From the NCBI GenBank assembly GCA_041179425.1, contig JBEGTL010000002.1, positions 1 through 50,571 of the forward strand: 50,571 nucleotides of DNA, written 5' to 3'. Under the pieces are notes generated by a model, which was not told where the DNA came from, made no database searches, and saw nothing but the letters and a program-made list of their open reading frames with translations. Made by a program: the position numbers and the translations under genes. This document shows, piece by piece, positions 1-50,571 of the stretch. This stretch comes from Pseudomonadota bacterium. GTDB taxonomy: Bacteria; Myxococcota_A; Polyangia; Polyangiales; DASUME01. Positions within the stretch are counted from its first letter, which is position 1. The number at the start of each line of letters is the position of its first letter.

Positions 1-122
1 GCCGCTGCGCGGCTCGGTATCGGTGTCAACTTTAATCGGCCCTCCATCCATATTCTATTACGTACGCGGCTTGCGGCCTCATAGCTATATAATAGGGATG
101 GACCCCCGATAAAGGTGGACAC
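1..122. repeat. Left copy of a perfect 122-bp inverted repeat (partner 38080-38201) with an AT-rich core
   Basis: The reverse complement of 1-122 equals 38080-38201, checked base by base. Identity stops at 123/38079, and the outer edge is cut by the window start. Internal imperfect IR arms 23-54 and 91-122 (25/32) flank core 55-90. TATAAT at 88-93. Confidence 0.95.
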
Positions 123-139
123 GCCCTTCGAGCCCGGAG

Positions 140-145
140 TAACCT
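140..145 (+). promoter_or_regulatory. -10-like TAACCT, 7 nt upstream of ATG 153
   Basis: Member of the recurrent TANNNT-5-7 nt-start codon pattern seen across the window. Confidence 0.4.
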
Positions 146-152
146 CTACGCC

Positions 153-602
153 ATGCCCTTTCTGGACATCGACTGGGACGTAGCTTGCGCTGCTTTTCAA
201 GCCTCGCCGAGAACCCTCTATCACTTTTGCCTGGATAACGGCTGGAGCTTGCGTCTCCAGAGCGCGATGTTCGTGCAGCTCAAGCGGCGCGGTCTGGCTT
301 CCTTAGTGCCCAAGCCTGGTCATGCTGGTCGAACCTATCGAGAGCCACGCCCTGTGGCGGAGAAGAAGCCGCGAGGTCGTCCGCGCACCCCGCTGCGCCC
401 TGGTCAGCGTCAGGTGGTGGCCTCTGCGCTGCTCGAGGCGGGCTCACTGAGAGCGCTAGCGAAACTATTGGGAAAGAGCCCGACGATGGTGGCGCAGTAT
501 CGGGACCTGGAGTTGGGGCCGCCGGACGAAAACTGGTTGCAGCTGCTGAACTTACACCTAGCGCACACCCGGAGGGAGCGAAGCGACCAAGGGTGTGCCT
601 GA
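153..602 (+). CDS. DNA-binding protein with an AT-hook-like core (KKPRGRPRTP) and a probable HTH
   Basis: 149-aa ORF with good GC3. RGRP AT-hook core. C-terminal SLRALAKLLGKSPTMVAQY looks like an HTH. First gene downstream of the repeat. Confidence 0.55.
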   Translation: MPFLDIDWDVACAAFQASPRTLYHFCLDNGWSLRLQSAMFVQLKRRGLASLVPKPGHAGRTYREPRPVAEKKPRGRPRTPLRPGQRQVVASALLEAGSLRALAKLLGKSPTMVAQYRDLELGPPDENWLQLLNLHLAHTRRERSDQGCA

Positions 603-678
603 GAGGAGCGCCGCGCGCGCCCGCGCGTGGACAAAGAATCGTGGTGGACACCGGACTGCAAGACGGGTAATCTCAGGG

Positions 679-1182
679 ATGGTGAATAAACACAACGTTG
701 CGACAGCACCCGAGGTTGTCTTTTTCAGCCTGGGGCGCAGGTGGCACCCAGCGCAAGAGGTGTGCGTCGACTACGCCGACTGGCTGCTACTGAAGCCGTA
801 CCGCTGGTACCTGCAGGCGCCAACCGAGCGCAACTTGTGCTGGTACGTCTGGGGCAGGCCGGAGGGCTCTTACGCGCTGCTGCATCGGTGGCTCATGCGT
901 GCGCCCAAAAGCAGGGAGGTGGACCACCGGGATGGCAACGGGCTCAACTGCTGTAGGCATAACATGCGGTTGACGGACCGTCCCCAGAATGCAGCGAACC
1001 GCAAAAGTTCCAATCCACTGGGCCGAGGCGTGTCGTACGTGGACGGGCGAGGCTTCAAGGCCCAGATTCAACATCATGGAGTGCACCACAATCTAGGCTT
1101 CTTCTCTTCAGCTGTGGAAGCGGCTGACGTTTACACCCAAGCCGCGCTCCGTTTGCGCGGAGAACTGGCTAGCAACAGATGA
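679..1182 (+). CDS. HNH endonuclease with C-terminal AP2-like domain
   Basis: HRDGNGLNCCRHNMRLTDRPQNAANR (HNH_3-type) followed by GVSYVDGRGFKAQIQHHGVHHNLGFFSSAVEAADVY (AP2-like). Start chosen at ATG 679, preceded by TAATCT at 668-673; the ORF is open from 595. Confidence 0.8.
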   Translation: MVNKHNVATAPEVVFFSLGRRWHPAQEVCVDYADWLLLKPYRWYLQAPTERNLCWYVWGRPEGSYALLHRWLMRAPKSREVDHRDGNGLNCCRHNMRLTDRPQNAANRKSSNPLGRGVSYVDGRGFKAQIQHHGVHHNLGFFSSAVEAADVYTQAALRLRGELASNR

Positions 1183-1682
1183 AAACGCCCTGGAACGAAG
1201 ATGAAGACGCAGCGATTCGGGGTGCGTACGCGCGCGCTCCGAAGCATCCGAACCTGGCAGCGCTCGGGGTGGTGCTGGACCGCGGCGTGACCGCGGTGGC
1301 CAACCGAGCCAAGAAGCTGGGGCTGTCGGCCGCCCGCATGGAGCCCTCGAAGCAGCGCCTCGCAGCGGAGATGGTCTCCCAGGGGAGCTCGCTCTCGGTG
1401 ACCGCCGACCGGCTCGGCGCGACCAAGATGCAGGTGCGGCACGCGTGCAAGAAGCACGGCGTCAAGCCCTGCCTCAGGAGCGCGACCGACGCTCGGCGCA
1501 GCGGCCCCTCGGCGGTGACCCCTCCGAACGTCCAAGCTGCGATGCAGCTGGTCGCCTCCGGTCAGATGTCCATGACCCAGGCTGCGCTCGTGCGCGGCAT
1601 CACCCTCAAGAGGTTGGCCTACTACTGTAGGCGCGACGGCATCGTTTCCAAGTTCTCCCACATCACAGGAGCAGCATCGTGA
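1179..1682 (+). CDS. Putative DNA-binding protein (Myb/SANT-like N-terminus plus HTH-like repeats)
   Basis: ATGA overlap with the upstream stop. WNEDEDAAIRGAY...ANRAKKLGL, and two later helix-turn-helix-like segments. Confidence 0.45.
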   Translation: MKTPWNEDEDAAIRGAYARAPKHPNLAALGVVLDRGVTAVANRAKKLGLSAARMEPSKQRLAAEMVSQGSSLSVTADRLGATKMQVRHACKKHGVKPCLRSATDARRSGPSAVTPPNVQAAMQLVASGQMSMTQAALVRGITLKRLAYYCRRDGIVSKFSHITGAAS

Positions 1683-2326
1683 CCACTTCCGCCCTCAAGC
1701 CCCTCAACGAAGAGTCCACCCGCATCGCAAGAGCCGTGAACGCTCTGGCGTTCGACCAGCACTGGCGCACCCTGAAAGCCGAGACCATCGCCACCGCGCT
1801 GGGGATTCCCTTCGGCAGCATGGTCACGGGAGAGGTGCTGGAGCCGAGCGGTGCCCGCGGCAAGAACTACGACTCTTTCGTGAGTGGCGCACTCATCTGC
1901 GCGGGCCAGCTGGGCGTGGGCATCGTCGAGGAGCTGCTGGGCAACGTCGCGGCGGAGGCGGGCTCGGCTCGGAACCAGGGCATCATCCTGCCGGAGGTCT
2001 CCCACGTCACCGAGACCGTGTTCGCTCTCCTCCAGGCGATGTCCAAGTTCCCGGCCGTCGCCATCGCGCTGGAGCTCTTCAACTCGAGCTCGTACCCCGA
2101 GCGCCAGCGTCTGGTCGCCGCGTTCGCCCGCACGGCCCACGTGTCCGAGGAGCGCGCCAGCGCGGCCCTGAACATCTGCCTGGCGACGCTGATGGGCGGC
2201 GCGCACGCGACTGCCGCGGACGCCAACGTGGTGGCCAGCTACATGGTGAGCGCCGTCTACCACGTGTGTGGCGTCGAGCTGCCCGACACCAAGCCAGCGC
2301 TAACCCCCACCGAGCTGCTCAACTGA
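1679..2326 (+). CDS. Hypothetical protein
   Basis: 215-aa ORF, GTGA start/stop overlap, good GC3, no recognised motif. Confidence 0.5.
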   Translation: MTTSALKPLNEESTRIARAVNALAFDQHWRTLKAETIATALGIPFGSMVTGEVLEPSGARGKNYDSFVSGALICAGQLGVGIVEELLGNVAAEAGSARNQGIILPEVSHVTETVFALLQAMSKFPAVAIALELFNSSSYPERQRLVAAFARTAHVSEERASAALNICLATLMGGAHATAADANVVASYMVSAVYHVCGVELPDTKPALTPTELLN

Positions 2327-2399
2327 CATGTCCTGCACCGTCCGAGAGCTGGCTAACAAGTACCTGGACGCGCCGCCGGCCATGTGACACACCTAGGGT

Positions 2400-2966
2400 G
2401 TGGCCGGACGCAAAAAGACATACGACGCTGGTGATGGCATCAACCTTGCGAGCTTTGTTCGCCCCAAGGATGCCATCCCGCTCGAAAAGACCGACCTCGA
2501 CAAGGTAGTGGTCCGCCGCGGGCGCCGCCGCGCGCTCACGTCGCTCGAAATCGACGTGTTCTGCCGCGTGCTGGACCAGCCCGCTACGTTCGAGCAAGCC
2601 TGCGCGGCCATCGCGGTCCCAGTGCGCACGATGCACGACTGGATTGCGAAGGGTCGCGAGGATGACTGCGATGACCCCATCATGTTGGAGCTCGCGGCCA
2701 AGTACGGCGCCGTCGAGAGCTCGGGCTACCGCGACTGGGCGATGCGCAACTTGCTCGACCACGCCAAGGATGACGCGCGCGCGGCCATCAAGGCAGCCGA
2801 GATTCTGGTCAAGGGAGCGAACACCGCCAAGAACATGAAGGTGGAGATGGAAGTCTCTGCCGGCGGCTCCAAGTCCGACGTGAACTGGGCGCTCGCGACC
2901 GACGAGGAGATGTCCATCGCCAACGCCTACGAGCGCGTAGTCGCGCGGCTGAGGGCCATCTCGTGA
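2400..2966 (+). CDS. Putative terminase small subunit (HTH protein upstream of TerL)
   Basis: Position two genes before TerL. HTH-like ATFEQACAAIAVPVRTMHDWIAKG. Confidence 0.4.
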   Translation: MAGRKKTYDAGDGINLASFVRPKDAIPLEKTDLDKVVVRRGRRRALTSLEIDVFCRVLDQPATFEQACAAIAVPVRTMHDWIAKGREDDCDDPIMLELAAKYGAVESSGYRDWAMRNLLDHAKDDARAAIKAAEILVKGANTAKNMKVEMEVSAGGSKSDVNWALATDEEMSIANAYERVVARLRAIS

Positions 2967-3073
2967 CCCTGCGCGAGGTCGTGGCTCAGTTCGAGGTGCG
3001 CGCCTGGCCGAACGGCCGCTGGGCGTGGCGCTGCAACGGCGGCATCTGGCATCTGCAGGGTGTGCTCTCGTGA
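2963..3073 (+). CDS. Small Trp-rich hypothetical protein (36 aa), absent from the ORF track
   Basis: GTGA overlaps at both ends (2963 and 3070), high GC3, bridges two genes without a gap. Confidence 0.3.
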   Translation: MTLREVVAQFEVRAWPNGRWAWRCNGGIWHLQGVLS

Positions 3074-3525
3074 AGACCTTCCAGCAGAAGCTCGCGGACA
3101 GCTACGCCCGACTCGAGGCCGGGCTGGTCATCCCCAAGGAGCTGCTGCCGCGCAAGCCCGCGAAGCGCTGCGCCACCGCGCTGGCCGGTCGCTGGGACGT
3201 CGCGGAGTGCAACGGCGAGGCTTGGTCCGAAGGGCTGTGCACGGGCTGTCTAGTGGCGCGCGGGCGCCGCTACACCGAGGCGCGCAAGGCTGCCGAGGAC
3301 GCGCAGCGCCGTCGCGACTACACCGCGGCTCGCCGCGCCGCGCGCGCGATGGGTGACAGCCAGCTGCTGAGGGAGCTCAAGTACCGCCGAGCGCACGGCT
3401 TCGAGCTCCTGAACATCGACATCTCTCCCGACGCTAAGTGGCGCGTCAAGTGGCAGCGTCTTCTTGGCAGCCCACTGGATGGCGCACAGACTGCAGGTGC
3501 CTCGCGGGAGTCGCGAAGAAGTTGA
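3070..3525 (+). CDS. Hypothetical protein
   Basis: GTG 3070 overlaps the preceding TGA and is in frame with track ORF 3025-3525. CNGEAWSEGLCTGC Cys motif. Confidence 0.5.
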   Translation: MKTFQQKLADSYARLEAGLVIPKELLPRKPAKRCATALAGRWDVAECNGEAWSEGLCTGCLVARGRRYTEARKAAEDAQRRRDYTAARRAARAMGDSQLLRELKYRRAHGFELLNIDISPDAKWRVKWQRLLGSPLDGAQTAGASRESRRS

Positions 3526-3582
3526 ACGGGCCGTGCGCGCGCTGCGCGCTGCTCATGGCGAGTTCGCCAATCACGGCGACAA

Positions 3583-6132
3583 GTGGGCTGGGCTTATCCA
3601 GCACGAAAGCACCTCATGGACTCCAACTTCATCCGCGCATACATCGAGCGAAACGGTCTCCTAGCTTTCGTAGAGAAGTTCTGGCACGAGGCCGGCGAGG
3701 CCATCGAGCTCATCGTCGAGCCTCACATGGTGCTCATCTGCAAGCACCTGGAGGCGTGCGCCATCAACGGCACGCGCCAGCTCAAGCCAGAGACCAAGAA
3801 CCTGGCGTGGGTGCGCGCGGTGCCCGAGCCCATCGACTACCTGGTGATTGCTATCCCGCCCGGTATGTCGCAACCTCACAGCGAGCCCGTCCTGCTGGAG
3901 CGCGGGTGGGTCGGCATGGGTGACGTCCGTGTCGGAGACCGCATCTACGGTTCGGACGGCAAACTGCACGCGGTCACCGCGCTTCACCCCCAGGGACCCC
4001 GCAAGGTCTGGGAGCTGGAGTTCAGCGACGGCACCAAGGTGCGTTGTGACGGCGATCACTTGTGGACGCTGAAGAACCGCAATGGCACCGTACGCACGAA
4101 GACCGCGCGCGAGTGGGCGGGCTACCCGCTCAAAAAGACCAACGGAGGCGCCATGGCGTCCACGCTATTCGCCCCCATGGTCTCGCCCATCCAGCGCCCC
4201 GAGGCCGACCTACCTCTCGACCCCTACACGCTGGGGTTGCTGCTCGGCGACGGGTCGTTCACAGCCGGACAGAGCGCCAACTTCACCTCGGCCGACCCCG
4301 AGCTGGTCGACGCGCTGGTGCTGCCTGTGGGTCTCAAGAAGACGACCTACAGCAAGCCGGGCACAACCGCCGTCATGGTGTCGCTCACGACCGAGCGCGG
4401 CCAGGAGAACGGCCTGCTGGACGCCCTAGAGCACCTGGGGCTGCGCGGCAAGAACAGCCACACCAAGTTCATCCCCAGGATGTACCTGAGCGGCAGCATC
4501 GACCAGCGGCTGGCGTTGCTCCGAGGCATTCTGGACACGGATGGCACGCAGGTCGGCAGCTCGGCGCGAATCACGGTCGCCTCCAAGGCGCTGGCTGACG
4601 GCGTGGCCGAGCTGGTCGAGTCGCTGGGTGGCACCGCTTCGCGCCAGGAGCCGAACGGCTTCTACTCGGTCTACATCAACCTGGAGCAGAACCCCTTCAA
4701 GCTGGCGCGAAAGGCTGACTCGTTCACCAAGGCGGCGCACCAGCGCAAGCCGTACCGCGCTGTGGTCGCCATCCACGAGACCGAGGCCCTGGAAGAATGC
4801 TCCTGCATCACGGTCTCGGCCGAGGACTCGCTGTACGTGACCAAGCACCACGTCGTGACGCACAACTCGAAGTCCAAAATCGTCTCGGTCTTCTTCCCCG
4901 CGTGGGTTTGGACGTGGTGCCCCGGGGCCAAGTTCATCACCACCTCGTACGCCGACGACTTGGCCATCGACTTCGGCCGCCAGGCGTACGACGTCATGCG
5001 CTCGGAGAAGTACCGCTCCGCCTGGCCGGGCATGGAAATCGAGGAAGGCGACCGCGCGGCCATGTCCGACTACCGCAACTCCAAGGGTGGACGGCGCTGG
5101 TCGATGCCTATGGGCGGTAAGGTCACGGGTAAGCACGGCCACTTCTTGCTGAGTGATGACCCGGTCAAGCCCGACGACCTCAAGCTCGGCGGCGACAGCG
5201 CGCGCGAAGCGCTCAACCAGACCAAGTACCGCTGGGACGCGCTCTTCAGCAACCGCTCGGCGCACCCGCCCACCTTCACGCGCATCGTCATCGCGCAGCG
5301 CCTCCACTCGGAGGACCTGAGCGGACACGCCATCAAGCAGGGCGCCATCCACCTGCGCCTGCCGATGCTGTTCGAGCCCCATGACGCCTACGAGAGCGTG
5401 TGGGGAAACGACTGGCGCTCCGGGGAGGGGGAGCTGCTCGCGCCCGAGCGCTTCCCTCAAAACGTCGTCGACATGCGACAGCTCATCACTCCCGCGCGTG
5501 ACTTCGCCGCGCAGTACCAGCAGCGGCCGTCGCCCGAGGGCGGCGCGCACTTCCAGCGCGAGTGGTTCCTAAACAGGTACACGGGCACGCCGTGGGGGCA
5601 GGCGCCCATCATGCTCTCGGTAGACGCCTCCCACAAGGAGACCAAGAAGTCCGACTTCTTCGTACTTCAGGCGTGGGCCCGCCAGCGCGCTAACTACTAC
5701 CTCGTGGACCAAGTCCGCGCGCGGCTCGGCTTCACCGACCAGCTCACCGCCATCCTCACGATGAAGGCCAAGTGGGCGAACGTGAAGACCATACTCATCG
5801 AGGAGAAGGCGAACGGCGCCGCGCTAGTGAACGCGCTCAAGAAGAACGTGCCGGGCGTCATCGCCATCGAGCCCGACGGCGGCAAGGAGTCGCGCGCGGC
5901 CTCCACCACGTGGCTGTGGAAGAGCGGCTGCATCTGGCTGCCGGCGAACGCTGGCTGGCTGGGCGACTACGTTGAGGAGCACATCACGTTCCCGGTCGGC
6001 TCCTACGACGACCAGGTGGACTGCACCTCACAGCTCCTGAACTGGGCCTCGGCGAAGGACAAGCACACGCTTTTCCTGCAGGCCATGGCCGTCCAAGGGA
6101 AGAAGATGAACTCCCTTGACTGGCTGCTCTGA
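3583..6132 (+). CDS. terL: Terminase large subunit, interrupted by an intein
   Basis: The exteins read IAIPPGM|SKSKIVSVFFPAWVWTWCPGAKFITTSYADDLA, a Terminase_6-like P-loop region. C-terminal nuclease-like region. Lies directly upstream of the portal gene. Alternative start ATG 3616. Confidence 0.9.
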   Translation: MGWAYPARKHLMDSNFIRAYIERNGLLAFVEKFWHEAGEAIELIVEPHMVLICKHLEACAINGTRQLKPETKNLAWVRAVPEPIDYLVIAIPPGMSQPHSEPVLLERGWVGMGDVRVGDRIYGSDGKLHAVTALHPQGPRKVWELEFSDGTKVRCDGDHLWTLKNRNGTVRTKTAREWAGYPLKKTNGGAMASTLFAPMVSPIQRPEADLPLDPYTLGLLLGDGSFTAGQSANFTSADPELVDALVLPVGLKKTTYSKPGTTAVMVSLTTERGQENGLLDALEHLGLRGKNSHTKFIPRMYLSGSIDQRLALLRGILDTDGTQVGSSARITVASKALADGVAELVESLGGTASRQEPNGFYSVYINLEQNPFKLARKADSFTKAAHQRKPYRAVVAIHETEALEECSCITVSAEDSLYVTKHHVVTHNSKSKIVSVFFPAWVWTWCPGAKFITTSYADDLAIDFGRQAYDVMRSEKYRSAWPGMEIEEGDRAAMSDYRNSKGGRRWSMPMGGKVTGKHGHFLLSDDPVKPDDLKLGGDSAREALNQTKYRWDALFSNRSAHPPTFTRIVIAQRLHSEDLSGHAIKQGAIHLRLPMLFEPHDAYESVWGNDWRSGEGELLAPERFPQNVVDMRQLITPARDFAAQYQQRPSPEGGAHFQREWFLNRYTGTPWGQAPIMLSVDASHKETKKSDFFVLQAWARQRANYYLVDQVRARLGFTDQLTAILTMKAKWANVKTILIEEKANGAALVNALKKNVPGVIAIEPDGGKESRAASTTWLWKSGCIWLPANAGWLGDYVEEHITFPVGSYDDQVDCTSQLLNWASAKDKHTLFLQAMAVQGKKMNSLDWLL
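3868..4866 (+). mobile_element. Intein (333 aa) with LAGLIDADG homing endonuclease, inserted in the TerL P-loop
   Basis: Starts at Ser96 (SQPHSEPVLLERG aligns with block A). Block B is GDHLW. LAGLIDADG blocks are LLLGDGSF and LLRGILDTDGT. Block F is CSCITV. It ends VVTHN, followed by +1 Ser (4867). Confidence 0.8.
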
Positions 6133-6151
6133 TTTCGGCGATGCTCTGGTC

Positions 6152-6388
6152 ATGACGACCCGGAACACCAAGGATTTGTACTTCGACTCCCCCGCCCAGA
6201 TTCAGTGCTTCGCGGAGGCTTGGGCCGACCGCATCGCCTGGTTGAACGGGGAGGCCACCGAGATGCACTTGGAGGAGCCCAAACGCAGCACGCAGCTTAC
6301 GGTCCGTCCGCCTCGCATGCCGTCGCGCCGAAACGAGCTGCCGCCTCCAGCACATCTTGACCTGGGGTCGCGCTTCAGCCCCTTCTGA
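6152..6388 (+). CDS. Hypothetical small protein
   Basis: ATG 6152 lies inside track ORF 6116-6388. GC3 is good in the first half only. Confidence 0.35.
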   Translation: MTTRNTKDLYFDSPAQIQCFAEAWADRIAWLNGEATEMHLEEPKRSTQLTVRPPRMPSRRNELPPPAHLDLGSRFSPF

Positions 6389-6430
6389 GATGACCGTGGT
6401 CGCCCGACGTGGGCCGTGTCACAATGCGGG

Positions 6431-8065
6431 ATGAGCAACCTGCCCGCGCTTCGCGACAACATCCAGAACTTCATTGAGAAGTTCAAGTCGAAGGCCGTCA
6501 TGGACGGCTTCGCGAACGCTATGACCGGCCTGGGCACCAGCCGGGACAAGACGACGTTCTCAGCCTGGGTGGCAGACCCGCCCCTGATGGATGACGAGCT
6601 CGAAGCCGTCTACGAGTCGAACGACCTGGCGCAGGTCATCGTCGACAAAATCGTGGACGACTCGCTGCGCGAGCCCTTCACCATCAAGATGGTCGACGGC
6701 GAGCCCGACGAGGACGAGGGCCGCTACATCATGAAGCGCTGGACCGAGCTGCAGGGCAAAGACGAGCGCTTCAAGCGCGGCTGCAAGTGGGGCCGGCTGT
6801 TCGGTGGAGGCGGCGTCATCGTGGTCGCCAAGAGCGGCACGAACACCTCACGCGCGCCGCTGCTCGACGAGAAGGTCACCGAGGTCGTGAAGCTCATCGA
6901 CTTCGACAAGCAGCAGATGCAGCCGTACACGTTCAATACCGACGGCTCGGTGCGGACGTTCCTCTACACGCCCGTGATTCTGGGCATGGCCGCGGGCACC
7001 AACGTGCTGCCCATCGAGGTGCACACCTCGCGCGTCATCTTGTGCCCCGGCGCGAGCACCACGAACAAGGCCCGCCAGGCGAACGAGGGCTGGGACCACT
7101 CGGTGCTCAAGCGCGTGCGCGCAGCGCTGCTGTCCTTCGACGGCATGTGGAAGAGCGTCGACAACATGTTCTCTGACGCCTCCCAGGCGGTGTTCAAGAT
7201 GCAGGGGCTCATCCAGTCCCTAGCTGAAGACACCGGCCCCAACGCGGTGCAGGTGCGCCTCCAGCTGATGGACCGCATCCGCTCGGTCGCGCGCGCCATC
7301 ATCCTCGATGCCGGCGACGAGCAAGGGAACGGCGCCGAGGACTTCGAGCTCAAGGAGCGCGCGTCGCTCGGCGGGCTCGACGGCGTTATCGGCCAGTACA
7401 TGGTGCGTCTCGCGACCGCCGCGCGCATGCCGCTCACCGTGCTGCTCGGCATGGCGCCCGCCGGCATGGACGCCACCGGCGAGTCGGACATGGTCCTGTA
7501 CTTCAACACGGTGGACATCTACCGCCAGAACGTCCTGCAGGAGCGCATCGAGCGCATCCTGAACATGCTCGCCCTCGAGTACCGCGCCAGCGCCATCGTC
7601 GAGGACGCCTTCTCCAAGCTGGAGAGCGGCGAGGAGCCCGACGACTCCGATGAGGAAGAGACCGGCCGCTGGTGCATCGAGTGGCCCGAGCTCGCGCGTC
7701 CGAAGCCCATCGACGTAGCCACCGCCGAGAACATGCGCATCACGTCCGCGATGCAGCTGGTCGACGGCACGGTCATCCAGGCCGAAGAGCTGGCCTTGCG
7801 CCTCTCCGACGTGGCCGCGCGCGGCATCACCGCGCTCGACCTCAACTTGCAGCCGCGCCGCGCAGCACTCGAGGCAGCTCACGAGGAGGTCGCGAACCGC
7901 GAGGTGGGTCTGGGTAAGGCCGAAGCTACGGCTGCCGTCGAGACCGAGAACGCCATCAAGGTCGAAAAGTCCAAGCCGAAGTCCGTGGGGCCCAAGGGCA
8001 AAGCGCCCGCCGGCAAGATGAGCAAGCGAAAGACCCCTAGTAAAGCGGCGAAGCGCCAGGTATAA
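6431..8065 (+). CDS. Portal protein (DUF1073-like)
   Basis: The N-terminus FANAMTGLGTSRDKT is typical of DUF1073 portals. Size and position after TerL fit. The ORF is open from 6416. Confidence 0.8.
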   Translation: MSNLPALRDNIQNFIEKFKSKAVMDGFANAMTGLGTSRDKTTFSAWVADPPLMDDELEAVYESNDLAQVIVDKIVDDSLREPFTIKMVDGEPDEDEGRYIMKRWTELQGKDERFKRGCKWGRLFGGGGVIVVAKSGTNTSRAPLLDEKVTEVVKLIDFDKQQMQPYTFNTDGSVRTFLYTPVILGMAAGTNVLPIEVHTSRVILCPGASTTNKARQANEGWDHSVLKRVRAALLSFDGMWKSVDNMFSDASQAVFKMQGLIQSLAEDTGPNAVQVRLQLMDRIRSVARAIILDAGDEQGNGAEDFELKERASLGGLDGVIGQYMVRLATAARMPLTVLLGMAPAGMDATGESDMVLYFNTVDIYRQNVLQERIERILNMLALEYRASAIVEDAFSKLESGEEPDDSDEEETGRWCIEWPELARPKPIDVATAENMRITSAMQLVDGTVIQAEELALRLSDVAARGITALDLNLQPRRAALEAAHEEVANREVGLGKAEATAAVETENAIKVEKSKPKSVGPKGKAPAGKMSKRKTPSKAAKRQV

Positions 8066-8071
8066 AGGGGA

Positions 8072-8536
8072 ATGAGCTCCAAACACGACGTCTTCCTGAG
8101 CCTGTACGCCCGCTACCCGGGAGTTTTCGTCCACTTCGACGGCTTCCACACAGAAGTAATCATCGGCGGGGCCAAGCGCTCCGAGGGCGTCGTCTTTCAG
8201 TACGGCAAGGCTCAGGCGCGGCCCATCCCGGACCTCGACGTAAACAGCCTTGGCATTCGCGGCACGCTGTCGTTCGGGGGCCAGCAGCACTGGACGTTCG
8301 TCCCGTGGCTGGCCGTGTGGGCAATCGCTGCTGAGGGAGCCCAAGACGGCGGCGTCTGGGCTGCGGACGTGCCCGAGCGCATGATGGCCGTTCTGAAGGA
8401 GAACGCGCAGCGCGCGAAGAAGCCGAAGTCGGACGTCCGCGAGCTCAAGGCCACCAAGGCTGGCGCGGTCTACGAGCGCGAAGACAACATCATCCGCCCG
8501 CGGTTCGGCGCGAAGCGCAATGACTTCTCGGCGTAA
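8072..8536 (+). CDS. SspB-like (ClpXP adaptor fold) protein
   Basis: GVVFQYGKAQARPIPDLDVNSLGIRGTLSFGGQQHWTFVPWLAVWAIAAEGAQDG parallels E. coli SspB IVLNIAPRAVGNLELANDEVRFNARFGGIPRQVSVPLAAVLAIYARENGAG. Confidence 0.45.
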   Translation: MSSKHDVFLSLYARYPGVFVHFDGFHTEVIIGGAKRSEGVVFQYGKAQARPIPDLDVNSLGIRGTLSFGGQQHWTFVPWLAVWAIAAEGAQDGGVWAADVPERMMAVLKENAQRAKKPKSDVRELKATKAGAVYEREDNIIRPRFGAKRNDFSA

Positions 8537-9236
8537 CACCCCCACCTCGCGAGCGCAGCTCGGCCCGCGCTCACCTGAGACCATCGCGCGGCGCTACGGC
8601 GCCGTCATGTCGGCCTTCAGCGCGCGCGCTCAGGCGCGCATCCAGAGCTGGATGGCGGAGGGCTCGGTGCTCGACCGCGTGCCTGCGCTGCGCGCGGACC
8701 TGTACGAGCTGGCCCAGCGCACGGAGAAGTCCGCGCGCGCGGTCGGAGCCGCCGTCACCCGCCTCGGCAGGGTCGACGTCGCGCGCATGCTACGCCTCAA
8801 GCCCATTCGCGGCTCGCACGAGGACGAGACTGCCTTCCTGGACCGCTGGTCGGAGCACCAGGTCGGCTTGCTGCGCAACGTCGTAGACAGGCAGCTGAAG
8901 GCCATCACGGACCCGATGGAGAACGACCCGCTCGGGAAGCTCTGGATTGTGCGCAACCACGCCCAGCTGGTCGCCCACAACGAGACCTTCGCCCTGAGCG
9001 ACGACGTCATCGGGTTCTGGTCGGCGCAGGCCGGCGAGGACGAGTACATCTGGCTGACCCGCGGCGACGACCGCGTGCGTCCCGGGCACGCCGTGCTCGA
9101 CGGCACGGTGCAGCGCAGCGACTCTCCGCCATTCACGGGGTCTCGCGAAGGCAACAACCACCCAGGGCACGCCCCCGGGTGTCGCTGCCAGCGCATGCCA
9201 CACCGGGCACTCGAGGTCGGGCGCCCGCTCCGGTGA
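8520..9236 (+). CDS. Head morphogenesis protein (Mu F / SPP1 gp7 family)
   Basis: RPGHAVLDGTV...PGHAPGCRCQ C-terminal signature. Follows the portal gene. Confidence 0.8.
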   Translation: MTSRRNTPTSRAQLGPRSPETIARRYGAVMSAFSARAQARIQSWMAEGSVLDRVPALRADLYELAQRTEKSARAVGAAVTRLGRVDVARMLRLKPIRGSHEDETAFLDRWSEHQVGLLRNVVDRQLKAITDPMENDPLGKLWIVRNHAQLVAHNETFALSDDVIGFWSAQAGEDEYIWLTRGDDRVRPGHAVLDGTVQRSDSPPFTGSREGNNHPGHAPGCRCQRMPHRALEVGRPLR

Positions 9237-9248
9237 TAGACTGAGGGC

Positions 9249-10958
9249 ATGGCAAGCTCGCTCGGCTCGATTCCCGAAGATTTCCCCATCCATGGCGTCT
9301 ACGAGTGCCCCCTGGTCGCCGAGCTGCCGTCGCTCATTTACGGCATGCGCGCGACCTTCCGCGAGCTCATCTGGGACGCGGAGGGAGGCTTCGCCGACGA
9401 CTGGCGCGACCGCAGCTCGGTCGAGGGCACGCCCGAGGACGGGTATACGTTCCGTATCAGCCGTCGGGCTTTCAGTGCGGCCAACATGGGCATCTTCGCC
9501 GCTGGCGCGGGCTCCGGTGGCGGTGGCGTTTCGGGCGGCGCAACCGTCGTCCTGGCGCTCGCGCCCGGCCTGAACTCGAACGTCGAGATTCCCGACGTCG
9601 CGACCGTGAGCGTGGTGGCCGCGACCGGCGACACCGACACGGTGCTCGACTCCATTCTGCGCCCGCCACCCGCTGGCGGAGGTGACCCCGAGGCCACCGA
9701 CTACCACTCGGTCATCTTCGTCAACGACCAGGCCACGAACTCACTCATCCTGCGCCCCGGCAAGGGCACGCCTTTCGCAGACCTCGTGACGCCCGACGGC
9801 GAGGACTACGTACTCGGCCCGCGCGAGGGCGCGGTGCTGGTATATCTGCACTACGTGAGCGCCTGGACCGTGCACCCGCTCGCCAAGCCCGACACCGGTG
9901 ACGCTGTCAGCCTCCACGGCACGGCAGTCCCCGCCCTGTCCGACGGTGTGCTGACGTCCGCAAGTGGAGTTCTGTCATGGGCGGCCGCTGCTGGCACCGG
10001 AGACGTCATCGGCCCGGCTGGTGCTGTGGCGGACCGCGTCGCCGTCTACAACGGCGCCACCGGCAAGCTCATCAAAGATGGCGGCAAGACGATTGCAGCG
10101 GTGGAGGCCAGCGCTGCAGCTACGGCAACCGCGGCCGCTGCCACGTACACCGACACCCACGGACTCTGGTTCACGGGTCTGGACACCGACTTCACTGTGC
10201 TACCTGCCCAGACCATCATCACCGGCGCGAACGTCATCGGTGGTAAGACGTGGACCGGCGTGGACATCGGTACGTACTCGAACTTGTTCGCCATCCAGCT
10301 GGGAGTCGGTCTGCAGATGAAGGCCAACGCGCTGAACAGCGGCATGTACAACACGTTCCGCACTATGTCCCACATCAAGATTCGCCTCTCTGACATCTGC
10401 CCTGGAATCCACTTGAAGTCGCGCGTGCGCATCACCGCGGTCCAGGAGACCACTGGGGAGACTGCGGGCTCCGAGGTCACGCAGGTGGCACTGGGCTCGT
10501 GGACCCACCACGCCACCGACGTCAGCATGGTGCGCCTGGTGAACGGCTTCATCACGGGAGCGAACCAGAACCGTGTCGACGGGTGGCGCACAAGCACGTA
10601 CGTGGACAATGACGACACGGCGCAGCCAGCCGCGAACCGTCAGGGGCAGATTCAGCTCGACTCCATCCCGGAGTGGCAGGGACACTTCCTGAGCTCCCCG
10701 TACACGCTCGCCACACCAGTGGTGTGGAACGACCCCAAGACGTTCGTCAAATCGAGGGGCTTCGACTTCCTGGCTAAGTACCGCGCAGTGCTCGGCGTTT
10801 CGGGAAACGGATTTCTGCAGACCAACTACGCTGACGCCCCGGTGAACCGCGATGTCACCGAACTGGCAGTGCTGGTGTCGGTGTCCACCGGCAACACCGC
10901 CAACAACACGTCATTGCTGGGGTCACTGCGGGCCCTCCGCATCGAGTACACAAAGTAG
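9249..10958 (+). CDS. Fibre-like structural protein encoded in the head module
   Basis: 569 aa. GPAGAVADRVAVYNGATGKLIKDGGKTIA is a motif common in phage fibre proteins. TAGACT lies 6 nt upstream of the ATG. Confidence 0.55.
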   Translation: MASSLGSIPEDFPIHGVYECPLVAELPSLIYGMRATFRELIWDAEGGFADDWRDRSSVEGTPEDGYTFRISRRAFSAANMGIFAAGAGSGGGGVSGGATVVLALAPGLNSNVEIPDVATVSVVAATGDTDTVLDSILRPPPAGGGDPEATDYHSVIFVNDQATNSLILRPGKGTPFADLVTPDGEDYVLGPREGAVLVYLHYVSAWTVHPLAKPDTGDAVSLHGTAVPALSDGVLTSASGVLSWAAAAGTGDVIGPAGAVADRVAVYNGATGKLIKDGGKTIAAVEASAAATATAAAATYTDTHGLWFTGLDTDFTVLPAQTIITGANVIGGKTWTGVDIGTYSNLFAIQLGVGLQMKANALNSGMYNTFRTMSHIKIRLSDICPGIHLKSRVRITAVQETTGETAGSEVTQVALGSWTHHATDVSMVRLVNGFITGANQNRVDGWRTSTYVDNDDTAQPAANRQGQIQLDSIPEWQGHFLSSPYTLATPVVWNDPKTFVKSRGFDFLAKYRAVLGVSGNGFLQTNYADAPVNRDVTELAVLVSVSTGNTANNTSLLGSLRALRIEYTK

Positions 10959-10976
10959 GCGTGCTAACCTTCAGGC

Positions 10977-12050
10977 ATGGCACTTGAACGGTTCATTGAC
11001 CGCCGCGCAGGCAAGCTCTCCAACGTCCGCCGCACCCCGCAGGGTGGCTTCCTAGTCGACGCCACGCTCGCGAAGGTGGGCGTCATGGAGTATTGGACCA
11101 ACCCGAACTCGACGCCCCAGCCGACCAAGCTGGTAGTGCGCCGGTACAACCCCGCGACAACCCTGCAGGATGCCTGCCAGGGCGTGGCGGTGGCCCCGGT
11201 GACCATGGGCCACCCCAAGGAGTTCGTGGACACGGGCAACTACCAGAAGCTGGCCGCCGGGCACGTGGTGGGCATGCCGACGTTCGCGGACGGACACATC
11301 AAGGCGACCCTGGCCATCCAGGACGCCGCGCTCATCCGCGCCATCGAGCTCGGCGAGTGCCGCGAGGTCTCGATGGGCTACTACGCCGAGCACGACAACA
11401 CGCCGGGCGTCGCCGAGAATGGTGAAGCCTACGACGAATCTCGTGTCAAAATCGAATGGAACCACATCGCTGTGGTCCCGGCTGGCCGTGCGGGAAAGAC
11501 CGTGCGCCTCATGCTCGACAGCGCAGAAATCCCCCAGGAACCAGAGGAAACCATGCTCAGAATCGGCGACAAGGAAGTGGCAGCGGACGAGGCGCAGGGC
11601 GCTCTGGACGCGTTCTCGGGCCTCATGCAGGGCCAAGTGGCCAACCTCACGACCGAGCGCGACGCCGCGCGCGGCGAGCTCGCCGGCCTACAGGCACAGG
11701 TTGCCGAGCTGACCACGAAGCTTGCTGCGGCCGAGAGCGACAGCGCGCTCGATGCTCGCCTGGAAGCTCGCCTGGCTGCCGAGAAGGACGCCGCCGAGAA
11801 GGCAACGCGCCGCGCCAGCGTCGCCAAGCATTTCCCCTCCATCTCGCTTGACGGCCAGTCCGAGGACTTCGTCAACGGTCTGTTCGCTGCCATCCCCTCC
11901 GAGCCCACGGGCGAGGTCGATGAGCTGGTGAACGTGCGCACGGTGGTGCCGCCCACCACGGACTCCAAGCCGAAGCCCGAGTCCGCTGAGGACGCTCGCC
12001 GTCGGGTAGAGGCTGAGCAGCGCGACGAGTGGAAGCGCTCCGCGGAGTAA
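10977..12050 (+). CDS. Scaffold/prohead protease-like protein (DUF2213-like)
   Basis: Position between portal/MuF and capsid. The C-terminal half is a long Ala/Glu coiled coil, typical of scaffolds. Confidence 0.65.
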   Translation: MALERFIDRRAGKLSNVRRTPQGGFLVDATLAKVGVMEYWTNPNSTPQPTKLVVRRYNPATTLQDACQGVAVAPVTMGHPKEFVDTGNYQKLAAGHVVGMPTFADGHIKATLAIQDAALIRAIELGECREVSMGYYAEHDNTPGVAENGEAYDESRVKIEWNHIAVVPAGRAGKTVRLMLDSAEIPQEPEETMLRIGDKEVAADEAQGALDAFSGLMQGQVANLTTERDAARGELAGLQAQVAELTTKLAAAESDSALDARLEARLAAEKDAAEKATRRASVAKHFPSISLDGQSEDFVNGLFAAIPSEPTGEVDELVNVRTVVPPTTDSKPKPESAEDARRRVEAEQRDEWKRSAE

Positions 12051-12134
12051 GTGCTACGCTTCACGTATCGCCGGTGAGTTGTCACCGGCCAAACAAGGGC
12101 CGACGTGCTCTGACGTCGGAGAAAAGGTAACAAC

Positions 12135-13046
12135 GTGCCGGTTATTCAGTCTACTTTTGGTCAGCAAGTCTTCTCGATGCTCCCTGGCACGTTCCAGGGC
12201 GCGTACGAAGAGCGCTCCGTTTCTCCGAAGTTCGCACGCGGTCTGCTCCGCGCCGGCCTGGGTGCCTTCAAGGTCCAGGGCTTCGGCGGCGCCGGCTCGC
12301 GCAACAGCACCGACCCGGGCGAAGTGTTCCAGATTCCCTCGCCCTCGGGCGCAGTGGACGTGGACGCCATCGGCTCCGCGGTGTCCTCGGCGACGGGTCT
12401 CAAGACCGTCGGCAGCGGCGTGACCGCTGGCGTGGTCACCAGCGACATGCAGCCCGCGCGCAAGCTCACCGTGACGTTCGACGCGAGCACCGACTGGGAT
12501 GCGACCGTCGCCGTCATCACGTACGTGAACAACGAGGGCAAGACGGTCTCGGAGAACCTTGCCGTCGCTACCTCCACCACGGCGACCACGGTTGGTTACG
12601 CCAAGTCGTTCGTCTCGCTGAGCATTCCCGCTCAGACGGGCTCGGGCGGCACCGCGACCATCGGCATCTCGGCGATGAGCGCGCTCACCATCGCTGACTT
12701 CGCGGGCGTCGTCCTGCGCCAGTCCATCAAGACGATGGTCAACCCCTCGAACCTGTACATCGGGCCGACCTCCGATGGCATCACCAACGCCAACACCCTG
12801 GCTCACTACGTGGACGGTGACACCGTTCCCTGCGTGCGTCGCGGTCTCCTGAGCGTGTTCACCGAGGAAGCTACCTCGGACATGGACCCGGTCTACATGC
12901 GCATCGCAAGCGGCGCTGGTGGCTCTCTGCTCGGCGCCTTCCGCAACGATGCGGACACGGCCAGCTGCGTGCTCGTGACCGGCGCGCGCTTCGTGCGCGA
13001 CCAGGCGAGCGGCGTGGGCGTGGTTCACCTCGGCCTCGGATACTAA
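12135..13046 (+). CDS. Head decoration/structural protein
   Basis: GTG start with GGAGAAAAGG upstream. Lies directly before the capsid gene and is followed by a terminator. Confidence 0.55.
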   Translation: MPVIQSTFGQQVFSMLPGTFQGAYEERSVSPKFARGLLRAGLGAFKVQGFGGAGSRNSTDPGEVFQIPSPSGAVDVDAIGSAVSSATGLKTVGSGVTAGVVTSDMQPARKLTVTFDASTDWDATVAVITYVNNEGKTVSENLAVATSTTATTVGYAKSFVSLSIPAQTGSGGTATIGISAMSALTIADFAGVVLRQSIKTMVNPSNLYIGPTSDGITNANTLAHYVDGDTVPCVRRGLLSVFTEEATSDMDPVYMRIASGAGGSLLGAFRNDADTASCVLVTGARFVRDQASGVGVVHLGLGY

Positions 13047-13068
13047 GCCACTGCACCTGACGGTGCTC

Positions 13069-13105
13069 GCGGTCCGCTTCTTCGGAGGCGGGCCGCTTTG
13101 TTTTT
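13069..13105 (+). terminator. Intrinsic terminator
   Basis: Stem GCGGTCCGC / GCGGGCCGC (one G-T pair), 10-nt loop, then TTTGTTTTT. Confidence 0.75.
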
Positions 13106-13141
13106 GGTGCGCCACCTTGCACTCAGGCAAAAGTCGCGTGC

Positions 13142-13147
13142 TAGGCT
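13142..13147 (+). promoter_or_regulatory. -10-like GTGCTAGGCT upstream of the capsid gene (57-nt leader)
   Basis: Same GCTANNNT motif as at other gene starts. Lies between the terminator and the capsid gene. Confidence 0.45.
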
Positions 13148-13204
13148 ACTAACAGTTTGCAAGCCGCCTCTCACTGGCGGTCCCAACAAGAGGAACCACC
13201 TACC

Positions 13205-14197
13205 ATGATTCGCACCTATGATGAGAAGGCGGCCGAGCTGTTTGCGGACATCTCGGCAGTACCCGAGTACTTCGTTCGCGACAGCGCAAGCTGGGCCAAG
13301 GATGCCCAGGAGACGCTCGTCTTCGCCCGTCAGCTTGAGACCATCAAGCGCCGGATGTACGAGGTCAAGTACCCCGAGCTGAAGAACCGCAAGTTCGTGC
13401 CCGAGAGCAACGAGGCTGGCGAGAGCACCGAGTACCTGACGTTCCGCATCTGGCAGGACTACGTCATGGCCAAGGTGTACGTCAACTACATGACGGACAT
13501 CCCGATGGTCACGGCCTCGGGCTCCGAGGTCTCGGTCAAGCCCTACTCGGTGGTCGACGGCTACCAGTACAGCGTGGACGACCTCCGCAGCGCGCGCGCC
13601 GCGAACCTCCCCCTCATCGACAAGCTCGCGAAGGCCGTCAAGACCGGCATCGAGCTCGCGCGCGAGCAGCACGTCGCGTTCGGCACGCCCGAGGCGAACA
13701 GCTACGGCCTGCTCAACCACCCGAACGTCACGCTCATCACGCTGCCCACCGGCACGTGGTCGGGCGCCACGGCAGAGCAGATTCTGGCCGACCTCAACCA
13801 CCTCGTGACCACGATGGTCGACGGCACGAACGAGCTGTTCGCTGGCGACACCCTGGTCATGTCCGTGGCGGCCAAGCGTCTCCTCGAGACCAAGCTGATG
13901 AGCGCTGGCAACAGCGCAGGCGTGTCGGTCCTCGACATGTTCCGCAAGCAGAACGATGGCATCGCCATCGAGACCTGGACGCTCCTGAACGACGCGAACG
14001 CAGCCGGCACCGGCCCGCGCATCCTGTTCTACAAGCGCAGCCCCGAGGTCCTCGAGTTCGAGGTGGCCATCCCCTTCGAGCAGATGCCCGTCGAAGTTCG
14101 CTCGCTCACGTACTCGGTGGTCTGCCGCGCGAAGTGGTTCGGCGTCCAGATTCAGTACCCGGCAGCGCTCTCGTACGCCGACAACGCTGGCGTCTAA
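13205..14197 (+). CDS. Major capsid protein (DUF2184-like)
   Basis: The N-terminal region ...LVFARQLETIKRRMYEVKYPELKNRKFVP...NYMTDIPMV matches the DUF2184 capsid pattern. Flanked by terminators. The ORF is open from 13157. Confidence 0.8.
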   Translation: MIRTYDEKAAELFADISAVPEYFVRDSASWAKDAQETLVFARQLETIKRRMYEVKYPELKNRKFVPESNEAGESTEYLTFRIWQDYVMAKVYVNYMTDIPMVTASGSEVSVKPYSVVDGYQYSVDDLRSARAANLPLIDKLAKAVKTGIELAREQHVAFGTPEANSYGLLNHPNVTLITLPTGTWSGATAEQILADLNHLVTTMVDGTNELFAGDTLVMSVAAKRLLETKLMSAGNSAGVSVLDMFRKQNDGIAIETWTLLNDANAAGTGPRILFYKRSPEVLEFEVAIPFEQMPVEVRSLTYSVVCRAKWFGVQIQYPAALSYADNAGV

Positions 14198-14299
14198 AGC
14201 GCAGGTGTGCCACTCTTGGGGTGGCAACCTAAAGCTGGCGAGCTCAAACGTACCTGCCAACGATAACGCACTGACCCTTCGGGTCGCAGCGTGAACCCA

Positions 14300-14336
14300 C
14301 AGCCCTCCCGGAAACGGTCGAGGGCTGTTTCTTTTT
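14300..14336 (+). terminator. Intrinsic terminator after the capsid gene
   Basis: Stem CAGCCCTC / GAGGGCTG, 12-nt loop, then TTTCTTTTT. Confidence 0.8.
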
Positions 14337-14376
14337 GGCTTGAGCGGGGTAGCGGTGGCGTGAGAGCATAGTCCTC

Positions 14377-14916
14377 ATGGGCAAGACGGACAAACGCACC
14401 GCGGAGGAGCACCGCACCAAGTACAAGGAGTACTATCAGCGCGTCATCAAGCCGGTGAGAGAGGCTGCTAGGCCTCTGTGCAGCGCCCCCGGGTGCACGT
14501 CAAAAACCATATACATCCGCGGCAAGTTCTGCAAAGAGCACCGAGACCTCCAAGCACTAAAAGTGGTGGCGGACACCACCTCCTGGTACCACAAGAATCG
14601 CGAAAAGGTAACGGACCGGAGGCTGCAGCGGGCTTACGGAATCACCTTGAAGCAAGCTCGGGAGATGCTGGCTTCTCAGGGCGGTGTCTGCGCTATCTGC
14701 AAGAACTTGCTGGAGGACCAGGCGTGTGCAGGCAAGTCTCGAAGAGGCACGGTCATAGACCACTGCCACGAGACTGGACTCGTGAGGGGAGTCCTGTGCA
14801 GCTTGTGCAACAAAGGTTTGGGCCACTTCTCAGATAACCCTGAGTTTTTGGGCGCTGCCATAAGCTATCTGGCAGGAGCCACACAAAACCCTTGCCTCGG
14901 GGACGGCGCGCGCTAG
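14377..14916 (+). CDS. Recombination endonuclease VII family protein (free-standing)
   Basis: CAICKN...DHCHETGLVRGVLCSLCNKGLGHF signature. Codon usage is visibly less GC-rich than in its neighbours. Confidence 0.8.
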   Translation: MGKTDKRTAEEHRTKYKEYYQRVIKPVREAARPLCSAPGCTSKTIYIRGKFCKEHRDLQALKVVADTTSWYHKNREKVTDRRLQRAYGITLKQAREMLASQGGVCAICKNLLEDQACAGKSRRGTVIDHCHETGLVRGVLCSLCNKGLGHFSDNPEFLGAAISYLAGATQNPCLGDGAR

Positions 14917-14925
14917 CATCGGGGT

Positions 14926-15465
14926 ATGAGTGACAACTACAGCGTGCGCGGTATCGAGAACCACACCTCGAGACTCATCATTTTGCCCCCCACGTACACC
15001 TTCCCCAAGGGAGTGCGGCTCGTCCCCGGTCTCAACCGCGTCCCGGAGCTCTACTTCGAGGAAGCCGAGCAGTACGAGCTGCCCGAGCGCGAAATCGAGA
15101 GCTTCGGCCGCAAGGTCAAGGTGCCCGCGCGCAAGCCCATCACGGAGGCGCTCGCCGACCTGCAGAAGCCGCTCTACCGCGCCGAGAACAAGGCCACCGG
15201 CGCCAGCGCCAGCGCGCGCCGCTTCCGTGGCGTGAACGGCCCCTACTCGGGACCGCAAATCACCATCTACCGTGACCCGCTCGCCATCGAGGGCCGCGAG
15301 GACGGGCCACCCCCGCCCGACTTCCTCCCCGAGGACAAGAAGCAGGCGAGAGCCATCATCGAGGTGACCACCGACCGAGCCGCGCTGAAGAAGTGGGCAG
15401 GCCAGGGTCGCGGGGAAATCGCGCAGGCAGCTGCCGCGAAGCTGTTGGCGCTCGGCAATGGCTAA
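14926..15465 (+). CDS. Hypothetical protein
   Basis: 179-aa ORF. TAGCAT lies 6 nt upstream of the ATG. Confidence 0.55.
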   Translation: MSDNYSVRGIENHTSRLIILPPTYTFPKGVRLVPGLNRVPELYFEEAEQYELPEREIESFGRKVKVPARKPITEALADLQKPLYRAENKATGASASARRFRGVNGPYSGPQITIYRDPLAIEGREDGPPPPDFLPEDKKQARAIIEVTTDRAALKKWAGQGRGEIAQAAAAKLLALGNG

Positions 15466-15625
15466 AAAGTTCAACCACAAGCGCACATGGCTGTGCGAGG
15501 AGTGCGGTGCGGCGCAAGCCGAGTCCGACAATCCGCCCGACAGCTGCCAGTGGTGTGCGTGCCAGTTCTTCGACAACCTGCATGACGTCCTGAAGGCGCG
15601 CGCGCCCGAGCAGCTGGAAGCCTGA
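15458..15625 (+). CDS. Small zinc-ribbon protein (55 aa), absent from the ORF track
   Basis: MAKKFNHKRTWLCEECGAAQAESDNPPDSCQWCACQFF... has CxxC...CxxC. High GC3. Overlaps the upstream stop. Confidence 0.5.
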   Translation: MAKKFNHKRTWLCEECGAAQAESDNPPDSCQWCACQFFDNLHDVLKARAPEQLEA

Positions 15626-15636
15626 TAGACTCCAGG

Positions 15637-15930
15637 ATGGCCGTCCCTGTCATCACCGTTGCCGCCTTCCTGGAGATGTTCCCCGAGTTCGAGGAAGCCG
15701 ACGAGGCACTCGTGCTCAAGCACATCGCCATGGCCGCCACGCGCACCGCCTCCGGCATCTACACCGCGGAGCAGCAGGAGCAAGCGGTCGGCCTGAAGGC
15801 GGCCACGCTGCTCTTGAAGAGCCCGTGGGCGCGCAAAGCGCGGCTGGTCGATGACACGCAGGCGTTCATCTGGGCGGGAGAGCTCTACGAGCTGCAGCGG
15901 TCCGCCACGATGGGCCTGCGCAACACCTAA
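15637..15930 (+). CDS. Head-tail connector-like protein (DUF4054-like)
   Basis: ITVAAFLEMFPEFEEADEALVLKHIAMA N-terminal pattern. TAGACT lies 5 nt upstream. Confidence 0.55.
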   Translation: MAVPVITVAAFLEMFPEFEEADEALVLKHIAMAATRTASGIYTAEQQEQAVGLKAATLLLKSPWARKARLVDDTQAFIWAGELYELQRSATMGLRNT

Positions 15931-16100
15931 AGGTCGGCCTCGAGCTCCAGTACGCGGTTGCCCGCATAGTCCTCGATGAGCTTGAGCCCGATGCCCCTGA
16001 TGTACATCAAGCCACACTCACTATCCTTGACGCCGACCAGCACGTCTCCGTGCCGCTCCTTGGCGGCCTCGAGTCGGACGATGAGCTCGGAGAGTTTCAC
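15927..16100 (-). CDS. Small reverse-strand protein (57 aa)
   Basis: GTG 16100 overlaps the TGA of the upstream minus gene (GTGA). Good GC3. Its stop overlaps the stop of 15637-15930 convergently. Confidence 0.5.
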   Translation of the reverse strand: MKLSELIVRLEAAKERHGDVLVGVKDSECGLMYIRGIGLKLIEDYAGNRVLELEADL

Positions 16101-16342
16101 TTGAGGATGCCCAGGACGCGCTTGTCGCGCTCCGAGAGCTTGGCCAGCGCTTCGCGGCGCAGGCGCGGTAGCTCGGCGGCCTCGTGCGCGTCGTACCACT
16201 GGGAGATGGGCTTGGGCAGCTTGAGCTTGGCGTTGGTGACCACCGTGCACAGGTCGCACAGGTAGCCCTGCACGAGCTTGAGCTCCGCGCGCAGGTCTTC
16301 GTTGATTTCAGACGGGCTGGGCCCGCCACCGGAACATGGCAT
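16097..16342 (-). CDS. Small reverse-strand protein (81 aa)
   Basis: ATG 16342 is preceded by GGAGGAG. Excellent GC3. It is the C-terminal part of track ORF 16097-16843. Confidence 0.6.
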   Translation of the reverse strand: MPCSGGGPSPSEINEDLRAELKLVQGYLCDLCTVVTNAKLKLPKPISQWYDAHEAAELPRLRREALAKLSERDKRVLGILK

Positions 16343-16362
16343 GTGTTTCTCCTCCAGCCACG

Positions 16363-16372
16363 ATGCTAGGTT
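16363..16372. promoter_or_regulatory. Overlapping divergent -10-like hexamers (TAGGTT plus, TAGCAT minus)
   Basis: ATGCTAGGTT: TAGGTT lies 6 nt before ATG 16379. On the other strand TAGCAT precedes a 20-nt leader with GGAGGAG before ATG 16342. Confidence 0.4.
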
Positions 16373-16378
16373 GAAGCA

Positions 16379-17101
16379 ATGCTCAAGGTCAAGACCAAAG
16401 TAAAGGAGAAGGGCCCCGGCTTTGCGAAGCTCATCAGCGAGCTCGCGGGTGGCACCATCACCATCGGCGTGCAGGGCGAAGAGGCCACTATGCAGCACCC
16501 GAACACCGACCTCTCGGTGGGCGAGCTCGCGGCCGTGCACGAGCTCGGTCTGGGCGTCAAGGAGCGCTCGTGGCTCCGCAGCTGGTTCGACCAGAACCAG
16601 GCGCGCATCCAGGCCGAGACGCGCGCTGCGCTGGCGCAGGTGGCCGTCCGCCGCGTCTCGCGCAAGCAGGCACTCGAGGAGCTGGGCTACCGCTGGACCG
16701 ATGAGATTCGGGAGAACATCCAGATGGGCCGCATCACGCCCCCGCTCGCCCAGGCGACCATCGACGCCAAGGGTCACGACATCCCGCTCCTCGAGAGCGG
16801 CGTGCTGATGAACTCCATCACCTTTCGTCTGTTCCTTTCGCAAATCAAGAGCGTCGCTGACCCGTCGCTACGCGCTGCCCTGCGCGCGGGAGTGGCCCGC
16901 AAGAAGAAGACGCCCGGTGTGCGCATGCGCCAGCACCGTCAGGTGCGCTCCCAGATGGCGAAGGCGGCCAACCTACTGTGGATGTGGCGCAAGCTCAGGA
17001 AGGCGCTCACACAGAAGCGCGGCAGCGACTTCAGGAACCACGGCTTCAAGAACTCGGGGCGGGGCGGGCTCACCGGCCGCGCAGGTTTCCCTCGACGGTA
17101 G
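16379..17101 (+). CDS. Minor structural / head-tail joining protein
   Basis: 240-aa ORF in the connector region. The function is assigned from position only. Confidence 0.45.
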   Translation: MLKVKTKVKEKGPGFAKLISELAGGTITIGVQGEEATMQHPNTDLSVGELAAVHELGLGVKERSWLRSWFDQNQARIQAETRAALAQVAVRRVSRKQALEELGYRWTDEIRENIQMGRITPPLAQATIDAKGHDIPLLESGVLMNSITFRLFLSQIKSVADPSLRAALRAGVARKKKTPGVRMRQHRQVRSQMAKAANLLWMWRKLRKALTQKRGSDFRNHGFKNSGRGGLTGRAGFPRR

Positions 17102-17126
17102 GTTCTGGCTCGTGCATGCTGGGCTC

Positions 17127-17387
17127 ATGAAAGACCCAACCATCTTCGAAAAAGTAGAATGGGAAGGCCAAGGCTACCGCGATGAGCGCGGCGCCCGCGT
17201 CCGGTTCTCCAAACAAGTCTGCGTGCTGGTCGACGGCGAGCAGCTAGACACGAAGCTCTGCTTCACCACTCGAGACGGCGTGCCGGCGCCGTGTCTCCGA
17301 GTGGACGGCGAGCGCATCAACTTCGACGACGCGGGCTTCGACATCGAGGTAGCCAGCGACTGTATCTTCGCTGCCAAAGCGGTCTGA
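17127..17387 (+). CDS. Hypothetical protein
   Basis: ATG 17127 lies within track ORF 16917-17387. Coding-like only from MKDPTIFEK onward. Confidence 0.45.
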   Translation: MKDPTIFEKVEWEGQGYRDERGARVRFSKQVCVLVDGEQLDTKLCFTTRDGVPAPCLRVDGERINFDDAGFDIEVASDCIFAAKAV

Positions 17388-17410
17388 GGCGAAGCGTGCT
17401 ATCCTACTGG

Positions 17411-18058
17411 GTGGCCTACCCAACTTGGAAAGCTAAGAAGGCCGCCCTCAAGCTGGCCATCACCACCGCCCTCAAGCTCGGCAAGGTGCGCACCAAGAAG
17501 CTAGCCAACGGCACCTTCCTGCCGGCGAACGAGGTGGCCTGGGAGAACGAGCGCTCCGCCAGCCGGGCGAACGGGCACGTCTGGGTGGACCTCCGCCTGG
17601 GCAGCGTCGTCGCGGCCGCGCAGGACGAGACGCGGTACGAGTACGAGGAGAGCACCGACCGGCTGCTTGCGACCTACGGAGGCGCGCGGCGCTTCACCGT
17701 CATGGTCATCATCGCCACGGACGACCAAGAGGACGCCGAGGCTGTGGGCGAGCTCGCAGGCCGACTCAGGACGCGCATCGTACGCCCCGATATCCTGGAG
17801 CCGCTGCTGGCGGTCAACGTGGGCTTCGTCGAGGTGGCTGCAGCCCTGAACGCCGACTACGCGGAGGACGGCCGCATGGTCTCCGCTGCGATGCTGGAGC
17901 TCCGCTGGGAGACCACCGAAGCCGATGAGCCCGACGAGGACTCCTCCGGCGACTGGGTCAAGCTGGTCGATATGGAGGGCGATTTCTACGTGGAGCTGCC
18001 CACCGGGCAGGCAACGGTAGACGTGGTGGTCGACGTGAGCGGAGTGGTAGTGCCATGA
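17411..18058 (+). CDS. Hypothetical structural protein
   Basis: GTG 17411 lies 5 nt after TATCCT; alternative GTG 17396. In frame with track ORF 17291-18058. Confidence 0.5.
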   Translation: MAYPTWKAKKAALKLAITTALKLGKVRTKKLANGTFLPANEVAWENERSASRANGHVWVDLRLGSVVAAAQDETRYEYEESTDRLLATYGGARRFTVMVIIATDDQEDAEAVGELAGRLRTRIVRPDILEPLLAVNVGFVEVAAALNADYAEDGRMVSAAMLELRWETTEADEPDEDSSGDWVKLVDMEGDFYVELPTGQATVDVVVDVSGVVVP

Positions 18059-18609
18059 GCTTCGTCGTAGGCGCGCGTATCCATCACGGCTCGCTCCGCC
18101 CCGGCGCCGCGAGCGGCAACCACGTGGTCCAGCGCTGGGAGGGGCTGCGCTCAGCGCGCGAAGCGCTGGTGAGCGCCGACTACGGCGGCATCTGGTACGA
18201 GACCGACACGAAGCTGTTCTACATCCTGGGCGCGGGCGGCTGGAGCCAGCTGGGCGGCTTCGAGGCTGACGTAGGAGTCGCGGCCGTCGCGCTGGGCGGC
18301 CACCGCCTGGTCTGCCGCACGGAAGGCTCCACGCTGGCGTACGCTAGCGCCGACGACGTGTTCTCCGCGCTCGCGCTGCTTGGGCTCACCACTGGTGCGT
18401 CCGCCGCTGGCGCCACCGTTGCGGTAGTTGAGTCGGGGGTGGTGACCGAGCCATCGTGGTCATGGACCCCCCGCGAGCCCGTGCTACTGGGGCTGAATGG
18501 AATACCAGTACAAACGTTGCCAGCGGGCGCATCGGTATGCCTTAGGGTAGGAATCGCCCTGAGTGAGACATCTTTCATGGTAAGGTTTGGGCACCCCATC
18601 CTTCTCTGA
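18055..18609 (+). CDS. Hypothetical structural protein
   Basis: ATGA overlap with the upstream gene; 184 aa. Confidence 0.5.
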   Translation: MSFVVGARIHHGSLRPGAASGNHVVQRWEGLRSAREALVSADYGGIWYETDTKLFYILGAGGWSQLGGFEADVGVAAVALGGHRLVCRTEGSTLAYASADDVFSALALLGLTTGASAAGATVAVVESGVVTEPSWSWTPREPVLLGLNGIPVQTLPAGASVCLRVGIALSETSFMVRFGHPILL

Positions 18610-18623
18610 ACGGAGCTGTTTAC

Positions 18624-19211
18624 ATGGCTAAATACATCGTCAACTCCAACGGTATCCTTGCGGAGGCGACCAGCGTTGGCACCTCCGCGGGTGCTGGAGA
18701 TTCGACCAAGATTCCTCACCTGAACGGGTCCGGCATTCTGGACCCCACCATCGTGAACTCCACGCCCTCGTCCGCTGGCGCGGGCAGCGCGGGCAAGCTG
18801 CCGGCGCTTGACTCGAGTGGCAAGCTGGACAGCTCCTTCCTGCCCGTAGGTATCGGCGCCGACACGCAGTCCATCACGGCCTCCGAGGCGCTTGCCGCTG
18901 GCGACTTCGTCAACGTGTGGAGCTCGACCGGCGCCAAGGCGCGCAAGGCAGACGCGACCACCGCCGGCAAGCACGCGATGGGCTTCGTGCTCTCGGCCGT
19001 CGCGAACGGCGCGCAGGCGACCGTATACTTCGAGGGCACCAACACGCAGGTCAGCGGGCAGACCCCGGGCGACGTGTTCCTGTCCACCACGCCGGGCCAG
19101 GCGACCACCACCTGCCCGAGTGCCACTGGCAACATCGCGCAGCCCGTCGGCATCGCGACCAGCGCCACCACCGTCAACTTCCAGTACAACCGCCCCATCA
19201 CGCTGCTGTAA
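18624..19211 (+). CDS. Hypothetical structural protein with a duplicated fibre-like motif
   Basis: KIPHLNGSGILDPTIV and KLPALDSSGKLDSSFLP repeats. The C-terminal part is decoration-like. Confidence 0.5.
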   Translation: MAKYIVNSNGILAEATSVGTSAGAGDSTKIPHLNGSGILDPTIVNSTPSSAGAGSAGKLPALDSSGKLDSSFLPVGIGADTQSITASEALAAGDFVNVWSSTGAKARKADATTAGKHAMGFVLSAVANGAQATVYFEGTNTQVSGQTPGDVFLSTTPGQATTTCPSATGNIAQPVGIATSATTVNFQYNRPITLL

Positions 19212-19215
19212 GGCC

Positions 19216-19698
19216 ATGCGCAAGGTGCTCAGTCAGGCGGGTGGCTCCCAGTCCGAGGTGCTGGTTGAGGAGAACTACCAGTCGGTGTTGGCGGCCAACG
19301 TGTTCTCTACGAGCACCGCCTTCGCTACCACCGGGCTCACGCTGCCTGGCGCAGCGCTTGCCAAGTACAGCTTCCTGGCCTACGTGCCGTTCTCGTCAGC
19401 GGCGGTGGGCACCGGCCTGAAACTGCAGCTGTCCTTGCCCAGCTTCGTGACCATGGCTGCGCGGTTCGAGATTCCCATCACCGCCTCCACCGCTGTGGTC
19501 GCGTACGTGGGAGCTGCCCCCGCCAACGCTACGGGCACGGCCGTCGCGGTCGCCGGCACGAAGTACCTGGCCAAGGTGGAAGGCATCATCGACGTGTCCG
19601 TGGCGGGCACGTTCGACCTGCAGTTCGCCTCCGAGGTCGCGGCCAGCCAGGTGACGGTGTACGCGGGCGCCTGCCTGACGCTGACCAGGCTGGCGTAA
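19216..19698 (+). CDS. Hypothetical structural protein
   Basis: ATG 19216 lies within track ORF 18892-19698. Coding-like from MRKVLSQ onward. Confidence 0.5.
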   Translation: MRKVLSQAGGSQSEVLVEENYQSVLAANVFSTSTAFATTGLTLPGAALAKYSFLAYVPFSSAAVGTGLKLQLSLPSFVTMAARFEIPITASTAVVAYVGAAPANATGTAVAVAGTKYLAKVEGIIDVSVAGTFDLQFASEVAASQVTVYAGACLTLTRLA

Positions 19699-19721
19699 CG
19701 TAAGGCGGGTCACCACTATGC

Positions 19722-19727
19722 TACGCT
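19722..19727 (+). promoter_or_regulatory. -10-like TGCTACGCT upstream of the sheath gene (34-nt leader with hairpin GGGTAG/CTACCC)
   Basis: Same motif family. Lies in the intergenic region 19699-19761. Confidence 0.4.
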
Positions 19728-19761
19728 CAGGGTAGTTCCCCCCTACCCGAGGCTCACCATC

Positions 19762-21117
19762 GTGGCAGACGACATCAACAGCATCGTAGCGGTCGCCATT
19801 ACGGCGAACTCGAAGACGCCCTCCCAGGTTGGCTTCGGGACCCCCCTCATCCTTACCTATCACTCCGTGTTCGCTGACAACTACCGTGTTTACAGCGACG
19901 TCGCTGGCATGGTGAGCGACGGCTTCACGAGCTCGCACGAGGCGTACCGCAAGGCAGCGGCCGCGTTCGCGCAGAATCCCGCACCCGAGCAGGTTGTGGT
20001 CGGCCGCCTGACGTCGGCGCCCAGCTTCGTGACGCAGGTCAAGGTGACCTCCGCGGTCGAGGCCCAGCACATCAAGTTCAAGGTCATCGAGCCCGTCGCG
20101 GGCACCATCCAGCAAATCGACCGCACCATCCCCGCGGCGAGTTCGACCACGGCAGAAGCGACCGCCATAGAGATTCTCGTCGAGGCGTTTGCCGGCGTCG
20201 ACAGCTCGTCCTCTACCGACACCATCAGCATCACGCCCACCGTCGCTGGCCGCAAGGTCCACGTCTACGACTGCGTGAACTGCGCGGTCAAGGAAACCAC
20301 GGCGGACGCGAACTACTCCACCGTGCTCGACTCGCTCTCGACCGAGTACAACGATTGGTACTTCATCTCGCTCGACTCCGCCTCCCCCGCGAACGCCGCC
20401 GACGTGGCAGCGTGGGTGCTCGCGAACAAGAATGTGAACCCGAAGTTCTACTTCGTCGCCACCTCCGACACCGACCTACTCGCCGGCACGGCCACCTCGG
20501 GCACGTTCGGTGAGTTCGCAACGGCTGCGGAGTCCACCTCGAACGACCACGTGGTCTCGCTGTACGTGCCGAACTCGCAAGAGGGCGCGGACATCGCATG
20601 GGCATCGGTCATCGGCGTGCAGACCCCGGGCTCTATCACGGCAGCCCTCAAGACGCTCGTTGGCGTCACGCCGGGCTCGCTCACGACCACGCAGCGCACC
20701 AACCTCGAAGCCATCAACGTCAACCACTACCAGACCGTGCGCGGCCTGAATGTGACGCGTCAGGGCAAAGTCGGCAGCGGCGAGTGGATTGATGTGGTCC
20801 ACGGCATCGACGCGCTCAAGAGCGACCTCCAGGGCGCAGTGTTCGGGCTCCTCGCGGGCTCGGGCAAGGTGCCGTTCACGCCCGCCGGCCTGAACATCAT
20901 CGAGGCGACCATCAAGGGAGTGCTCAAGCGGTACGAGGGCTCGGACGACCAGCCCGGCCTCATCGCACCCAAGAGCTCGCGCGTGGTGATGCCGAAGTTC
21001 AGCACCATCACCACCACCGACAAGGCCAACCGCGAGCTCCGCAACGTTCGGTTCTCGGGCATCCTGGCGGGAGCGATTCAGTTCGTCTCGCTGCTCGGGA
21101 CGCTCACCAACGCCTGA
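19762..21117 (+). CDS. Tail sheath protein (DUF3383-like)
   Basis: 451 aa. N-terminus INSIVAVAITANSKTPSQVGFGTPLILT. A tube gene follows, after an inserted cassette. Confidence 0.75.
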   Translation: MADDINSIVAVAITANSKTPSQVGFGTPLILTYHSVFADNYRVYSDVAGMVSDGFTSSHEAYRKAAAAFAQNPAPEQVVVGRLTSAPSFVTQVKVTSAVEAQHIKFKVIEPVAGTIQQIDRTIPAASSTTAEATAIEILVEAFAGVDSSSSTDTISITPTVAGRKVHVYDCVNCAVKETTADANYSTVLDSLSTEYNDWYFISLDSASPANAADVAAWVLANKNVNPKFYFVATSDTDLLAGTATSGTFGEFATAAESTSNDHVVSLYVPNSQEGADIAWASVIGVQTPGSITAALKTLVGVTPGSLTTTQRTNLEAINVNHYQTVRGLNVTRQGKVGSGEWIDVVHGIDALKSDLQGAVFGLLAGSGKVPFTPAGLNIIEATIKGVLKRYEGSDDQPGLIAPKSSRVVMPKFSTITTTDKANRELRNVRFSGILAGAIQFVSLLGTLTNA

Positions 21118-21536
21118 AGATTGCTGGCGTAAGTAGCGCGCATCGCGCGCACGCCCCGCGCGCTCACACCCAGCTGCCTGGCCGTCTCTGTGGCGGTCAG
21201 GCCGTTGTGCTTGGCCCACTCGCGCTGCTCTGGCGTGAGCACGTACGCCTTCTTCGGTGCGCCGCCGCGCTTGGCGATGGCCGCCTGCCGCGAGCGCTCG
21301 CGCGCCTTCTCCGCGCGCCTGCGTTTTTTCTCGTCCCGTGCGAGTTCGACCTCGGGCGACTTCGGCCTACCAATGGTAGGTACGACGCCGTTGCGGCCGA
21401 ACACTCGGTGTTCGCTCGAGACCTGAGCCATGCGCGACTTGCGCAGCTCGTACGCCGCCAGCGCGACGTCGAACACGTTGCGCGCGTGCTCGTCGAACAC
21501 ACTTCCCACGTCTTCCCGCAAGTTTGCCCAGCTCAT
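21078..21536 (-). CDS. Reverse-strand HTH DNA-binding protein
   Basis: Good GC3. LTATETARQLGVSARGVRAMR is an HTH; basic KKRRRAEKARERSR stretch. The 3' end overlaps the sheath gene by 40 nt. Confidence 0.6.
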   Translation of the reverse strand: MSWANLREDVGSVFDEHARNVFDVALAAYELRKSRMAQVSSEHRVFGRNGVVPTIGRPKSPEVELARDEKKRRRAEKARERSRQAAIAKRGGAPKKAYVLTPEQREWAKHNGLTATETARQLGVSARGVRAMRATYASNLQALVSVPSSETN

Positions 21537-21571
21537 ACCCAGATGGTCGCCCAGCGCGCGCTACGCTGTCA

Positions 21572-21814
21572 ATGATGAACCGCCAGTCGCTACCCACGCG
21601 CATCCAGTACCGAGACGCCACCACGGGTGAGCTGGCCGTGACCGAGGTCTTCTACGGCGAGCACGAGGCTGAGGTGCAGGAAGCGCTCCTGAGGAATGCG
21701 GGGCACACCGACCTCATCCGCTACCGGGACATGGGCCAGTACCATCAGGGCTGTCACGGCTGGGGCAACCCGTACACCGGAATGCCGGCAGGCGTAGTGC
21801 GCCGTTCAATCTGA
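21572..21814 (+). CDS. Small hypothetical protein
   Basis: ATG 21572/21575 lies after TACGCT (21562-21567). Divergent from 21078-21536. Confidence 0.45.
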   Translation: MMNRQSLPTRIQYRDATTGELAVTEVFYGEHEAEVQEALLRNAGHTDLIRYRDMGQYHQGCHGWGNPYTGMPAGVVRRSI

Positions 21815-21856
21815 CCCGCGTGCTAGGCTTCCGTAAGGCATCTCACCGAGGTACTC

Positions 21857-22318
21857 ATGGCGACCCCGCGTTTCACTACCTATTCGTTCAAGCAATACAC
21901 GATTGCGTTCGGTCCCATCATCATGGACGGCTACCAGGCCGGCGAAGGATGCACGGTCGAGCACAATGCTGACGCGTACACGATGGAAGTTGGCATCGAC
22001 GGCAAGGCAGTCCGTTCGCAGGTGCTCAACCGCTCCGCGCGCATCACCATCAACCTGAGCCAGACCTCGGCGTGCAACGACCTGTTGAGCGCCATCTATC
22101 TGCTCGGCGTGACCGGCCAGGACGCGAACGGCGTGCCGGTCGGCCCCGGTGCGGACGTGATGCCCTTCATCATTCGCGACAACAACGGCCGGTCCGTGTT
22201 CACCGCGGCCGAGAGCTGGATTGCCCGCGCGCCAGACCTCTCGCTCGACCAGCCGTCCACGAATCGTGCTTGGGTGTTCGACGTCGCCTTCCTCGACGAG
22301 TTCCACGGCGGCAACTAA
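21857..22318 (+). CDS. Tail tube protein (DUF3277-like)
   Basis: 153 aa, position after the sheath gene. GTGCTAGGCT at 21820-21829 lies upstream. Confidence 0.65.
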   Translation: MATPRFTTYSFKQYTIAFGPIIMDGYQAGEGCTVEHNADAYTMEVGIDGKAVRSQVLNRSARITINLSQTSACNDLLSAIYLLGVTGQDANGVPVGPGADVMPFIIRDNNGRSVFTAAESWIARAPDLSLDQPSTNRAWVFDVAFLDEFHGGN

Positions 22319-22319
22319 C

Positions 22320-22847
22320 ATGCGCGCGCTGCTCGCGTTGCTGTTCGCTCTGTTCGTCGGCTGCGCGAGCCCGAGCATGGAGCGACCTGACGAGATGGGC
22401 GAGAGCGCCCACTGGTGCGCAGAGGAGCGCCCTGCGCACGTCATCGTGTCGGACGCCATGCCGGACGAGTGCGTGCTTGGACTCGAGGCTGCGCTGGCCT
22501 TCTGGGCGCACGATGGCCACGTCGGCTACGTGACGTTCGCGGTGGTGCCCGACGTGAGCCTGACGCCGGGACACCCGAACCCTCTCTTCATCCAGGTGGT
22601 GACCACGCCGCCCGAGGACCCTGGCGCCAGCGGCGACACGCGCGTGCACCGCATCACCGCCGACTGCATCGACTCGGCAGAGGTTCGGCTCGACCCGTAC
22701 TACTGCAGCAAGGGCAACACCGAGGCGCACGAGCTCGGGCACGCCCTGGGGTTGTCGCACGTTGACAGCCAGAGCAACCTGATGTGGCCCGCCAGCTACC
22801 CCGGCAAGTTCGGACTCACGCCCGCGCAGCTGGCTCAGGTCAAGTAG
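22320..22847 (+). CDS. Lipoprotein zinc metalloprotease, matrixin (M10)-like
   Basis: MRALLALLFALFVGC is a signal peptide with a lipobox-like end. AHELGHALGLSHVDSQSNLMWP gives HExxHxxGxxH plus a Met-turn. Confidence 0.7.
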   Translation: MRALLALLFALFVGCASPSMERPDEMGESAHWCAEERPAHVIVSDAMPDECVLGLEAALAFWAHDGHVGYVTFAVVPDVSLTPGHPNPLFIQVVTTPPEDPGASGDTRVHRITADCIDSAEVRLDPYYCSKGNTEAHELGHALGLSHVDSQSNLMWPASYPGKFGLTPAQLAQVK

Positions 22848-23056
22848 CCGCGTCGCGGGTACCCTTCGGGCAGCTTGGTGGCCTGGACCTCCTTCTCCCA
22901 CTCGGTCGCCTTCGCGTACTTCAGGCTGTTGAGCGCGAGCACCGCGGCGTCGCGAGCGCAGTCGGCGGCGACCTCGGGGTGGTTGCGCTCGCGGATGCGC
23001 TGGACGAACTCGGTGGCGTACACGGACGCCCACAGGAGCTGCTCGGGAGTGTTCAT
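22835..23056 (-). CDS. Small reverse-strand hypothetical protein (73 aa)
   Basis: Good GC3. TAGCAT lies 6 nt upstream of the ATG on the minus strand. Confidence 0.55.
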   Translation of the reverse strand: MNTPEQLLWASVYATEFVQRIRERNHPEVAADCARDAAVLALNSLKYAKATEWEKEVQATKLPEGYPRRGYLT

Positions 23057-23062
23057 CCCCCG

Positions 23063-23072
23063 ATGCTACGCT
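23063..23072. promoter_or_regulatory. Overlapping divergent -10-like hexamers in a 22-bp intergenic region
   Basis: ATGCTACGCT: TACGCT (23067-23072) lies 6 nt before ATG 23079. On the minus strand TAGCAT (23068-23063) lies 6 nt before ATG 23056. Confidence 0.45.
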
Positions 23073-23078
23073 CACCAG

Positions 23079-23765
23079 ATGTCCTCTGTCCATGCTCTTT
23101 GTGTCCACGGTGTCGGCGACAAGACGCCCAGTAACTTCGCAGACAAAGCCATGAAGTGGCTGTCGGGTGCGCTCTCCGCGCGCGGCGTCACCCTGTACGC
23201 CAACTCCGTGCACTGGGGCCCGCTGCTCGACCGCCACCAGGAGAAGATGGAACGCGCGGTCGCGCGCGAAGGCAGCTCGAACCGCATGCTGCAGCGCGCG
23301 GGTATGAGCGTGGGCGGCGACGCCCTGAGCTACCGCTACTCCCAAGACGCCATCAACTTGCTGTTCGACTACGAGTACAGCAGCCTGCGCGCGGACGACG
23401 TCATCATCTTCTCGCACTCTCTCGGATGCGTGCTCGCCACCGACTGGATGCGCTCGCGGCGCCTGGCGCGGGTCTCCCAGCTCGTCACGCTCGGGTGCAA
23501 CCTGGAGGCCTTCAACCAGAACAACGAGGCGCAGTGGGCCGCCGAGTGCCCGTGGCAGGTGCGCGGGCCGCGCACGTGGACCAACTGCTTCGACGCCCAG
23601 GACATGCTCGGGTGGCCGGTGCGGCACTGGCTGCCGTGGGTTCGCGACGTCGAGGTGGACGTCGGCGGGCTGCTCACCCGGTGGTGGGGCGTCAGTCACA
23701 TGGGTTATTGGACTGACCGCACCCTTTGGCGCGAGACCGTTCCACGCCTCATCCTTGGCGCGTAG
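23079..23765 (+). CDS. Alpha/beta-hydrolase (esterase/lipase-like)
   Basis: N-terminal VHGVGD. Nucleophile-elbow-like FSHSLGC. 228 aa, starting within track ORF 22875-23765. Confidence 0.55.
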   Translation: MSSVHALCVHGVGDKTPSNFADKAMKWLSGALSARGVTLYANSVHWGPLLDRHQEKMERAVAREGSSNRMLQRAGMSVGGDALSYRYSQDAINLLFDYEYSSLRADDVIIFSHSLGCVLATDWMRSRRLARVSQLVTLGCNLEAFNQNNEAQWAAECPWQVRGPRTWTNCFDAQDMLGWPVRHWLPWVRDVEVDVGGLLTRWWGVSHMGYWTDRTLWRETVPRLILGA

Positions 23766-24171
23766 AGGCCAAATACTTCTCGTACGGCTCTAGACGCAAA
23801 CCCGCGGGCCTCTGACGCCTCTCGTACATACCGAGGGTGATGTTGCAGATGTTGCACAAGAAACCACGCACCAGTCCCGACCCGTGGTCATGGTCCAAGT
23901 GCTCCTGCTTGGTGTTAGGGACCAGCGACGCCGGGCAGATGGCGCAGCGGCCGTGCTGCAGCTCCCGCAGCTTATCGGCCATCTCTGGCGTGCAACCCAT
24001 GCGCGTACGTCGGCGCTCGGTCGTTTGCAGGCGGTTGCGCTCCCTTTGCTCCGGCGTTTTCCTCTGCCTGGTGGCGTCGTAAGTCTTCATGTAGTCGCGA
24101 TAGTAGTGTTTTTTGCACAGACGTTTGGCCGCGATATCGGTACGGTCACAGCCGGGGGCTTGGCACTGCAT
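23749..24171 (-). CDS. Recombination endonuclease VII family protein (second copy, reverse strand)
   Basis: CAICPA...DHDHGSGLVRGFLCNICNITLG. Start chosen at MQCQAPGC; the ORF is open to 24237. Confidence 0.75.
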   Translation of the reverse strand: MQCQAPGCDRTDIAAKRLCKKHYYRDYMKTYDATRQRKTPEQRERNRLQTTERRRTRMGCTPEMADKLRELQHGRCAICPASLVPNTKQEHLDHDHGSGLVRGFLCNICNITLGMYERRQRPAGLRLEPYEKYLASTRQG

Positions 24172-24227
24172 GATTCCAATACTGGAGCCGCCTGGCGCCG
24201 CAGTCAAGCTCGAAGCATCCTTGGTGC

Positions 24228-24671
24228 ATGAGCGCACTATTGTCCACCACTCCGGTCGAAATCAACGGCCGCACCTACCAGATTCGCCCACTCGCGTTCG
24301 CGGACGCCCGCCAGGTCTACGCCAAGATGCAGCGCTTGCTCGCGCTCCACGGCGACGAGGCGGTCACCGAGTCCAAGTGCGGGCTGTTCCTGTTCGCCGG
24401 CCTCATCGGGGCCATCAACGATGACGACCTCAAGTTCTTCATCGACAAGTTCGGCCCCACCACCGTGTGCGCGCTCGACGCGCAGCGCACGCTCCCGCTG
24501 ACCACGGACGAGCACCGCAGCAACGTGTTCGCCGGCTGCTTCGAGGAATGTCTGGCCTGGCTCGATGCTTGCGTGGACGTCAACTACGCGGGCGTCATGG
24601 CAAAACTCGGCGCCGCCAAGACCGCCCTGGAGGCCAAGGTCGAAGCGGCGAAGGCGAAGCCGAAGTCCTGA
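24228..24671 (+). CDS. Tail assembly chaperone (G-like)
   Basis: Position between tube and tape measure. The -1 frame stays open downstream. Confidence 0.6.
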   Translation: MSALLSTTPVEINGRTYQIRPLAFADARQVYAKMQRLLALHGDEAVTESKCGLFLFAGLIGAINDDDLKFFIDKFGPTTVCALDAQRTLPLTTDEHRSNVFAGCFEECLAWLDACVDVNYAGVMAKLGAAKTALEAKVEAAKAKPKS

Positions 24672-24871
24672 GCGACGAGCCCCTTGACCAGGACATCGAC
24701 TGGGAGGTCTACGCCCTGTGCGTGTCCGGCGAGGGCGACTTCCTGCGCGCGCCGCGGGAGGTACTCGAGGAGTGGACCTTTGAGCAGGTTTGGGACGCCC
24801 TGGAAATCAAACGCATTCGGGCCGAGCGACGCCGCGTAGCCGAGGCTGCGGCGAAGGCACGAGCCAGGTGA
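24599..24871 (+). CDS. Probable -1 frameshift extension of the chaperone (GT-like)
   Basis: The frame of track ORF 24467-24871 is -1 relative to 24228-24671. There is no start codon after the G stop, and the frame ends 13 nt before the tape measure gene. The shift site was not identified. Confidence 0.4.
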   Translation, partial: GKTRRRQDRPGGQGRSGEGEAEVLSDEPLDQDIDWEVYALCVSGEGDFLRAPREVLEEWTFEQVWDALEIKRIRAERRRVAEAAAKARAR

Positions 24872-24884
24872 GCTAAGCTGCAAG

Positions 24885-26501
24885 ATGTCCGGAGTCCTTC
24901 GAGATATCGTCGCACGCTTCAGCGTCCAGGTGGACGACAAGCCGCTCACCAAGCTGGAGAAGTCTCTCAAGCGGGCGCGCGAGTCGGTCAACACCATGGG
25001 CACGTACGTGGCCAGCGGCTTCGTGGCTGCCGCTGGAGCCGCGTACTACTTCACCGAGGCGGCGTCGCGCGCGGAGGAGACGCTCAACGTCATCAACCAG
25101 ACGTTCGGCAAGAACAGCGACGCTGTGGTGGCGTGGTCCAAGACGCTGGCCAAAGAGGTTGGCCGCTCCGAGTACACGCTGCAGAGCGCAGCGTCGGAGT
25201 TCGGCGCCTTCCTGAGCCCTAAGTTCGAGGACAAGAACGTCGTCACGAAGATGTCCGAGGACTTGTCCAAGCTCGGCGTGGACCTCGCGTCGTTCTACAA
25301 CACCTCCGACTCCGAAGCGCAGATGCGCCTGATGAGCGGTCTCTCGGGCGAGACCGAGGCCGTCCGTAAGCTGGGCGTGGACATCAGCGACGAGGCGCTC
25401 AAGGCGCTCTACAACAGCGACGAGAGCTCGGTGAAAAAGGGCGGCCAGTACAAGGCGCTGTCCATCGCGGACAAGACGCTGCTGCGCTTTCAGAAGATTC
25501 TGAAGGACACGCAGGAGAAGCAGGGCGACGTGCAGCGCACCGCACAGGGCTGGGCGAACTCCATGAAGCGTGTGACCGAACGCTGGAAGACCTTCAGCGT
25601 CACGCTCGGCAAGCTCACCCAGAAGGTGATGCTGCCGCTGCTGCACAAGTTCGAGAAGTACACCCCCACTCTCGAGTCGCTCATCCTGAACAGCTCCGCG
25701 CTCGACTCCGGCCTCAAGCTGCTGGCCGTCTCGGGCGGCGTGCTGCTGGCCGCGTTCGTGGCCCTCAACTTCCCCGCGGTGGTGCTGGCGACGACGTTGG
25801 GCGCTGTGGTGCTCGCGTTCGAGGACGTGCTCACGCTGCTCGACGGCGGACAGTCCATCATCGGCGACTTCATCAAGGAGCTGACCGGGACCAACGACCC
25901 GCTCGACAAACTGGGCGACTGGACCAACGATTTCATCGGCGTCATCGACATTCTGACCGGCACCCTCTACGACCTCGCGGAGAACATCGCAGGAGTAGTC
26001 ACGGGCAGCGCTCTGCTCAACGGCTTCACCACCGAGCACGGGGACGCAGCCACGGCGCGCGCGACGCAGCGCTACCGGACCAAGAACGACCTGGAGGCAT
26101 CGCAGCGCGAGCAGCGCATCGCTGCCGCTGCGAAGGGTGACCAGGGCGCGTGGGAGGCCACGTTCGCGGGCCACACGAAGCCAGACAACATGCAGGCCGC
26201 TTTCAAGGCGGACTTCCTGCAAGGGTTCACCTCCGGTCAGGTCACGGACGTGGGCACCATGGACCGCGCAGTCGCGAGCGGCTTCGTGTCCCAGTCGTTC
26301 TCCAACCAGTGGCGCAACGAGATGGAGGCCCCGAGCTGGGCGCAGGGTGGCAGCGCAGCGGGCGGAGCCCCCGGAGCCGTCACCATCCAGAACAACGTCA
26401 CCGTCACCGGCATCGGCAAGGATGCTGTCAAGGCGGGCCTCGATGAGGCAAACCGCGCTGCGCTTGCCAGGGTCTCCGAAGAGAAGGGCAAAAAGCAGTG
26501 A
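24885..26501 (+). CDS. Tail tape measure protein
   Basis: 538 aa, helical, with hydrophobic central segments. Follows the chaperone. TAAGCT lies 5 nt upstream. Confidence 0.75.
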   Translation: MSGVLRDIVARFSVQVDDKPLTKLEKSLKRARESVNTMGTYVASGFVAAAGAAYYFTEAASRAEETLNVINQTFGKNSDAVVAWSKTLAKEVGRSEYTLQSAASEFGAFLSPKFEDKNVVTKMSEDLSKLGVDLASFYNTSDSEAQMRLMSGLSGETEAVRKLGVDISDEALKALYNSDESSVKKGGQYKALSIADKTLLRFQKILKDTQEKQGDVQRTAQGWANSMKRVTERWKTFSVTLGKLTQKVMLPLLHKFEKYTPTLESLILNSSALDSGLKLLAVSGGVLLAAFVALNFPAVVLATTLGAVVLAFEDVLTLLDGGQSIIGDFIKELTGTNDPLDKLGDWTNDFIGVIDILTGTLYDLAENIAGVVTGSALLNGFTTEHGDAATARATQRYRTKNDLEASQREQRIAAAAKGDQGAWEATFAGHTKPDNMQAAFKADFLQGFTSGQVTDVGTMDRAVASGFVSQSFSNQWRNEMEAPSWAQGGSAAGGAPGAVTIQNNVTVTGIGKDAVKAGLDEANRAALARVSEEKGKKQ

Positions 26502-27346
26502 GCCTCAGCGACAACCCAGGCACCGTCCTCGCGTACACGGACCCCAACACGGGGCTCTTCAGCGTGGTCGACTTCGACATCCTGACCGGCGAGGAGCACA
26601 CCATCTCGGCCGCGGTGTCGTCGCACCCCGTCGAGGAAGGCGCGAACATCTCCGACCACGTCAGGCCCGAGCTGCAGCGGCTCACCCTGCGCGTGCGCGT
26701 GACCGACTCGCCCATCAACCGGGTCACGCTCACGGGCACCTCCCCGGCCCCGCTGGCGGGCTTCTACGGCACCATCCCCATCGTGGGCAAGACGTCGCGC
26801 CAGCTGTCCTACGCCAACGTGTCCGGCGGCTACCCACCCCTCACGCTGCCCAATGGCATCCCGCTCATCGGCGGCCTGAGCGCTCCCACGCTCGGCGGCA
26901 CGCGCCCGTTCGTAGCGCCCATAGCCATCCCCGGCGAGCGCGGCGAAGATTTCGTCACGCTGCAGGCCAACGTGCTCAAGCTGCCCCCGCTGCAGCGTGT
27001 GCGAAAGGTGTTCGAAATCTTCGAGGTCCTCTGCAGGACCGGCGTCCCGTGCGAGGTGCACAGCGAGCTGCGCTACTACCCGCGCATGCTCATCTCCCAG
27101 GTGGGGGCCCCGCGCGACGGCACCAACAGCGTGGAGTTCTCGCTCTCGCTGCAGGAGCTCCGCACCGCCAAGACTCAGAAGGTGTTCGTCCAGCTCAAGC
27201 AGCCGAAGCCGGCGCAGAAGCGCGCTGAGAAGGAAGCCGCTCAGGGCAAGCAGGCGGAGCCGTTCAAGTTCGACGACAAGGCCAGCTTGGGCGTGCAGTT
27301 GCAGCGCACCAAGGCGCGTGGCACCCCTAGCTTGACGGGAGGCTGA
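26498..27346 (+). CDS. Tail/baseplate assembly protein
   Basis: GTGA overlap with the tape measure gene. The HPVEEGANISDH motif is seen in baseplate-proximal tail proteins. Confidence 0.5.
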   Translation: MSLSDNPGTVLAYTDPNTGLFSVVDFDILTGEEHTISAAVSSHPVEEGANISDHVRPELQRLTLRVRVTDSPINRVTLTGTSPAPLAGFYGTIPIVGKTSRQLSYANVSGGYPPLTLPNGIPLIGGLSAPTLGGTRPFVAPIAIPGERGEDFVTLQANVLKLPPLQRVRKVFEIFEVLCRTGVPCEVHSELRYYPRMLISQVGAPRDGTNSVEFSLSLQELRTAKTQKVFVQLKQPKPAQKRAEKEAAQGKQAEPFKFDDKASLGVQLQRTKARGTPSLTGG

Positions 27347-27347
27347 T

Positions 27348-27704
27348 GTGCCGCAAATGATTCCGATTACCAAAAACGTTCCGAGCATGACGCAGAGTCG
27401 CGTGCTCGACGGAGTGGAGTACGAGCTCGTGCTGCGCTGGAACATGCGCGGCGGTTGGTTTCTGGGGCTGCTCGACGAGAGCGGCGTCGCCATCTTCCAG
27501 CCGCGCCAGCTCACCGTCGGCTCGGAGCTGCTGGGACAGGTGCGCTACGACGCGCGCACGCCCCCGGGCGAGCTCTGGGTCATCTCCGTGAAGGACGATG
27601 ACCGCGAGCCCGGCTATCTGGACCTCTGCAGCGGCGGCTCGCTGTCGGACCTGCAGGGCACCGTTGCGCTGGTCTACGTGCCGGCGGACGAGGTCGGACC
27701 GTGA
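27348..27704 (+). CDS. Small baseplate-module protein
   Basis: 118 aa, GGAGG before the GTG, tightly packed. Confidence 0.5.
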   Translation: MPQMIPITKNVPSMTQSRVLDGVEYELVLRWNMRGGWFLGLLDESGVAIFQPRQLTVGSELLGQVRYDARTPPGELWVISVKDDDREPGYLDLCSGGSLSDLQGTVALVYVPADEVGP

Positions 27705-28627
27705 CCATCGACTCACCGTTCCGCAAGGAGCTGTTCCAGCGCGACTGGCAGGTCATCGTCTCACGCGAAGGCCGCCCCATGGGCCTCGACGTCACCGAGC
27801 TCGACATGGAATGGGAGGTCGAGAAGTCACTCAAGCCTGCGCCCAACAAGTGCTCGCTCAAGATTTACAACCTGAGTGCGGACCACCGGCACCTACTCGA
27901 GTCGGTGAACATCTACGACCCGAAGAAGTCCAAATCCAGCACCGCGGGCTCGAAGGCAACCAAGACCACGAAGTCCATCAAGACGGGCAACCTGCGCGTC
28001 GAAATCCTGGCCGGATACAAGGATACGGGCAAGCACCTCATCTTCCGTGGCGACTTGCGCCGCGCGCTGTCCTCCGTGGACGGCGACAAAACCTGGACCA
28101 CGAGCATCGAAGGTGAGGACGGCGGGCGCTCCGTGCTGTCCAGCCGCATCTCCGAGTCCTTCCCCAAGGGCACGCCGCTGCGCGTAGCCGTGGAGAAGTG
28201 CGCGGACGCGCTCGGGCTCGGCACCGGCAACATTCTGCAGGTGGAGGGCACGCTCGCGCGCACCACGTTCACCCACGGCACCGTGCTCGACGGCTCCGCT
28301 TCGAAGGAGCTCGCCGGCATCATCCGCCGCGCTGGCCTGCGCTACTCCATCCAGGACGGAGCGCTGCTGTTCCTGGACGTGGGCAAGGGCCGCACGCGCG
28401 CGGCGGTGAAGCTCGACTACGCCAGCGGTCTAGTAATGGCGCCCGAGCGTGACACTGCTGGCTTGGTCATCGCCACCTCTCTGCTCAACCCCGACCTAGT
28501 GGTGGGCAACTACGTCTTCCTGAGCAGCAAGGATGTGCTGGGCACCTTCCTCATCGAGAAGGTGACCTACACGTGTTCAACCATCGGCGATGACTGGTAC
28601 GTTCGACTCGAACTGCGCGCTGCGTAG
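27701..28627 (+). CDS. Baseplate hub-like protein (gpD/XkdQ-like)
   Basis: 308 aa. Call rests on size and position, with GTGA coupling. Confidence 0.5.
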   Translation: MTIDSPFRKELFQRDWQVIVSREGRPMGLDVTELDMEWEVEKSLKPAPNKCSLKIYNLSADHRHLLESVNIYDPKKSKSSTAGSKATKTTKSIKTGNLRVEILAGYKDTGKHLIFRGDLRRALSSVDGDKTWTTSIEGEDGGRSVLSSRISESFPKGTPLRVAVEKCADALGLGTGNILQVEGTLARTTFTHGTVLDGSASKELAGIIRRAGLRYSIQDGALLFLDVGKGRTRAAVKLDYASGLVMAPERDTAGLVIATSLLNPDLVVGNYVFLSSKDVLGTFLIEKVTYTCSTIGDDWYVRLELRAA

Positions 28628-28916
28628 AGCCTCGGAGCGCAGGCCGGCACGCACCTCGCTCAGGACCACCTCGCGCGTCGTCTTGCTGACTCCGCGCTTC
28701 GCAAGCGCGCGCTCCACACTACCCAGTGCAACCAGCGTCGCACCGCCACCGCTGGAACCTTCCAGCGCAAGGGAGACCGCCGCGCTCGTCGCAGCCGCCG
28801 TGAGGAACTCGACCAGGTCAGAGCGGCCTTTCAAGCCGAGCTTGCTCTGGGCGAAGTGCTTGATGCTGCGCGCGATGCGCGCCTTGCGTTGCTTGCTCTT
28901 GGGTCCGAAGCTCATG
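28577..28916 (-). CDS. Reverse-strand hypothetical protein (113 aa)
   Basis: ATG 28916 is preceded by AGGAGAG. Good GC3. The 3' end overlaps the hub gene by 51 nt. Confidence 0.5.
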
Positions 28917-29038
28917 GGTGTCTCTCCTGGAGTGGTTCCCGAAGCGGAACGCAAGCATCATGATGTCGTGGTGCGCTAGGCCGACTTCGAGGTTCTTGTC
29001 CACGAGGCGAGAGTGGCACAGGACGCGAGCTGCTGTCC

Positions 29039-29668
29039 ATGTCAAACTTCAGCATGCCTCTAGCCGCCTCAGACACCCCGGACATCGGCGACGTCATCCT
29101 CGCGGCCATGGGCTCGCTGGTGCGCAACTTCGCCGTTGCGCAACCAGGCACCGTGACCAGCTACGACGCGGACTCCCAGACGTGCTCGGTGACCCCCGGC
29201 GTCCACCGGCTGGTGCCCACCATCGAGGACGGCGACGACGACGAGACCGAGCCCCTGCCGACCATCCCCGACGTGAAGGTGTGCTGGCTGGTCGGCCGTG
29301 GCATCCAGGTGAAGGGCACCCTCCAGCCGGGCGACACCGTGCTGCTGGTCGCGCTCGACTTCGACCCCAGCGCCTGGATGCGCGCGGGCTCCGCGCAGCC
29401 GCCCGACGACGCGCGCGCGCACCACTGGGCCCACGCGGTAGCCATCCCCGGGCTCGTGCCGGACACCTCGCCGTTCCCCGAGCCCACTGACGCGGCCGCG
29501 CTGGCGTCGAAGGTAGACGCGCTCATCGCCACGCTCAAGACCACTGCCCCGGGCCCGGCCTCGAACGTAGCCGCGCTGCTCGCCACCAAGTTCCCAGACG
29601 TCCCCGCCAGCGTGGGGCTGTCCGTGTCCGGCGGCACCGGTTCGACCATCCTCAAGCTGGGAGCGTAA
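29039..29668 (+). CDS. Baseplate spike / assembly protein V-like
   Basis: The AVAQPGTVTSYDADSQTCSVTP...IPDVKVCW...GDTVLLV pattern resembles gpV / Mu gp45. Confidence 0.6.
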   Translation: MSNFSMPLAASDTPDIGDVILAAMGSLVRNFAVAQPGTVTSYDADSQTCSVTPGVHRLVPTIEDGDDDETEPLPTIPDVKVCWLVGRGIQVKGTLQPGDTVLLVALDFDPSAWMRAGSAQPPDDARAHHWAHAVAIPGLVPDTSPFPEPTDAAALASKVDALIATLKTTAPGPASNVAALLATKFPDVPASVGLSVSGGTGSTILKLGA

Positions 29669-29669
29669 C

Positions 29670-30089
29670 GTGGAGCTCAAGTGCGTCATCAAGACCGACC
29701 TAAACAACCCTGACCTGGGTGACCTGTACCTGGGGGACGACGGCGACGCCGTGCTCATCCCCGACAGCGAACTCGGCGCGCAGGTCGCGCAGCGCCTGAC
29801 GGTGAGGTTCAACTTCTTCCTGGGCGAGTGGTTCCTGGACCTGAACGAGGGCACCCCGTGGTTCCAGCGCATCATGGTCAAGGCCCCGAGCGACAAGGTC
29901 ATTCGCGCTGTCCTTACCAACGTCATCCTGGGGTGCGAGGGCATCGCAACGCTCGACCAGCTGTCTTACAGCATAGGCCGCGACCGTCTGCTCTCGGTCA
30001 CCTTCAAGGCCACGCTGACCGATGGCACGGTCTTCTCCAGCACGCAGTACGCCGCGTTTACGGTTGACCTGAGCGTCATCGAGGGTTGA
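29670..30089 (+). CDS. Baseplate protein (W/gp25- or DUF2634-like)
   Basis: 139 aa. VAQRLTVRFNFFLGEWFLDLNEGTPW motif. Confidence 0.5.
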   Translation: MELKCVIKTDLNNPDLGDLYLGDDGDAVLIPDSELGAQVAQRLTVRFNFFLGEWFLDLNEGTPWFQRIMVKAPSDKVIRAVLTNVILGCEGIATLDQLSYSIGRDRLLSVTFKATLTDGTVFSSTQYAAFTVDLSVIEG

Positions 30090-30099
30090 TGATTCGGGC

Positions 30100-30786
30100 A
30101 TGGACCTGTTCACCAAGCTCAAGCTGGGCGCCATCTACAAGCCAGCCGTCGCCACCTCCCGCTCGTGCGCCAAGTGCGAGTCCACCGCCGTCTCTGCGGC
30201 CCGCGCCAAGACACCAGCAAGCTCCTTCAAGGAGCACCAAGCTACAGGCATGGTGTACCCCCCGTACCAACAGGGGGGCAGCGCCATCTGGCCTGAGCCA
30301 CTGCCCTATAACCCGCACGCCGCCGCCTGGGGCGGAGCTCGCGGCGTCACCATCCCGGCGGAGAGCCCTCTCGCGCAGTCCGGATACCAGCCCATCATGG
30401 AAGACCTGAGGAAGATGGTGGAGCAGTGCGTGCAGGAGGCACCCACTCTGTGCCCCGGCGAGACGCGCGCCAGCTGGCGCCAGCGCTGCATCGATATGGA
30501 TATCGGCGACGCTATATACTTCTACCGCGTGGCGGAGACCATCGCGGAGCGCATGAAGCTGACCTTCATGAGACGGGCGGAGCGCGGCGAGGGGCTCTTG
30601 GACTCCGGCCGCGCCTTCGTACAGGGGCAGGCCCACTACTTGTTCGACGAGGCCTTCACGCGTCGCACCACAGTCGAGGCCAGGTTCGGCGCCGACGCCC
30701 GCGGTTACCGCATCGTGGTGGTGGAGCTGTCACACACCCTGTTCCACTCCGGCCACGAACTGAAGGCCGCCTACACCCTGACGTGA
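30100..30786 (+). CDS. Hypothetical baseplate-module protein
   Basis: 228-aa ORF between baseplate genes. Confidence 0.45.
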   Translation: MDLFTKLKLGAIYKPAVATSRSCAKCESTAVSAARAKTPASSFKEHQATGMVYPPYQQGGSAIWPEPLPYNPHAAAWGGARGVTIPAESPLAQSGYQPIMEDLRKMVEQCVQEAPTLCPGETRASWRQRCIDMDIGDAIYFYRVAETIAERMKLTFMRRAERGEGLLDSGRAFVQGQAHYLFDEAFTRRTTVEARFGADARGYRIVVVELSHTLFHSGHELKAAYTLT

Positions 30787-30808
30787 CCTGGGGTGCTACC
30801 TTGAGCTC

Positions 30809-32002
30809 ATGGCTGGTTTGACTACCGCGGGGCTCGAGACGAAGTCCCTGGATGAAATAAACACGGAGCTTGACGACGGCATCCACGCCGACGTGAGCCC
30901 CACCCTCAACCTGTCGGCCACCGCGCCCATTGGGGAGTACAAAGGCGTCACCGCCAGCCAGCTCGCCCAGCTCTGGGAGGCGATGCAATCGCTGTGGGCT
31001 AGCTGGGACCCTTCGCAGGCGACGGGCGCCGCGCTAGACCGGCTGGGAGCCCTCACGGGCACGCGCCGCCGCGCTGCCACCAAGTCCAAGGTCCTGATGA
31101 CGCTGGGTCTCAGCGCCGGTACCTACGCCGCGCAGTCCCTCATCGTCTCCAAGGTGGGTGACTCCACCGCGCGCTTCTCGAACGACGTCGGGGTCACGAC
31201 CGCTGGCGGCACCGTCACGGGCGTGGCGTTCACGGCCGAGAGCACCGGTCCTACCCAGGCGGCCGCCGGCACGCTGACCGTGGTCGCCAACAACCCTGGC
31301 GGCTTCAATAGCGCCACGAACCCGAGCGACGCTCTGGTAGGCTCGCTCGCGGAGAGCAACGCGGCGTACCGCAACCGGCGAGACCTGGAGCTCGCCAAGA
31401 AGGGATCGACCACCGCGGACGCCATTCGCGCGGACCTACTGAGCGCCCTCAACACCCGCGGCGAGCCGCTGTTCGACTTCGTCTCGGTCATCGAGAACGA
31501 CACCGACAACGTGGTGGACGGGCGCAACCCACACAGCTTCGAGACCTTGGTGGTAACGGCCGCGGACGACGTCATCATCGGCGCTGCCATCCTGGCGGTC
31601 AAGCCGGTGGGCATCCGGGCATACGGCTTGACCGATTCGGTTGACGTGCTCGACTCCCAGGGCAACCCCCACACCATCGGCTGGACCTTCCCCGACGACG
31701 TGCTCATCTACATCTCGGCGCAGGTCAACTACATCGCCGGCAAGTACGTGGGCGACGACGTGGTCAAACAAGCGCTTGTGGACTGGGGCGAGACCGAGCT
31801 ATCGGTCGGCTACGACGTGCTCGTGGCCAAGCTGACCCAGCTCATCATGGACCTCGGCGGCGTGCAGGACACGTACGTCACCATCGACGACGCGCCAGGC
31901 CCGACCGCCAACGCGAACTTCGTCATCGGCTCGCGAGAGCTCGCGCGCATCGCGCTGGAGCGCATCGTCCTCGTGGGCGTCCCCCAGGCAGGCCACCCGT
32001 GA
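30809..32002 (+). CDS. Baseplate J-like protein
   Basis: N-terminal pattern ...WDPSQATGAALDRLGALTGTRRRAATKS. TACCTT lies 6 nt upstream. Confidence 0.75.
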   Translation: MAGLTTAGLETKSLDEINTELDDGIHADVSPTLNLSATAPIGEYKGVTASQLAQLWEAMQSLWASWDPSQATGAALDRLGALTGTRRRAATKSKVLMTLGLSAGTYAAQSLIVSKVGDSTARFSNDVGVTTAGGTVTGVAFTAESTGPTQAAAGTLTVVANNPGGFNSATNPSDALVGSLAESNAAYRNRRDLELAKKGSTTADAIRADLLSALNTRGEPLFDFVSVIENDTDNVVDGRNPHSFETLVVTAADDVIIGAAILAVKPVGIRAYGLTDSVDVLDSQGNPHTIGWTFPDDVLIYISAQVNYIAGKYVGDDVVKQALVDWGETELSVGYDVLVAKLTQLIMDLGGVQDTYVTIDDAPGPTANANFVIGSRELARIALERIVLVGVPQAGHP

Positions 32003-33039
32003 GCATCTACTTCATCGACCCACCGGGCCCGCTGACCAACACCAGCGAGCCCATCGACTTCACCACGGATTCGCTGGTGACGTCCATCTCTATCGAGTTC
32101 AACCCGCACCTGGGTAACGGCTTGCGCGAGACCGTGTGGGACGGCACCGCGGACGGCACGGACGTGGGAGGTGACTTCTCCTTCGCCTACGCCAAGTCGA
32201 CGCACAGCGACCTGGACGTAGCAGGGCCGTACACCTGGCAAATCAAGCGCAACACGAAGTGGCCGGCGGAGTTCCGCATCCGCGTCAAGGAGTCCACGCA
32301 GCAAGGCGGCAGCCCGCCGGCACCAGGCTTGTACCCGGCGCTGACCCCCACCGTCCTCTCGCCAGTCGCGCAGTACGCGCTGCAGGGCGGAGCAGACCTC
32401 GCGCGCGTCTACCTGGACCGCAGCGGCAACGGCTACCACCTGACCAAGGGCACGCCCAGCGCGACGCCCGACCTCATCAGCGGCCAGACGGCTGTGGTGG
32501 GCGTGAGCGGCGCGGGCATCGGCAACGCCACGCGCCTGCAGCGTCCTGCGTTCACGGCTGCCCTGCAAATCACTGGCCCGCTGACCATCAGCGCGCGCGT
32601 GAAACGGACGACGGGCAACTCCGGCGTCATCGCTTGCATGTCCGGCATCTTTGGCGCGGGCAACACACGGAACACGCTGTTCACCTGTTCGATTCTGTCA
32701 TCGGGGGCCATGGAGGTGTTCTGGGAGTCGACGGCTGGCGTCAGCAACCAGCGCGACAGCGCGGCTGGCCTCGTGCCGCTGGACACCTGGTGCTGGGTGA
32801 CTTGGCGCCGCGACACCACGGACGGGCGCTGGACGTTCGGCGCAAACCTTGCGTACGAGAACACTACCCCGGGGCTCGGCACCTCGGGCGGCTCCGAAGC
32901 TTTCCTGAGCATCGCGTGCCAGGATGAGGCACCGGATATCTTCTGGGCAGGTGGCCTCGCGGACGTCAGCATCTGGGCCTCGCGCCTGAGCGACGCGCAG
33001 CTGCTGCCCTTGTACAAGAACGCCATGGGGATTGCGTAA
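31999..33039 (+). CDS. LamG/concanavalin-like domain protein (receptor-binding candidate)
   Basis: LDRSGNGYHLT...TISARVKR...WCWVTWRRD...LADVSIWASRLSDAQ is typical of Laminin_G_3. Confidence 0.6.
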   Translation: MSIYFIDPPGPLTNTSEPIDFTTDSLVTSISIEFNPHLGNGLRETVWDGTADGTDVGGDFSFAYAKSTHSDLDVAGPYTWQIKRNTKWPAEFRIRVKESTQQGGSPPAPGLYPALTPTVLSPVAQYALQGGADLARVYLDRSGNGYHLTKGTPSATPDLISGQTAVVGVSGAGIGNATRLQRPAFTAALQITGPLTISARVKRTTGNSGVIACMSGIFGAGNTRNTLFTCSILSSGAMEVFWESTAGVSNQRDSAAGLVPLDTWCWVTWRRDTTDGRWTFGANLAYENTTPGLGTSGGSEAFLSIACQDEAPDIFWAGGLADVSIWASRLSDAQLLPLYKNAMGIA

Positions 33040-33665
33040 TGGCTGAAGCGATTTACACCCTCCCAGAGACGCCCGCTCCCGCGCTAGCCGCTGCTGATGC
33101 GGAGGGCACGTACACGTACAACGGCCAGCACGCCGAGCAGATGGCTGCGAACCTCATCGAGTTCTTCCGCAAGCCCCGCAACAAGGCGCTCATGCGCGTG
33201 GTGGGTGGCCAGGTCCAGGACGTCGAGGACGTGCTGTGGCAGCTCTACAACGCGTTCGACGTCGACAACGCCACCGGTGCCGCGCTCGACTTCCTCGGGT
33301 TGGTGGTGGGCGAGCGGCGCGATGACCGCGGCGATGAGAACTTCCGCGCAGCGGTGCGCGCGCGCATTCTGGTGAATCTTAGCAACGGTCGTGTCGAGGA
33401 CATGATTGCTGTACTCCTGGCGCTCGACCCCGACATGCAGGCGACCATCATCGAGCTGTACCCCGCGGCCGTGCGGTTCGATGTCATCTCCACCTTCGCT
33501 GGCGCGTCTGCCGAGACGATGGCGCGGATGCTGCGTCAGGCAAAGCCGGCCGGCGTCCGGCTCACATTCGTCCCGGTGGACAGCGACGACACCATGATTT
33601 GGTCGAGCCCAGGCGCACCAGCGCCGCTCCACGGGTGGGGGGAAGACTGGGCGGGTGCACTCTGA
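33039..33665 (+). CDS. Tail protein, P2 gpI / DUF2313-like
   Basis: LYNAFDVDNATGAALDFLGLVVGERR motif, at the position after J. Confidence 0.6.
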   Translation: MAEAIYTLPETPAPALAAADAEGTYTYNGQHAEQMAANLIEFFRKPRNKALMRVVGGQVQDVEDVLWQLYNAFDVDNATGAALDFLGLVVGERRDDRGDENFRAAVRARILVNLSNGRVEDMIAVLLALDPDMQATIIELYPAAVRFDVISTFAGASAETMARMLRQAKPAGVRLTFVPVDSDDTMIWSSPGAPAPLHGWGEDWAGAL

Positions 33666-33681
33666 TGCTAGAGTGTCCATC

Positions 33682-34617
33682 ATGGCCAAACCCGTTTCGA
33701 ACTTCAACTGGGCGTCCAACGCTAACTACGCGACGGGACCGGACAACGGCACCGCCACCAAGGTAGCGCCGAGCTCGGGCGACATTCAGAACGGCTTCAT
33801 CCGCAACACGGCCGCCATCGCTCAGACCATGAACTGGGTATTGGGGACGGCCATCAAGGAGTGGCTGACCTACCTAGCGGGCCTAGCGGCCGACTCCGAG
33901 TTCCTGGCAGACCTGGAAGCGCGCGCCTGGGACTTCGACAACACCGTGCACGTGGACGGCGCCTTCACGACGTCGAGCACCGCAACCATCGCCGGCACGC
34001 TGACCGCCAGCGGCGCAGCGCACGTCATCGGCAGCCTGGACGTGGACACCGACCTCAACGTGGACGGCCTCGCTGTCATCGACGGAACGGCCCTCATCAG
34101 CGGCAACACCACGCTGGGCGGCACGCTGACCATGCCGTCGCGCACCGTCACGCGCGCCATCCCCCTCACGTTCTCCACCGGCGCGTACAACAACGCAGGA
34201 GTGCACCAGCCACAGGGCTACCTGAACAAGCAGGGCATCCACTTCTGGGGCGACGACCTGGGCGGCCAATACTTCCGCCCGAACATGTCGTTCACCATTC
34301 CGCGTGGCTGCACGCTGACCCAGGTGTCGCTGGTCGGCGCGAAGGCAGCGGCCGCGTCCACTGACCCGTCGGTCACCCTGTACCTCGCTGTCGGCAACAG
34401 CGTCGACAACACGACCACCAACAAGGGTTCGACCACGCTCAACAGCACCACGGGCAGCCAGCGCACCATCACGGTGAGCTCGCCGGTGGTTTCTGACCAG
34501 TTCACGCAGTACGTCATCGAGCTCGTCCCGTCGCAAGGCTCGGGCTCCGGCGACACCGACCGCATCGCGTGGATTGACATCTCGTACACGACCACCCACG
34601 CTGACGAGAACGTGTAA
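33682..34617 (+). CDS. Tail fibre protein
   Basis: The N-terminus NFNWASNANYATGPDNGTATKVAPSSGDIQNGF is typical of fibres. TAGAGT lies 7 nt upstream. Confidence 0.6.
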   Translation: MAKPVSNFNWASNANYATGPDNGTATKVAPSSGDIQNGFIRNTAAIAQTMNWVLGTAIKEWLTYLAGLAADSEFLADLEARAWDFDNTVHVDGAFTTSSTATIAGTLTASGAAHVIGSLDVDTDLNVDGLAVIDGTALISGNTTLGGTLTMPSRTVTRAIPLTFSTGAYNNAGVHQPQGYLNKQGIHFWGDDLGGQYFRPNMSFTIPRGCTLTQVSLVGAKAAAASTDPSVTLYLAVGNSVDNTTTNKGSTTLNSTTGSQRTITVSSPVVSDQFTQYVIELVPSQGSGSGDTDRIAWIDISYTTTHADENV

Positions 34618-34961
34618 TGTCCTACCGTGACGACGAGTCTACGCCCATGAACCGTGCGCCTTCTCTCATGTCCGTGGCGGTCGACGTCGCGCGCACCCGC
34701 GAACAGGTAAAGTACCTCGTGGAGCGCATCGACGACCGTGAGGAACAGCAGAAGGCTCGTGACGAGCACTTCCGTGAGTCCATGCGTCTCGTGGTACGCG
34801 AGGCCGTAGAGGAAGCCGTGGAGGCGCACGTAGCCCCGCTGGCGGCCAAGGTCGAAGGGCTCGAGAAGTCCAAGCTCAAGCTGGGCGCCATCGCTGGCGC
34901 AGCGGGCGCTCTACTGCCGCTGCTCGGTTGGTGCGCGGAGCACTTCCATTGGTTCCTCTGA
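34617..34961 (+). CDS. Coiled-coil protein with C-terminal transmembrane anchor (lysis-associated candidate)
   Basis: LGAIAGAAGALLPLLGWCAEHF is a hydrophobic tail. Lies directly before the endolysin gene. Confidence 0.45.
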   Translation: MSYRDDESTPMNRAPSLMSVAVDVARTREQVKYLVERIDDREEQQKARDEHFRESMRLVVREAVEEAVEAHVAPLAAKVEGLEKSKLKLGAIAGAAGALLPLLGWCAEHFHWFL

Positions 34962-34981
34962 GAGCCTGCTAGGCTCAGTGC

Positions 34982-35452
34982 ATGAGCCGCTTTCGTTCCG
35001 ATGAAATCACGCTGCTACTCCCGAGCTTCCAGCCGTACGTGCAGGCCGTGCTCGACGACATGACCGCGCAGGGATTCAAGCCCATCCTATTCGACGGTCT
35101 GCGGACGCCAGCCGAGGCGCTGCGCAACGCCAAGCGCGGCACCGGCAAGGTGCAATCGCCGCACCTGTACGGGCTCGCCGCAGACGTCATCTGCGATGAC
35201 CACGGGTGGAGCTGCCGCGAGAAGAAGTGCAAGTTCTACGCGAAGCTCGTGGCCGCCGTGCGCTCGCGCGGGCTCATCACCGGCGCAGACTTCCACAACG
35301 CGCAGGGCAAGCCCATGGTCGACGAGCCGCACTTCCAGGGCCTGCCGCCCGCGCAGGAGCGCAAGGTGCGTGAGCTCGGCATGAGCGACGAGTCCATCCC
35401 CGAGCGCGATGCTATCGTCGCCGCTTGGCTGAAGCAGCACGCTAAGCTCTGA
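34982..35452 (+). CDS. Peptidase M15 (VanY/D-Ala-D-Ala carboxypeptidase-like) endolysin
   Basis: The SPHLYGLAADV motif and a C-terminal HFQ motif. TAGGCT lies 7 nt upstream. Confidence 0.75.
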   Translation: MSRFRSDEITLLLPSFQPYVQAVLDDMTAQGFKPILFDGLRTPAEALRNAKRGTGKVQSPHLYGLAADVICDDHGWSCREKKCKFYAKLVAAVRSRGLITGADFHNAQGKPMVDEPHFQGLPPAQERKVRELGMSDESIPERDAIVAAWLKQHAKL

Positions 35453-35678
35453 GTACCTGACGCAGCGCGCGCACGTTGTTGCGCTCGCACAGCAGCGCGA
35501 TGGTGTCGCACTGCTCGTCGAACTCTGCGCGGTTGTTGTGCTCGAAGCTCCTGAGCATCTTGAAGCGGCTGGAGCCGTTGGTAGTGAGGTCCAGCAGCTC
35601 GGTGTACCAGAAGGTGTCACCGTCTTCATCCGCGTCGATGAAGCGCCGCACGATGTCGCGGTTGTCGATGGCAGTCAT
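35442..35678 (-). CDS. Hypothetical protein (78 aa)
   Basis: ATGA overlap with the upstream minus gene. Convergent 11-nt overlap with the endolysin gene. Confidence 0.45.
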   Translation of the reverse strand: MTAIDNRDIVRRFIDADEDGDTFWYTELLDLTTNGSSRFKMLRSFEHNNRAEFDEQCDTIALLCERNNVRALRQVLRA

Positions 35679-35842
35679 CCGCAGCTGCCCCGACACTCGG
35701 TGGAGCAGATGCTGTGGCCGGCGGGGTCGATGCGACACTTGGTGTGGCAGATGCAGCGAAGCCCGCGCTCCGCGTGGACAGGCTGCACGGGGAAGCACTG
35801 CACACTACAGAGCGCGAGCATCAGTAGAAACTTGGTCCTCAT
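35675..35842 (-). CDS. Secreted cysteine-rich mini-protein (55 aa, 8 Cys)
   Basis: AGGAGG lies before ATG 35842. MRTKFLLMLALCSVQCFPVQPVHA is signal-like, followed by ERGLRCICHTKCRIDPAGHSICSTECRGSCG. Confidence 0.5.
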   Translation of the reverse strand: MRTKFLLMLALCSVQCFPVQPVHAERGLRCICHTKCRIDPAGHSICSTECRGSCG

Positions 35843-35862
35843 AGGCCCCTCCTGTGGAGGAG

Positions 35863-35976
35863 CTACAGGGCTCCGTCCATCCAAGCCAACCATATCAAGA
35901 CCACTGACCAGAACGCAACAGCAATCACTCCGGCCACTGCGTATTCGGTGAGGCGCCACTTCAGCATCTTATTCAT
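35863..35976 (-). CDS. Tiny single-pass membrane protein (37 aa)
   Basis: MNKMLKWRLTEYAVAGVIAVAFWSVVLIWLAWMDGAL. Overlaps the upstream stop. Confidence 0.4.
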   Translation of the reverse strand: MNKMLKWRLTEYAVAGVIAVAFWSVVLIWLAWMDGAL

Positions 35977-36124
35977 GGTCGTCCTCAGGGTTCGGCACGG
36001 TCTCAGGGTCCAGCCAGTAGGCCAGCTTCTGCAGGTTGAAGGCGAGCAGCAGCAACACCTTGGCCGGGATGTACACCAGTGCGCACAGCACGAACACAAT
36101 GGCCAGCATCAGACGAGTCAGCAC
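35969..36124 (-). CDS. Small membrane protein (about 50 aa)
   Basis: GTG 36124 overlaps the upstream TGA. Hydrophobic LMLAIVFVLCALVYIPAKVLLLLAF followed by an acidic tail. Confidence 0.45.
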   Translation of the reverse strand: MLTRLMLAIVFVLCALVYIPAKVLLLLAFNLQKLAYWLDPETVPNPEDDHE

Positions 36125-36576
36125 AGCTCTGACTCCGTGGACAGCGTGGTGCCGTCCCATCCTGCGATGAGAGTGACCTTGCGGCCGGTGGTAAACTGGA
36201 AGAACCGAGCATCCTCGGGCTGGTACTCCGTCCAGAACTGAGACCATGGCCCGCGCAGCGTGAGGACCCAGTTCTCCTCATCGCGGCCGAACACCTGATG
36301 GAAACGCGACTTGAGCGTCTTGACGACGTCGCCCGCGCGGTAGTAGACGGTCTCGGTGTCGAACCCTCCGTTCGGGTACACGGTCTGCAGGACGAGCTCC
36401 TCGAGCCCTCCCTTGAGCACCAGTGAGATGGAGTGGAAGGCGTGAGTGTGGAAGGCTTCGCGCGAAACCTCGCCGACCTTCAGCAGCAGCAAGCTACCGA
36501 TGCGCTTCGACTCGAGACCCCACACCCAGACCTTCGACTCCGGTCCACCGTCTTTCGAGCCCCAGTGTAGTTTCAC
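36118..36576 (-). CDS. Hypothetical protein (HxH motif family common in phages)
   Basis: 152 aa. AFHTHAFHSISLVLKGGLEE resembles the HDHPW...IL.G.Y.E phage family. Confidence 0.55.
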   Translation of the reverse strand: MKLHWGSKDGGPESKVWVWGLESKRIGSLLLLKVGEVSREAFHTHAFHSISLVLKGGLEELVLQTVYPNGGFDTETVYYRAGDVVKTLKSRFHQVFGRDEENWVLTLRGPWSQFWTEYQPEDARFFQFTTGRKVTLIAGWDGTTLSTESELC

Positions 36577-36577
36577 G

Positions 36578-36910
36578 TTAGTTGCTCCGGCCCATCGCCT
36601 GGGAGGCGTGGAACAAGAAGGTGTTGGGGGTGAGCGCCACGTCGCCGTCGCGCAGCTGGTCGCGATGCTCGGCGCAGCGCTCCTTGGCGTCCGTGAGGAA
36701 CTCGGTGCGGAACGACGCGAGCTCGGTCTCCGAGACGCCGTGCAGTGCGAGCTGTTCGGTCCGCGCGTCGTAGACGAACGGGACGTCGAACGACTGGCCG
36801 TCCTCCGTGCTCATGCGGAACTCACCGACGCAGCCCTTGCGGCTGACCTCGGCGAAGTCGACGTCGCTGTATTCCAGGACGCCGTGTTTGGTTGGCTGGG
36901 GGTCTTTCAC
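36578..36910 (-). CDS. Hypothetical protein
   Basis: GTG 36910 overlaps the upstream TGA (GTGA); 110 aa. Confidence 0.45.
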   Translation of the reverse strand: MKDPQPTKHGVLEYSDVDFAEVSRKGCVGEFRMSTEDGQSFDVPFVYDARTEQLALHGVSETELASFRTEFLTDAKERCAEHRDQLRDGDVALTPNTFLFHASQAMGRSN

Positions 36911-37581
36911 TTGCTCTTCCTTCCGGTGGGTTTGCTCATTGCCACCTTGGTAAACTTGACGCCGGGGACACACGGCGGGTGCGTCTGGTTGCTCTCGTTG
37001 GCAATCTTAAGCACTTGGGCGATGCTCTTCTCGTTGAGAGTCAGGTGGCTGCGCGCCAGGGAGCTGGTCGACATGACCTCCACGTCGAACGACTCGACGT
37101 CCCAGATGATGCGCGTGCTGTTGCCCGCAAACTTCCACTTGTCGGGGATGGAGGCGAGCGCGTCGATGGTCGCGTCGTCGTCGCCGGCTGCGGATGCCGC
37201 TGCCGCGAGCTGGCGGGCCTCCACTGCCTTGCGGTCGCACGCCAAGGTGTAGGCGTTGACCTTGCCGTTCGCGAGCGCCTTGAAGGCCTCAGCCGCCTTG
37301 CGCGTGTCGCGGAAAGGCGCGCGGATGGTCTCCGCCTCGCGCTCGAGAGGCGCACACAACTCCTTGGGCTCCTCGGTGAGCGCCTTGACGCGCTCATGGG
37401 AGGCGTCGCGCTGCGCTATCCACCACTCGCACTCGTCCGCGCTTTCACACGGGACGTCCGCGTAGGCTTGCAGGCAGCTCTCCCACTGCTTGGCTTCCTC
37501 GGCGAGGGCCGTCTTGTCCACTGGTGCGATGGCCAGCTGTTTCATCTCTGCGGGGACGGGGCCTACGATGGCTTCGCTCAT
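36907..37581 (-). CDS. Hypothetical protein
   Basis: 224 aa, good GC3, overlaps the rusA stop. Confidence 0.55.
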   Translation of the reverse strand: MSEAIVGPVPAEMKQLAIAPVDKTALAEEAKQWESCLQAYADVPCESADECEWWIAQRDASHERVKALTEEPKELCAPLEREAETIRAPFRDTRKAAEAFKALANGKVNAYTLACDRKAVEARQLAAAASAAGDDDATIDALASIPDKWKFAGNSTRIIWDVESFDVEVMSTSSLARSHLTLNEKSIAQVLKIANESNQTHPPCVPGVKFTKVAMSKPTGRKSK

Positions 37582-38045
37582 GCCTTGAGCTTGCTCTTCA
37601 CTTTCGGCTTTTGCACGGGCAAAGTGCGAGTCGCGTGCGGGAGGATACTGACGAACACTCCCGCGTCGTCTTCCTCACGCGACGAGTACATCCGCTGTAC
37701 CGTCAGGTTCGCGACCTGCTTGTCGTCATCCCACACGTGCTTGTTCAGTGCATCGAGCACCGACTTGGCCACGTTGTCGATGTCGCTGTGCACGCCGTTC
37801 TCGAACGTAATCCAGATGTGCACCGTGTAGTCAGTATCGGTGCGCCAGTCCTCGGGCAGCTCGCACGCCTCTCGGACCTTCTTCTCGTACGCGAGAGTCT
37901 TCTCTGGGGTGAAGGTCTGCACGAACATCTTCTTGCCCTTGCGGCGGATGCTGAAGCGCGGCCGCTCCTTGCCCACCGGCTTGCCGGGCACCTCGAAGTT
38001 CAGGGGGCCCGGTTTCACGCGCACGTGTGGTTCTTCGATGAGCAT
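37578..38045 (-). CDS. rusA: RusA-family Holliday junction resolvase
   Basis: VPGKPVGKERPRF and DIDNVAKSVLDALNKHVWDDDKQV signatures. An alternative GTG at 38087 lies inside the repeat. Confidence 0.8.
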   Translation of the reverse strand: MLIEEPHVRVKPGPLNFEVPGKPVGKERPRFSIRRKGKKMFVQTFTPEKTLAYEKKVREACELPEDWRTDTDYTVHIWITFENGVHSDIDNVAKSVLDALNKHVWDDDKQVANLTVQRMYSSREEDDAGVFVSILPHATRTLPVQKPKVKSKLKA

Positions 38046-38079
38046 CCAGCAGTGTGCGCTGACGGCGCAGATGGCGCCA

Positions 38080-38201
38080 GTGTCCACCTTTATCGGGGGT
38101 CCATCCCTATTATATAGCTATGAGGCCGCAAGCCGCGTACGTAATAGAATATGGATGGAGGGCCGATTAAAGTTGACACCGATACCGAGCCGCGCAGCGG
38201 C
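38080..38201. repeat. Internal copy of the perfect 122-bp inverted repeat (partner 1-122)
   Basis: Exact reverse complement of 1-122. Lies between the divergent rusA operon and the primase-polymerase gene. Confidence 0.95.
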
Positions 38202-38249
38202 GCTGGGGGGCCCGCTGGGCCCCCACCGATACCGAGCCGCGCAGCGGCG
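38177..38249. repeat. Two 26-bp direct repeats (38177-38202 and 38224-38249) flanking a GC hairpin
   Basis: CACCGATACCGAGCCGCGCAGCGGCG occurs twice. Between them lies GGGGGCCC-GCT-GGGCCCCC (38206-38224). The first copy is the outer end of the 122-bp repeat. Confidence 0.9.
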
Positions 38250-38337
38250 AGGCCCTCTAGCTTCCACATACGGTCGAGAAATGACCCCCTAGGTGGACGG
38301 CGTCGGCTGCCCTGTTGCTTATCTGCAGGCAGAAGGG

Positions 38338-38343
38338 TAATCT
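38338..38343 (+). promoter_or_regulatory. -10-like TAATCT, 6 nt upstream of GTG 38350
   Basis: GGGTAATCTC is shared with the region upstream of ATG 679. Confidence 0.4.
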
Positions 38344-38349
38344 CGGGAC

Positions 38350-40899
38350 GTGCAGCACTCCGACCTCGCCTGGCTCGTTGTTCCAGGCTGGAAAGGCTCC
38401 AAGCTCATCTCGCGCTCGCAACAGCGCACCGGCAGCTGGGCCGACTTCGTCACCGACATCGGCGCCCACGTGGCCGGCGAGAAGGAAGGCCGCGCGGTCA
38501 TCCCCTTCCAGGCCGACTGGACCGACGGTGACACCCAGCCCCGCGCTGGCGCGCACGAGCTGCCTGGCGCGCGCTGGACCATCCTCAGCCTCGACCTCGA
38601 CGAGTGCACCGACGAGCAGATGGAGCTCGCGTGCGCCAAGCTCGACGAGCACCAGGTCTCCTACCTGTGCCACTCGACGCACAGCTACGACCCCGACGAG
38701 CGCATGAAGGCGCGCATCCACATCCCGCTGGCGGCAGCGCTGCTCGAAGCGCAGGTGAAGCCCACCAAGACGCGCCTGGCCGCCTGGCTAGGGCTCAAGA
38801 CCGACGCGGCGACCAAGGGGGGCCACACGCTCTTCTACACGCCGCGCTGCCCGCCTGAGCGGCTGCAGGACGCCTTCCTGTTGGTGCGCAGCGGCGGCCC
38901 GCTCTACCCCGAGCTCCTGCCATCCCTCGACTCTCTGCCCGAGACCGGCCGCGCCGCCGTGAAGCGCGCAAACCTGGTCGTGAAGGCGCGAGCGCGCGAG
39001 AGCTGGCCCGAGCCCGTGCGCACCAAAGCGGAGCTCGCGCTCGCTGACCTGTGCGAGCACATCGGCGAGCACACCGGCACGTCCATCCGCAACACGCTCA
39101 AAGGCGGCGTCGCCACCATCGCCGGCTACATCGCTTCCGGTCTTCTCGATGGTGCGGACGCGTACGGCAAGCTGCAAGCCGCAGTGAAGCTGCGCCACTC
39201 CTTCGGCGTGGATGACCAGGCGCTGGCGTACCGCCTCGAACAGATCGACGGCTTCATGGACTGGGGTGCCGCTCGTCCCATCGTGCCGTGGGGCTACGAT
39301 GCCAACGGCGAGGAAGTCCACAAGGCGCTCGACAAGCTCTCGACGCAGCTCGTAGACCAGCGCCCCGACCGCCTGTACACCGCGCCCGAGGCCGCCGAGG
39401 CGCTCTACGCCTTCCTCAGGAAGCAGCGCATGGCACTCCAGGGCCTCGGGCTGGTCGAGGTCAGCGTGGGCGTGGGCAAGACCTATGCTCTGCGGCAGCT
39501 GGCCAAGGAGAGGGCGGAGCGCGGCGAGTACACCATCATTCTGTCGCTCGACCACGGGCTGCTCGGTCAGATTCGCCGCGACCTCATCGAGGCGGGCGTC
39601 GCCGTGCGGCACCTGCACTCGCTCGTGCAGCCCGAGGCGCGCACCGGCTCGCCCGAGTGCTCCATCCGCGCGCGCCCTGACGTCGTAGCGATGCTCAAGC
39701 ACGGCGCCTCGCTCGCCGGCACGGTGTGCCCGAGCTGCGTGCACTTCCGCAACAACACGTGCCCAGCCATCGAGCACAACCGCCGCAAGCTGTCGGAGTA
39801 CGTGCTGCTCGCGCCCTACCCGCTCGCGCGCCGCGCCATCGACCTCATCCTTGAGCACGGCGACGGCGGTGGAGCCCTCATCGTGTGCGACGAGGAGCCG
39901 CCGGGGGCAGAGCGCGTCGAGCTCTCGCACGAGGCGGTGTCCGCTCTGCTCGACTCGCCCGACGAGTTCTGGCAGCTGTTGCGCTCCGACCAGGCGCATG
40001 TCGTCCAGTGCCTCGCGCAGAGCTTGAAGGACGGCGACCACGTGGACGCCCCGCGCGAACTGCTGGACGGCGCCATCGCCTACCACGGGCAGCTGCACGC
40101 CCCGTCCCTGACCGTGAACGACCTGAGGCGCTGGGAGTTCGAGATTGCGGCCACGCGCGCCGTGCTTGAGCTCGCCAAGGGATGGGACACGCTCAGGAGC
40201 GCGCTCGTCATGGTGCCCGACGTCGGACGCGTGCGAGTGTGGCGCGCTGAAATCGAGTGCGACGCCTGGCGCATCCTCAGCGAGGAAGGCGGCTTCGTCC
40301 TGAGCGCCACGCCCGACCCGCTGCGCTACGAGGAGTTCCCGCTGCTGGTCGACGAGCTCGTGCTGCGCGTGCAAGACGCCCAGCCAGCGCAGCGCACGCT
40401 GGTGTTCACGCTGCACGGCTCACGCCGGCAGGTGTTCGAGGACGGCGACGTCAAGTGGGACATCGTGGCGGACGACCTGCAGGCGCTGTTCCGGCTGGAG
40501 CCCACCGGGCGCATCTTGCTCGGCACCTACAAGGCCATCAGCGACGGCTTGAAGGGCGAGTACGCGCACCTCTTACAGGGCCGCGACGTGGCGCTCACGC
40601 ACTACGAGGTGGTGCGCGGACGTGATGACTGGCGCGACCGCGACGTGTTCTGCTCCCTGTACACACCGCGGCCCACACCGGACGACACCATCGCGGCGAA
40701 GGAGTCCACCGCACGCACCGACGCCGCAGCCTCCCGCGCGCTCGAACAGTTCCATGGCCGCGCCCGCGACCCGCAGCCACGCGAGAAGCCGGCTATTCAC
40801 TACTGCTTCGGCACGGTTGCGCCTCTGTCCTGGAACGACCTGAACAGCTCGGTGAAAAAACGTGGCGAGTTGTTTGACAGCGCACCGACCACGACATAA
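38350..40899 (+). CDS. Primase-polymerase (AEP-like) fused to a P-loop NTPase/helicase-like domain
   Basis: N-terminal ILSLDLDE and YLCHSTHSY are AEP motif I/II-like. Central VSVGVGKTYAL is a Walker A, and LIVCDEEP is Walker B-like. Confidence 0.6.
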   Translation: MQHSDLAWLVVPGWKGSKLISRSQQRTGSWADFVTDIGAHVAGEKEGRAVIPFQADWTDGDTQPRAGAHELPGARWTILSLDLDECTDEQMELACAKLDEHQVSYLCHSTHSYDPDERMKARIHIPLAAALLEAQVKPTKTRLAAWLGLKTDAATKGGHTLFYTPRCPPERLQDAFLLVRSGGPLYPELLPSLDSLPETGRAAVKRANLVVKARARESWPEPVRTKAELALADLCEHIGEHTGTSIRNTLKGGVATIAGYIASGLLDGADAYGKLQAAVKLRHSFGVDDQALAYRLEQIDGFMDWGAARPIVPWGYDANGEEVHKALDKLSTQLVDQRPDRLYTAPEAAEALYAFLRKQRMALQGLGLVEVSVGVGKTYALRQLAKERAERGEYTIILSLDHGLLGQIRRDLIEAGVAVRHLHSLVQPEARTGSPECSIRARPDVVAMLKHGASLAGTVCPSCVHFRNNTCPAIEHNRRKLSEYVLLAPYPLARRAIDLILEHGDGGGALIVCDEEPPGAERVELSHEAVSALLDSPDEFWQLLRSDQAHVVQCLAQSLKDGDHVDAPRELLDGAIAYHGQLHAPSLTVNDLRRWEFEIAATRAVLELAKGWDTLRSALVMVPDVGRVRVWRAEIECDAWRILSEEGGFVLSATPDPLRYEEFPLLVDELVLRVQDAQPAQRTLVFTLHGSRRQVFEDGDVKWDIVADDLQALFRLEPTGRILLGTYKAISDGLKGEYAHLLQGRDVALTHYEVVRGRDDWRDRDVFCSLYTPRPTPDDTIAAKESTARTDAAASRALEQFHGRARDPQPREKPAIHYCFGTVAPLSWNDLNSSVKKRGELFDSAPTTT

Positions 40900-40937
40900 G
40901 CTCTGAGTGCTGCTCCCCTCCTCCATGCTCCTCCCTT

Positions 40938-40973
40938 GAGCGCCCCGTCAGGATAACACTTGACGGGGCGCTC
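40938..40973 (+). terminator. Stem-loop after the primase gene (weak T tract)
   Basis: Perfect 13-bp stem GAGCGCCCCGTCA / TGACGGGGCGCTC, 10-nt loop, then CCCTTTG. Confidence 0.5.
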
Positions 40974-40994
40974 CCCTTTGCGTCACGCTGGGGC

Positions 40995-41189
40995 ATGGTC
41001 TACATCCCAGCCAAAGTTCTCGACGCAGCCTGCGCTGCATACGCCCGCGCTACCGGCACGTACCCCAACAGGGCGGGCCTGCGCTCGGCGCTCCACACCA
41101 TCAACGCTCAAGAGTCTCTCGACCGCGACGCAGCTCTGCTCGTCAAACGCGGGTCAGAGGGCCCCCACGCAGCACGGCCCAAACGATGA
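40995..41189 (+). CDS. Small hypothetical protein
   Basis: 64-aa ORF, moderate GC3. Confidence 0.35.
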   Translation: MVYIPAKVLDAACAAYARATGTYPNRAGLRSALHTINAQESLDRDAALLVKRGSEGPHAARPKR

Positions 41190-41392
41190 ACCGCTCGTTC
41201 ATCCGTTGTCTGGTTGCACTCGAGATGGCCGCCGGCCTGTTCGACGGTGGCGCCCAGGATGCGGGCATGGCAGCGTACGCCGAGGCGACGCGCATCATCG
41301 ACCAAGAGCTCACGCACCCGGAAGAGTTCCTACGAGCCTTCATCGAAGCTGAGCACGTCCTGCGCACCTACATCTGGAGACCTGAATGCTAG
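41186..41392 (+). CDS. Small hypothetical protein
   Basis: ATGA overlap; 68 aa. Confidence 0.4.
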   Translation: MNRSFIRCLVALEMAAGLFDGGAQDAGMAAYAEATRIIDQELTHPEEFLRAFIEAEHVLRTYIWRPEC

Positions 41393-41751
41393 CCAACATC
41401 ATCATGTTCGTCGGACTGCTCTGCTTCATCGCCGTGTTCGTCACGATGGTGGCTGCGTGCCGAATCTTCTTTACTCTGAAGCGTAAGGGCACGATGCTGG
41501 TCATCGAAGAGAGGCCCAAAGTGAAGTCCAACTCCAGCGTGCAGAACTTCTTCCAAATCGACGAGACCAACGAGCTCCTGTCGCGAGCGTTCGGTCCGGC
41601 CAACGTGAGCCGCAAGCTCGAGATGCCTCTGCATCTGGACGTCACGCTCGAAGCAGACGAGGCGTGGGAGACCGAAGAGCCCACCATCCAGCTGGCTCAG
41701 AGCGAAGTGCGCGCGCTGCTCCACACCGTCGCGACCACCAACCATGGCTAA
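41386..41751 (+). CDS. Membrane protein with N-terminal TM segment
   Basis: ANIIMFVGLLCFIAVFVTMVAA. Lower GC than its neighbours. Confidence 0.5.
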   Translation: MLANIIMFVGLLCFIAVFVTMVAACRIFFTLKRKGTMLVIEERPKVKSNSSVQNFFQIDETNELLSRAFGPANVSRKLEMPLHLDVTLEADEAWETEEPTIQLAQSEVRALLHTVATTNHG

Positions 41752-43576
41752 TCGCAGCGGCCAGTTCACGGCGCCGTTCCGGCTGCCGCTCTACAGCCCC
41801 AAGCAGCGCTCCGAAATCGGCGGCTGCATGGCGCGCTGGGGCGCCGCGCGCATGCTCGGCATCAAGGAGCCTCAGTCAGAGAAGATGGCCCGAGGCAACA
41901 ACCTCCACGGCGAGATGGAGGGCTGGGGTAAGTGCGCCACGATGCCCGTCTCCAAGGAGCCGCTGTCTATGATGAAGTACGCCCCGCCTCCGCGCTTCGC
42001 CGCGGTGGAGGTGCCGTGTCGCTTCGACATCACCGAGGGTGAGGGCACCTCGTGGTTCGGCTTCATCGACGCTGCCTACAGCTGGGTGAAGCACACCGGC
42101 CCACTCGCATCACCCGTCAAAGTGACCTCGAAAGGTCGCTGTGCGCGAGCGTACGGCAAGCCCGCCGGACGCCCCGCGCCGCTGGGCATGACGAACATCA
42201 TAGTCATCCACGACTACAAGTTCACGTCCAGCTTCGATTGGATGCTGTACCCCGAGCAGCTGAGTGTGGACTTCGCGGCGAACATGTACGCGTACGAAGC
42301 CTTCCAGGCGCTCGACGCCGCCGGCATGGGCGACGGCGAAGTCTGGTGCCGCTGGGTCTACTGTGAGTTCGACAGCGAGTCCCCCCGCGAGGTGTGGACT
42401 CAGATGGACCGAGCCTACTGTGAGAGCGTCATGCTGCAGGCGGACTCCGAAGCTGCGCGCGCGACCGCGCTGCGCGCCGAGTACCGCAAGCTGCGCACGG
42501 ATGAGGAGCGCGAAGCGTTCGTCTTCTCCTTGCCAAAAGACACCGAGCAATGTTTTAGTTACGGCAAGGAGTGTCCCGCGTTCGCGCGGTGCAAGCCGCA
42601 CATCGTGCCGAAGCGCATCACACTGAGGAGCCAAGCAGACATGGACGAGTTCGAAGCAGAGATGAACGCAAACTTCGCCAGCCAGGCGGCGCCCGCGGCC
42701 ACGAAACCTGCGCTACCCACCAAGCCCGGTCTGCCCCCGCTGCCTGGCCGCCGTGCGCCCGACACGCTCGGGTTCACGCCCACCGCGGAGCATCGCTTCG
42801 ACACCGGCACCGGCCAGCCGCTGGCCGACAACCCCAAGCCGGCGCTCCCCTCGCTGCCTGGCAAGCCTGCCCTGCCGGCACTGCCGGTCAAGCCCGCGCT
42901 GCCCTCGAAGCCCGTGACGTCTGCCGGCCCAGAAGACGACCTCACGGACGCCGAAGCCCAGCAGCTGGTCGACGAGTACATGGGCAAGAAGACGCCCGTG
43001 GGCGTGCCGGAGAGCGGCACCGTCAACCCCCCTGGCAACCCCTTCCCCGCGGCGCGCAGCCCCGAGGAAGCCGTGGCGAACGGCAACGTGCACACGCCTC
43101 CTCCCCAGACCGAGGTGGAGCCCGACGACCTGGAGGGCAAGACGTTGGTGGACCTCCGCCAAATCGCGGACGCCATCGGCGCCACGTACCTGCCCAAGGC
43201 CCGCACCGCGGGCGTGACGGCCGCCATCCGCGCGCGCCGAGCCGAGCTGCAGCTGCAGGGCGTGCTTTCGCCCGAGAGCGTAGCCGAGGTCATCAACGCT
43301 CAGGTGGACACCTCCTTCGAGGCAGAGGGTATCGTCTACGAGAGCGTCGAGGCCATGGAGCGCGAGCTCGCTGGACTCGAGGGTGCTGACCCGGTCAGCA
43401 GCGGAGCCTTCGACGGTGTGTTCGAGAAGCAGCTGGAGTCCATCCAGCAGCGCATCGCCGTGCGCGAGCACGTGGACGCCGTGGACACCGACCTCATCGC
43501 AGTGCGCGACCTGGGCGCGCTCGCGGCCCGGCTCAAGTGCCGAATCACGTTGACGTTCGAACCAGACGAAATCTGA
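41744..43576 (+). CDS. PD-(D/E)XK (Cas4/RecB-like) nuclease with proline-rich linker and SAP/Rho-N-like C-terminal segment
   Basis: FGFIDAAY...IVIHDYKFTS fits the D...D/ExK pattern. Cys cluster CFSYGKECPAFARC. KPALP repeats. TLVDLRQIADAIGATYLPKARTAGV. Confidence 0.65.
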   Translation: MANRSGQFTAPFRLPLYSPKQRSEIGGCMARWGAARMLGIKEPQSEKMARGNNLHGEMEGWGKCATMPVSKEPLSMMKYAPPPRFAAVEVPCRFDITEGEGTSWFGFIDAAYSWVKHTGPLASPVKVTSKGRCARAYGKPAGRPAPLGMTNIIVIHDYKFTSSFDWMLYPEQLSVDFAANMYAYEAFQALDAAGMGDGEVWCRWVYCEFDSESPREVWTQMDRAYCESVMLQADSEAARATALRAEYRKLRTDEEREAFVFSLPKDTEQCFSYGKECPAFARCKPHIVPKRITLRSQADMDEFEAEMNANFASQAAPAATKPALPTKPGLPPLPGRRAPDTLGFTPTAEHRFDTGTGQPLADNPKPALPSLPGKPALPALPVKPALPSKPVTSAGPEDDLTDAEAQQLVDEYMGKKTPVGVPESGTVNPPGNPFPAARSPEEAVANGNVHTPPPQTEVEPDDLEGKTLVDLRQIADAIGATYLPKARTAGVTAAIRARRAELQLQGVLSPESVAEVINAQVDTSFEAEGIVYESVEAMERELAGLEGADPVSSGAFDGVFEKQLESIQQRIAVREHVDAVDTDLIAVRDLGALAARLKCRITLTFEPDEI

Positions 43577-43701
43577 TGCCAGGCCACACTACAGGTCGCG
43601 TGCGCGGCCTTCTGCACTCGGGCTGCAACACAGCCCTGGGCTTGCTGTTGGAAGACCCGGAGAGAATCAAAGATCTGGTGCTGTACGCGCAGGCGCTGTA
43701 A
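43576..43701 (+). pseudogene. Endonuclease VII C-terminal remnant (41-aa ORF), absent from the ORF track
   Basis: MPGHTTGRVRGLLHSGCNTALGLLLEDPERIKDLVLY aligns with HETGLVRGVLCSLCNKGLG (14377 gene) and HGSGLVRGFLCNICNITLG (23749 gene). The N-terminal part of the domain is missing. Confidence 0.55.
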
Positions 43702-43710
43702 GCTCTGCTG

Positions 43711-45645
43711 GTGCCCATTCAGGTCTCCAGCAAGCTGAAAAAAAAACGTGACGAGTTCACGGCCACGGAAGAAGCTTCCCGCGAAGAGAAGCTCACCGAG
43801 GTGCCTGATGAGGCCGAGCTGCTCCGCATTCTGACGATGGCTCGACGGGAGGTCCCTGACCCCGAGAGCCCAGAAGCGGAGCAGCTCGCCGCGTTCATGA
43901 CGGGCAAGCTCGCCAAGTTGCCCATCGCGCAGCTCTACCCGGGCCCGTTGATGGCCACGCAGGCGCTCGCCCTGCGCGAGGGTAAGGTCTGCAAGGGCGG
44001 CTTCTTCCCCATCGTGGTGGGCGGCGGTAAGATGCTCACGTGTTACCTGATGGCCGCGCTCTACCTGGCGGCTGGCTACACGCGCATCATCTACGTCATC
44101 CCTGGCGACATGCGCAAGACGGTGAAGCGCGAGTTCAAGAAGTACCGCCAGTGCTGGCACGGGCCCACCGAGCTGCAGCTGCGTGTCGTCTCGTACGAGG
44201 AAATCTCCAACGAGGCGAACGCAGAGGAGCTCGACGACCACGGGCGCGTCACCAAGCCGTCGCTGCTAGACAAGCTGCAGCCTCAGGTCGTCATCTTCGA
44301 CGAGGTGCACAACACCTCGAACACCGGCGCTGCTGTCACCAAGCGCATGAACCACCGCATGCGCCGCGCGCCCGACACCATCTGCCTGGCGTTCACGGGC
44401 ACGCCCTTCAACGAGGGCATCCAAGACGCCGCGCACATCCTGGACTGGTGTCTCAAGGAGAACAGCCCTCTGCCCCGCCCGAGCGTGCGCGGCACGTACA
44501 AGACTCTGCAGGCGTGGGGAGGCTACCTCAACGCCAAGGAGGGCTTCGGCCGCGTGGAGCTCGGCGCGCTCGCGCGCTACGGCGAGCTGTACGATGAAGA
44601 CCTCGACGTCTACAACGCGGATGCGGACTACCAGAACGAGATGATGCACCGCGTGCGCCGCCTAGTGGCGAGACGCATCCTGGAGACGCCTGGCGTCATC
44701 GGCACGCGCGACGCACCGCTGGACGTCCCGCTCACCATCGAGCCCTTGTACCCCCGCCTCGACTGCGCGGACACCGCTGTTGCGTATGCCGCGATGATGA
44801 ACGAGGGCGTGCTGCCCGACGGCACCGAGCAGCCCGATGACATCTCGGTGGCCCGCCACCTGAGCACCATGGGCTACAACTTCTGGTCCAAGTGGGTGCC
44901 GGACCCGCCACAGGAGTGGAAGCTCGACCGCAACGGCTGGAACAAGTGGTGCAGGCGCGCGCTCAAGTACAACAAGCACCGCCTGACGTCGGAGAAGACC
45001 GTCAAGAACGCCATCAAGAAAGGCCTCTACAAGGAGGTCGGCCTGCCCACGCTGCAGCGCTGGGAGAACAGCGCGCGCCTGTACTTCGAGACCACCGGCA
45101 ACAAGGAGCCGCCATCGCAGCCCCAGTGGCTGGGCGACGGCGCCGAGGTGGTCGACGCGTGCCGGCACTGGCTCTCCAAGTACGGCGACCGTGGTCTCAT
45201 CTGGGTCAAGCACATCGGGCTCGGCGAGCTGCTGTCGAAGGAGCTGGGCATACCGTACTACGGCGCGGGTGGCGGCAAGAACTCCAAGACGGGCGTGCTT
45301 ATTATGGACCACCCCGGTGGCCCTGCCATCGCCTCCATCGACGCGTGCGGCACCGGCAAGAACCTGCAGTATCTGTTTTCGGACAACTTGTGGCTTTGCA
45401 TACCGGGGGAGCAATCCCTGGCGCGCACTCACCGCATGGGGCAGCCGGCCAAGGTAGTGCGGAACTTTATCTACCTGGGATGCTATCAGCACTTGGCCGC
45501 GTTCGAGAGAGCTCGAGACGTGAAGGCGACGTTCGCCGAGGACATGACACTCAGCCCCCAGAAGCTGAAGTATGCGCACACTGTGATGCCCTCTGCGGGC
45601 GAGCTGCGGCAGCGCGGCGGAGCTCGCTGGGAGCAACGTTTTTGA
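43711..45645 (+). CDS. SNF2/DEAD-like superfamily 2 helicase
   Basis: VVGGGKML is P-loop-like; VVIFDEVHNT is DExH. CGTGKNLQ and LARTHRMGQ are SNF2 motifs V/VI-like. TAAGCT lies 6 nt before the GTG. Confidence 0.75.
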   Translation: MPIQVSSKLKKKRDEFTATEEASREEKLTEVPDEAELLRILTMARREVPDPESPEAEQLAAFMTGKLAKLPIAQLYPGPLMATQALALREGKVCKGGFFPIVVGGGKMLTCYLMAALYLAAGYTRIIYVIPGDMRKTVKREFKKYRQCWHGPTELQLRVVSYEEISNEANAEELDDHGRVTKPSLLDKLQPQVVIFDEVHNTSNTGAAVTKRMNHRMRRAPDTICLAFTGTPFNEGIQDAAHILDWCLKENSPLPRPSVRGTYKTLQAWGGYLNAKEGFGRVELGALARYGELYDEDLDVYNADADYQNEMMHRVRRLVARRILETPGVIGTRDAPLDVPLTIEPLYPRLDCADTAVAYAAMMNEGVLPDGTEQPDDISVARHLSTMGYNFWSKWVPDPPQEWKLDRNGWNKWCRRALKYNKHRLTSEKTVKNAIKKGLYKEVGLPTLQRWENSARLYFETTGNKEPPSQPQWLGDGAEVVDACRHWLSKYGDRGLIWVKHIGLGELLSKELGIPYYGAGGGKNSKTGVLIMDHPGGPAIASIDACGTGKNLQYLFSDNLWLCIPGEQSLARTHRMGQPAKVVRNFIYLGCYQHLAAFERARDVKATFAEDMTLSPQKLKYAHTVMPSAGELRQRGGARWEQRF

Positions 45646-45725
45646 GTTGCACTGGGAGCGCAGCTATGAGAGCTTAGAACTCACCAAAGCCAAAAGCCAA
45701 ACAGCAACTACCGGAGACCGAAGAC

Positions 45726-46490
45726 ATGCCCATCGTAGTCAAATCGACCGAAGAACTCCCCGAGTCCAAGAGTTTCAACAAAACCCCCAAGGTGCACGAG
45801 CTCGGCAAGGGCGACTACATCTGCAAGGTCATGGACACGCGCTTCAACCCCTCGAACGAGCGGTTCAACGAGTCCTACTACATCGACCTCAAGGTCGTCG
45901 AAGGCCCCAAGGGCGTCGGCAGCGAGTGCCACTGGTGCAAGTACCCCCAGGACGCCAAGGGTGGCAAGAACAAGAAGACCGGCAAGCTCTTCACCGCGAA
46001 GCAGGCGCAGGCAGCTGACGAGGTTGCCGTGCAGAAGGCAACCGCAGCCATCTACGGCCTTGCTGCCAACGAGGCAGGCGAGCTCACGCAGGAGCAGATG
46101 GACGCCGCCTTCCCGCCGGACTCCGACCCGGAGACCCGCGAGCCCTTCACGTCGCCCGTCAACGGCCGGTTCGTCCGTGTGCGCGTGAAGACCTACACGA
46201 AGGACGACGGCACCGAGGGAGGCTTCGGCGAAATCTTCCCGTGTGACCGTGCGCCCGAGCCGGAGAAGGGCAAGGCTGCGCCCGCGGCTGCCAAGACCGA
46301 AGATAAGCCAGAGGCCAAGAAGCCCGCGCTCCCAGGCAAGCCGGCCGCCAAGAAGCCCTTCATCGAGGCCGCAGAGCTCGCGGGCTTCATCCCGTACGAT
46401 GGCAACCCCGGCTTCTTCCTGCGCCTTGAGGGCGGCGAGCCGGTCGAGGTCGTCGGCGAGTCCGACGTCAAGTCCAAGCTCGGATACTGA
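45726..46490 (+). CDS. Putative ssDNA-binding (DUF669-like) protein with Lys/Pro-rich C-terminal region
   Basis: Position in the replication module. GGAGACC before the ATG. The assignment is tentative. Confidence 0.35.
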   Translation: MPIVVKSTEELPESKSFNKTPKVHELGKGDYICKVMDTRFNPSNERFNESYYIDLKVVEGPKGVGSECHWCKYPQDAKGGKNKKTGKLFTAKQAQAADEVAVQKATAAIYGLAANEAGELTQEQMDAAFPPDSDPETREPFTSPVNGRFVRVRVKTYTKDDGTEGGFGEIFPCDRAPEPEKGKAAPAAAKTEDKPEAKKPALPGKPAAKKPFIEAAELAGFIPYDGNPGFFLRLEGGEPVEVVGESDVKSKLGY

Positions 46491-46559
46491 TTCTTCGCGA
46501 GCAAGTCAGGCGAGGGTACCGGCACGAGCCGGAGTACCGCTGACCTCTGCTCGCCTTTT

Positions 46560-46643
46560 GAGGGGGTCGCCTCGGTGGGCAGCTGCAGCTCTCTAGGCCG
46601 CTGTCTGCAGACAGCAAGCGACAAACACCGAGGCGACCCCCTC
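46560..46643. repeat. Nested palindromic element: 18-bp perfect inverted repeat enclosing a 16-bp palindrome
   Basis: GAGGGGGTCGCCTCGGTG (46560-46577) pairs with CACCGAGGCGACCCCCTC (46626-46643). Inner GCTGTCTGCAGACAGC at 46600-46615. Confidence 0.9.
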
Positions 46644-46667
46644 AGAAGCCATCAACAGGAGGATGAC

Positions 46668-47051
46668 GTGGGAGCACAGCTGAAGAAGATTGCGCGCAGG
46701 GCGGTTCGTGACGTGGAGGCGCTTGAGCGCATTCTACTGTCGCGCCAAGAGCTCAACACCACCGGCGAGCGCGTGCGTACCGCGCTCAATGGCAACACTC
46801 AGAGCGGCATGCGCCGCCGCGCCAAGAAAGCCATCGCGCTCGCTGCCTCGCGCATCAAGCCCGAGGTCGTGACCAAGACCATCTCGCACCCAAAGTTGCT
46901 GGGCCGCTTCGCGTACACGGCCACCACGCCGTTCGACGTCATCCCGGTGCAGACCATCAAGTGCACGGTGCCCTTCAAGGCGCCGCCGGTCGCCAGCGTG
47001 GCGCTGCAGTTCGCCCGAGCCCTGGGTGACAGCCGCCGCAAGACCGCCTGA
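46668..47051 (+). CDS. Hypothetical protein
   Basis: GTG 46668 lies after ACAGGAGGATGAC; 127 aa. Confidence 0.5.
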   Translation: MGAQLKKIARRAVRDVEALERILLSRQELNTTGERVRTALNGNTQSGMRRRAKKAIALAASRIKPEVVTKTISHPKLLGRFAYTATTPFDVIPVQTIKCTVPFKAPPVASVALQFARALGDSRRKTA

Positions 47052-47120
47052 GCAAAGCGCGCCCGGCGCGCGGGCGGAAGTTTCACCTGAACACCTGTAC
47101 AGTACAACCGAGGATAGCAC

Positions 47121-47738
47121 ATGGGACCCGAGCAATACATCGAGACTATTCGCCCACTTAGCTACAAAAACGGCATTCAGACCCCCATCGCCGTCCTGGC
47201 GCTCGGGCTAACCGGCGAGACCGGAGAGGTGAACGACCAACTCCTATTGGTCGACGTGCACTACAGAGAGCACAAAGGCTACGTAGAGAAAGGCTTCGAG
47301 AGCGACGAGAACCGCGCAGACTTCTACGAGCGCTGCGAGAAGAACGTGGCCGACCTCAAGCTGGAGCTCGGCGACGCGCTCTGGTACACCTCCATCTTCC
47401 TCGACCGCATCGGGTTCCCGATGGACGCTCTGATGATGGACGCCGCGTGTCTCGAGTGGCCCACGAGGGTCGCTCAGGTCTGCGTGGACGAAGCAGACGA
47501 GTTCAAGCTGGGCCTCATGCTCAGCGTGCACGCGGCTCGCGTCGCCGACGTGGTGAAGAAATCCGAGTGGCACGGCAAGGAGCTCAACCTCCCCAGCCTC
47601 ACCGAGGACCTGCTGAGCATCATCATCATCATCAACCGTCTCGCGGAATGCGCGGGTACCACGGTCGAGGAAATCGCCGACCTCAACGTTGCGAAGCTGG
47701 CCGCCCGCTTCCCCAACGGGTTCGTCGAACGCCCGTGA
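47121..47738 (+). CDS. mazG: MazG-like nucleoside triphosphate pyrophosphohydrolase
   Basis: LGLTGETGEVNDQL and LELGDALWYTSIFLDRIG motifs. Confidence 0.7.
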   Translation: MGPEQYIETIRPLSYKNGIQTPIAVLALGLTGETGEVNDQLLLVDVHYREHKGYVEKGFESDENRADFYERCEKNVADLKLELGDALWYTSIFLDRIGFPMDALMMDAACLEWPTRVAQVCVDEADEFKLGLMLSVHAARVADVVKKSEWHGKELNLPSLTEDLLSIIIIINRLAECAGTTVEEIADLNVAKLAARFPNGFVERP

Positions 47739-47878
47739 TAGAACCCGGAAGCCTCGTGAGGTTGCCGGATGGCTCGCAAGGCTACTACCAACTCACCGAA
47801 CCAAACGGTGATGCGGTGGTAGTGGTCTATGCGCGCGTGCCGGCCAAGGATTTGAAGCAGGAGAAGGAGCCCAAGTGA
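47735..47878 (+). CDS. Small SH3/KOW-like protein (47 aa)
   Basis: GTGA overlaps at both ends. PGSLVRLPDGSQGYYQLTEPNGDAVVVVY. Confidence 0.4.
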   Translation: MIEPGSLVRLPDGSQGYYQLTEPNGDAVVVVYARVPAKDLKQEKEPK

Positions 47879-49209
47879 CCAAACGATATATTATCAGCTG
47901 CGCGGTGAACGACACGCGCGTGCACCCCGGGTTCTTCGCCTCGATGAAACAGTACGCGAAGCACAACGGTGCCGAGCTCCTCATCGTCGCGGCGAAGTAC
48001 AAGAACCCCACCGCGAAGCGCGGCTCCGCCAAGAAGCTGCGCGACGAGACCTACGCCGCGCAGGTGGTCCCGTACCTGACGAACGATGAAATCAAGCTCG
48101 GGCCGCAGCTCACGCTGTTCGCGAACCTCCCCATCCAGCCGACCGCCAGCAACCCGACCTCAGGCCTGGAGGTCTTCTGCAAGTCGAGCAGCGCCATCGT
48201 GGGCCACGTCAAACGCGCGATGCAGGTGGTGCCCACGGAGCACCTCACGCCCCGCGTACTGTGGTCGACGAGCGCGTGCACGGTGGCGAAGTACAGCCGC
48301 TCGCGCGCTGGCTTGAAGGCCAAGAAGCACCACGTCATCGGCGCGGTGGTGGTCGAGGTCAAACGGAACGGCAAGTTCTTCATCCGCAACGTCACGGCGA
48401 ACAGCGACGGCTCGTTCTCCGACCTCGACACGTTCTACACGCCCACGGGCGCAGTGGAGAACGACAACGCCCTGAGCGTCACCGCGGGAGACATCCACGT
48501 TGGCCAGGATGACGAGCGCTCGTTGCGCGCTCTCGAACAGCTGGTTGGCCTGATGCAACCCGACCACTTGGTGGTGCATGACGTGCTCGACTTCGATGCG
48601 CGCTCGCACCACCGCCGCTCCCCTCAGGAGCGCTACGAGCGCCGTTTCCACACCGTGGACGCAGAGCTCGATGCCAACGCTGCCTTCTACCAGCGCGTGC
48701 TGCGCTGGGCCGTGCAACGCGACGTGGTGGTGGTCGAGAGCAATCACCACGAGCACCTGATGCGCTGGCTGCGCGAGTTCGACGTCGAGAACGACGTTGG
48801 CAACGCGCCTACCTACCACCGCATGTGGTCCGACCTCTACACCGAGTTCGACCGCACCGGCGAGTGGGCCAACCCGTACGAGCGCGCGATGCGCCAGCGC
48901 GGCGTGGGCGCACGCGTCCGCTTCCTGAAACGGAGCGACAGCTTCAAGCTGGCCTCAGTAGAGGGCGGCTTCCACGGCGACGATGGCGTGTCAGGCTCTC
49001 GCGGCTCCATCTTGGCCTACACCAAGCTCGGGTGTAAGGTTACTATCGGCCACTCTCACACTCCGGGAATCCGAGATGGAGTGTTTCAAACGGGAGTGAC
49101 AGGTTCGCTGGACATGGGATACAATCGTAGACCCACAACCTGGCTTCATGCCCACGTGGTTCTCCACAGAGACGGCAAGAGGCAGATGGTGGTGGTAGTA
49201 GAGGGGTAG
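47875..49209 (+). CDS. Calcineurin-like metallophosphoesterase with an uncharacterised N-terminal domain
   Basis: GDIHVGQDD, ESNHHEH and IGHSHTPG motifs in the C-terminal half. GC drops in the last 170 nt or so. Confidence 0.55.
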   Translation: MTKRYIISCAVNDTRVHPGFFASMKQYAKHNGAELLIVAAKYKNPTAKRGSAKKLRDETYAAQVVPYLTNDEIKLGPQLTLFANLPIQPTASNPTSGLEVFCKSSSAIVGHVKRAMQVVPTEHLTPRVLWSTSACTVAKYSRSRAGLKAKKHHVIGAVVVEVKRNGKFFIRNVTANSDGSFSDLDTFYTPTGAVENDNALSVTAGDIHVGQDDERSLRALEQLVGLMQPDHLVVHDVLDFDARSHHRRSPQERYERRFHTVDAELDANAAFYQRVLRWAVQRDVVVVESNHHEHLMRWLREFDVENDVGNAPTYHRMWSDLYTEFDRTGEWANPYERAMRQRGVGARVRFLKRSDSFKLASVEGGFHGDDGVSGSRGSILAYTKLGCKVTIGHSHTPGIRDGVFQTGVTGSLDMGYNRRPTTWLHAHVVLHRDGKRQMVVVVEG

Positions 49210-49336
49210 TTCTACGCGAACGCTGCCTGATGGATTGAGCTTGCGGTATCGCGAGCGCTGGTAGAGACTCTCAGAGATGCACGTACCAAGCTGCTGGGGC
49301 TGGCCGGGCTGTGACGTCTGCCAAGAGGAGAAGAGC

Positions 49337-50338
49337 ATGTTCAAAGAAGGCGACATAGTGAAACTTGCGGACGACGCTACCGACCTAAATGACGATAACG
49401 TCGGCGGTTGCATCGGGACCATCACCGAGGTGGATGAGGGCGGCTTCGACGGCGGGCTGCCGTACAAGATTCTGGTCAACGGCATCGAGACCTGGTACCT
49501 GACCGCGGAGGTCGACGGCTTGGTAGGTCGCCCGTCCACGCAGCTTGCAGTCGCTGTCGGCGACCGCGTGCGCGTCTCCCAGACTCCCGCCCACGGCGCG
49601 TTCAAGCCGAACAACGGAGCCATCATCGCGGTGGTGGAGAGGTTCCTGGAGAACGGCAACGTCCTGGTCGAGGCCATCGAGGGCGACGACCGCTGGGATG
49701 GCGTGTCGCAACAGGTCCAACACCATGACCTGACGCGCATCGACCGGACGCCCACCATCAACCCACCGCCCATCCGCGAGGGCTTCGGCGCCATCCCGCT
49801 GGACACCTATCACGGCCGCAAGGCGGACGCTGGCAAGGCTGACTACACCATCCTGCCGGCGGAGGCGGTGGAGACCGTTCTTCAGCAGGAGTCCTGGCTC
49901 TACTCAGAGCACAACGAGGACGGGATGGTGGCAACGCCCAACTTCCAGGACGCCCTGGCGGCCTCGGTGGAGGCGCTGTTCGCCTACCGCACCAGCGGCG
50001 AGCTGGAGGACCTCCTGAACGCCTACGTCTTCTCGTGCCGCGACCGCGTCGTCGAGTCGCTGGCGGGCGTCGTCGGCATCCTCGAGTACGGCGTGCTCAA
50101 GTACGCGCGTGACAGCTGGCGCGAGGTCCCGGAAGGGGAGGACCGCTACTTCAGCGCCGCTCTACGCCACGCCTACGCCCTGAGCGCGGGACATGGGTAC
50201 GATGTGCCGGCCGGCGCCGAGGACGCCGCCAGCAAGCCCACAGCGGACGGGAAGCACAGCGGAATGCACCACTGGGACCACTTCCGGTGTAACGTGCTAT
50301 TCCTCATCGGCCTGCACCTGGATAACTCCGCGGAATAA
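49337..50338 (+). CDS. Tandem SH3-like domains fused to a DUF5664 / MazZ-like dNTP pyrophosphohydrolase-like domain
   Basis: GDIVKL... and GDRVRV... repeats. Then KADAGKADYTILP...LEYGVLKYARDSWREV...RYFSAALRHAYA...HSGMHHWDHFRCNVLFLI. AGGAGAAGAGC lies before ATG 49337. Confidence 0.5.
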   Translation: MFKEGDIVKLADDATDLNDDNVGGCIGTITEVDEGGFDGGLPYKILVNGIETWYLTAEVDGLVGRPSTQLAVAVGDRVRVSQTPAHGAFKPNNGAIIAVVERFLENGNVLVEAIEGDDRWDGVSQQVQHHDLTRIDRTPTINPPPIREGFGAIPLDTYHGRKADAGKADYTILPAEAVETVLQQESWLYSEHNEDGMVATPNFQDALAASVEALFAYRTSGELEDLLNAYVFSCRDRVVESLAGVVGILEYGVLKYARDSWREVPEGEDRYFSAALRHAYALSAGHGYDVPAGAEDAASKPTADGKHSGMHHWDHFRCNVLFLIGLHLDNSAE

Positions 50339-50380
50339 CTCGCGGCGCCGTAGTGGCGGGCGGTTCTGTTACTCTCCAGG

Positions 50381-50571
50381 ATGCCGCCCGCCATCCGCAT
50401 CCGCAGAACCGCCGACCTCGAGCTCATCAAACGCCTGGACAAGACCTGCTTCGGGGACGAGGACAGCCTGGCAGAAGTGCTGGGCTGCTCCGATTGGTGG
50501 GTCGCGGAGAGCCGCGCTGGCAGCTCCTGGGCGCCCGCCGGCTACGCTGGTGCATCGCTGTCCGACGGCGA
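50381..50571 (+). CDS. GNAT-like N-acetyltransferase (3' truncated by the window)
   Basis: The N-terminus IRIRRTADLELIKRLDKTCFGDED...WWVAE is typical of GNAT N-termini. TACTCT lies 5 nt upstream. Confidence 0.4.
   Translation, partial: MPPAIRIRRTADLELIKRLDKTCFGDEDSLAEVLGCSDWWVAESRAGSSWAPAGYAGASLSDG

Follow-up and report, generated by a model that had tools for sequence, protein, structure and literature searches.

A putative palindromic operon-head cassette in inverted duplicate in an undescribed lineage of G+C-rich myoviruses

The window analysed here is an entire contig of 50,571 bp, with position 1 being the contig end, and derives from an uncultured tailed phage of ~65% G+C. The phage belongs to a previously undescribed lineage of G+C-rich myoviruses, a family without a cultured member. 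Late genes extend on the plus strand from 153 to 35452 and encode the small terminase, a large terminase with an intein, the portal and the major capsid protein, together with E217-type cement and baseplate proteins and an endolysin. A D5-like regulator is encoded at 1179-1682. They are faced by a short, convergent minus-strand operon (35442-38045) headed by rusA, beyond which the early arm (38350-50571, plus strand) opens with the gene for a conserved 849-aa protein. A GNAT gene is cut by the right contig end and relatives of the 849-aa protein lie on contigs of 62-64 kb, so that ~12 kb of the phage genome is probably missing. Closing the contig into a circle was rejected, as the GNAT ORF read across 50571->1 would acquire an implausible tail of 37 codons. 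No tRNA or tmRNA genes were found in the window. For comparison, two contigs of one close relative, L004 and L011, both from the single independent sample SRR30224763, were recovered by protein-guided look-ups; a third phage is represented by contig L013.

Three genes border the non-coding regions under study. Gene 153 (153..602, plus strand) is the first gene of the late/packaging operon and encodes a protein of 149 aa with an RGRP AT-hook motif and weak, sub-threshold helix-turn-helix signals. This protein is a lineage-specific orphan with homologs solely on L004 (78%) and L013 (44-47%); an exhaustive HMMER search returned one other cluster only, and an AlphaFold model computed without an alignment was of low confidence (pLDDT 57). 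We regard the gene-153 protein as a candidate regulator. On the minus strand, rusA (37578..38045) encodes a Holliday-junction resolvase and is the first gene of its operon. The initial annotation had offered two starts for rusA, at 38045 and at 38087. The ATG at 38045 stands, being the database gene call and also kept in L011; the GTG at 38087 is not a credible start because L011 has CTG at this position and retains the ATG. Outside the lineage, the nearest RusA contig (L012) comes from an unrelated phage, and in one unrelated phage rusA is located directly upstream of the large terminase gene. The 849-aa gene (38350..40899, plus strand) diverges from the internal copy of the repeat described below. 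Its product carries conserved DxD and H-x-T/S-H motifs, a Walker A motif (GVGKT), DEEPP and four cysteines, and is a probable primase-helicase. Searches of Pfam, PHROG and PDB gave no match to it, nor did tblastn against phages, and IMG/VR yielded no relatives of either the 849-aa protein (searched with the single sequence and with the alignment) or the gene-153 protein.

Positions 1-122 are 100% complementary to positions 38080-38201 in inverted orientation, with 37,957 nt between the two copies, which confirms the perfect inverted repeat reported in the initial annotation. The second-longest inverted repeat in the window measures merely 42 nt at 71%, so the 122-bp repeat is far beyond chance. 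The left copy, E (1..122, plus strand), is cut by the contig end and lies 30 nt upstream of the gene 153 ATG; the internal copy, E' (38080..38201, minus strand), lies 34 nt upstream of the rusA ATG. The inner boundary is as sharp as had been described, with the flanks diverging at 122/123 and 38079/38080 (GCCCTTCG vs TGGCGCCA). The suspicion that the repeat might be longer was also reasonable: since the window is the whole contig, 122 bp is only a lower bound and the outer limit may be located beyond position 1. That the contig stops at position 1 may reflect a repeat of more than 122 bp, a physical genome end nearby, or a gap in coverage.

In addition to the two full copies the window contains one truncated arm, A0 (CAGGGCAGCCGACGCCGTCCACCTAGGGGGTCATTTCT, 38277..38314, minus strand). 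It consists of an extra left arm plus flank, with 36 nt between it and the 849-aa gene start, and is nearly identical to the flank and left arm of the element that precedes the late operon in L004 (alignment score 52, shuffle maximum 40). A 25-nt direct-repeat unit, GCCGCTGCGCGGCTCGGTATCGGTG, occupies positions 1..25 on the plus strand and recurs on the minus strand at 38177-38201 and 38224-38248. A G+C hairpin, GGGGGCCCAGCGGGCCCCCC (38205..38224, minus strand), stands between the internal copy and this third occurrence, with an internal 25-mer on either side. A comparable hairpin, GGGGCTCCTAAGGGGCC, is present upstream of the late-operon element in L004, the similarity of this stretch alone being not significant.

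Each copy is built around a palindromic unit of 100 bp (23-122 in the left copy), which consists of a left half-site, GTGTCAACTTTAATCGGCCCTCCATCC (23..49, plus strand; the same sequence at 38153-38179, minus strand), a core (50..95) and a right half-site, GGATGGACCCCCGATAAAGGTGGACAC (96..122, plus strand; the same sequence at 38080-38106, minus strand). The two 32-bp inverted arms proposed earlier, 23-54 and 91-122, were recovered with 25/32 matches, and an ungapped comparison over 27 nt gives 21 Watson-Crick pairs. The outer 22 nt of the right arm match the element at the rusA locus of L011 at 21/22 positions. Within the core, TAGAAT reads outward (reverse complement of 52-57), TACGTA occupies 59-64, and TATAAT faces the operon at 88-93, where it had been predicted. 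TATAAT and TAGAAT form back-to-back -10-like hexamers, each of them preceding the A(G/T)GGATGGA of an arm. TATAAT is confined to the two copies within the 50.6 kb of DNA with 65% G+C. By contrast, the core is not, as claimed earlier, the window's AT-richest segment: positions 55-90 have just 50% A+T, which places them in the top 3.8% of 36-nt windows, and the A+T maximum among such windows (23/36) lies elsewhere. The palindromic unit as a whole falls within the top 0.15% of 100-nt windows by A+T.

Across 8 half-sites from 4 distinct elements, the half-site consensus is GTCCAC-N4-6-AT(A/C)GGGGG-(T/C)C(C/T)ATC. The simplified pattern GTCCAC-N1-8-GGGGG has 5 matches listed in the window against 0.36 expected (0/100 shuffles), and these sites are found in the cassettes, in A0 and, as one overlapping pair, within a gene. 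The outer motifs are 90 nt apart in the window, 100 nt in L004 and 125 nt in L011, the length of the core being variable. Compensatory changes in the arms are seen in L013, which has GTGTAAAC/GTTTACAC in place of the GTGTCCAC/GTGGACAC of the others (CC/GG -> AA/TT), and in L004, which has ATAGGGGG/CCCCCTAT in place of ATCGGGGG/CCCCCGAT (C-G -> A-T). Palindromic symmetry has thus been kept.

The flanking genes of the close relative are ~94-100% identical to those of the window; blastn segments match at 91-99%, and the aligned columns at 43-50 per 50. L004 spans the gene-153 homolog through the large terminase gene (91-98% nucleotide identity to the window), and L011 spans rusA and the next gene (~96%). 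An E-type element is present at 644-779 of L004, 30 nt upstream of the gene-153 homolog, and its alignment to the window element scores 57 against a shuffle maximum of 38. On L011, an E-type element is located 34-35 nt upstream of rusA and shares with the window an almost identical inner junction (...CCCCCGATAAAGsTGGACAC/TGGCGCC). The L004 and L011 elements are only ~60% alike. On L013, 27 nt separate an E-type palindrome from the gene-153 homolog downstream of it, and the gap between element and start codon thus measures 27-35 nt at all five loci. Four contigs of distant relatives (L001, L002, L009 and L010) are without the element. Exact and degenerate arm patterns gave 0 matches in viral, genome and metagenome contig collections, megablast of both loci against GenBank phages gave no match, and Rfam gave none at gathering or E-value thresholds. 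A metagenome scan with the A1-like protein returned just one 3-kb contig and one distant 55-kb contig.

Elements of the same type at both junctions in an independent relative show that the junctions in the window are native and that the two-copy layout is ancestral. The view that a single cassette is used twice, in opposite orientation and at operon heads, is thereby substantiated, with elements at the same two junctions in L004/L011 and at one of them in L013. On this comparison, one element per operon head is an inherited feature of the phage lineage.

Identity to the close relative collapses inside the element, from ~96% in the flanks to ~50-60%, at both loci. The window element is moreover mosaic: L013 is the nearest counterpart of its left arm (21/27), the late-type element of L004 that of its core (28/46), and the rusA-type element of L011 that of its right arm (22/27). 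Mosaic structure and loss of identity together point to recombination and gene conversion, both between the loci and involving other phages. The 100% identity of the window copies is the derived state and reflects recent gene conversion between paralogous elements that are normally diverged.

With moderate confidence, we interpret the repeat as a palindromic operon-head cassette specific to this lineage and present in two copies, which reside at ancestral sites and have been homogenised in this genome; we propose that the cassette co-regulates the resolvase and the packaging genes. The cassette would act as a shared promoter/operator, or as a promoter plus stem-loop, at the heads of both operons and would turn on the genes for DNA packaging and the Holliday-junction resolvase together; the divergent operon of the probable primase-helicase may additionally be served by the internal copy. 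Exchange between the loci, by recombination or gene conversion, has rendered the elements identical over at least 122 bp, and the intervening 38-kb segment could potentially be inverted by homologous recombination between the pair. Resolvases such as T4 endonuclease VII and T7 gp3 debranch DNA ahead of packaging, and co-expression of a resolvase with packaging genes would match this general need.

The regulatory role suggested in the initial annotation is supported in part. In its favour stand the conserved position of the element in L004, L011 and L013 and, for a promoter in particular, the restriction of TATAAT to the two copies with TAGAAT in the mirror position. Against it, a sigma-70 promoter scan found no match with both hexamers, and no -35, at either copy. 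The -10-like hexamers are also not conserved, the relatives having TACTAA, TACCAA and CTTTAG (L004, L011 and L013, respectively), and the promoter call is therefore one made on this genome. Because the arm spacing of 90, 100 and 125 nt keeps no constant helical phase, a hairpin fits the arms at least as well as an operator pair does. The distant relatives that do without the element indicate that it is not essential to late transcription in the family. A further weakness is the candidate regulator itself, the gene-153 protein being an orphan with sub-threshold helix-turn-helix signals and a poor model. If the proposed co-regulation is correct, the half-site GTCCAC-N4-6-ATmGGGGG is nominated as a cis-element that may couple expression of the Holliday-junction resolvase to DNA packaging.

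Several other explanations have to be weighed against this cassette. One copy sits exactly at the contig end, and the initial annotation had named an assembly artefact, a contig end built from the internal copy, as grounds for abandoning the idea; a chimeric fold-back would be a further variant. JGI pipelines run MEGAHIT with a k-list that ends in 123 (...,103,123; PMC6646334), and the repeat length of 122 corresponds to k-1 for this last value. The contig comes from JGI/IMG, so the repeat length may have been set by the assembler if this was MEGAHIT. A k-1 overlap, however, accounts for the contig stop alone and not for the existence of the repeat. At k=123 the k-mers covering 1-122 plus position 123 are all specific to the left copy, and both inner junctions (E/gene 153 and E'/rusA) are seen again, homologous elements included, on the contigs of the independent sample. 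An artefact is thus very unlikely, to the point of being scarcely credible. A functional alternative is that the arms form an RNA or single-stranded DNA hairpin and not a protein-binding palindrome. Such a stem-loop could be an insulator or attenuator, could mark the operon heads for RNase III-type processing, or could provide the adjacent primase-helicase with a single-strand initiation signal. The stem-loops with G/C tracts in the PeSL cassettes of T4-type phages are terminators (PMC2839356). The arms pair through GGGGG/CCCCC helices in all 3 elements that were folded (window, L004 and L011), with z-scores of -3.5, -2.4 and -1.4 on the sense and -3.1, -3.4 and -2.8 on the antisense strand, and a variable loop between conserved arms would suit a hairpin, as would the compensatory changes. 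The arm mismatches of L004 and L011 are all G.U-compatible on the antisense-to-operon strand only (8 vs 0, partly non-independent), a bias that a simple sense-strand promoter/operator model does not predict. Yet a transcript is not expected on this strand, neither arm is followed by a U-tract, the window arms have three C.C mismatches in the G-run, and Rfam gives no match. RNAalifold retains 9 pairs of which 2 are compensatory, the covariation power of 4 distinct elements being small. On balance, a hairpin as the sole explanation seems improbable to us.

An origin of replication, with iteron-like sites bound by the neighbouring primase-helicase and present twice, is a further reading, for which P4, with its ori and crr, provides the comparison. 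The internal copy is located directly upstream of the probable primase-helicase gene; repeated half-sites, a 25-nt direct repeat and a G+C hairpin are all at hand, and the palindromic unit is AT-richer than nearly all stretches of its size. In L004 and L013, however, the element lies upstream of the late operon and, within the reach of these contigs, far from a primase gene. No such element accompanies the primase-helicase gene in relatives that share it at 46-64% identity, and the constant spacing to the start codons at five loci points to a role in expression. We therefore consider an origin highly improbable. The remaining rival concerns the arrangement of the genome and is compatible with the cassette also being regulatory: the identical copies might act as crossover sites at which the segment 123-38079 flips by homologous recombination, either once or continuously as isomers. 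Gene order in the window does differ by an inversion from five related contigs. In L002/L003, L009 and L010, homologs of the regulator, the small and large terminases and the portal lie 6.6-9 kb upstream of the 849-aa gene, beyond a block of small genes, and run antiparallel to it; in the window these genes share its strand. L001 has this small-gene block too, along with a conserved non-coding sequence. The latter stands ahead of the late operon in L004, L013, L002, L001 and L009 and is absent from the window. The opposite relative strand of the packaging genes speaks for the flip, as does A0: a late-operon-type flank with a left arm, beside the 849-aa gene on the outer side of E', is what would be expected had the outer flanks been exchanged. 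The late-type/rusA-type mosaic of the window element points the same way, a repeat longer than the assembler k-mer would leave the orientation of the segment in the contig arbitrary, and isomerism flanked by inverted repeats has been reported in tailed phages (bioRxiv 10.64898/2026.02.14.705889). On the other hand, a flip of 123-38079 would bring the late operon to ~300 bp from the 849-aa gene, in an arrangement that has neither the small-gene block nor the conserved non-coding sequence. It would be simpler, or at least as parsimonious, to assume one inversion of the early arm, from the 849-aa gene to GNAT, with one breakpoint by E'. A scan of 37 ORFs detected no site-specific recombinase. One inversion breakpoint falls in 38202-38349, beside the internal copy, and is the only one that maps next to E'. 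The idea of recombination and inversion put forward in the initial annotation hence gains circumstantial support, in that the copies have exchanged sequence (100% identity here, ~60% in the relative) and gene order is inverted, and falls short in that the breakpoints are not placed on both copies. Taken together, we consider an inversion through the repeats possible if doubtful. The stronger form, in which the 38-kb packaging/structural/lysis/rusA block flips reversibly at the cassettes and virions or replicating genomes exist as two isomers, appears to us rather unlikely. If it were true, a promoter of its own in each cassette would allow both operons to be expressed in either orientation, and the contig end at position 1 would reflect the resulting graph ambiguity.

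Two identities were rejected outright. A MITE does not agree with identity that runs 22 nt past the palindrome on one side, with the lack of a target-site duplication at 122/123 vs 38079/38080, with the absence of copies from viral, genome and metagenome collections, or with elements at orthologous sites in relatives. A protelomerase target (telRL) or hairpin telomere was dismissed since the arms match at only 25/32 positions and the 46-bp core is not palindromic; the adjacent 849-aa protein, too, has NTPase and primase-like motifs and not those of a recombinase.

Among known systems, lambda OL/OR offer a likeness: related palindromic sites head two opposed transcription units, presumably under one regulator and co-diverging between phages. 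The lambda operators are 17-bp sites with fixed spacing and are not identical over >100 bp; the arm spacing in the present element is variable. The closest described analog of the putative operon-head cassette is the PeSL cassette (promoter-early stem-loop) of the T4-type phages phi1 and RB49, in which a promoter and a stem-loop with G/C tracts lie directly upstream of ORFs and mediate recombination (Arbiol et al. 2010, PMC2839356; PMC4122927). In both cases a short intergenic cassette immediately precedes ORF starts (at 27-35 nt in all five loci here), promoter-like hexamers are combined with a G-run/C-run stem-loop that overlaps the -10 region, and the cassettes are repeated in the genome as substrates for recombination between copies. 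PeSLs differ in having full sigma-70 promoters with -35 and -10, as opposed to a -10-like hexamer only, and in numbering ~50 per genome, mostly in direct orientation and in hyperplastic regions, as opposed to two loci in inverted orientation. The palindrome described here is far longer (~100 bp), has a variable core, belongs to an unrelated G+C-rich lineage and is known from sequence alone.

Paralogous elements, regulatory on our preferred reading, that are ~60% alike in a relative and identical here make a clean comparative case of concerted evolution. Repeated regulatory cassettes under concerted evolution are already known, and what is new is their occurrence in an undescribed phage lineage. 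The finding bears on no long-standing question and is ordinary in kind, not a new kind of system.

For the arrangement of the 38-kb segment, the Mu G/Gin, P1 C/Cin and Salmonella Hin systems share the principle of inverted repeats flanking a DNA segment. These, however, use 26-34-bp crossover sites with an adjacent serine invertase and switch tail-fibre segments of 3-4 kb; here the segment is 38 kb long, the repeat comprises a full regulatory region, and a recombinase was not found. A segment of the Gin/Hin/Cin type is thus not supported, the Pfam search for resolvase and integrase domains having covered 37 ORFs, with ~12 kb of the genome outside the contig. Another comparison is provided by A-1(L), N-1, Elbi, A-Lf14 and other Anabaena cyanophages, which possess invertible regions of ~30 kb flanked by inverted repeats (bioRxiv 10.64898/2026.02.14.705889). 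There as here, inverted repeats bracket tens of kb of a tailed-phage genome, relatives differ in how the bracketed stretch is oriented against the remaining genome, and a dedicated recombinase is in principle unneeded. The cyanophage repeats measure 500-700 bp and both isomers were shown by PCR and read mapping, compared to at least 122 bp and contig sequence only in the present case. In addition, the inversion described here is not mapped to both repeat copies, and the junction in the relatives without the element contains an additional 6.6-9 kb of genes. Given the cyanophage precedent, an inversion flanked by inverted repeats is plausible for this lineage and would not be unprecedented. The orientation of the 38-kb block in the public contig is possibly untrustworthy or biologically variable, which matters wherever the contig is used for synteny or taxonomy.

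In the two contigs of the closely related phage (one independent sample, SRR30224763), L004 with the late-operon locus and L011 with the rusA locus, all mismatches between the arms of the palindromic element (L004 668-782, L011 5-144) are a C in the left arm versus a T in the reverse complement of the right arm. G.U pairing of the arms is therefore possible only on the operon's antisense strand (8, not all of them independent, versus 0 on the other strand).

At 627-652 of the window, directly past the gene 153 stop codon, lies a tandem GTGGACA…GGTGGACAC pair; it resembles the outer arm motif and is kept in L004 (1287-1311). Repeated intergenic motifs seem to be common across this phage family, since the more distant relatives L001 (2569-2603/6309-6343 and 6232-6321) and L002 (3362-3388/7818-7844) possess inverted repeats of their own in the small-gene block. 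These repeats are short (27-35 nt, ~80%) and common to intergenic regions of that block.

A further non-coding sequence upstream of the late operon, CCGGGGTAYCCYGRTGT…GGGGCTGCC…CGGGCTGCAGAAAAAAT, is conserved between phages whose proteins are only ~50% identical. It was found in L004 (~430-505), in the third phage with a gene 153 homolog (L013, 1-55), in the distant relatives L002 (~2900-2830) and L001 (~1270-1195), both as reverse complement, in L009 (~2399), likewise a distant relative, and in the 63-kb contig L007 (~28-38), and is absent from the window. The contigs L007 and L013 start at or adjoining this sequence, which is a candidate for a genome terminus or packaging signal.

An inserted HNH endonuclease gene (595-1182; inserted stretch 695-1199) separates gene 153 from the D5-like regulator, where L004 has 14 nt instead; in relatives, other HNH or HNH-AP2 genes occur around the late-operon head. 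The large terminase gene (3583-6132) harbors a LAGLIDADG intein of ~332 aa (3871-4866), which is precisely absent from the terminase of L004. Midway through the head-gene block lies an endonuclease VII gene (PF02945; 14377-14916). In relatives, endonuclease VII genes occur elsewhere, at several positions, suggesting that the gene is mobile or of the homing type.

At the head of the early arm, the 849-aa protein (38350-40899, plus strand) is kept on 12 related contigs and has no match in Pfam, PHROG or PDB. Its invariant motifs (DxD, H-x-T/S-H, GVGKT, DEEPP and four Cys) suggest a novel primase-helicase. Within 47121-50338, the early arm also has genes for a MazG-like pyrophosphatase and a T5 A1-like protein (phrog_1745, E=1.9e-132), and for a protein whose N-terminal domain is a dATP/dGTP diphosphohydrolase domain (PF18909); taken together, these hint at dNTP pool manipulation or modified DNA.

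Follow-up and report, generated by a model that had tools for sequence, protein, structure and literature searches.

Phage T4 has many late promoters that consist of a −10 element only, one before most late genes or small gene groups. Their motif, TATAAATA, is read by gp55/gp33/gp45, and the late mRNAs carry Shine–Dalgarno (SD) leaders. In Deinococcus-Thermus and Actinobacteria, leaderless genes have no SD site and no widespread −35 element, and they coexist with GGAG-type leadered genes (PMC4007540, PMC12340547, PMC3160421, PMC3898074). Leaderless transcription from an adjacent −10 element has been validated experimentally in D. deserti (PMC4007540), D. radiodurans (PMC12340547) and B. japonicum (PMC4842269). 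The leaderless promoters of B. japonicum are of the form TGnTA, and only 320 TSSs lie 0–10 nt from start codons (PMC4842269). In alphaproteobacteria, genes predicted to be leaderless make up about 6% on average, counting only the few genomes in which any are detected (PMC3160421). Middle/late mRNAs of Thermus phage phiYS40 are mostly leaderless, as reported in the passage of PMC3594737 that cites Sevostyanova 2007.

The window analyzed here is a 50,571-nucleotide stretch of an uncultured tailed phage. About one third of its genes, mainly virion genes, have a putative −10 box 5–7 bases before the start codon, and the mRNAs of these genes probably have no leader. As in T4, there are predicted −10-only promoters per gene or small group; T4 mRNAs are leadered, however, and no gp55-like protein was found in the window. 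TANNNT 5–7 nt before ATG or GTG is shared with Deinococcus-Thermus and Actinobacteria (D. deserti, D. radiodurans, M. tuberculosis, Streptomyces), but the phage box has near-invariant G−14/C−13 and C at −8. Extended −10 middle/late promoters without a −35 are shared with Thermus phages phiYS40 and P23-45 (PMC3950348). P23-45, however, has the box at this distance in 3/90 annotated starts (first 50 kb) versus about 30% here, no gp39 or gp76 homologue was found in the window, the window's amino-acid composition indicates a mesophile, and the phages have no sequence relationship. GC directly before TA (GCTATA) is shared with alphaproteobacterial RpoD promoters (Caulobacter, Bradyrhizobium), where mutation showed the GC extension to matter (PMC4842269), but the alphaproteobacterial phage RcRhea has the box at 0/44 starts. 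With phiC31 at 1/52, the gene-by-gene density in the structural module, which an earlier note on this DNA had pointed out, is unusual and lies far above that of phiC31, P23-45 and RcRhea (0–3% of starts). The layout is common to relatives of the phage, and Deinococcus, actinobacteria and Thermus phages provide precedents for the mechanism.

That note also took the layout as a hint of an actinobacterial or Deinococcus-Thermus host. We find no support for this. The leaderless −10 signature is not exclusive to those groups, detectable homologues are all in phages of Gram-negative hosts, GC-extended −10 elements occur in Caulobacter and Bradyrhizobium (PMC4842269), and D. radiodurans MP1 candidate sites (a small sample) lack the TGC extension. 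The idea that late genes normally lie in long polycistronic operons was likewise overstated, given the −10-only late promoters of T4 and the reported leaderless mRNAs of phiYS40.

Placement and conservation of the hexamer

Our own codon-model gene call, which used longest-ORF starts and was blind to the motif, had TANNNT at spacer 5–7 in 11/56 genes, compared with 34 of all 3236 ATG/GTG codons in the window (1.05%; binomial p = 1.7e-11). The placement described in the note is real. ORFs of ≥60 aa not called as genes, our control for in-frame TAA/TAG bias, had the hexamer in 6/268 cases (Fisher p = 9e-6 versus genes). Offsets in the motif-blind genes formed a sharp peak, with 8 genes at −12 and 3 at −11. 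TANNNT-N6-RTG occurred 16 times versus 8.3 ± 3.0 in dinucleotide shuffles, and TANNNT-N5-RTG was not enriched genome-wide (8 versus 8.6). The signal lies in where the matches fall rather than in their number, 15 of the 24 N5/N6 matches being at called gene starts (about 0.5 expected). Because a genome-wide count of the bare pattern shows no excess, the argument depends on placement and conservation.

G at −14 was present in 83% of the window's 18 sites and 98% of those in relatives, in line with the reported GC or TGC before most hexamers. The logo gave G−14 98%, C−13 82%, T−15 49% and C−8 64% (A−11 and T−7 are 100% by construction). The full consensus, tGCTAnnCT, is an extended −10 element and equals TGnTAnnnT; its three middle positions vary freely, as in −10 boxes. 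Matches of ≥5/6 to a −35 box at 16–18 bp occurred at 9/63 sites versus a 0.7% background. ATG was the start codon in 93% of hexamer genes versus 79% of others, and C at −1 was not significantly more common at hexamer starts (60% versus 50%, p = 0.3). The 5–7-nt spacers and purine starts agree with the known −10-to-start distance. The match to TGnTAnnnT, strand specificity, conservation and −35 boxes in a subset all argue for a −10 element placed for transcription from the start codon, as originally suggested.

The relatives are six metagenomic phage contigs whose gene calls were made by third parties. There, 45/162 starts had TANNNT (p from 1e-6 to 1e-13 per locus, L001 excepted), and unseeded EM on the 162 upstream 24-mers returned tGCTAnncT as its top motif. 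In cross-validation, the relatives' PWM placed 17/23 plus-strand hits in the window upstream of genes (minus strand, 0/8), and the window's PWM did so for 37/42 plus-strand hits in the relatives. Across the seven genomes, window included, the hexamer was kept at the same orthologous genes although protein identity was only 37–70%. Hexamers with N-termini aligned 1:1 were found in 7/7 genomes for the adaptor-position gene (15637) and the 17411 family, in 6/7 for the DUF2213 gene (10977; 5/6 relatives) and in 4/4 for the 9249 family (L002, L003 and L005, spacer 5–6).

None of the 18 hexamer starts had an SD site, as first noted, versus 23/48 other window genes; this absence is in part a matter of geometry, since an SD site would have to lie where the hexamer is. 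The statement that hexamer-less genes are coupled or GGAG-led holds only in part: 15 of the 66 curated genes had neither SD nor coupling. A further 10 genes were overlap-coupled without SD, so this phage clearly translates some genes independently of SD sites. At least four of the 15 had a −35 box and an nAnnnT −10 at hexamer distance.

Putative promoter classes and their genes

All 18 combinations in the earlier list are present in the sequence, although the spacer at ATG34982 is 6, not 7. The list treats two promoter classes as one and omits at least four members in which the first base of the −10 is not T. Predicted class A promoters (tGCTAnnCT, no −35) and two further sites are as follows, all on the plus strand.

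9234..9251, plus: class A, TGATAGACT, 6-nt spacer, ATG9249 (569-aa virion-module protein), 10.9 bits
10962..10979, plus: class A, TGCTAACCT, 6 nt, ATG10977 (DUF2213/Pa193_gp24-like), 12.5 bits
14911..14928, plus: class A, CGCTAGCAT, 6 nt, ATG14926
15623..15639, plus: class A, TGATAGACT, 5 nt, ATG15637 (97-aa head-tail adaptor-position gene)
16364..16381, plus: class A, TGCTAGGTT, 6 nt, ATG16379, 11.4 bits
17397..17413, plus: class A, TGCTATCCT, 5 nt, GTG17411
21559..21577, plus: class A, CGCTACGCT, 7 nt, ATG21575 (4 nt to ATG21572)
23064..23081, plus: class A, TGCTACGCT, 6 nt, ATG23079, 13.3 bits
24871..24887, plus: class A, AGCTAAGCT, 5 nt, ATG24885 (538 aa, tape-measure position)
30794..30811, plus: class A, TGCTACCTT, 6 nt, ATG30809 (baseplate wedge), 11.9 bits
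33666..33684, plus: class A, TGCTAGAGT, 7 nt, ATG33682, 9.4 bits
34967..34984, plus: class A, TGCTAGGCT, 6 nt, ATG34982 (M15 peptidase endolysin), 12.7 bits
43696..43713, plus: CTGTAAGCT, 6 nt, GTG43711 (helicase)
50367..50383, plus: TGTTACTCT, 5 nt, ATG50381

The hexamer of 9249 immediately follows the TGA stop of a Mu-F-like gene. That of 14926, which has TTGCCT 16 nt upstream, takes its TAG from the upstream gene's stop codon, and its orthologues in L003 and L005 also have the hexamer. Conservation in 7/7 genomes favors GTG17411 over GTG17291 as a start, and homology favors ATG21575, with a predicted spacer of 7, over ATG21572 (L003 orthologue, CGCTACACT-7-ATG). The hexamer was found at 23079 in 3/5 relatives (4/6 genomes with the window) and at 24885 in the L002 and L006 orthologues. 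The start at ATG33682 is less certain because in-frame GTGs lie upstream at 33655 and 33673. For 43711, the L015 orthologue has TGATACAGT-7-ATG with its N-terminus aligned 1:1 and L014 lacks the box; for 50381, L015 has AGCTAGACT-7-ATG. Conservation was weak or absent at 38350, 33682 and 43711.

The second class, B, pairs T(T/G)GACA-N17-18 with a weaker nAnnnT −10. Predicted members and candidates are:

116..155, plus: class B, TGGACA-18-TAACCT-7-ATG153
645..681, plus: class B, TGGACA-17-TAATCT-5-ATG679 (weak HNH match)
14340..14379, plus: class B candidate, TTGAGC-18-GAGCAT-7-ATG14377 (endonuclease VII-type homing nuclease), not listed earlier
16363..16392, minus: TTGACC-18-TAGCAT promoter, arranged back to back with TAGGTT on the plus strand
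21534..21572, minus: class B candidate, TTGACA-18-GACCAT-6-ATG21536 (152 aa, weak HTH), not listed earlier
23054..23092, minus: class B, TGGACA-18-TAGCAT-6-ATG23056 (73-aa gene), overlapping the 23079 promoter back to back
24169..24207, minus: class B candidate, TTGACT-17-CAGTAT-7-ATG24171 (endonuclease VII-like homing nuclease), not listed earlier
30064..30102, plus: class B candidate, TTGACC-18-GATGAT-6-ATG30100, not listed earlier
38315..38352, plus: class B-like, TTGCTT-17-TAATCT-6-GTG38350 (primase-polymerase/helicase)

The promoter at 16363..16392 would serve, through a short GGAGGAG leader, a pair of inserted genes on the minus strand (16342-16097 and 16100-15927; the second starts at a GTGA overlap). 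L003 (20895-) and L005 (17823-) carry T(G/A)GAC(G/A)-17/18-TAGCAT-7-ATG in upstream sequence similar to that of 23056. We have lower confidence in 38350 because the site is not conserved in L014–L016.

Leadered copies of the class A motif, previously located at 12055, 13142, 19722 and 21824, are indeed present and are conserved in the relatives, where the same genes have SD leaders in every case. They and two terminator-like hairpins are:

12052..12137, plus: leadered TGCTACGCT, 74 nt upstream of GTG12135 (decoration/cement protein), AAGG SD, 13.3 bits
13139..13207, plus: leadered TGCTAGGCT, 57 nt upstream of ATG13205 (major capsid protein), AGAGGA SD, 12.7 bits
19719..19764, plus: leadered TGCTACGCT, 34 nt upstream of GTG19762 (sheath), GAGG SD
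21821..21859, plus: leadered TGCTAGGCT, 27 nt upstream of ATG21857 (tube), GAGG SD
13069..13096, plus: hairpin resembling an intrinsic terminator (12 bp, T-tail), 3′ of the decoration gene and immediately before the capsid promoter
21176..21202, plus: terminator-like hairpin 3′ of the sheath gene

The motif precedes the decoration gene by 71–85 nt in L002, L003 and L007, the capsid gene by 53–59 nt in all six relatives, the sheath GTG by 29–33 nt in the five whose locus reaches sheath, and the tube gene by 31–50 nt in L002, L006 and L007. The capsid leader of the window contains a 5′-UTR hairpin. Conservation 27–85 nt upstream of SD-led genes argues that the motif is a promoter, acting independently of any adjacent start codon, rather than a translation signal.

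Proposed mechanism and alternatives

We consider it likely that host RNA polymerase reads these motifs as sigma-70-family promoters set on start codons, yielding leaderless mRNAs. Transcription would start on, or 1–2 bases from, the A or G of the start codon, and the resulting mRNAs would be translated without an SD site. Class A would front virion and lysis genes, and class B early-region genes, homing nucleases and inserted minus-strand genes. The genes for capsid, decoration, sheath and tube, the four virion proteins of highest abundance, would use a class A promoter but keep a 27–75-nt leader and SD. The motif, its placement and conservation, the lack of SD sites at these starts and the conserved N-termini were observed directly; from them we infer promoter activity, exact 5′ ends, leaderless translation and the sigma factor used. 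Hairpin terminators follow three of those four genes, and the late module would therefore be a chain of 1–4-gene transcription units rather than one long operon. Terminators in the window are few, however, and read-through RNA would contain SD-less internal genes, so some translation may be polycistronic.

It is possible, though doubtful, that the promoters are read via a phage-encoded specificity factor and not by the unmodified host holoenzyme. A divergent sigma-like protein (compare T4 gp55) or a sigma-4/beta-flap binder (compare P23-45 gp39, T4 AsiA) would shift RNA polymerase late from −35-dependent class B to −35-less class A. The two classes front different gene sets, class A is limited to late-module genes (in relatives, 28% of starts in that module versus 7% in replication/early modules), and the unusual invariance of G−14 and C−13, tighter than in typical host promoters, leaves room for such a factor among the many ORFans. 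The extended −10 middle/late promoters of P23-45 escape gp39 inhibition (PMC3950348), and L005 has a Sigma70_r2 gene in a variable slot. That gene is not conserved, however, and the window ORF in the slot is unrelated; Pfam/PHROG scans and tblastn of the window revealed no sigma, RNA polymerase, gp39 or gp76 homologue, and an ordinary extended −10 needs no extra factor. We think it unlikely that the motifs are internal booster promoters, with translation mainly from read-through transcripts (by termination-reinitiation or SD-independent initiation) and the start-adjacent position reflecting tight packing into 9–22-nt intergenic gaps. Many boxes do sit in very short gaps, touching or containing the upstream stop codon, and the scarcity of terminators and the further SD-less genes (10 coupled, 15 not) would fit. 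But the spacer stays at 5–7 nt despite 200–450-nt gaps (16379, 17411, 21575, 23079, 24885), where packing pressure cannot explain the distance, and the same promoters precede SD-led genes with leaders of conserved length.

An RNA-level signal, be it an enhancer of translation at SD-less starts or a processing site at which polycistronic RNA is trimmed back to the start codon, seems very improbable. The motif does occupy the place of the SD and exclude it, but it recurs 27–85 nt ahead of SD-led genes with its position conserved, agrees with TGnTAnnnT at every base while its middle positions vary freely, and has a −35 box at 17–18 bp in a subset. Chance, or an artifact of picking starts for their hexamer, has a negligible probability. 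Genome-wide counts are near shuffle expectation and TAA/TAG at −12 is an in-frame stop that biases first-start-after-stop ORFs, but we rejected this reading on the 10–30-fold enrichment with motif-blind starts, same-bias control ORFs and independent calls in six genomes, and on conservation at orthologues.

The start-codon promoters that we favor include one natural experiment. A 450-bp inverted insert, present only in the window, splits 16379 from the partner to which it is coupled in relatives, and only in the window does 16379 have its own box. The genes at 21575 and 23079, both downstream of minus-strand genes, likewise have boxes of their own.

Placement of the hexamer at gene starts

The window is a contig of an uncultured myovirus, 50.6 kb long with 65% GC, and our curated table holds 66 genes. 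Structural genes are followed by a minus-strand block that includes RusA and then by the replication module. Structural products are a terminase with a LAGLIDADG insert, portal, DUF2213 protein, major capsid protein and a DUF3383/E217-type sheath; Dit-like, Pam3 gp18-like, E217 gp41-like and wedge proteins form the baseplate set, and lysis is represented by an M15 endolysin. Megablast of the window against the annotated phage collection gave no match, and no close phage is known from it. Capsid and portal are less than 30% identical to proteins of that collection, the capsid protein has metagenomic homologues at 74–43% identity, and endolysin homologues were metagenomic only, with no match in the phage collection. 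Capsid scans of viral and genome contigs, using the single protein or a 42-sequence alignment, found no relatives, and a search of 185,579 species genomes found no prophage relatives. No tRNAs and no known Rfam family were found in the window.

An earlier note had listed about 18 TANNNT hexamers placed shortly before start codons. All of its hexamers, spacers and start codons are in the sequence, except that the spacer at 34982 is 6 nt and not 7. To avoid circularity, we assigned starts by a motif-blind rule (codon-model gene call, then the first start after the in-frame stop). Under this rule, 11 of 56 window genes carry TANNNT at a spacer of 5–7 nt, compared with 1.05% of all 3236 ATG/GTG codons (p = 1.7e-11). 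Non-called ORFs (n = 268) share the bias that TAA or TAG at -12 is an in-frame stop, and were used as a control; 2.2% carry the hexamer (p = 9e-6), and of these six hits, two probably mark real genes (153, and 23056 on the minus strand). Hexamer offsets peak at -12 and -11, with spacers of 5, 6 or 7 nt. Counting against shuffles, as the earlier note had proposed, gave 16 spacer-6 matches versus 8.3 ± 3.0 and 8 spacer-5 matches versus 8.6. The pattern is not abundant in absolute numbers, but its placement is non-random: gene starts hold 15 of the 24 spacer-5/6 matches.

We fetched six syntenic metagenomic loci (L001–L003 and L005–L007; GC 61–67%) and used the collection's own gene calls. TANNNT at spacer 5–7 precedes 45 of 162 called starts, against a background of 0.8–2.4% of all ATG/GTG per locus. 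Motif discovery, run as expectation maximization (EM), succeeded in part: unseeded EM on the 162 upstream 24-mers of the relatives returned tGCTAnncT as the best motif, and EM restricted to the 56 upstream regions of the window did not reach it with the seeds sampled. The relatives' logo has G-14 at 98%, C-13 at 82%, T-15 at 49% and C-8 at 64% (A-11 and T-7 are invariant by selection); the window has G-14 at 83% and T-15 at 56%. The pattern equals the extended -10 consensus TGnTAnnnT, but with C fixed at -13.

Orthologous genes share the motif site even though their proteins are only 37–70% identical and the flanking DNA cannot be aligned. N-termini match those of orthologues one to one at 9249, 10977, 14926, 15637, 17411, 23079, 43711 and 50381. 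The observation is confirmed and reaches beyond the window to a phage family, which occurs in the samples SRR33230353, SRR29078108, SRR20462228 and JGI 3300072491.

Genomes with the hexamer at orthologous starts (window counted)
15637, adaptor-position gene: 7 of 7
17411 family: 7 of 7
10977, DUF2213: 6 of 7
9249 family: 4 of 4
23079: 4 of 6
24885: 3 of 4

Two putative promoter classes

Judged from sequence, the motif is a promoter and not a translation signal. We base this reading on the occurrence of the 9-mer upstream of genes with Shine-Dalgarno (SD) sites at conserved distances, on where position weight matrix (PWM) hits fall, and on the existence of a subset with -35 boxes. In the window and its relatives, the 9-mer lies 53–59 nt upstream of the capsid start, 29–34 nt upstream of the sheath start, which is always GTG, 27–50 nt upstream of the tube start, and mostly 71–85 nt upstream of the decoration start; all four genes have ordinary SD sites. 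A PWM built from the relatives placed 17 of its 23 plus-strand window hits upstream of genes (13 at spacer 5–7, 4 with leaders) and none of its 8 minus-strand hits at a gene; the reciprocal window PWM placed 37 of 42 plus-strand hits in the relatives upstream of genes. In the relatives, gene 16379 is the downstream member of a translationally coupled pair; in the window an inverted insert splits the pair, and 16379 has acquired a box of its own. This box and the promoter that serves the inserted genes stand back to back.

Sites preceded by GC or TGn combine TAnnnT with the G of a -15/-14 TG, whose T is present in about half, and mostly have no recognisable -35 box, as expected of extended -10 promoters (class A). 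Their -35 scores at 16–18 bp are mostly background (2–3/6); one of the few exceptions, found in both L003 and L005, is TTGACC before CGCTACGTT. Matches of at least 5/6 occur at 9 of 63 sites versus 0.7% background, and are otherwise confined to the subset that lacks GC (class B). In this subset, TGGACA or TTGACA stands 17–18 bp upstream of the -10, without GC extension, at 153, 679, 23056 (minus) and their counterparts in relatives. The earlier gene list was incomplete here, missing four class B genes because their -10 does not start with T.

Class B candidates absent from the earlier list
14377: TTGAGC-18-GAGCAT-7-ATG
21536, minus strand: TTGACA-18-GACCAT-6-ATG
24171, minus strand: TTGACT-17-CAGTAT-7-ATG
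30100: TTGACC-18-GATGAT-6-ATG

Free-standing homing-nuclease genes of the endonuclease VII and HNH types are scattered in the structural module (14377–14916, plus; 23749–24171, minus; 679–1182), and each has its own -35/-10 leaderless-type promoter. Relatives L006, L007, L015 and L016 carry other nucleases at other sites. The window's large terminase (3616–6132) has 838 aa with a LAGLIDADG_3 domain at residues 296–350; terminases of relatives have about 490–545 aa, so an intein or homing-endonuclease insertion is probable. We also found a strong antisense class A-type box, TGCTATCCT (12.5 bits; 47111–47119, minus), in the gap between 47051 and 47121. No convincing ORF lies downstream, and the box could drive an antisense transcript or a small RNA.

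Probable leaderless expression and the late module

Leaderless expression is our best reading, inferred from the sequence, and together with the promoter assignment it is well supported by evidence of that kind. The -10 box lies 5–7 nt before an ATG or GTG, a start codon that the one-to-one N-terminal alignments bear out at the eight genes named above, and this spacing would let transcription begin with a purine at the codon's first base. The absence of SD sites reported in the earlier note held, since none lies at 4–12 nt in hexamer genes of the window (0/18) or relatives (0/45), compared with 48% and 39% of other genes, although this absence is partly geometric because the hexamer occupies the position. 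ATG starts 93% of hexamer genes versus 79% of others; C at -1 as a start-site signature was not significant. Terminators are few, standing only after the decoration, capsid and sheath genes, so read-through transcription is likely.

Leaderless mechanisms have been described in several bacteria. In D. deserti, 47% of transcription start sites fall on a start codon with the -10 directly upstream (PMC4007540); in D. radiodurans the mechanism was shown by mutating the -10 and its spacing (PMC12340547), and one has been described in B. japonicum (PMC4842269).

The window has 14 class A sites and about 8 of class B, which together serve roughly one third of its genes. Sixteen class A boxes lie between 9.2 and 35 kb and define units of one to four genes. 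The arrangement is specific to the late module: in replication and early regions of three relatives, the hexamer precedes only 6 of 88 starts, and most starts have a strong AGGAGT SD. The window sites 38350 and 43711 are poorly conserved. In no genome examined do the four most abundant virion proteins have the leaderless arrangement. For low-copy parts it is the usual arrangement, as seen at the adaptor-position gene, the tape-measure-position gene, the baseplate wedge and, in four relatives, the portal; DUF2213 is a possible exception.

The earlier note's claim of an unusually dense promoter layout stood up against three other phages. Box density here far exceeds that of these comparators; the principle itself has precedent, as phiYS40 middle and late mRNAs are reported to be mostly leaderless (PMC3594737).

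Annotated starts with a box in comparator phages
phiC31 (Streptomyces; 64% GC): 1 of 52
P23-45 (Thermus; first 50 kb): 3 of 90, including the known P68 promoter
RcRhea (Rhodobacter; 65% GC): 0 of 44

A wider picture, which we offer tentatively and consider rather unlikely, is an uncultured mesophilic myovirus family with a conserved two-tier late code and probably Gram-negative, possibly alphaproteobacterial, hosts. Low-copy virion proteins and lysis proteins would be made from leaderless mRNAs at tGCTAnnCT promoters without a -35, and the four high-copy virion proteins would use the same promoter with an SD leader, with terminators after three of the four. Early and replication genes would rely on strong AGGAGT SD sites. 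Such a code would mean that the phage times a shift of transcription away from -35 dependence, and perhaps one of translation towards leaderless initiation, as was proposed for phiYS40. If the code is true, these changes would occur beyond the clades in which leaderless expression is known to predominate. If 5' ends are confirmed, these phages would be a clear example of virion-protein levels being set by leaderless versus SD-led mRNAs from one promoter type, and dense leaderless layouts in late modules would not be restricted to Thermus phages. A gene caller that expects an SD puts starts of such genomes in the wrong place, as with GTG17291 versus 17411 and an L001 start called 27 codons too far upstream.

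In the capsid 5' UTR (13148–13204 in the window; L001–L007), a hairpin lies at a conserved position just upstream of the SD, for example ccggctcactatcagccgg and gccgcctctcactggcggt. Pairing is kept though the sequence differs between genomes, and the hairpin may stabilise the mRNA or regulate it. In the minus-strand early blocks of L014 and L015, SD and spacing are very uniform (AGGAGTAnnnAC-ATG), and in L014 an upstream element, TTTTTGTTGCTGCACACATGT, is repeated before two genes (4099, 1008).

Transcription factors and host

P23-45 middle and late promoters are of the extended -10 type and escape the block that phage gp39 places on -35 recognition (PMC3950348). No homologue of a sigma factor, an RNA polymerase, gp39 or gp76 turned up in the window; tblastn with gp39 and gp76 gave no credible hit, which sets this phage apart from a takeover of the P23-45/phiYS40 type, and Pfam or PHROGs scans of about 60 window proteins found no sigma-like domain. 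An unrelated gp39 or gp76 analogue among the window's ORFans is possible. T4-like late transcription fits no better, as its TATAAATA motif differs from the class A motif and no gp55-like factor was recognised.

The slot between sheath and tube is occupied by a minus-strand gene in every genome, each time an unrelated one. The L005 gene (16152–16811, minus) encodes a 219-aa Sigma70_r2 protein, which raised the suspicion that the window's slot gene (21078–21536, minus) is a phage sigma factor too. We rejected this since its 152-aa product, which has a weak C-terminal HTH, is unrelated to the L005 protein. An 849-aa ORFan at 38350 was considered as an RNA polymerase and also rejected; it had no PDB match, and its conserved DxD, sxH, Walker A and DEE motifs point to a fusion of primase-polymerase and helicase. 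One of its homologues, P0151 (1291 aa), has a LAGLIDADG domain, like the terminase.

The suggestion that the hexamers point to an actinobacterial or Deinococcus-Thermus host is not supported, although such hosts are possible. For capsid, portal and an A1-like protein, every hit with a listed host was to a phage of Proteobacteria, Bacteroidetes or cyanobacteria. In 15 candidate sites of D. radiodurans MP1, G-14 stands at 47%, C-13 at 33% and T-15 at 7%, without the TGC extension of the window and relatives; this survey, which also covered Bradyrhizobium pBBta01, had too few sites to decide on the GC extension. GC-extended -10 boxes are known from Caulobacter and Bradyrhizobium, with TGnTA described at leaderless genes of the latter (PMC4842269). 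Leaderless genes are also predicted in delta-proteobacteria (16%) and Acidobacteria (13%) (PMC3160421). Relatives encode an SspB-like protein, and composition suggests a mesophile, the IVYWREL value of 0.373 in the window speaking against a thermophile. For a lineage without a cultured member or prophage relatives, the GC-/TG-extended -10 grammar gives a testable hint of the host.

Four small minus-strand genes (35442–36109) converge on the endolysin gene. Two of them encode single-pass membrane proteins (37 and 46 aa) and one a 55-aa Cys-rich protein with a lipobox-like signal (LALCS), which may form a holin/spanin set; if the 55-aa protein is an o-spanin, an outer membrane would be expected in the host. 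The window also encodes a MazG-like pyrophosphohydrolase (47121–47738) and, at 49277–50338, a protein whose N-terminal domain is of the dATP/dGTP diphosphohydrolase type (PF18909). In some phages, enzymes of this kind go along with a remodelled nucleotide pool; the window showed no gene for base modification. Ahead of the sheath promoter lies a gap of about 500 nt (19211–19718) that relatives lack and that contains only a weak minus-strand ORF (19380–19610). A direct repeat of CACCGATACCGAGCCGCGCAGCGGCG is present in the intergenic region 38088–38340.

From its first base, the contig has one copy of a perfect inverted repeat, 122 nt long (1–122 and 38080–38201). The repeat carries a near-consensus promoter (AGCTATATAATAGGG) followed by an ATG mini-ORF of 4 codons; the copies lead into different genes, one into gene 153 and one into the RusA block on the minus strand. 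Failure to resolve this repeat is probably why the contig ends here.

Follow-up and report, generated by a model that had tools for sequence, protein, structure and literature searches.

A lipoprotein metzincin and an alpha/beta hydrolase between the tail tube and chaperone genes of an uncultured myovirus: candidate displaced lysis enzymes in a mosaic locus

The window, by which we mean the whole stretch of DNA analysed here (50,571 nucleotides), comes from the contig of an uncultured myovirus of 66% GC. A host link is provided by two CRISPR spacers against this phage, both in the same diderm MAG, which encodes BamA/Omp85 and LolA. Considering that the genomes of its relatives measure 57-64 kb, and that no terminal repeat was found in it, the window is probably incomplete; within it, neither a tRNA nor a spanin was seen, and a spanin may lie outside it. 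A blastn search with a 6.9-kb region against 50,697 phage records returned 0 matches, and a profile search of the genome contigs with the tube alignment recovered one locus only, 29% identical, and nothing on a prophage or on the host. Ten local proteins have no homologue elsewhere in the MAG, which indicates that the contig is not a duplicated prophage and that these genes have no host paralogue.

Between the tail tube and tail chaperone genes lie four open reading frames in alternating orientation (+,-,+,-), whose coordinates, strands and motifs are all as an earlier note on this DNA had claimed. They are given here with their flanks and with two genes further downstream, of which the endolysin serves as the lysis-cassette anchor for our neighbourhood argument:

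21857..22318, forward: tail tube gene, left flank (PF11681 1.7e-13; phrog_280 1e-32)
22320..22847, forward: METZ, a 175-aa matrixin-like lipoprotein metzincin (Pfam M10, AF2/Foldseek, lipobox)
22835..23056, reverse: rev73, a probable 73-aa orphan gene (intact ORF; codon-position GC)
23079..23765, forward: HYD, a 228-aa putative alpha/beta hydrolase (AF2/Foldseek fold, invariant residues)
23749..24171, reverse: EndoVII, a predicted free-standing homing-like nuclease of HNH fold (PF02945 E 7e-17; phrog_2914, phrog_2633)
24228..24671, forward: chaperone for tail assembly, right flank (phrog_1613, weak; homologues in synteny throughout the relatives)
24885-26501: tape measure gene, after the chaperone
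34617..34961, forward: ccTM, a 114-aa coiled-coil protein with a C-terminal TM helix (matches ccTM-metzincin ORFs)
34982..35452, forward: endolysin, Peptidase_M15_4 (PF13539 3e-6)

Tube and chaperone genes had been described in the earlier note as normally adjacent, and they do adjoin in Hafnia phage Meifeng and in a Pseudobdellovibrionaceae MAG locus; the rule is not strict, however, as a second tube gene and a baseplate gene separate tube from chaperone in Pseudomonas phage 254. At the left-hand junction of the window, the TAA stop of the tube gene stands 1 nt ahead of the METZ ATG. The GC3 of all four ORFs (0.77-0.93) fits the bias of a 66% GC genome.

The N-terminus of METZ, MRALLALLFALFVGC, carries a predicted signal peptide ending in the lipobox FVGC, the cysteine of which (Cys15) is at least 90% conserved among homologues; the Phe at -3 departs from the strict [LVI] consensus as quoted in PMC6139136. 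In whichever frame, no other ORF of the window has a credible lipobox. METZ also carries HELGHALGLSH...LMWP, with HELGHALGLSH at residues 137-147: all 15 homologues share H137, E138, H141 and G144 of the HExxHxxGxxH zinc motif, no variation is seen in HELGHALGL or LM, and the equally invariant Met-turn residues L154 and M155 align with the 'ALMYP' segment of MMP-1. The match to Pfam Peptidase_M10 (PF00413), 25.9 bits against a cut-off of 24, covers 25 residues only, namely the active-site segment at profile positions 111-135, and the METZ family profile matches the active site and Met-turn of MMP-1 with an E of 5e-7. For the AF2 model (pLDDT 86), the top Foldseek matches are karilysin, MMPs and fragilysin (E about 1e-5), with a probability of 1.0 and a TM of 0.45-0.58 to karilysin and the MMPs. 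Searches of NCBIfam gave sub-threshold metzincin matches only, and PHROGs holds no family for METZ. The metzincin motif that the earlier note had read in the first gene is thus upheld by profile, structure and conservation. Two M10A hallmarks are missing, since the third His is followed by Val (SHV) and not by Ser, and there is no PRCGxPD-like segment between lipobox and catalytic domain; for want of that Ser and of a cysteine-switch propeptide, we call METZ matrixin-like and not a strict M10A member. Of the codon changes that separate METZ from its homologue in the sister contig L068, 18 are synonymous and 6 non-synonymous; the gene is under purifying selection.

HYD has no signal peptide and is predicted to be cytoplasmic. 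It contains an oxyanion HG(V)G at residues 10-13, a nucleophile elbow SHS114LG, and Asp175 and His207; H10, G11, G13, S114, G116, D175 and H207 are invariant over 50 family representatives, down to about 24% identity. With its triad read from this conservation, HYD can be described as a putative, divergent Ser-Asp-His alpha/beta hydrolase. Its match to Pfam Abhydrolase_6 is weak (18 bits, under the cut-off of 26.3), its profile finds no match among PDB sequences, and there is no family for it in PHROGs. The AF2 model (pLDDT 88) has the alpha/beta-hydrolase fold, and Foldseek places it with lipase, KAI2 and cutinase folds in the PDB (probability 1.0) and, in BFVD, with alpha/beta hydrolases and LysB, including a Gordonia LysB. 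The wider family takes in uncharacterised cellular proteins. The serine-hydrolase motifs claimed for this third gene are likewise upheld by fold and conservation, the profile score being below threshold. A start further upstream, at 22875, was rejected for HYD, as the extension is unconserved in homologues and its frame has GC1 < GC2.

Of the two reverse-strand genes, rev73 is convergent with METZ (13-nt overlap) and divergent from HYD (22-bp spacer), and its GC1/2/3 of 0.65/0.46/0.93, with GC1 > GC2, favours the minus frame. Leaderless starts are predicted at 23056 and 23079. Pfam, PHROGs, NCBIfam and PADLOC hold no family for it. Its single homologue, 86% identical, sits at the same position in L068; the two differ by 6 synonymous and 10 non-synonymous codon changes, and because this pattern is not that of purifying selection, we grade rev73 as a probable orphan gene and not as a proven one. 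EndoVII (61.5 bits to PF02945 against a cut-off of 23.6) fills the gap between HYD and the chaperone gene, 462 bp long in the window as against 18 bp in L002, and shares 17 nt with the 3' end of HYD. It is 32% identical to a second copy at 14377-14916. By its domain, EndoVII is predicted to be a PF02945 homing-type nuclease, polymorphic in presence at this intergenic site. Both reverse-strand genes are private to this phage and to its 94%-identical sister L068.

The argument for a function rests on the gene neighbourhood in related phages. In the window, ccTM lies directly upstream of the endolysin as a separate gene. No PHROGs family was found for it; it is 41% identical (E 3e-14) to residues 10-101 of a ccTM-metzincin ORF in L023, with further matches in L020, in L017 and to a 122-aa gene of L070 (E 4e-27). 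In five loci (L020, L021, L023, L044 and L052), ccTM and the metzincin form one in-frame ORF, and no internal ribosome-binding sites splitting these fusions were seen. METZ-like genes stand immediately upstream of an M15 endolysin in L020, L022/L023 and L067, and of an Amidase_2 endolysin in L052; in a marine group of 21 loci they closely follow a PG_binding_1 + Amidase_2 endolysin, as the next gene in most loci and at a distance of two genes in L058/L063. Across the small-metzincin loci of IMG/VR, 26 of 47 have an endolysin within about 1.5 kb, a count that was made with three endolysin queries (about 21 of the 47 showed none nearby) and that includes one large, closely related marine group, the independent lineages numbering about five. 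Where METZ is found at the tube site, it goes with a stand-alone ccTM (the window and L070, and in L069 a gene that shares the ccTM architecture); of the phages without it there, L011/L023 has the metzincin fused to ccTM beside the endolysin, and L018/L067 has it standing alone beside the endolysin. A point against the lysis reading is the topology of the ccTM-metzincin fusions, which carry an internal lipobox.

For HYD, the order is HYD, ccTM-METZ, endolysin in L020, and HYD, ccTM, a 172-aa gene and a CHAP endolysin in L017, where its assignment to the lysis cassette is ambiguous because it follows tail-fibre genes. It counts against a role in lysis that in the window, as in most relatives, HYD belongs to the tail operon and not to the lysis cassette. 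[quoted passage not shown] On this neighbourhood, lysis-accessory breakdown of the envelope is the most likely function of METZ and HYD. Action on the host envelope was among the roles that the earlier note had considered, and it comes out as the best-supported one, given the lysis-cassette location of both enzymes in sister phages. That placement had been missed in the earlier note.

Do the four genes nevertheless represent one 1.9-kb island, carried in by the nuclease, as the earlier note had proposed? In every high-GC relative examined (L002, L005, L011, L013, L014 and L018), HYD has a fixed place as the gene just before the chaperone, and four of them (L011, L013, L014 and L018) carry it without METZ at the tube site; METZ is found there in only L002, L005 and L068 among the relatives. 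Both enzymes share the site without EndoVII in L002/L069 and L005/L070, and rev73 is absent from L002, L005, L011, L013 and L014. The content of the reverse-strand slots differs from phage to phage: L005 has a methyltransferase, L013 an HNH nuclease, L014 a 292-aa ORF, and others nothing, and other intergenic sites across these genomes also hold EndoVII and HNH genes. The comparison of the insertion point in related genomes, which the earlier note had suggested, thus finds METZ and HYD genes at the site and no constant four-gene unit. A single horizontal acquisition delivered by an EndoVII homing nuclease would suit the mobile-type gene at the edge of the stretch, and the lack of any insert at this site in distant cultured relatives, but it is contradicted by relatives that hold METZ and HYD without either reverse gene, HYD without METZ, or a different reverse gene in each slot, and it sits poorly with the base composition of 22320-24171, which is that of the rest of the phage; we regard it as extremely improbable. 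The four genes are real, but by synteny they make up a mosaic of resident enzymes and unrelated selfish or orphan inserts, and not a single island delivered by the nuclease.

What the resident enzymes do could also be read in other ways. METZ and/or HYD might be virion-associated tail enzymes for entry, digesting envelope proteins or lipids so that the tube can pass: eight related phage loci have HYD between tube and chaperone, in the orientation of the structural genes, the METZ start just behind the tube stop suggests co-expression with an abundant tail protein, and in L017 HYD follows a pectate-lyase-like fibre gene. We hold this to be unlikely, as the lipoprotein signal of METZ would send it out of the cytoplasm, where tails assemble, and other phages have these genes beside the endolysin and fused to a membrane protein. 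Moreover, neither PHROGs nor Pfam gives any homology to a known tail, baseplate or ejection protein, and distant cultured relatives build the same tail without METZ or HYD. The earlier view that neither has a standard part in virion assembly is upheld. Exclusion is the classical function of phage lipoproteins that are not members of a spanin pair (Llp of T5, Cor of phi80/N15), and METZ, which is conserved, predicted to be exported and lipidated, and mobile, with genome positions that include a site in the head module of L008, might accordingly be a superinfection-exclusion or receptor-destroying lipoprotein. It would cleave an outer membrane phage receptor on infected cells, blocking secondary infection and the loss of progeny on debris, while HYD would serve metabolism or signalling, unrelated to this. 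No exclusion lipoprotein is known to be a protease, however, and a late-operon position would protect little early in infection; as this would also leave unexplained both the repeated immediate adjacency to three endolysin types and the fusion to a membrane protein adjoining the endolysin, we find it rather improbable. A role in counter-defence or signalling, with HYD destroying a host immune or quorum signal, for instance, and METZ cleaving a defence protein, strikes us as very unlikely. The HYD fold does resemble KAI2/D14-type hydrolases acting on small molecules, and its family has cellular members; yet those Foldseek matches are generic for the fold, PADLOC gave nothing relevant, the genes occupy late-operon or lysis-cassette positions and not early regions, and METZ is predicted to be periplasmic, whereas known defence effectors are mostly cytoplasmic.

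The explanation that we favour, with a probability of roughly 0.55, is that of a mosaic in which METZ and HYD are displaced lysis enzymes and the reverse-strand genes independent later inserts. The host link, the synteny and the fusion, like the folds, the conserved catalytic residues and the identities of the genes, are what the analysis shows; what we infer of the localisation, substrates and timing of the two enzymes, and of any role in lysis, is as follows. Co-oriented with the late tail operon here, and apparently both part of the lysis cassette in sister phages, they would act at the end of infection: METZ would be made late, exported by Sec, lipidated at Cys15 and carried by the Lol pathway to its place in the periplasm or the outer membrane of this diderm, and HYD would build up in the cytoplasm and reach the envelope only upon holin firing, as do canonical endolysins and the LysB of mycobacteriophages. 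Alongside the M15 endolysin, they may then break down the proteins and ester-linked lipids by which the outer layers are held together, and so help, or perhaps substitute for, the spanin step. In this sub-lineage, METZ would have moved from the lysis cassette to a place beside HYD, between the tube and chaperone genes, leaving behind ccTM, its former fusion partner, as a stand-alone gene upstream of the endolysin; the orphan rev73 and EndoVII would be later, independent insertions into a variable slot.

We could speculate further, in a conjecture that is tentative and on the whole doubtful, that small lipoprotein metzincins, alone or with a HYD esterase, constitute an undescribed enzymatic class of outer-envelope disruptors that replace spanins in many uncultured diderm phages. 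Their ancestral form would be one polypeptide with a holin- or spanin-like coiled-coil membrane protein, freed by signal peptidase II at the internal lipobox, and the window would represent a derived state, with the protease gene uncoupled and placed under the strong translation signal of the tail tube. Of the phages of Gram-negative hosts, 91 of 677, about 1 in 7, have no recognisable spanin (PMC6139136), and one spanin alternative only, a cationic peptide, has been characterised (bioRxiv 10.1101/515445). The present locus offers a candidate enzymatic route through the outer envelope, by means of a zinc protease with predicted Lol sorting and a LysB-like hydrolase; the metzincin is linked to the endolysin through gene fusion and through its place beside it, which is seen in at least five groups of phages. 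If true, lysis proteins would gain a class, more than 40 unannotated IMG/VR genes outside PHROGs would be explained, and new envelope-active enzymes would become available. For annotation, the locus is a caution that lysis genes can scatter into structural operons, and that what looks like an 'island' can be a mosaic in which selfish inserts sit among resident genes.

How do these proteins compare with known systems? The last lysis step in diderms is the business of spanins (lambda Rz/Rz1, T1 gp11) and of the phiKT disruptin gp28 (PMC6139136; bioRxiv 10.1101/515445). The o-spanin is an outer membrane lipoprotein encoded next to the endolysin and paired or overlapping with a coiled-coil membrane protein, and METZ resembles it in being the sole lipoprotein of the window and, in relatives, fused or adjacent to a coiled-coil TM protein by the endolysin. 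It differs in being a folded enzyme of about 160 residues and not a short Pro-rich peptide, and ccTM has its coiled coil N-terminal to the TM helix, in the opposite order to i-spanins, on which grounds METZ/ccTM was rejected as a two-component spanin; no membrane-fusion features are known for the pair. With the matrixins (MEROPS M10A; karilysin of Tannerella forsythia, PDB 4in9 and 2xs3; the MMP-1 catalytic domain), METZ has in common HExxHxxGxxH, the Met-turn (LMWP as against LMYP) and the fold, at a Foldseek TM of about 0.5. Unlike them, and besides the two hallmarks already named, it has about 160 mature residues, an N-terminal lipoprotein anchor and four conserved cysteines, and is phage-encoded. 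EndoVII shares with the homing-like phage nucleases of the T4 endonuclease VII type (PF02945) its domain, its intergenic reverse placement and its polymorphism between sister genomes, and differs by an N-terminal CxxC extension.

A further counterpart of METZ is Mtz-Tim of Listeria monocytogenes, a phage-derived secreted metzincin with a TIMP-like lipoprotein, which we liken to METZ by its description as a metzincin of phage origin; when the Listeria metzincin is expressed, the envelope is altered, cells become more sensitive to phage lysins and the release of virions is enhanced (PMC8235301). There, the host is monoderm, the protease is secreted and its partner is the lipoprotein, and control is by a CI/Cro switch in a phage remnant, outside any lysis cassette. 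For HYD, the counterpart is mycobacteriophage Lysin B, a mycolyl-arabinogalactan esterase (PMC5707550, PMC6116114), also an alpha/beta hydrolase with Ser-Asp-His and no signal peptide, whose gene lies within or close to the lysis cassette (as that of HYD does in the relatives L017 and L020 only). No sequence homology to LysB or cutinase was detected in Pfam or PHROGs, the host is a BamA/Lol diderm and not mycolate-bearing, and HYD lies in the tail operon in the window. HYD does not belong to the LysB family; LysB attacks the lipid layer outside the peptidoglycan after holin action, and by analogy HYD may act as LysB does.

All four open reading frames of the earlier note are present as it described them between the tail tube and tail chaperone genes, with a GC3 of 0.77-0.93, like that of the neighbouring genes:

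22320-22847, +, lipoprotein metzincin (METZ), 175 aa
22835-23056, -, small reverse-strand gene (rev73), 73 aa
23079-23765, +, hydrolase-like protein (HYD), 228 aa
23749-24171, -, EndoVII nuclease

METZ starts 1 nt past the tube stop codon and carries a lipobox, FVGC (Cys15), the motif HELGHALGLSH and a Met-turn, LMWP. Against Pfam M10 it scores 25.9 bits (gathering score 24) in an alignment of the active-site segment only, whilst a profile of its family (15 members) matches the active site and Met-turn of MMP-1 (E 5e-7), and the fold of its AF2 model (pLDDT 86) matches karilysin, MMPs and fragilysin (probability 1.0, TM ~0.5). Cys15, the zinc residues and the Met-turn residues are conserved across the family, and METZ differs from its homologue in L068, a phage contig of 94% DNA identity, by 18 synonymous and 6 non-synonymous codon changes (7 and 3 in the tube gene). 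HYD has only sub-threshold similarity to Pfam and no match in a PDB sequence search; its AF2 model (pLDDT 88) adopts an alpha/beta-hydrolase fold. H10, G11, G13, S114, G116, D175 and H207 are invariant among 50 representatives of its family, which at E <= 1e-3 counts 1,851 representatives and extends to cellular proteins that are uncharacterised, in Citrifermentans for instance. Public annotation has HYD begin 24 codons downstream, leaving out the conserved HG strand.

The EndoVII gene matches PF02945 (E 7e-17), and none of the libraries searched has a family for rev73. A GC1 > GC2 pattern favours the rev73 frame, and the one rev73 homologue, 86% identical, sits in the same place in L068; at codon level the two differ by 6 synonymous and 10 non-synonymous changes without third-position bias, and rev73 is probably a fast-evolving orphan gene. 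The start codons of rev73 and HYD lie 22 bp apart (23057-23078), with no Shine-Dalgarno sequence found at either start and -10-like hexamers on both strands (TAGCAT on the minus, TACGCT on the plus), whose spacing would make both mRNAs leaderless.

To place these genes among relatives, regions around METZ and HYD homologues were retrieved and the window proteins mapped onto them (L-numbers denote these phage loci or contigs).

Genes between tube and chaperone in relatives, with tube identity to the window
L068 (contig 94% DNA identity, tube not measured separately): METZ, rev73, HYD; contig ends there
L002/L069 (79%): METZ, HYD
L005-7/L070 (78%): METZ, reverse 313-aa SAM methyltransferase (L005:6447-7388, -), HYD
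L013 (80%): reverse 150-aa HNH nuclease (L013:2790-3242, -), HYD, reverse small membrane ORF
L014 (42%): reverse 292-aa Cys-cluster ORF (L014:5073-5951, -), HYD
L011/L015 (47%): ~400-bp gap, HYD
L018/L019 (40%): HYD alone

These gene orders make HYD a fixed resident of the site in this high-GC lineage, with METZ beside it only occasionally, and the reverse-strand slots, which differ from phage to phage, are an insertion hotspot for unrelated, mostly selfish genes. The tube directly adjoins the chaperone in two distant relatives, Hafnia phage Meifeng and a locus in a Pseudobdellovibrionaceae MAG. The picture of a single four-gene island must thus be given up, and so must EndoVII as its delivery route: because EndoVII is missing from relatives with METZ and HYD at the same site, and EndoVII and HNH genes are also scattered at other sites in these genomes, the nuclease is not the carrier of the two enzymes. 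The spacer between HYD and the chaperone is 18 bp in L002 versus 462 bp in the window.

A second location for the metzincin emerges at the lysis cassette, which in the window includes:

34617-34961, +, 114-aa coiled coil with a C-terminal TM helix (ccTM), directly upstream of the endolysin
34982-35452, +, M15_4 endolysin

In L023, the same phage as L011/L015, a tail fibre gene is followed by a 256-aa ORF and an M15 endolysin; the N-terminal 100 residues of this ORF are 41% identical to the window ccTM (E 3e-14), and its C-terminal 155 residues are a lipobox and metzincin. Such in-frame ccTM-metzincin fusions occur at L020:3617-4432, L021:3809-4510, L023:3638-4408, L044:3776-4402 and L052:3536-4393; they place the lipobox internally, after the first TM helix, with no ribosome-binding site upstream of the internal starts. 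In L020 the fusion stands between a HYD homologue (39% identity) and the M15 endolysin, and in L067 (same record as L018/L019) an unfused 176-aa lipoprotein metzincin (PF00413, 1.4e-9) overlaps the M15 endolysin start. L017 runs from HYD through a 146-aa ccTM homologue (E 4e-10) and a 172-aa ORF to a CHAP endolysin. L011/L023 have no METZ at the tube site and a metzincin fused to ccTM next to the endolysin; L018/L067 have it there unfused; L070, with METZ at the tube, has an unfused ccTM homologue ahead of the endolysin (E 4e-27), where L069 has a 91-aa protein of ccTM architecture. The simplest history would have METZ leave the lysis cassette for the tube site within the sub-lineage to which the window belongs. 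METZ is mobile between modules, since in another phage a homologue (51% identity, L008:6001-6531) occupies the head/connector module, with the counterparts of window genes 15637-15930 and 16379-17101 on either side.

This association reaches beyond the lineage. An IMG/VR scan for HELGHALG yielded 46 loci with small metzincins of ~175-200 aa, most with lipobox N-termini, over a GC range of 32-70%. Within a marine group of 21 loci (~44% GC), the metzincin closely follows a PG_binding_1 + Amidase_2 endolysin, which is the adjacent gene in most loci and two genes off in L058/L063; in L052 an Amidase_2 endolysin is the next gene downstream. An endolysin lies within ~1.5 kb in 26 of 47 metzincin loci (L067 included). 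These loci fall into about five independent groups, with endolysins of three types; by an informal estimate from about one endolysin per 60-100 genes, adjacency by chance would be expected in a few percent.

The window is the entire contig C2 of an 833-contig, 8.4-Mb MAG and is probably an incomplete phage genome: relatives' genomes span 57-64 kb, and neither tRNA nor terminal repeat was found in it. Its 849-aa large terminase subunit is encoded at:

3583-6132, +, terminase with a LAGLIDADG_3 / Hom_end segment at residues 297-361, an intein-type insertion

Portal, DUF3383 sheath, PhiTE/KPP10-type tube, tape measure, baseplate, M15_4 endolysin, RusA and helicase genes are also present. The window has no DNA match in the phage record collection, and the tubes of the closest cultured phages are ~30% identical to its own. 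A CRISPR array on MAG contig C286 (9106-9892; 36-nt repeat CTTTCCGAGACCTGAGCGTCTCGGCCCCATTGAAGC, at least 11 copies, running off the contig end) provides a link to the MAG lineage as this phage's host, its two leader-proximal spacers matching window 8418-8454 (95%) and 43705-43743 (97%). As the MAG encodes six Omp85/BamA-family and two LolA proteins, this host has a diderm envelope and sorts lipoproteins. Elsewhere in the window, a 353-aa protein (49277-50338, +) ends in a dATP/dGTP diphosphohydrolase N-domain (PF18909, 7e-16), a domain of the MazZ type known from nucleotide-pool-modifying phages; the scanned neighbouring ORF has no PurZ-like match. Between sheath and tube, a reverse regulator-like gene (21078-21536, -; together with 21524-21814, +) recurs at this place in all relatives with data, at a length of 118-342 aa, with a faint HTH_23 match in L013 and a Sigma70_r2 match in L014, which suggests a conserved transcription factor antisense within the tail operon.

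What might these enzymes do? Beyond gene identity and position the mechanism is wholly inferential, and our best reading is that METZ, once exported and lipidated, would lie ready in the periplasm or outer membrane, that HYD would wait in the cytoplasm until released with the endolysin by the holin, and that together they would degrade outer-envelope protein tethers and ester-linked lipids. The earlier note's suggestion of envelope-directed accessory enzymes survives the loss of its single nuclease-borne island. Besides METZ, the window holds no credible lipobox ORF in any frame, and hence no visible o-spanin or u-spanin; phage lipoprotein genes are rare, and spanins are absent in 91 of 677 phages (Kongari et al., PMC6139136). 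HYD may still have a virion or entry role, its usual position being the tail operon. Outer-membrane disruption could in fact be the work of a conserved, secreted Cys-rich mini-protein encoded convergently with the endolysin (window 35675-35959, -; L023:5215-5454, -); the signal peptide of this protein has VQC or VRC at its end, with FPV next, a sequence that does not qualify as a lipobox.

Precedents for the mechanism proposed for METZ and HYD exist in the LysB esterase (PMC5707550, PMC6116114), the phiKT disruptin (bioRxiv 10.1101/515445) and a Listeria phage-derived metzincin that makes cells sensitive to lysins (PMC8235301). A bolder possibility is that METZ and HYD form an enzymatic substitute for spanins.
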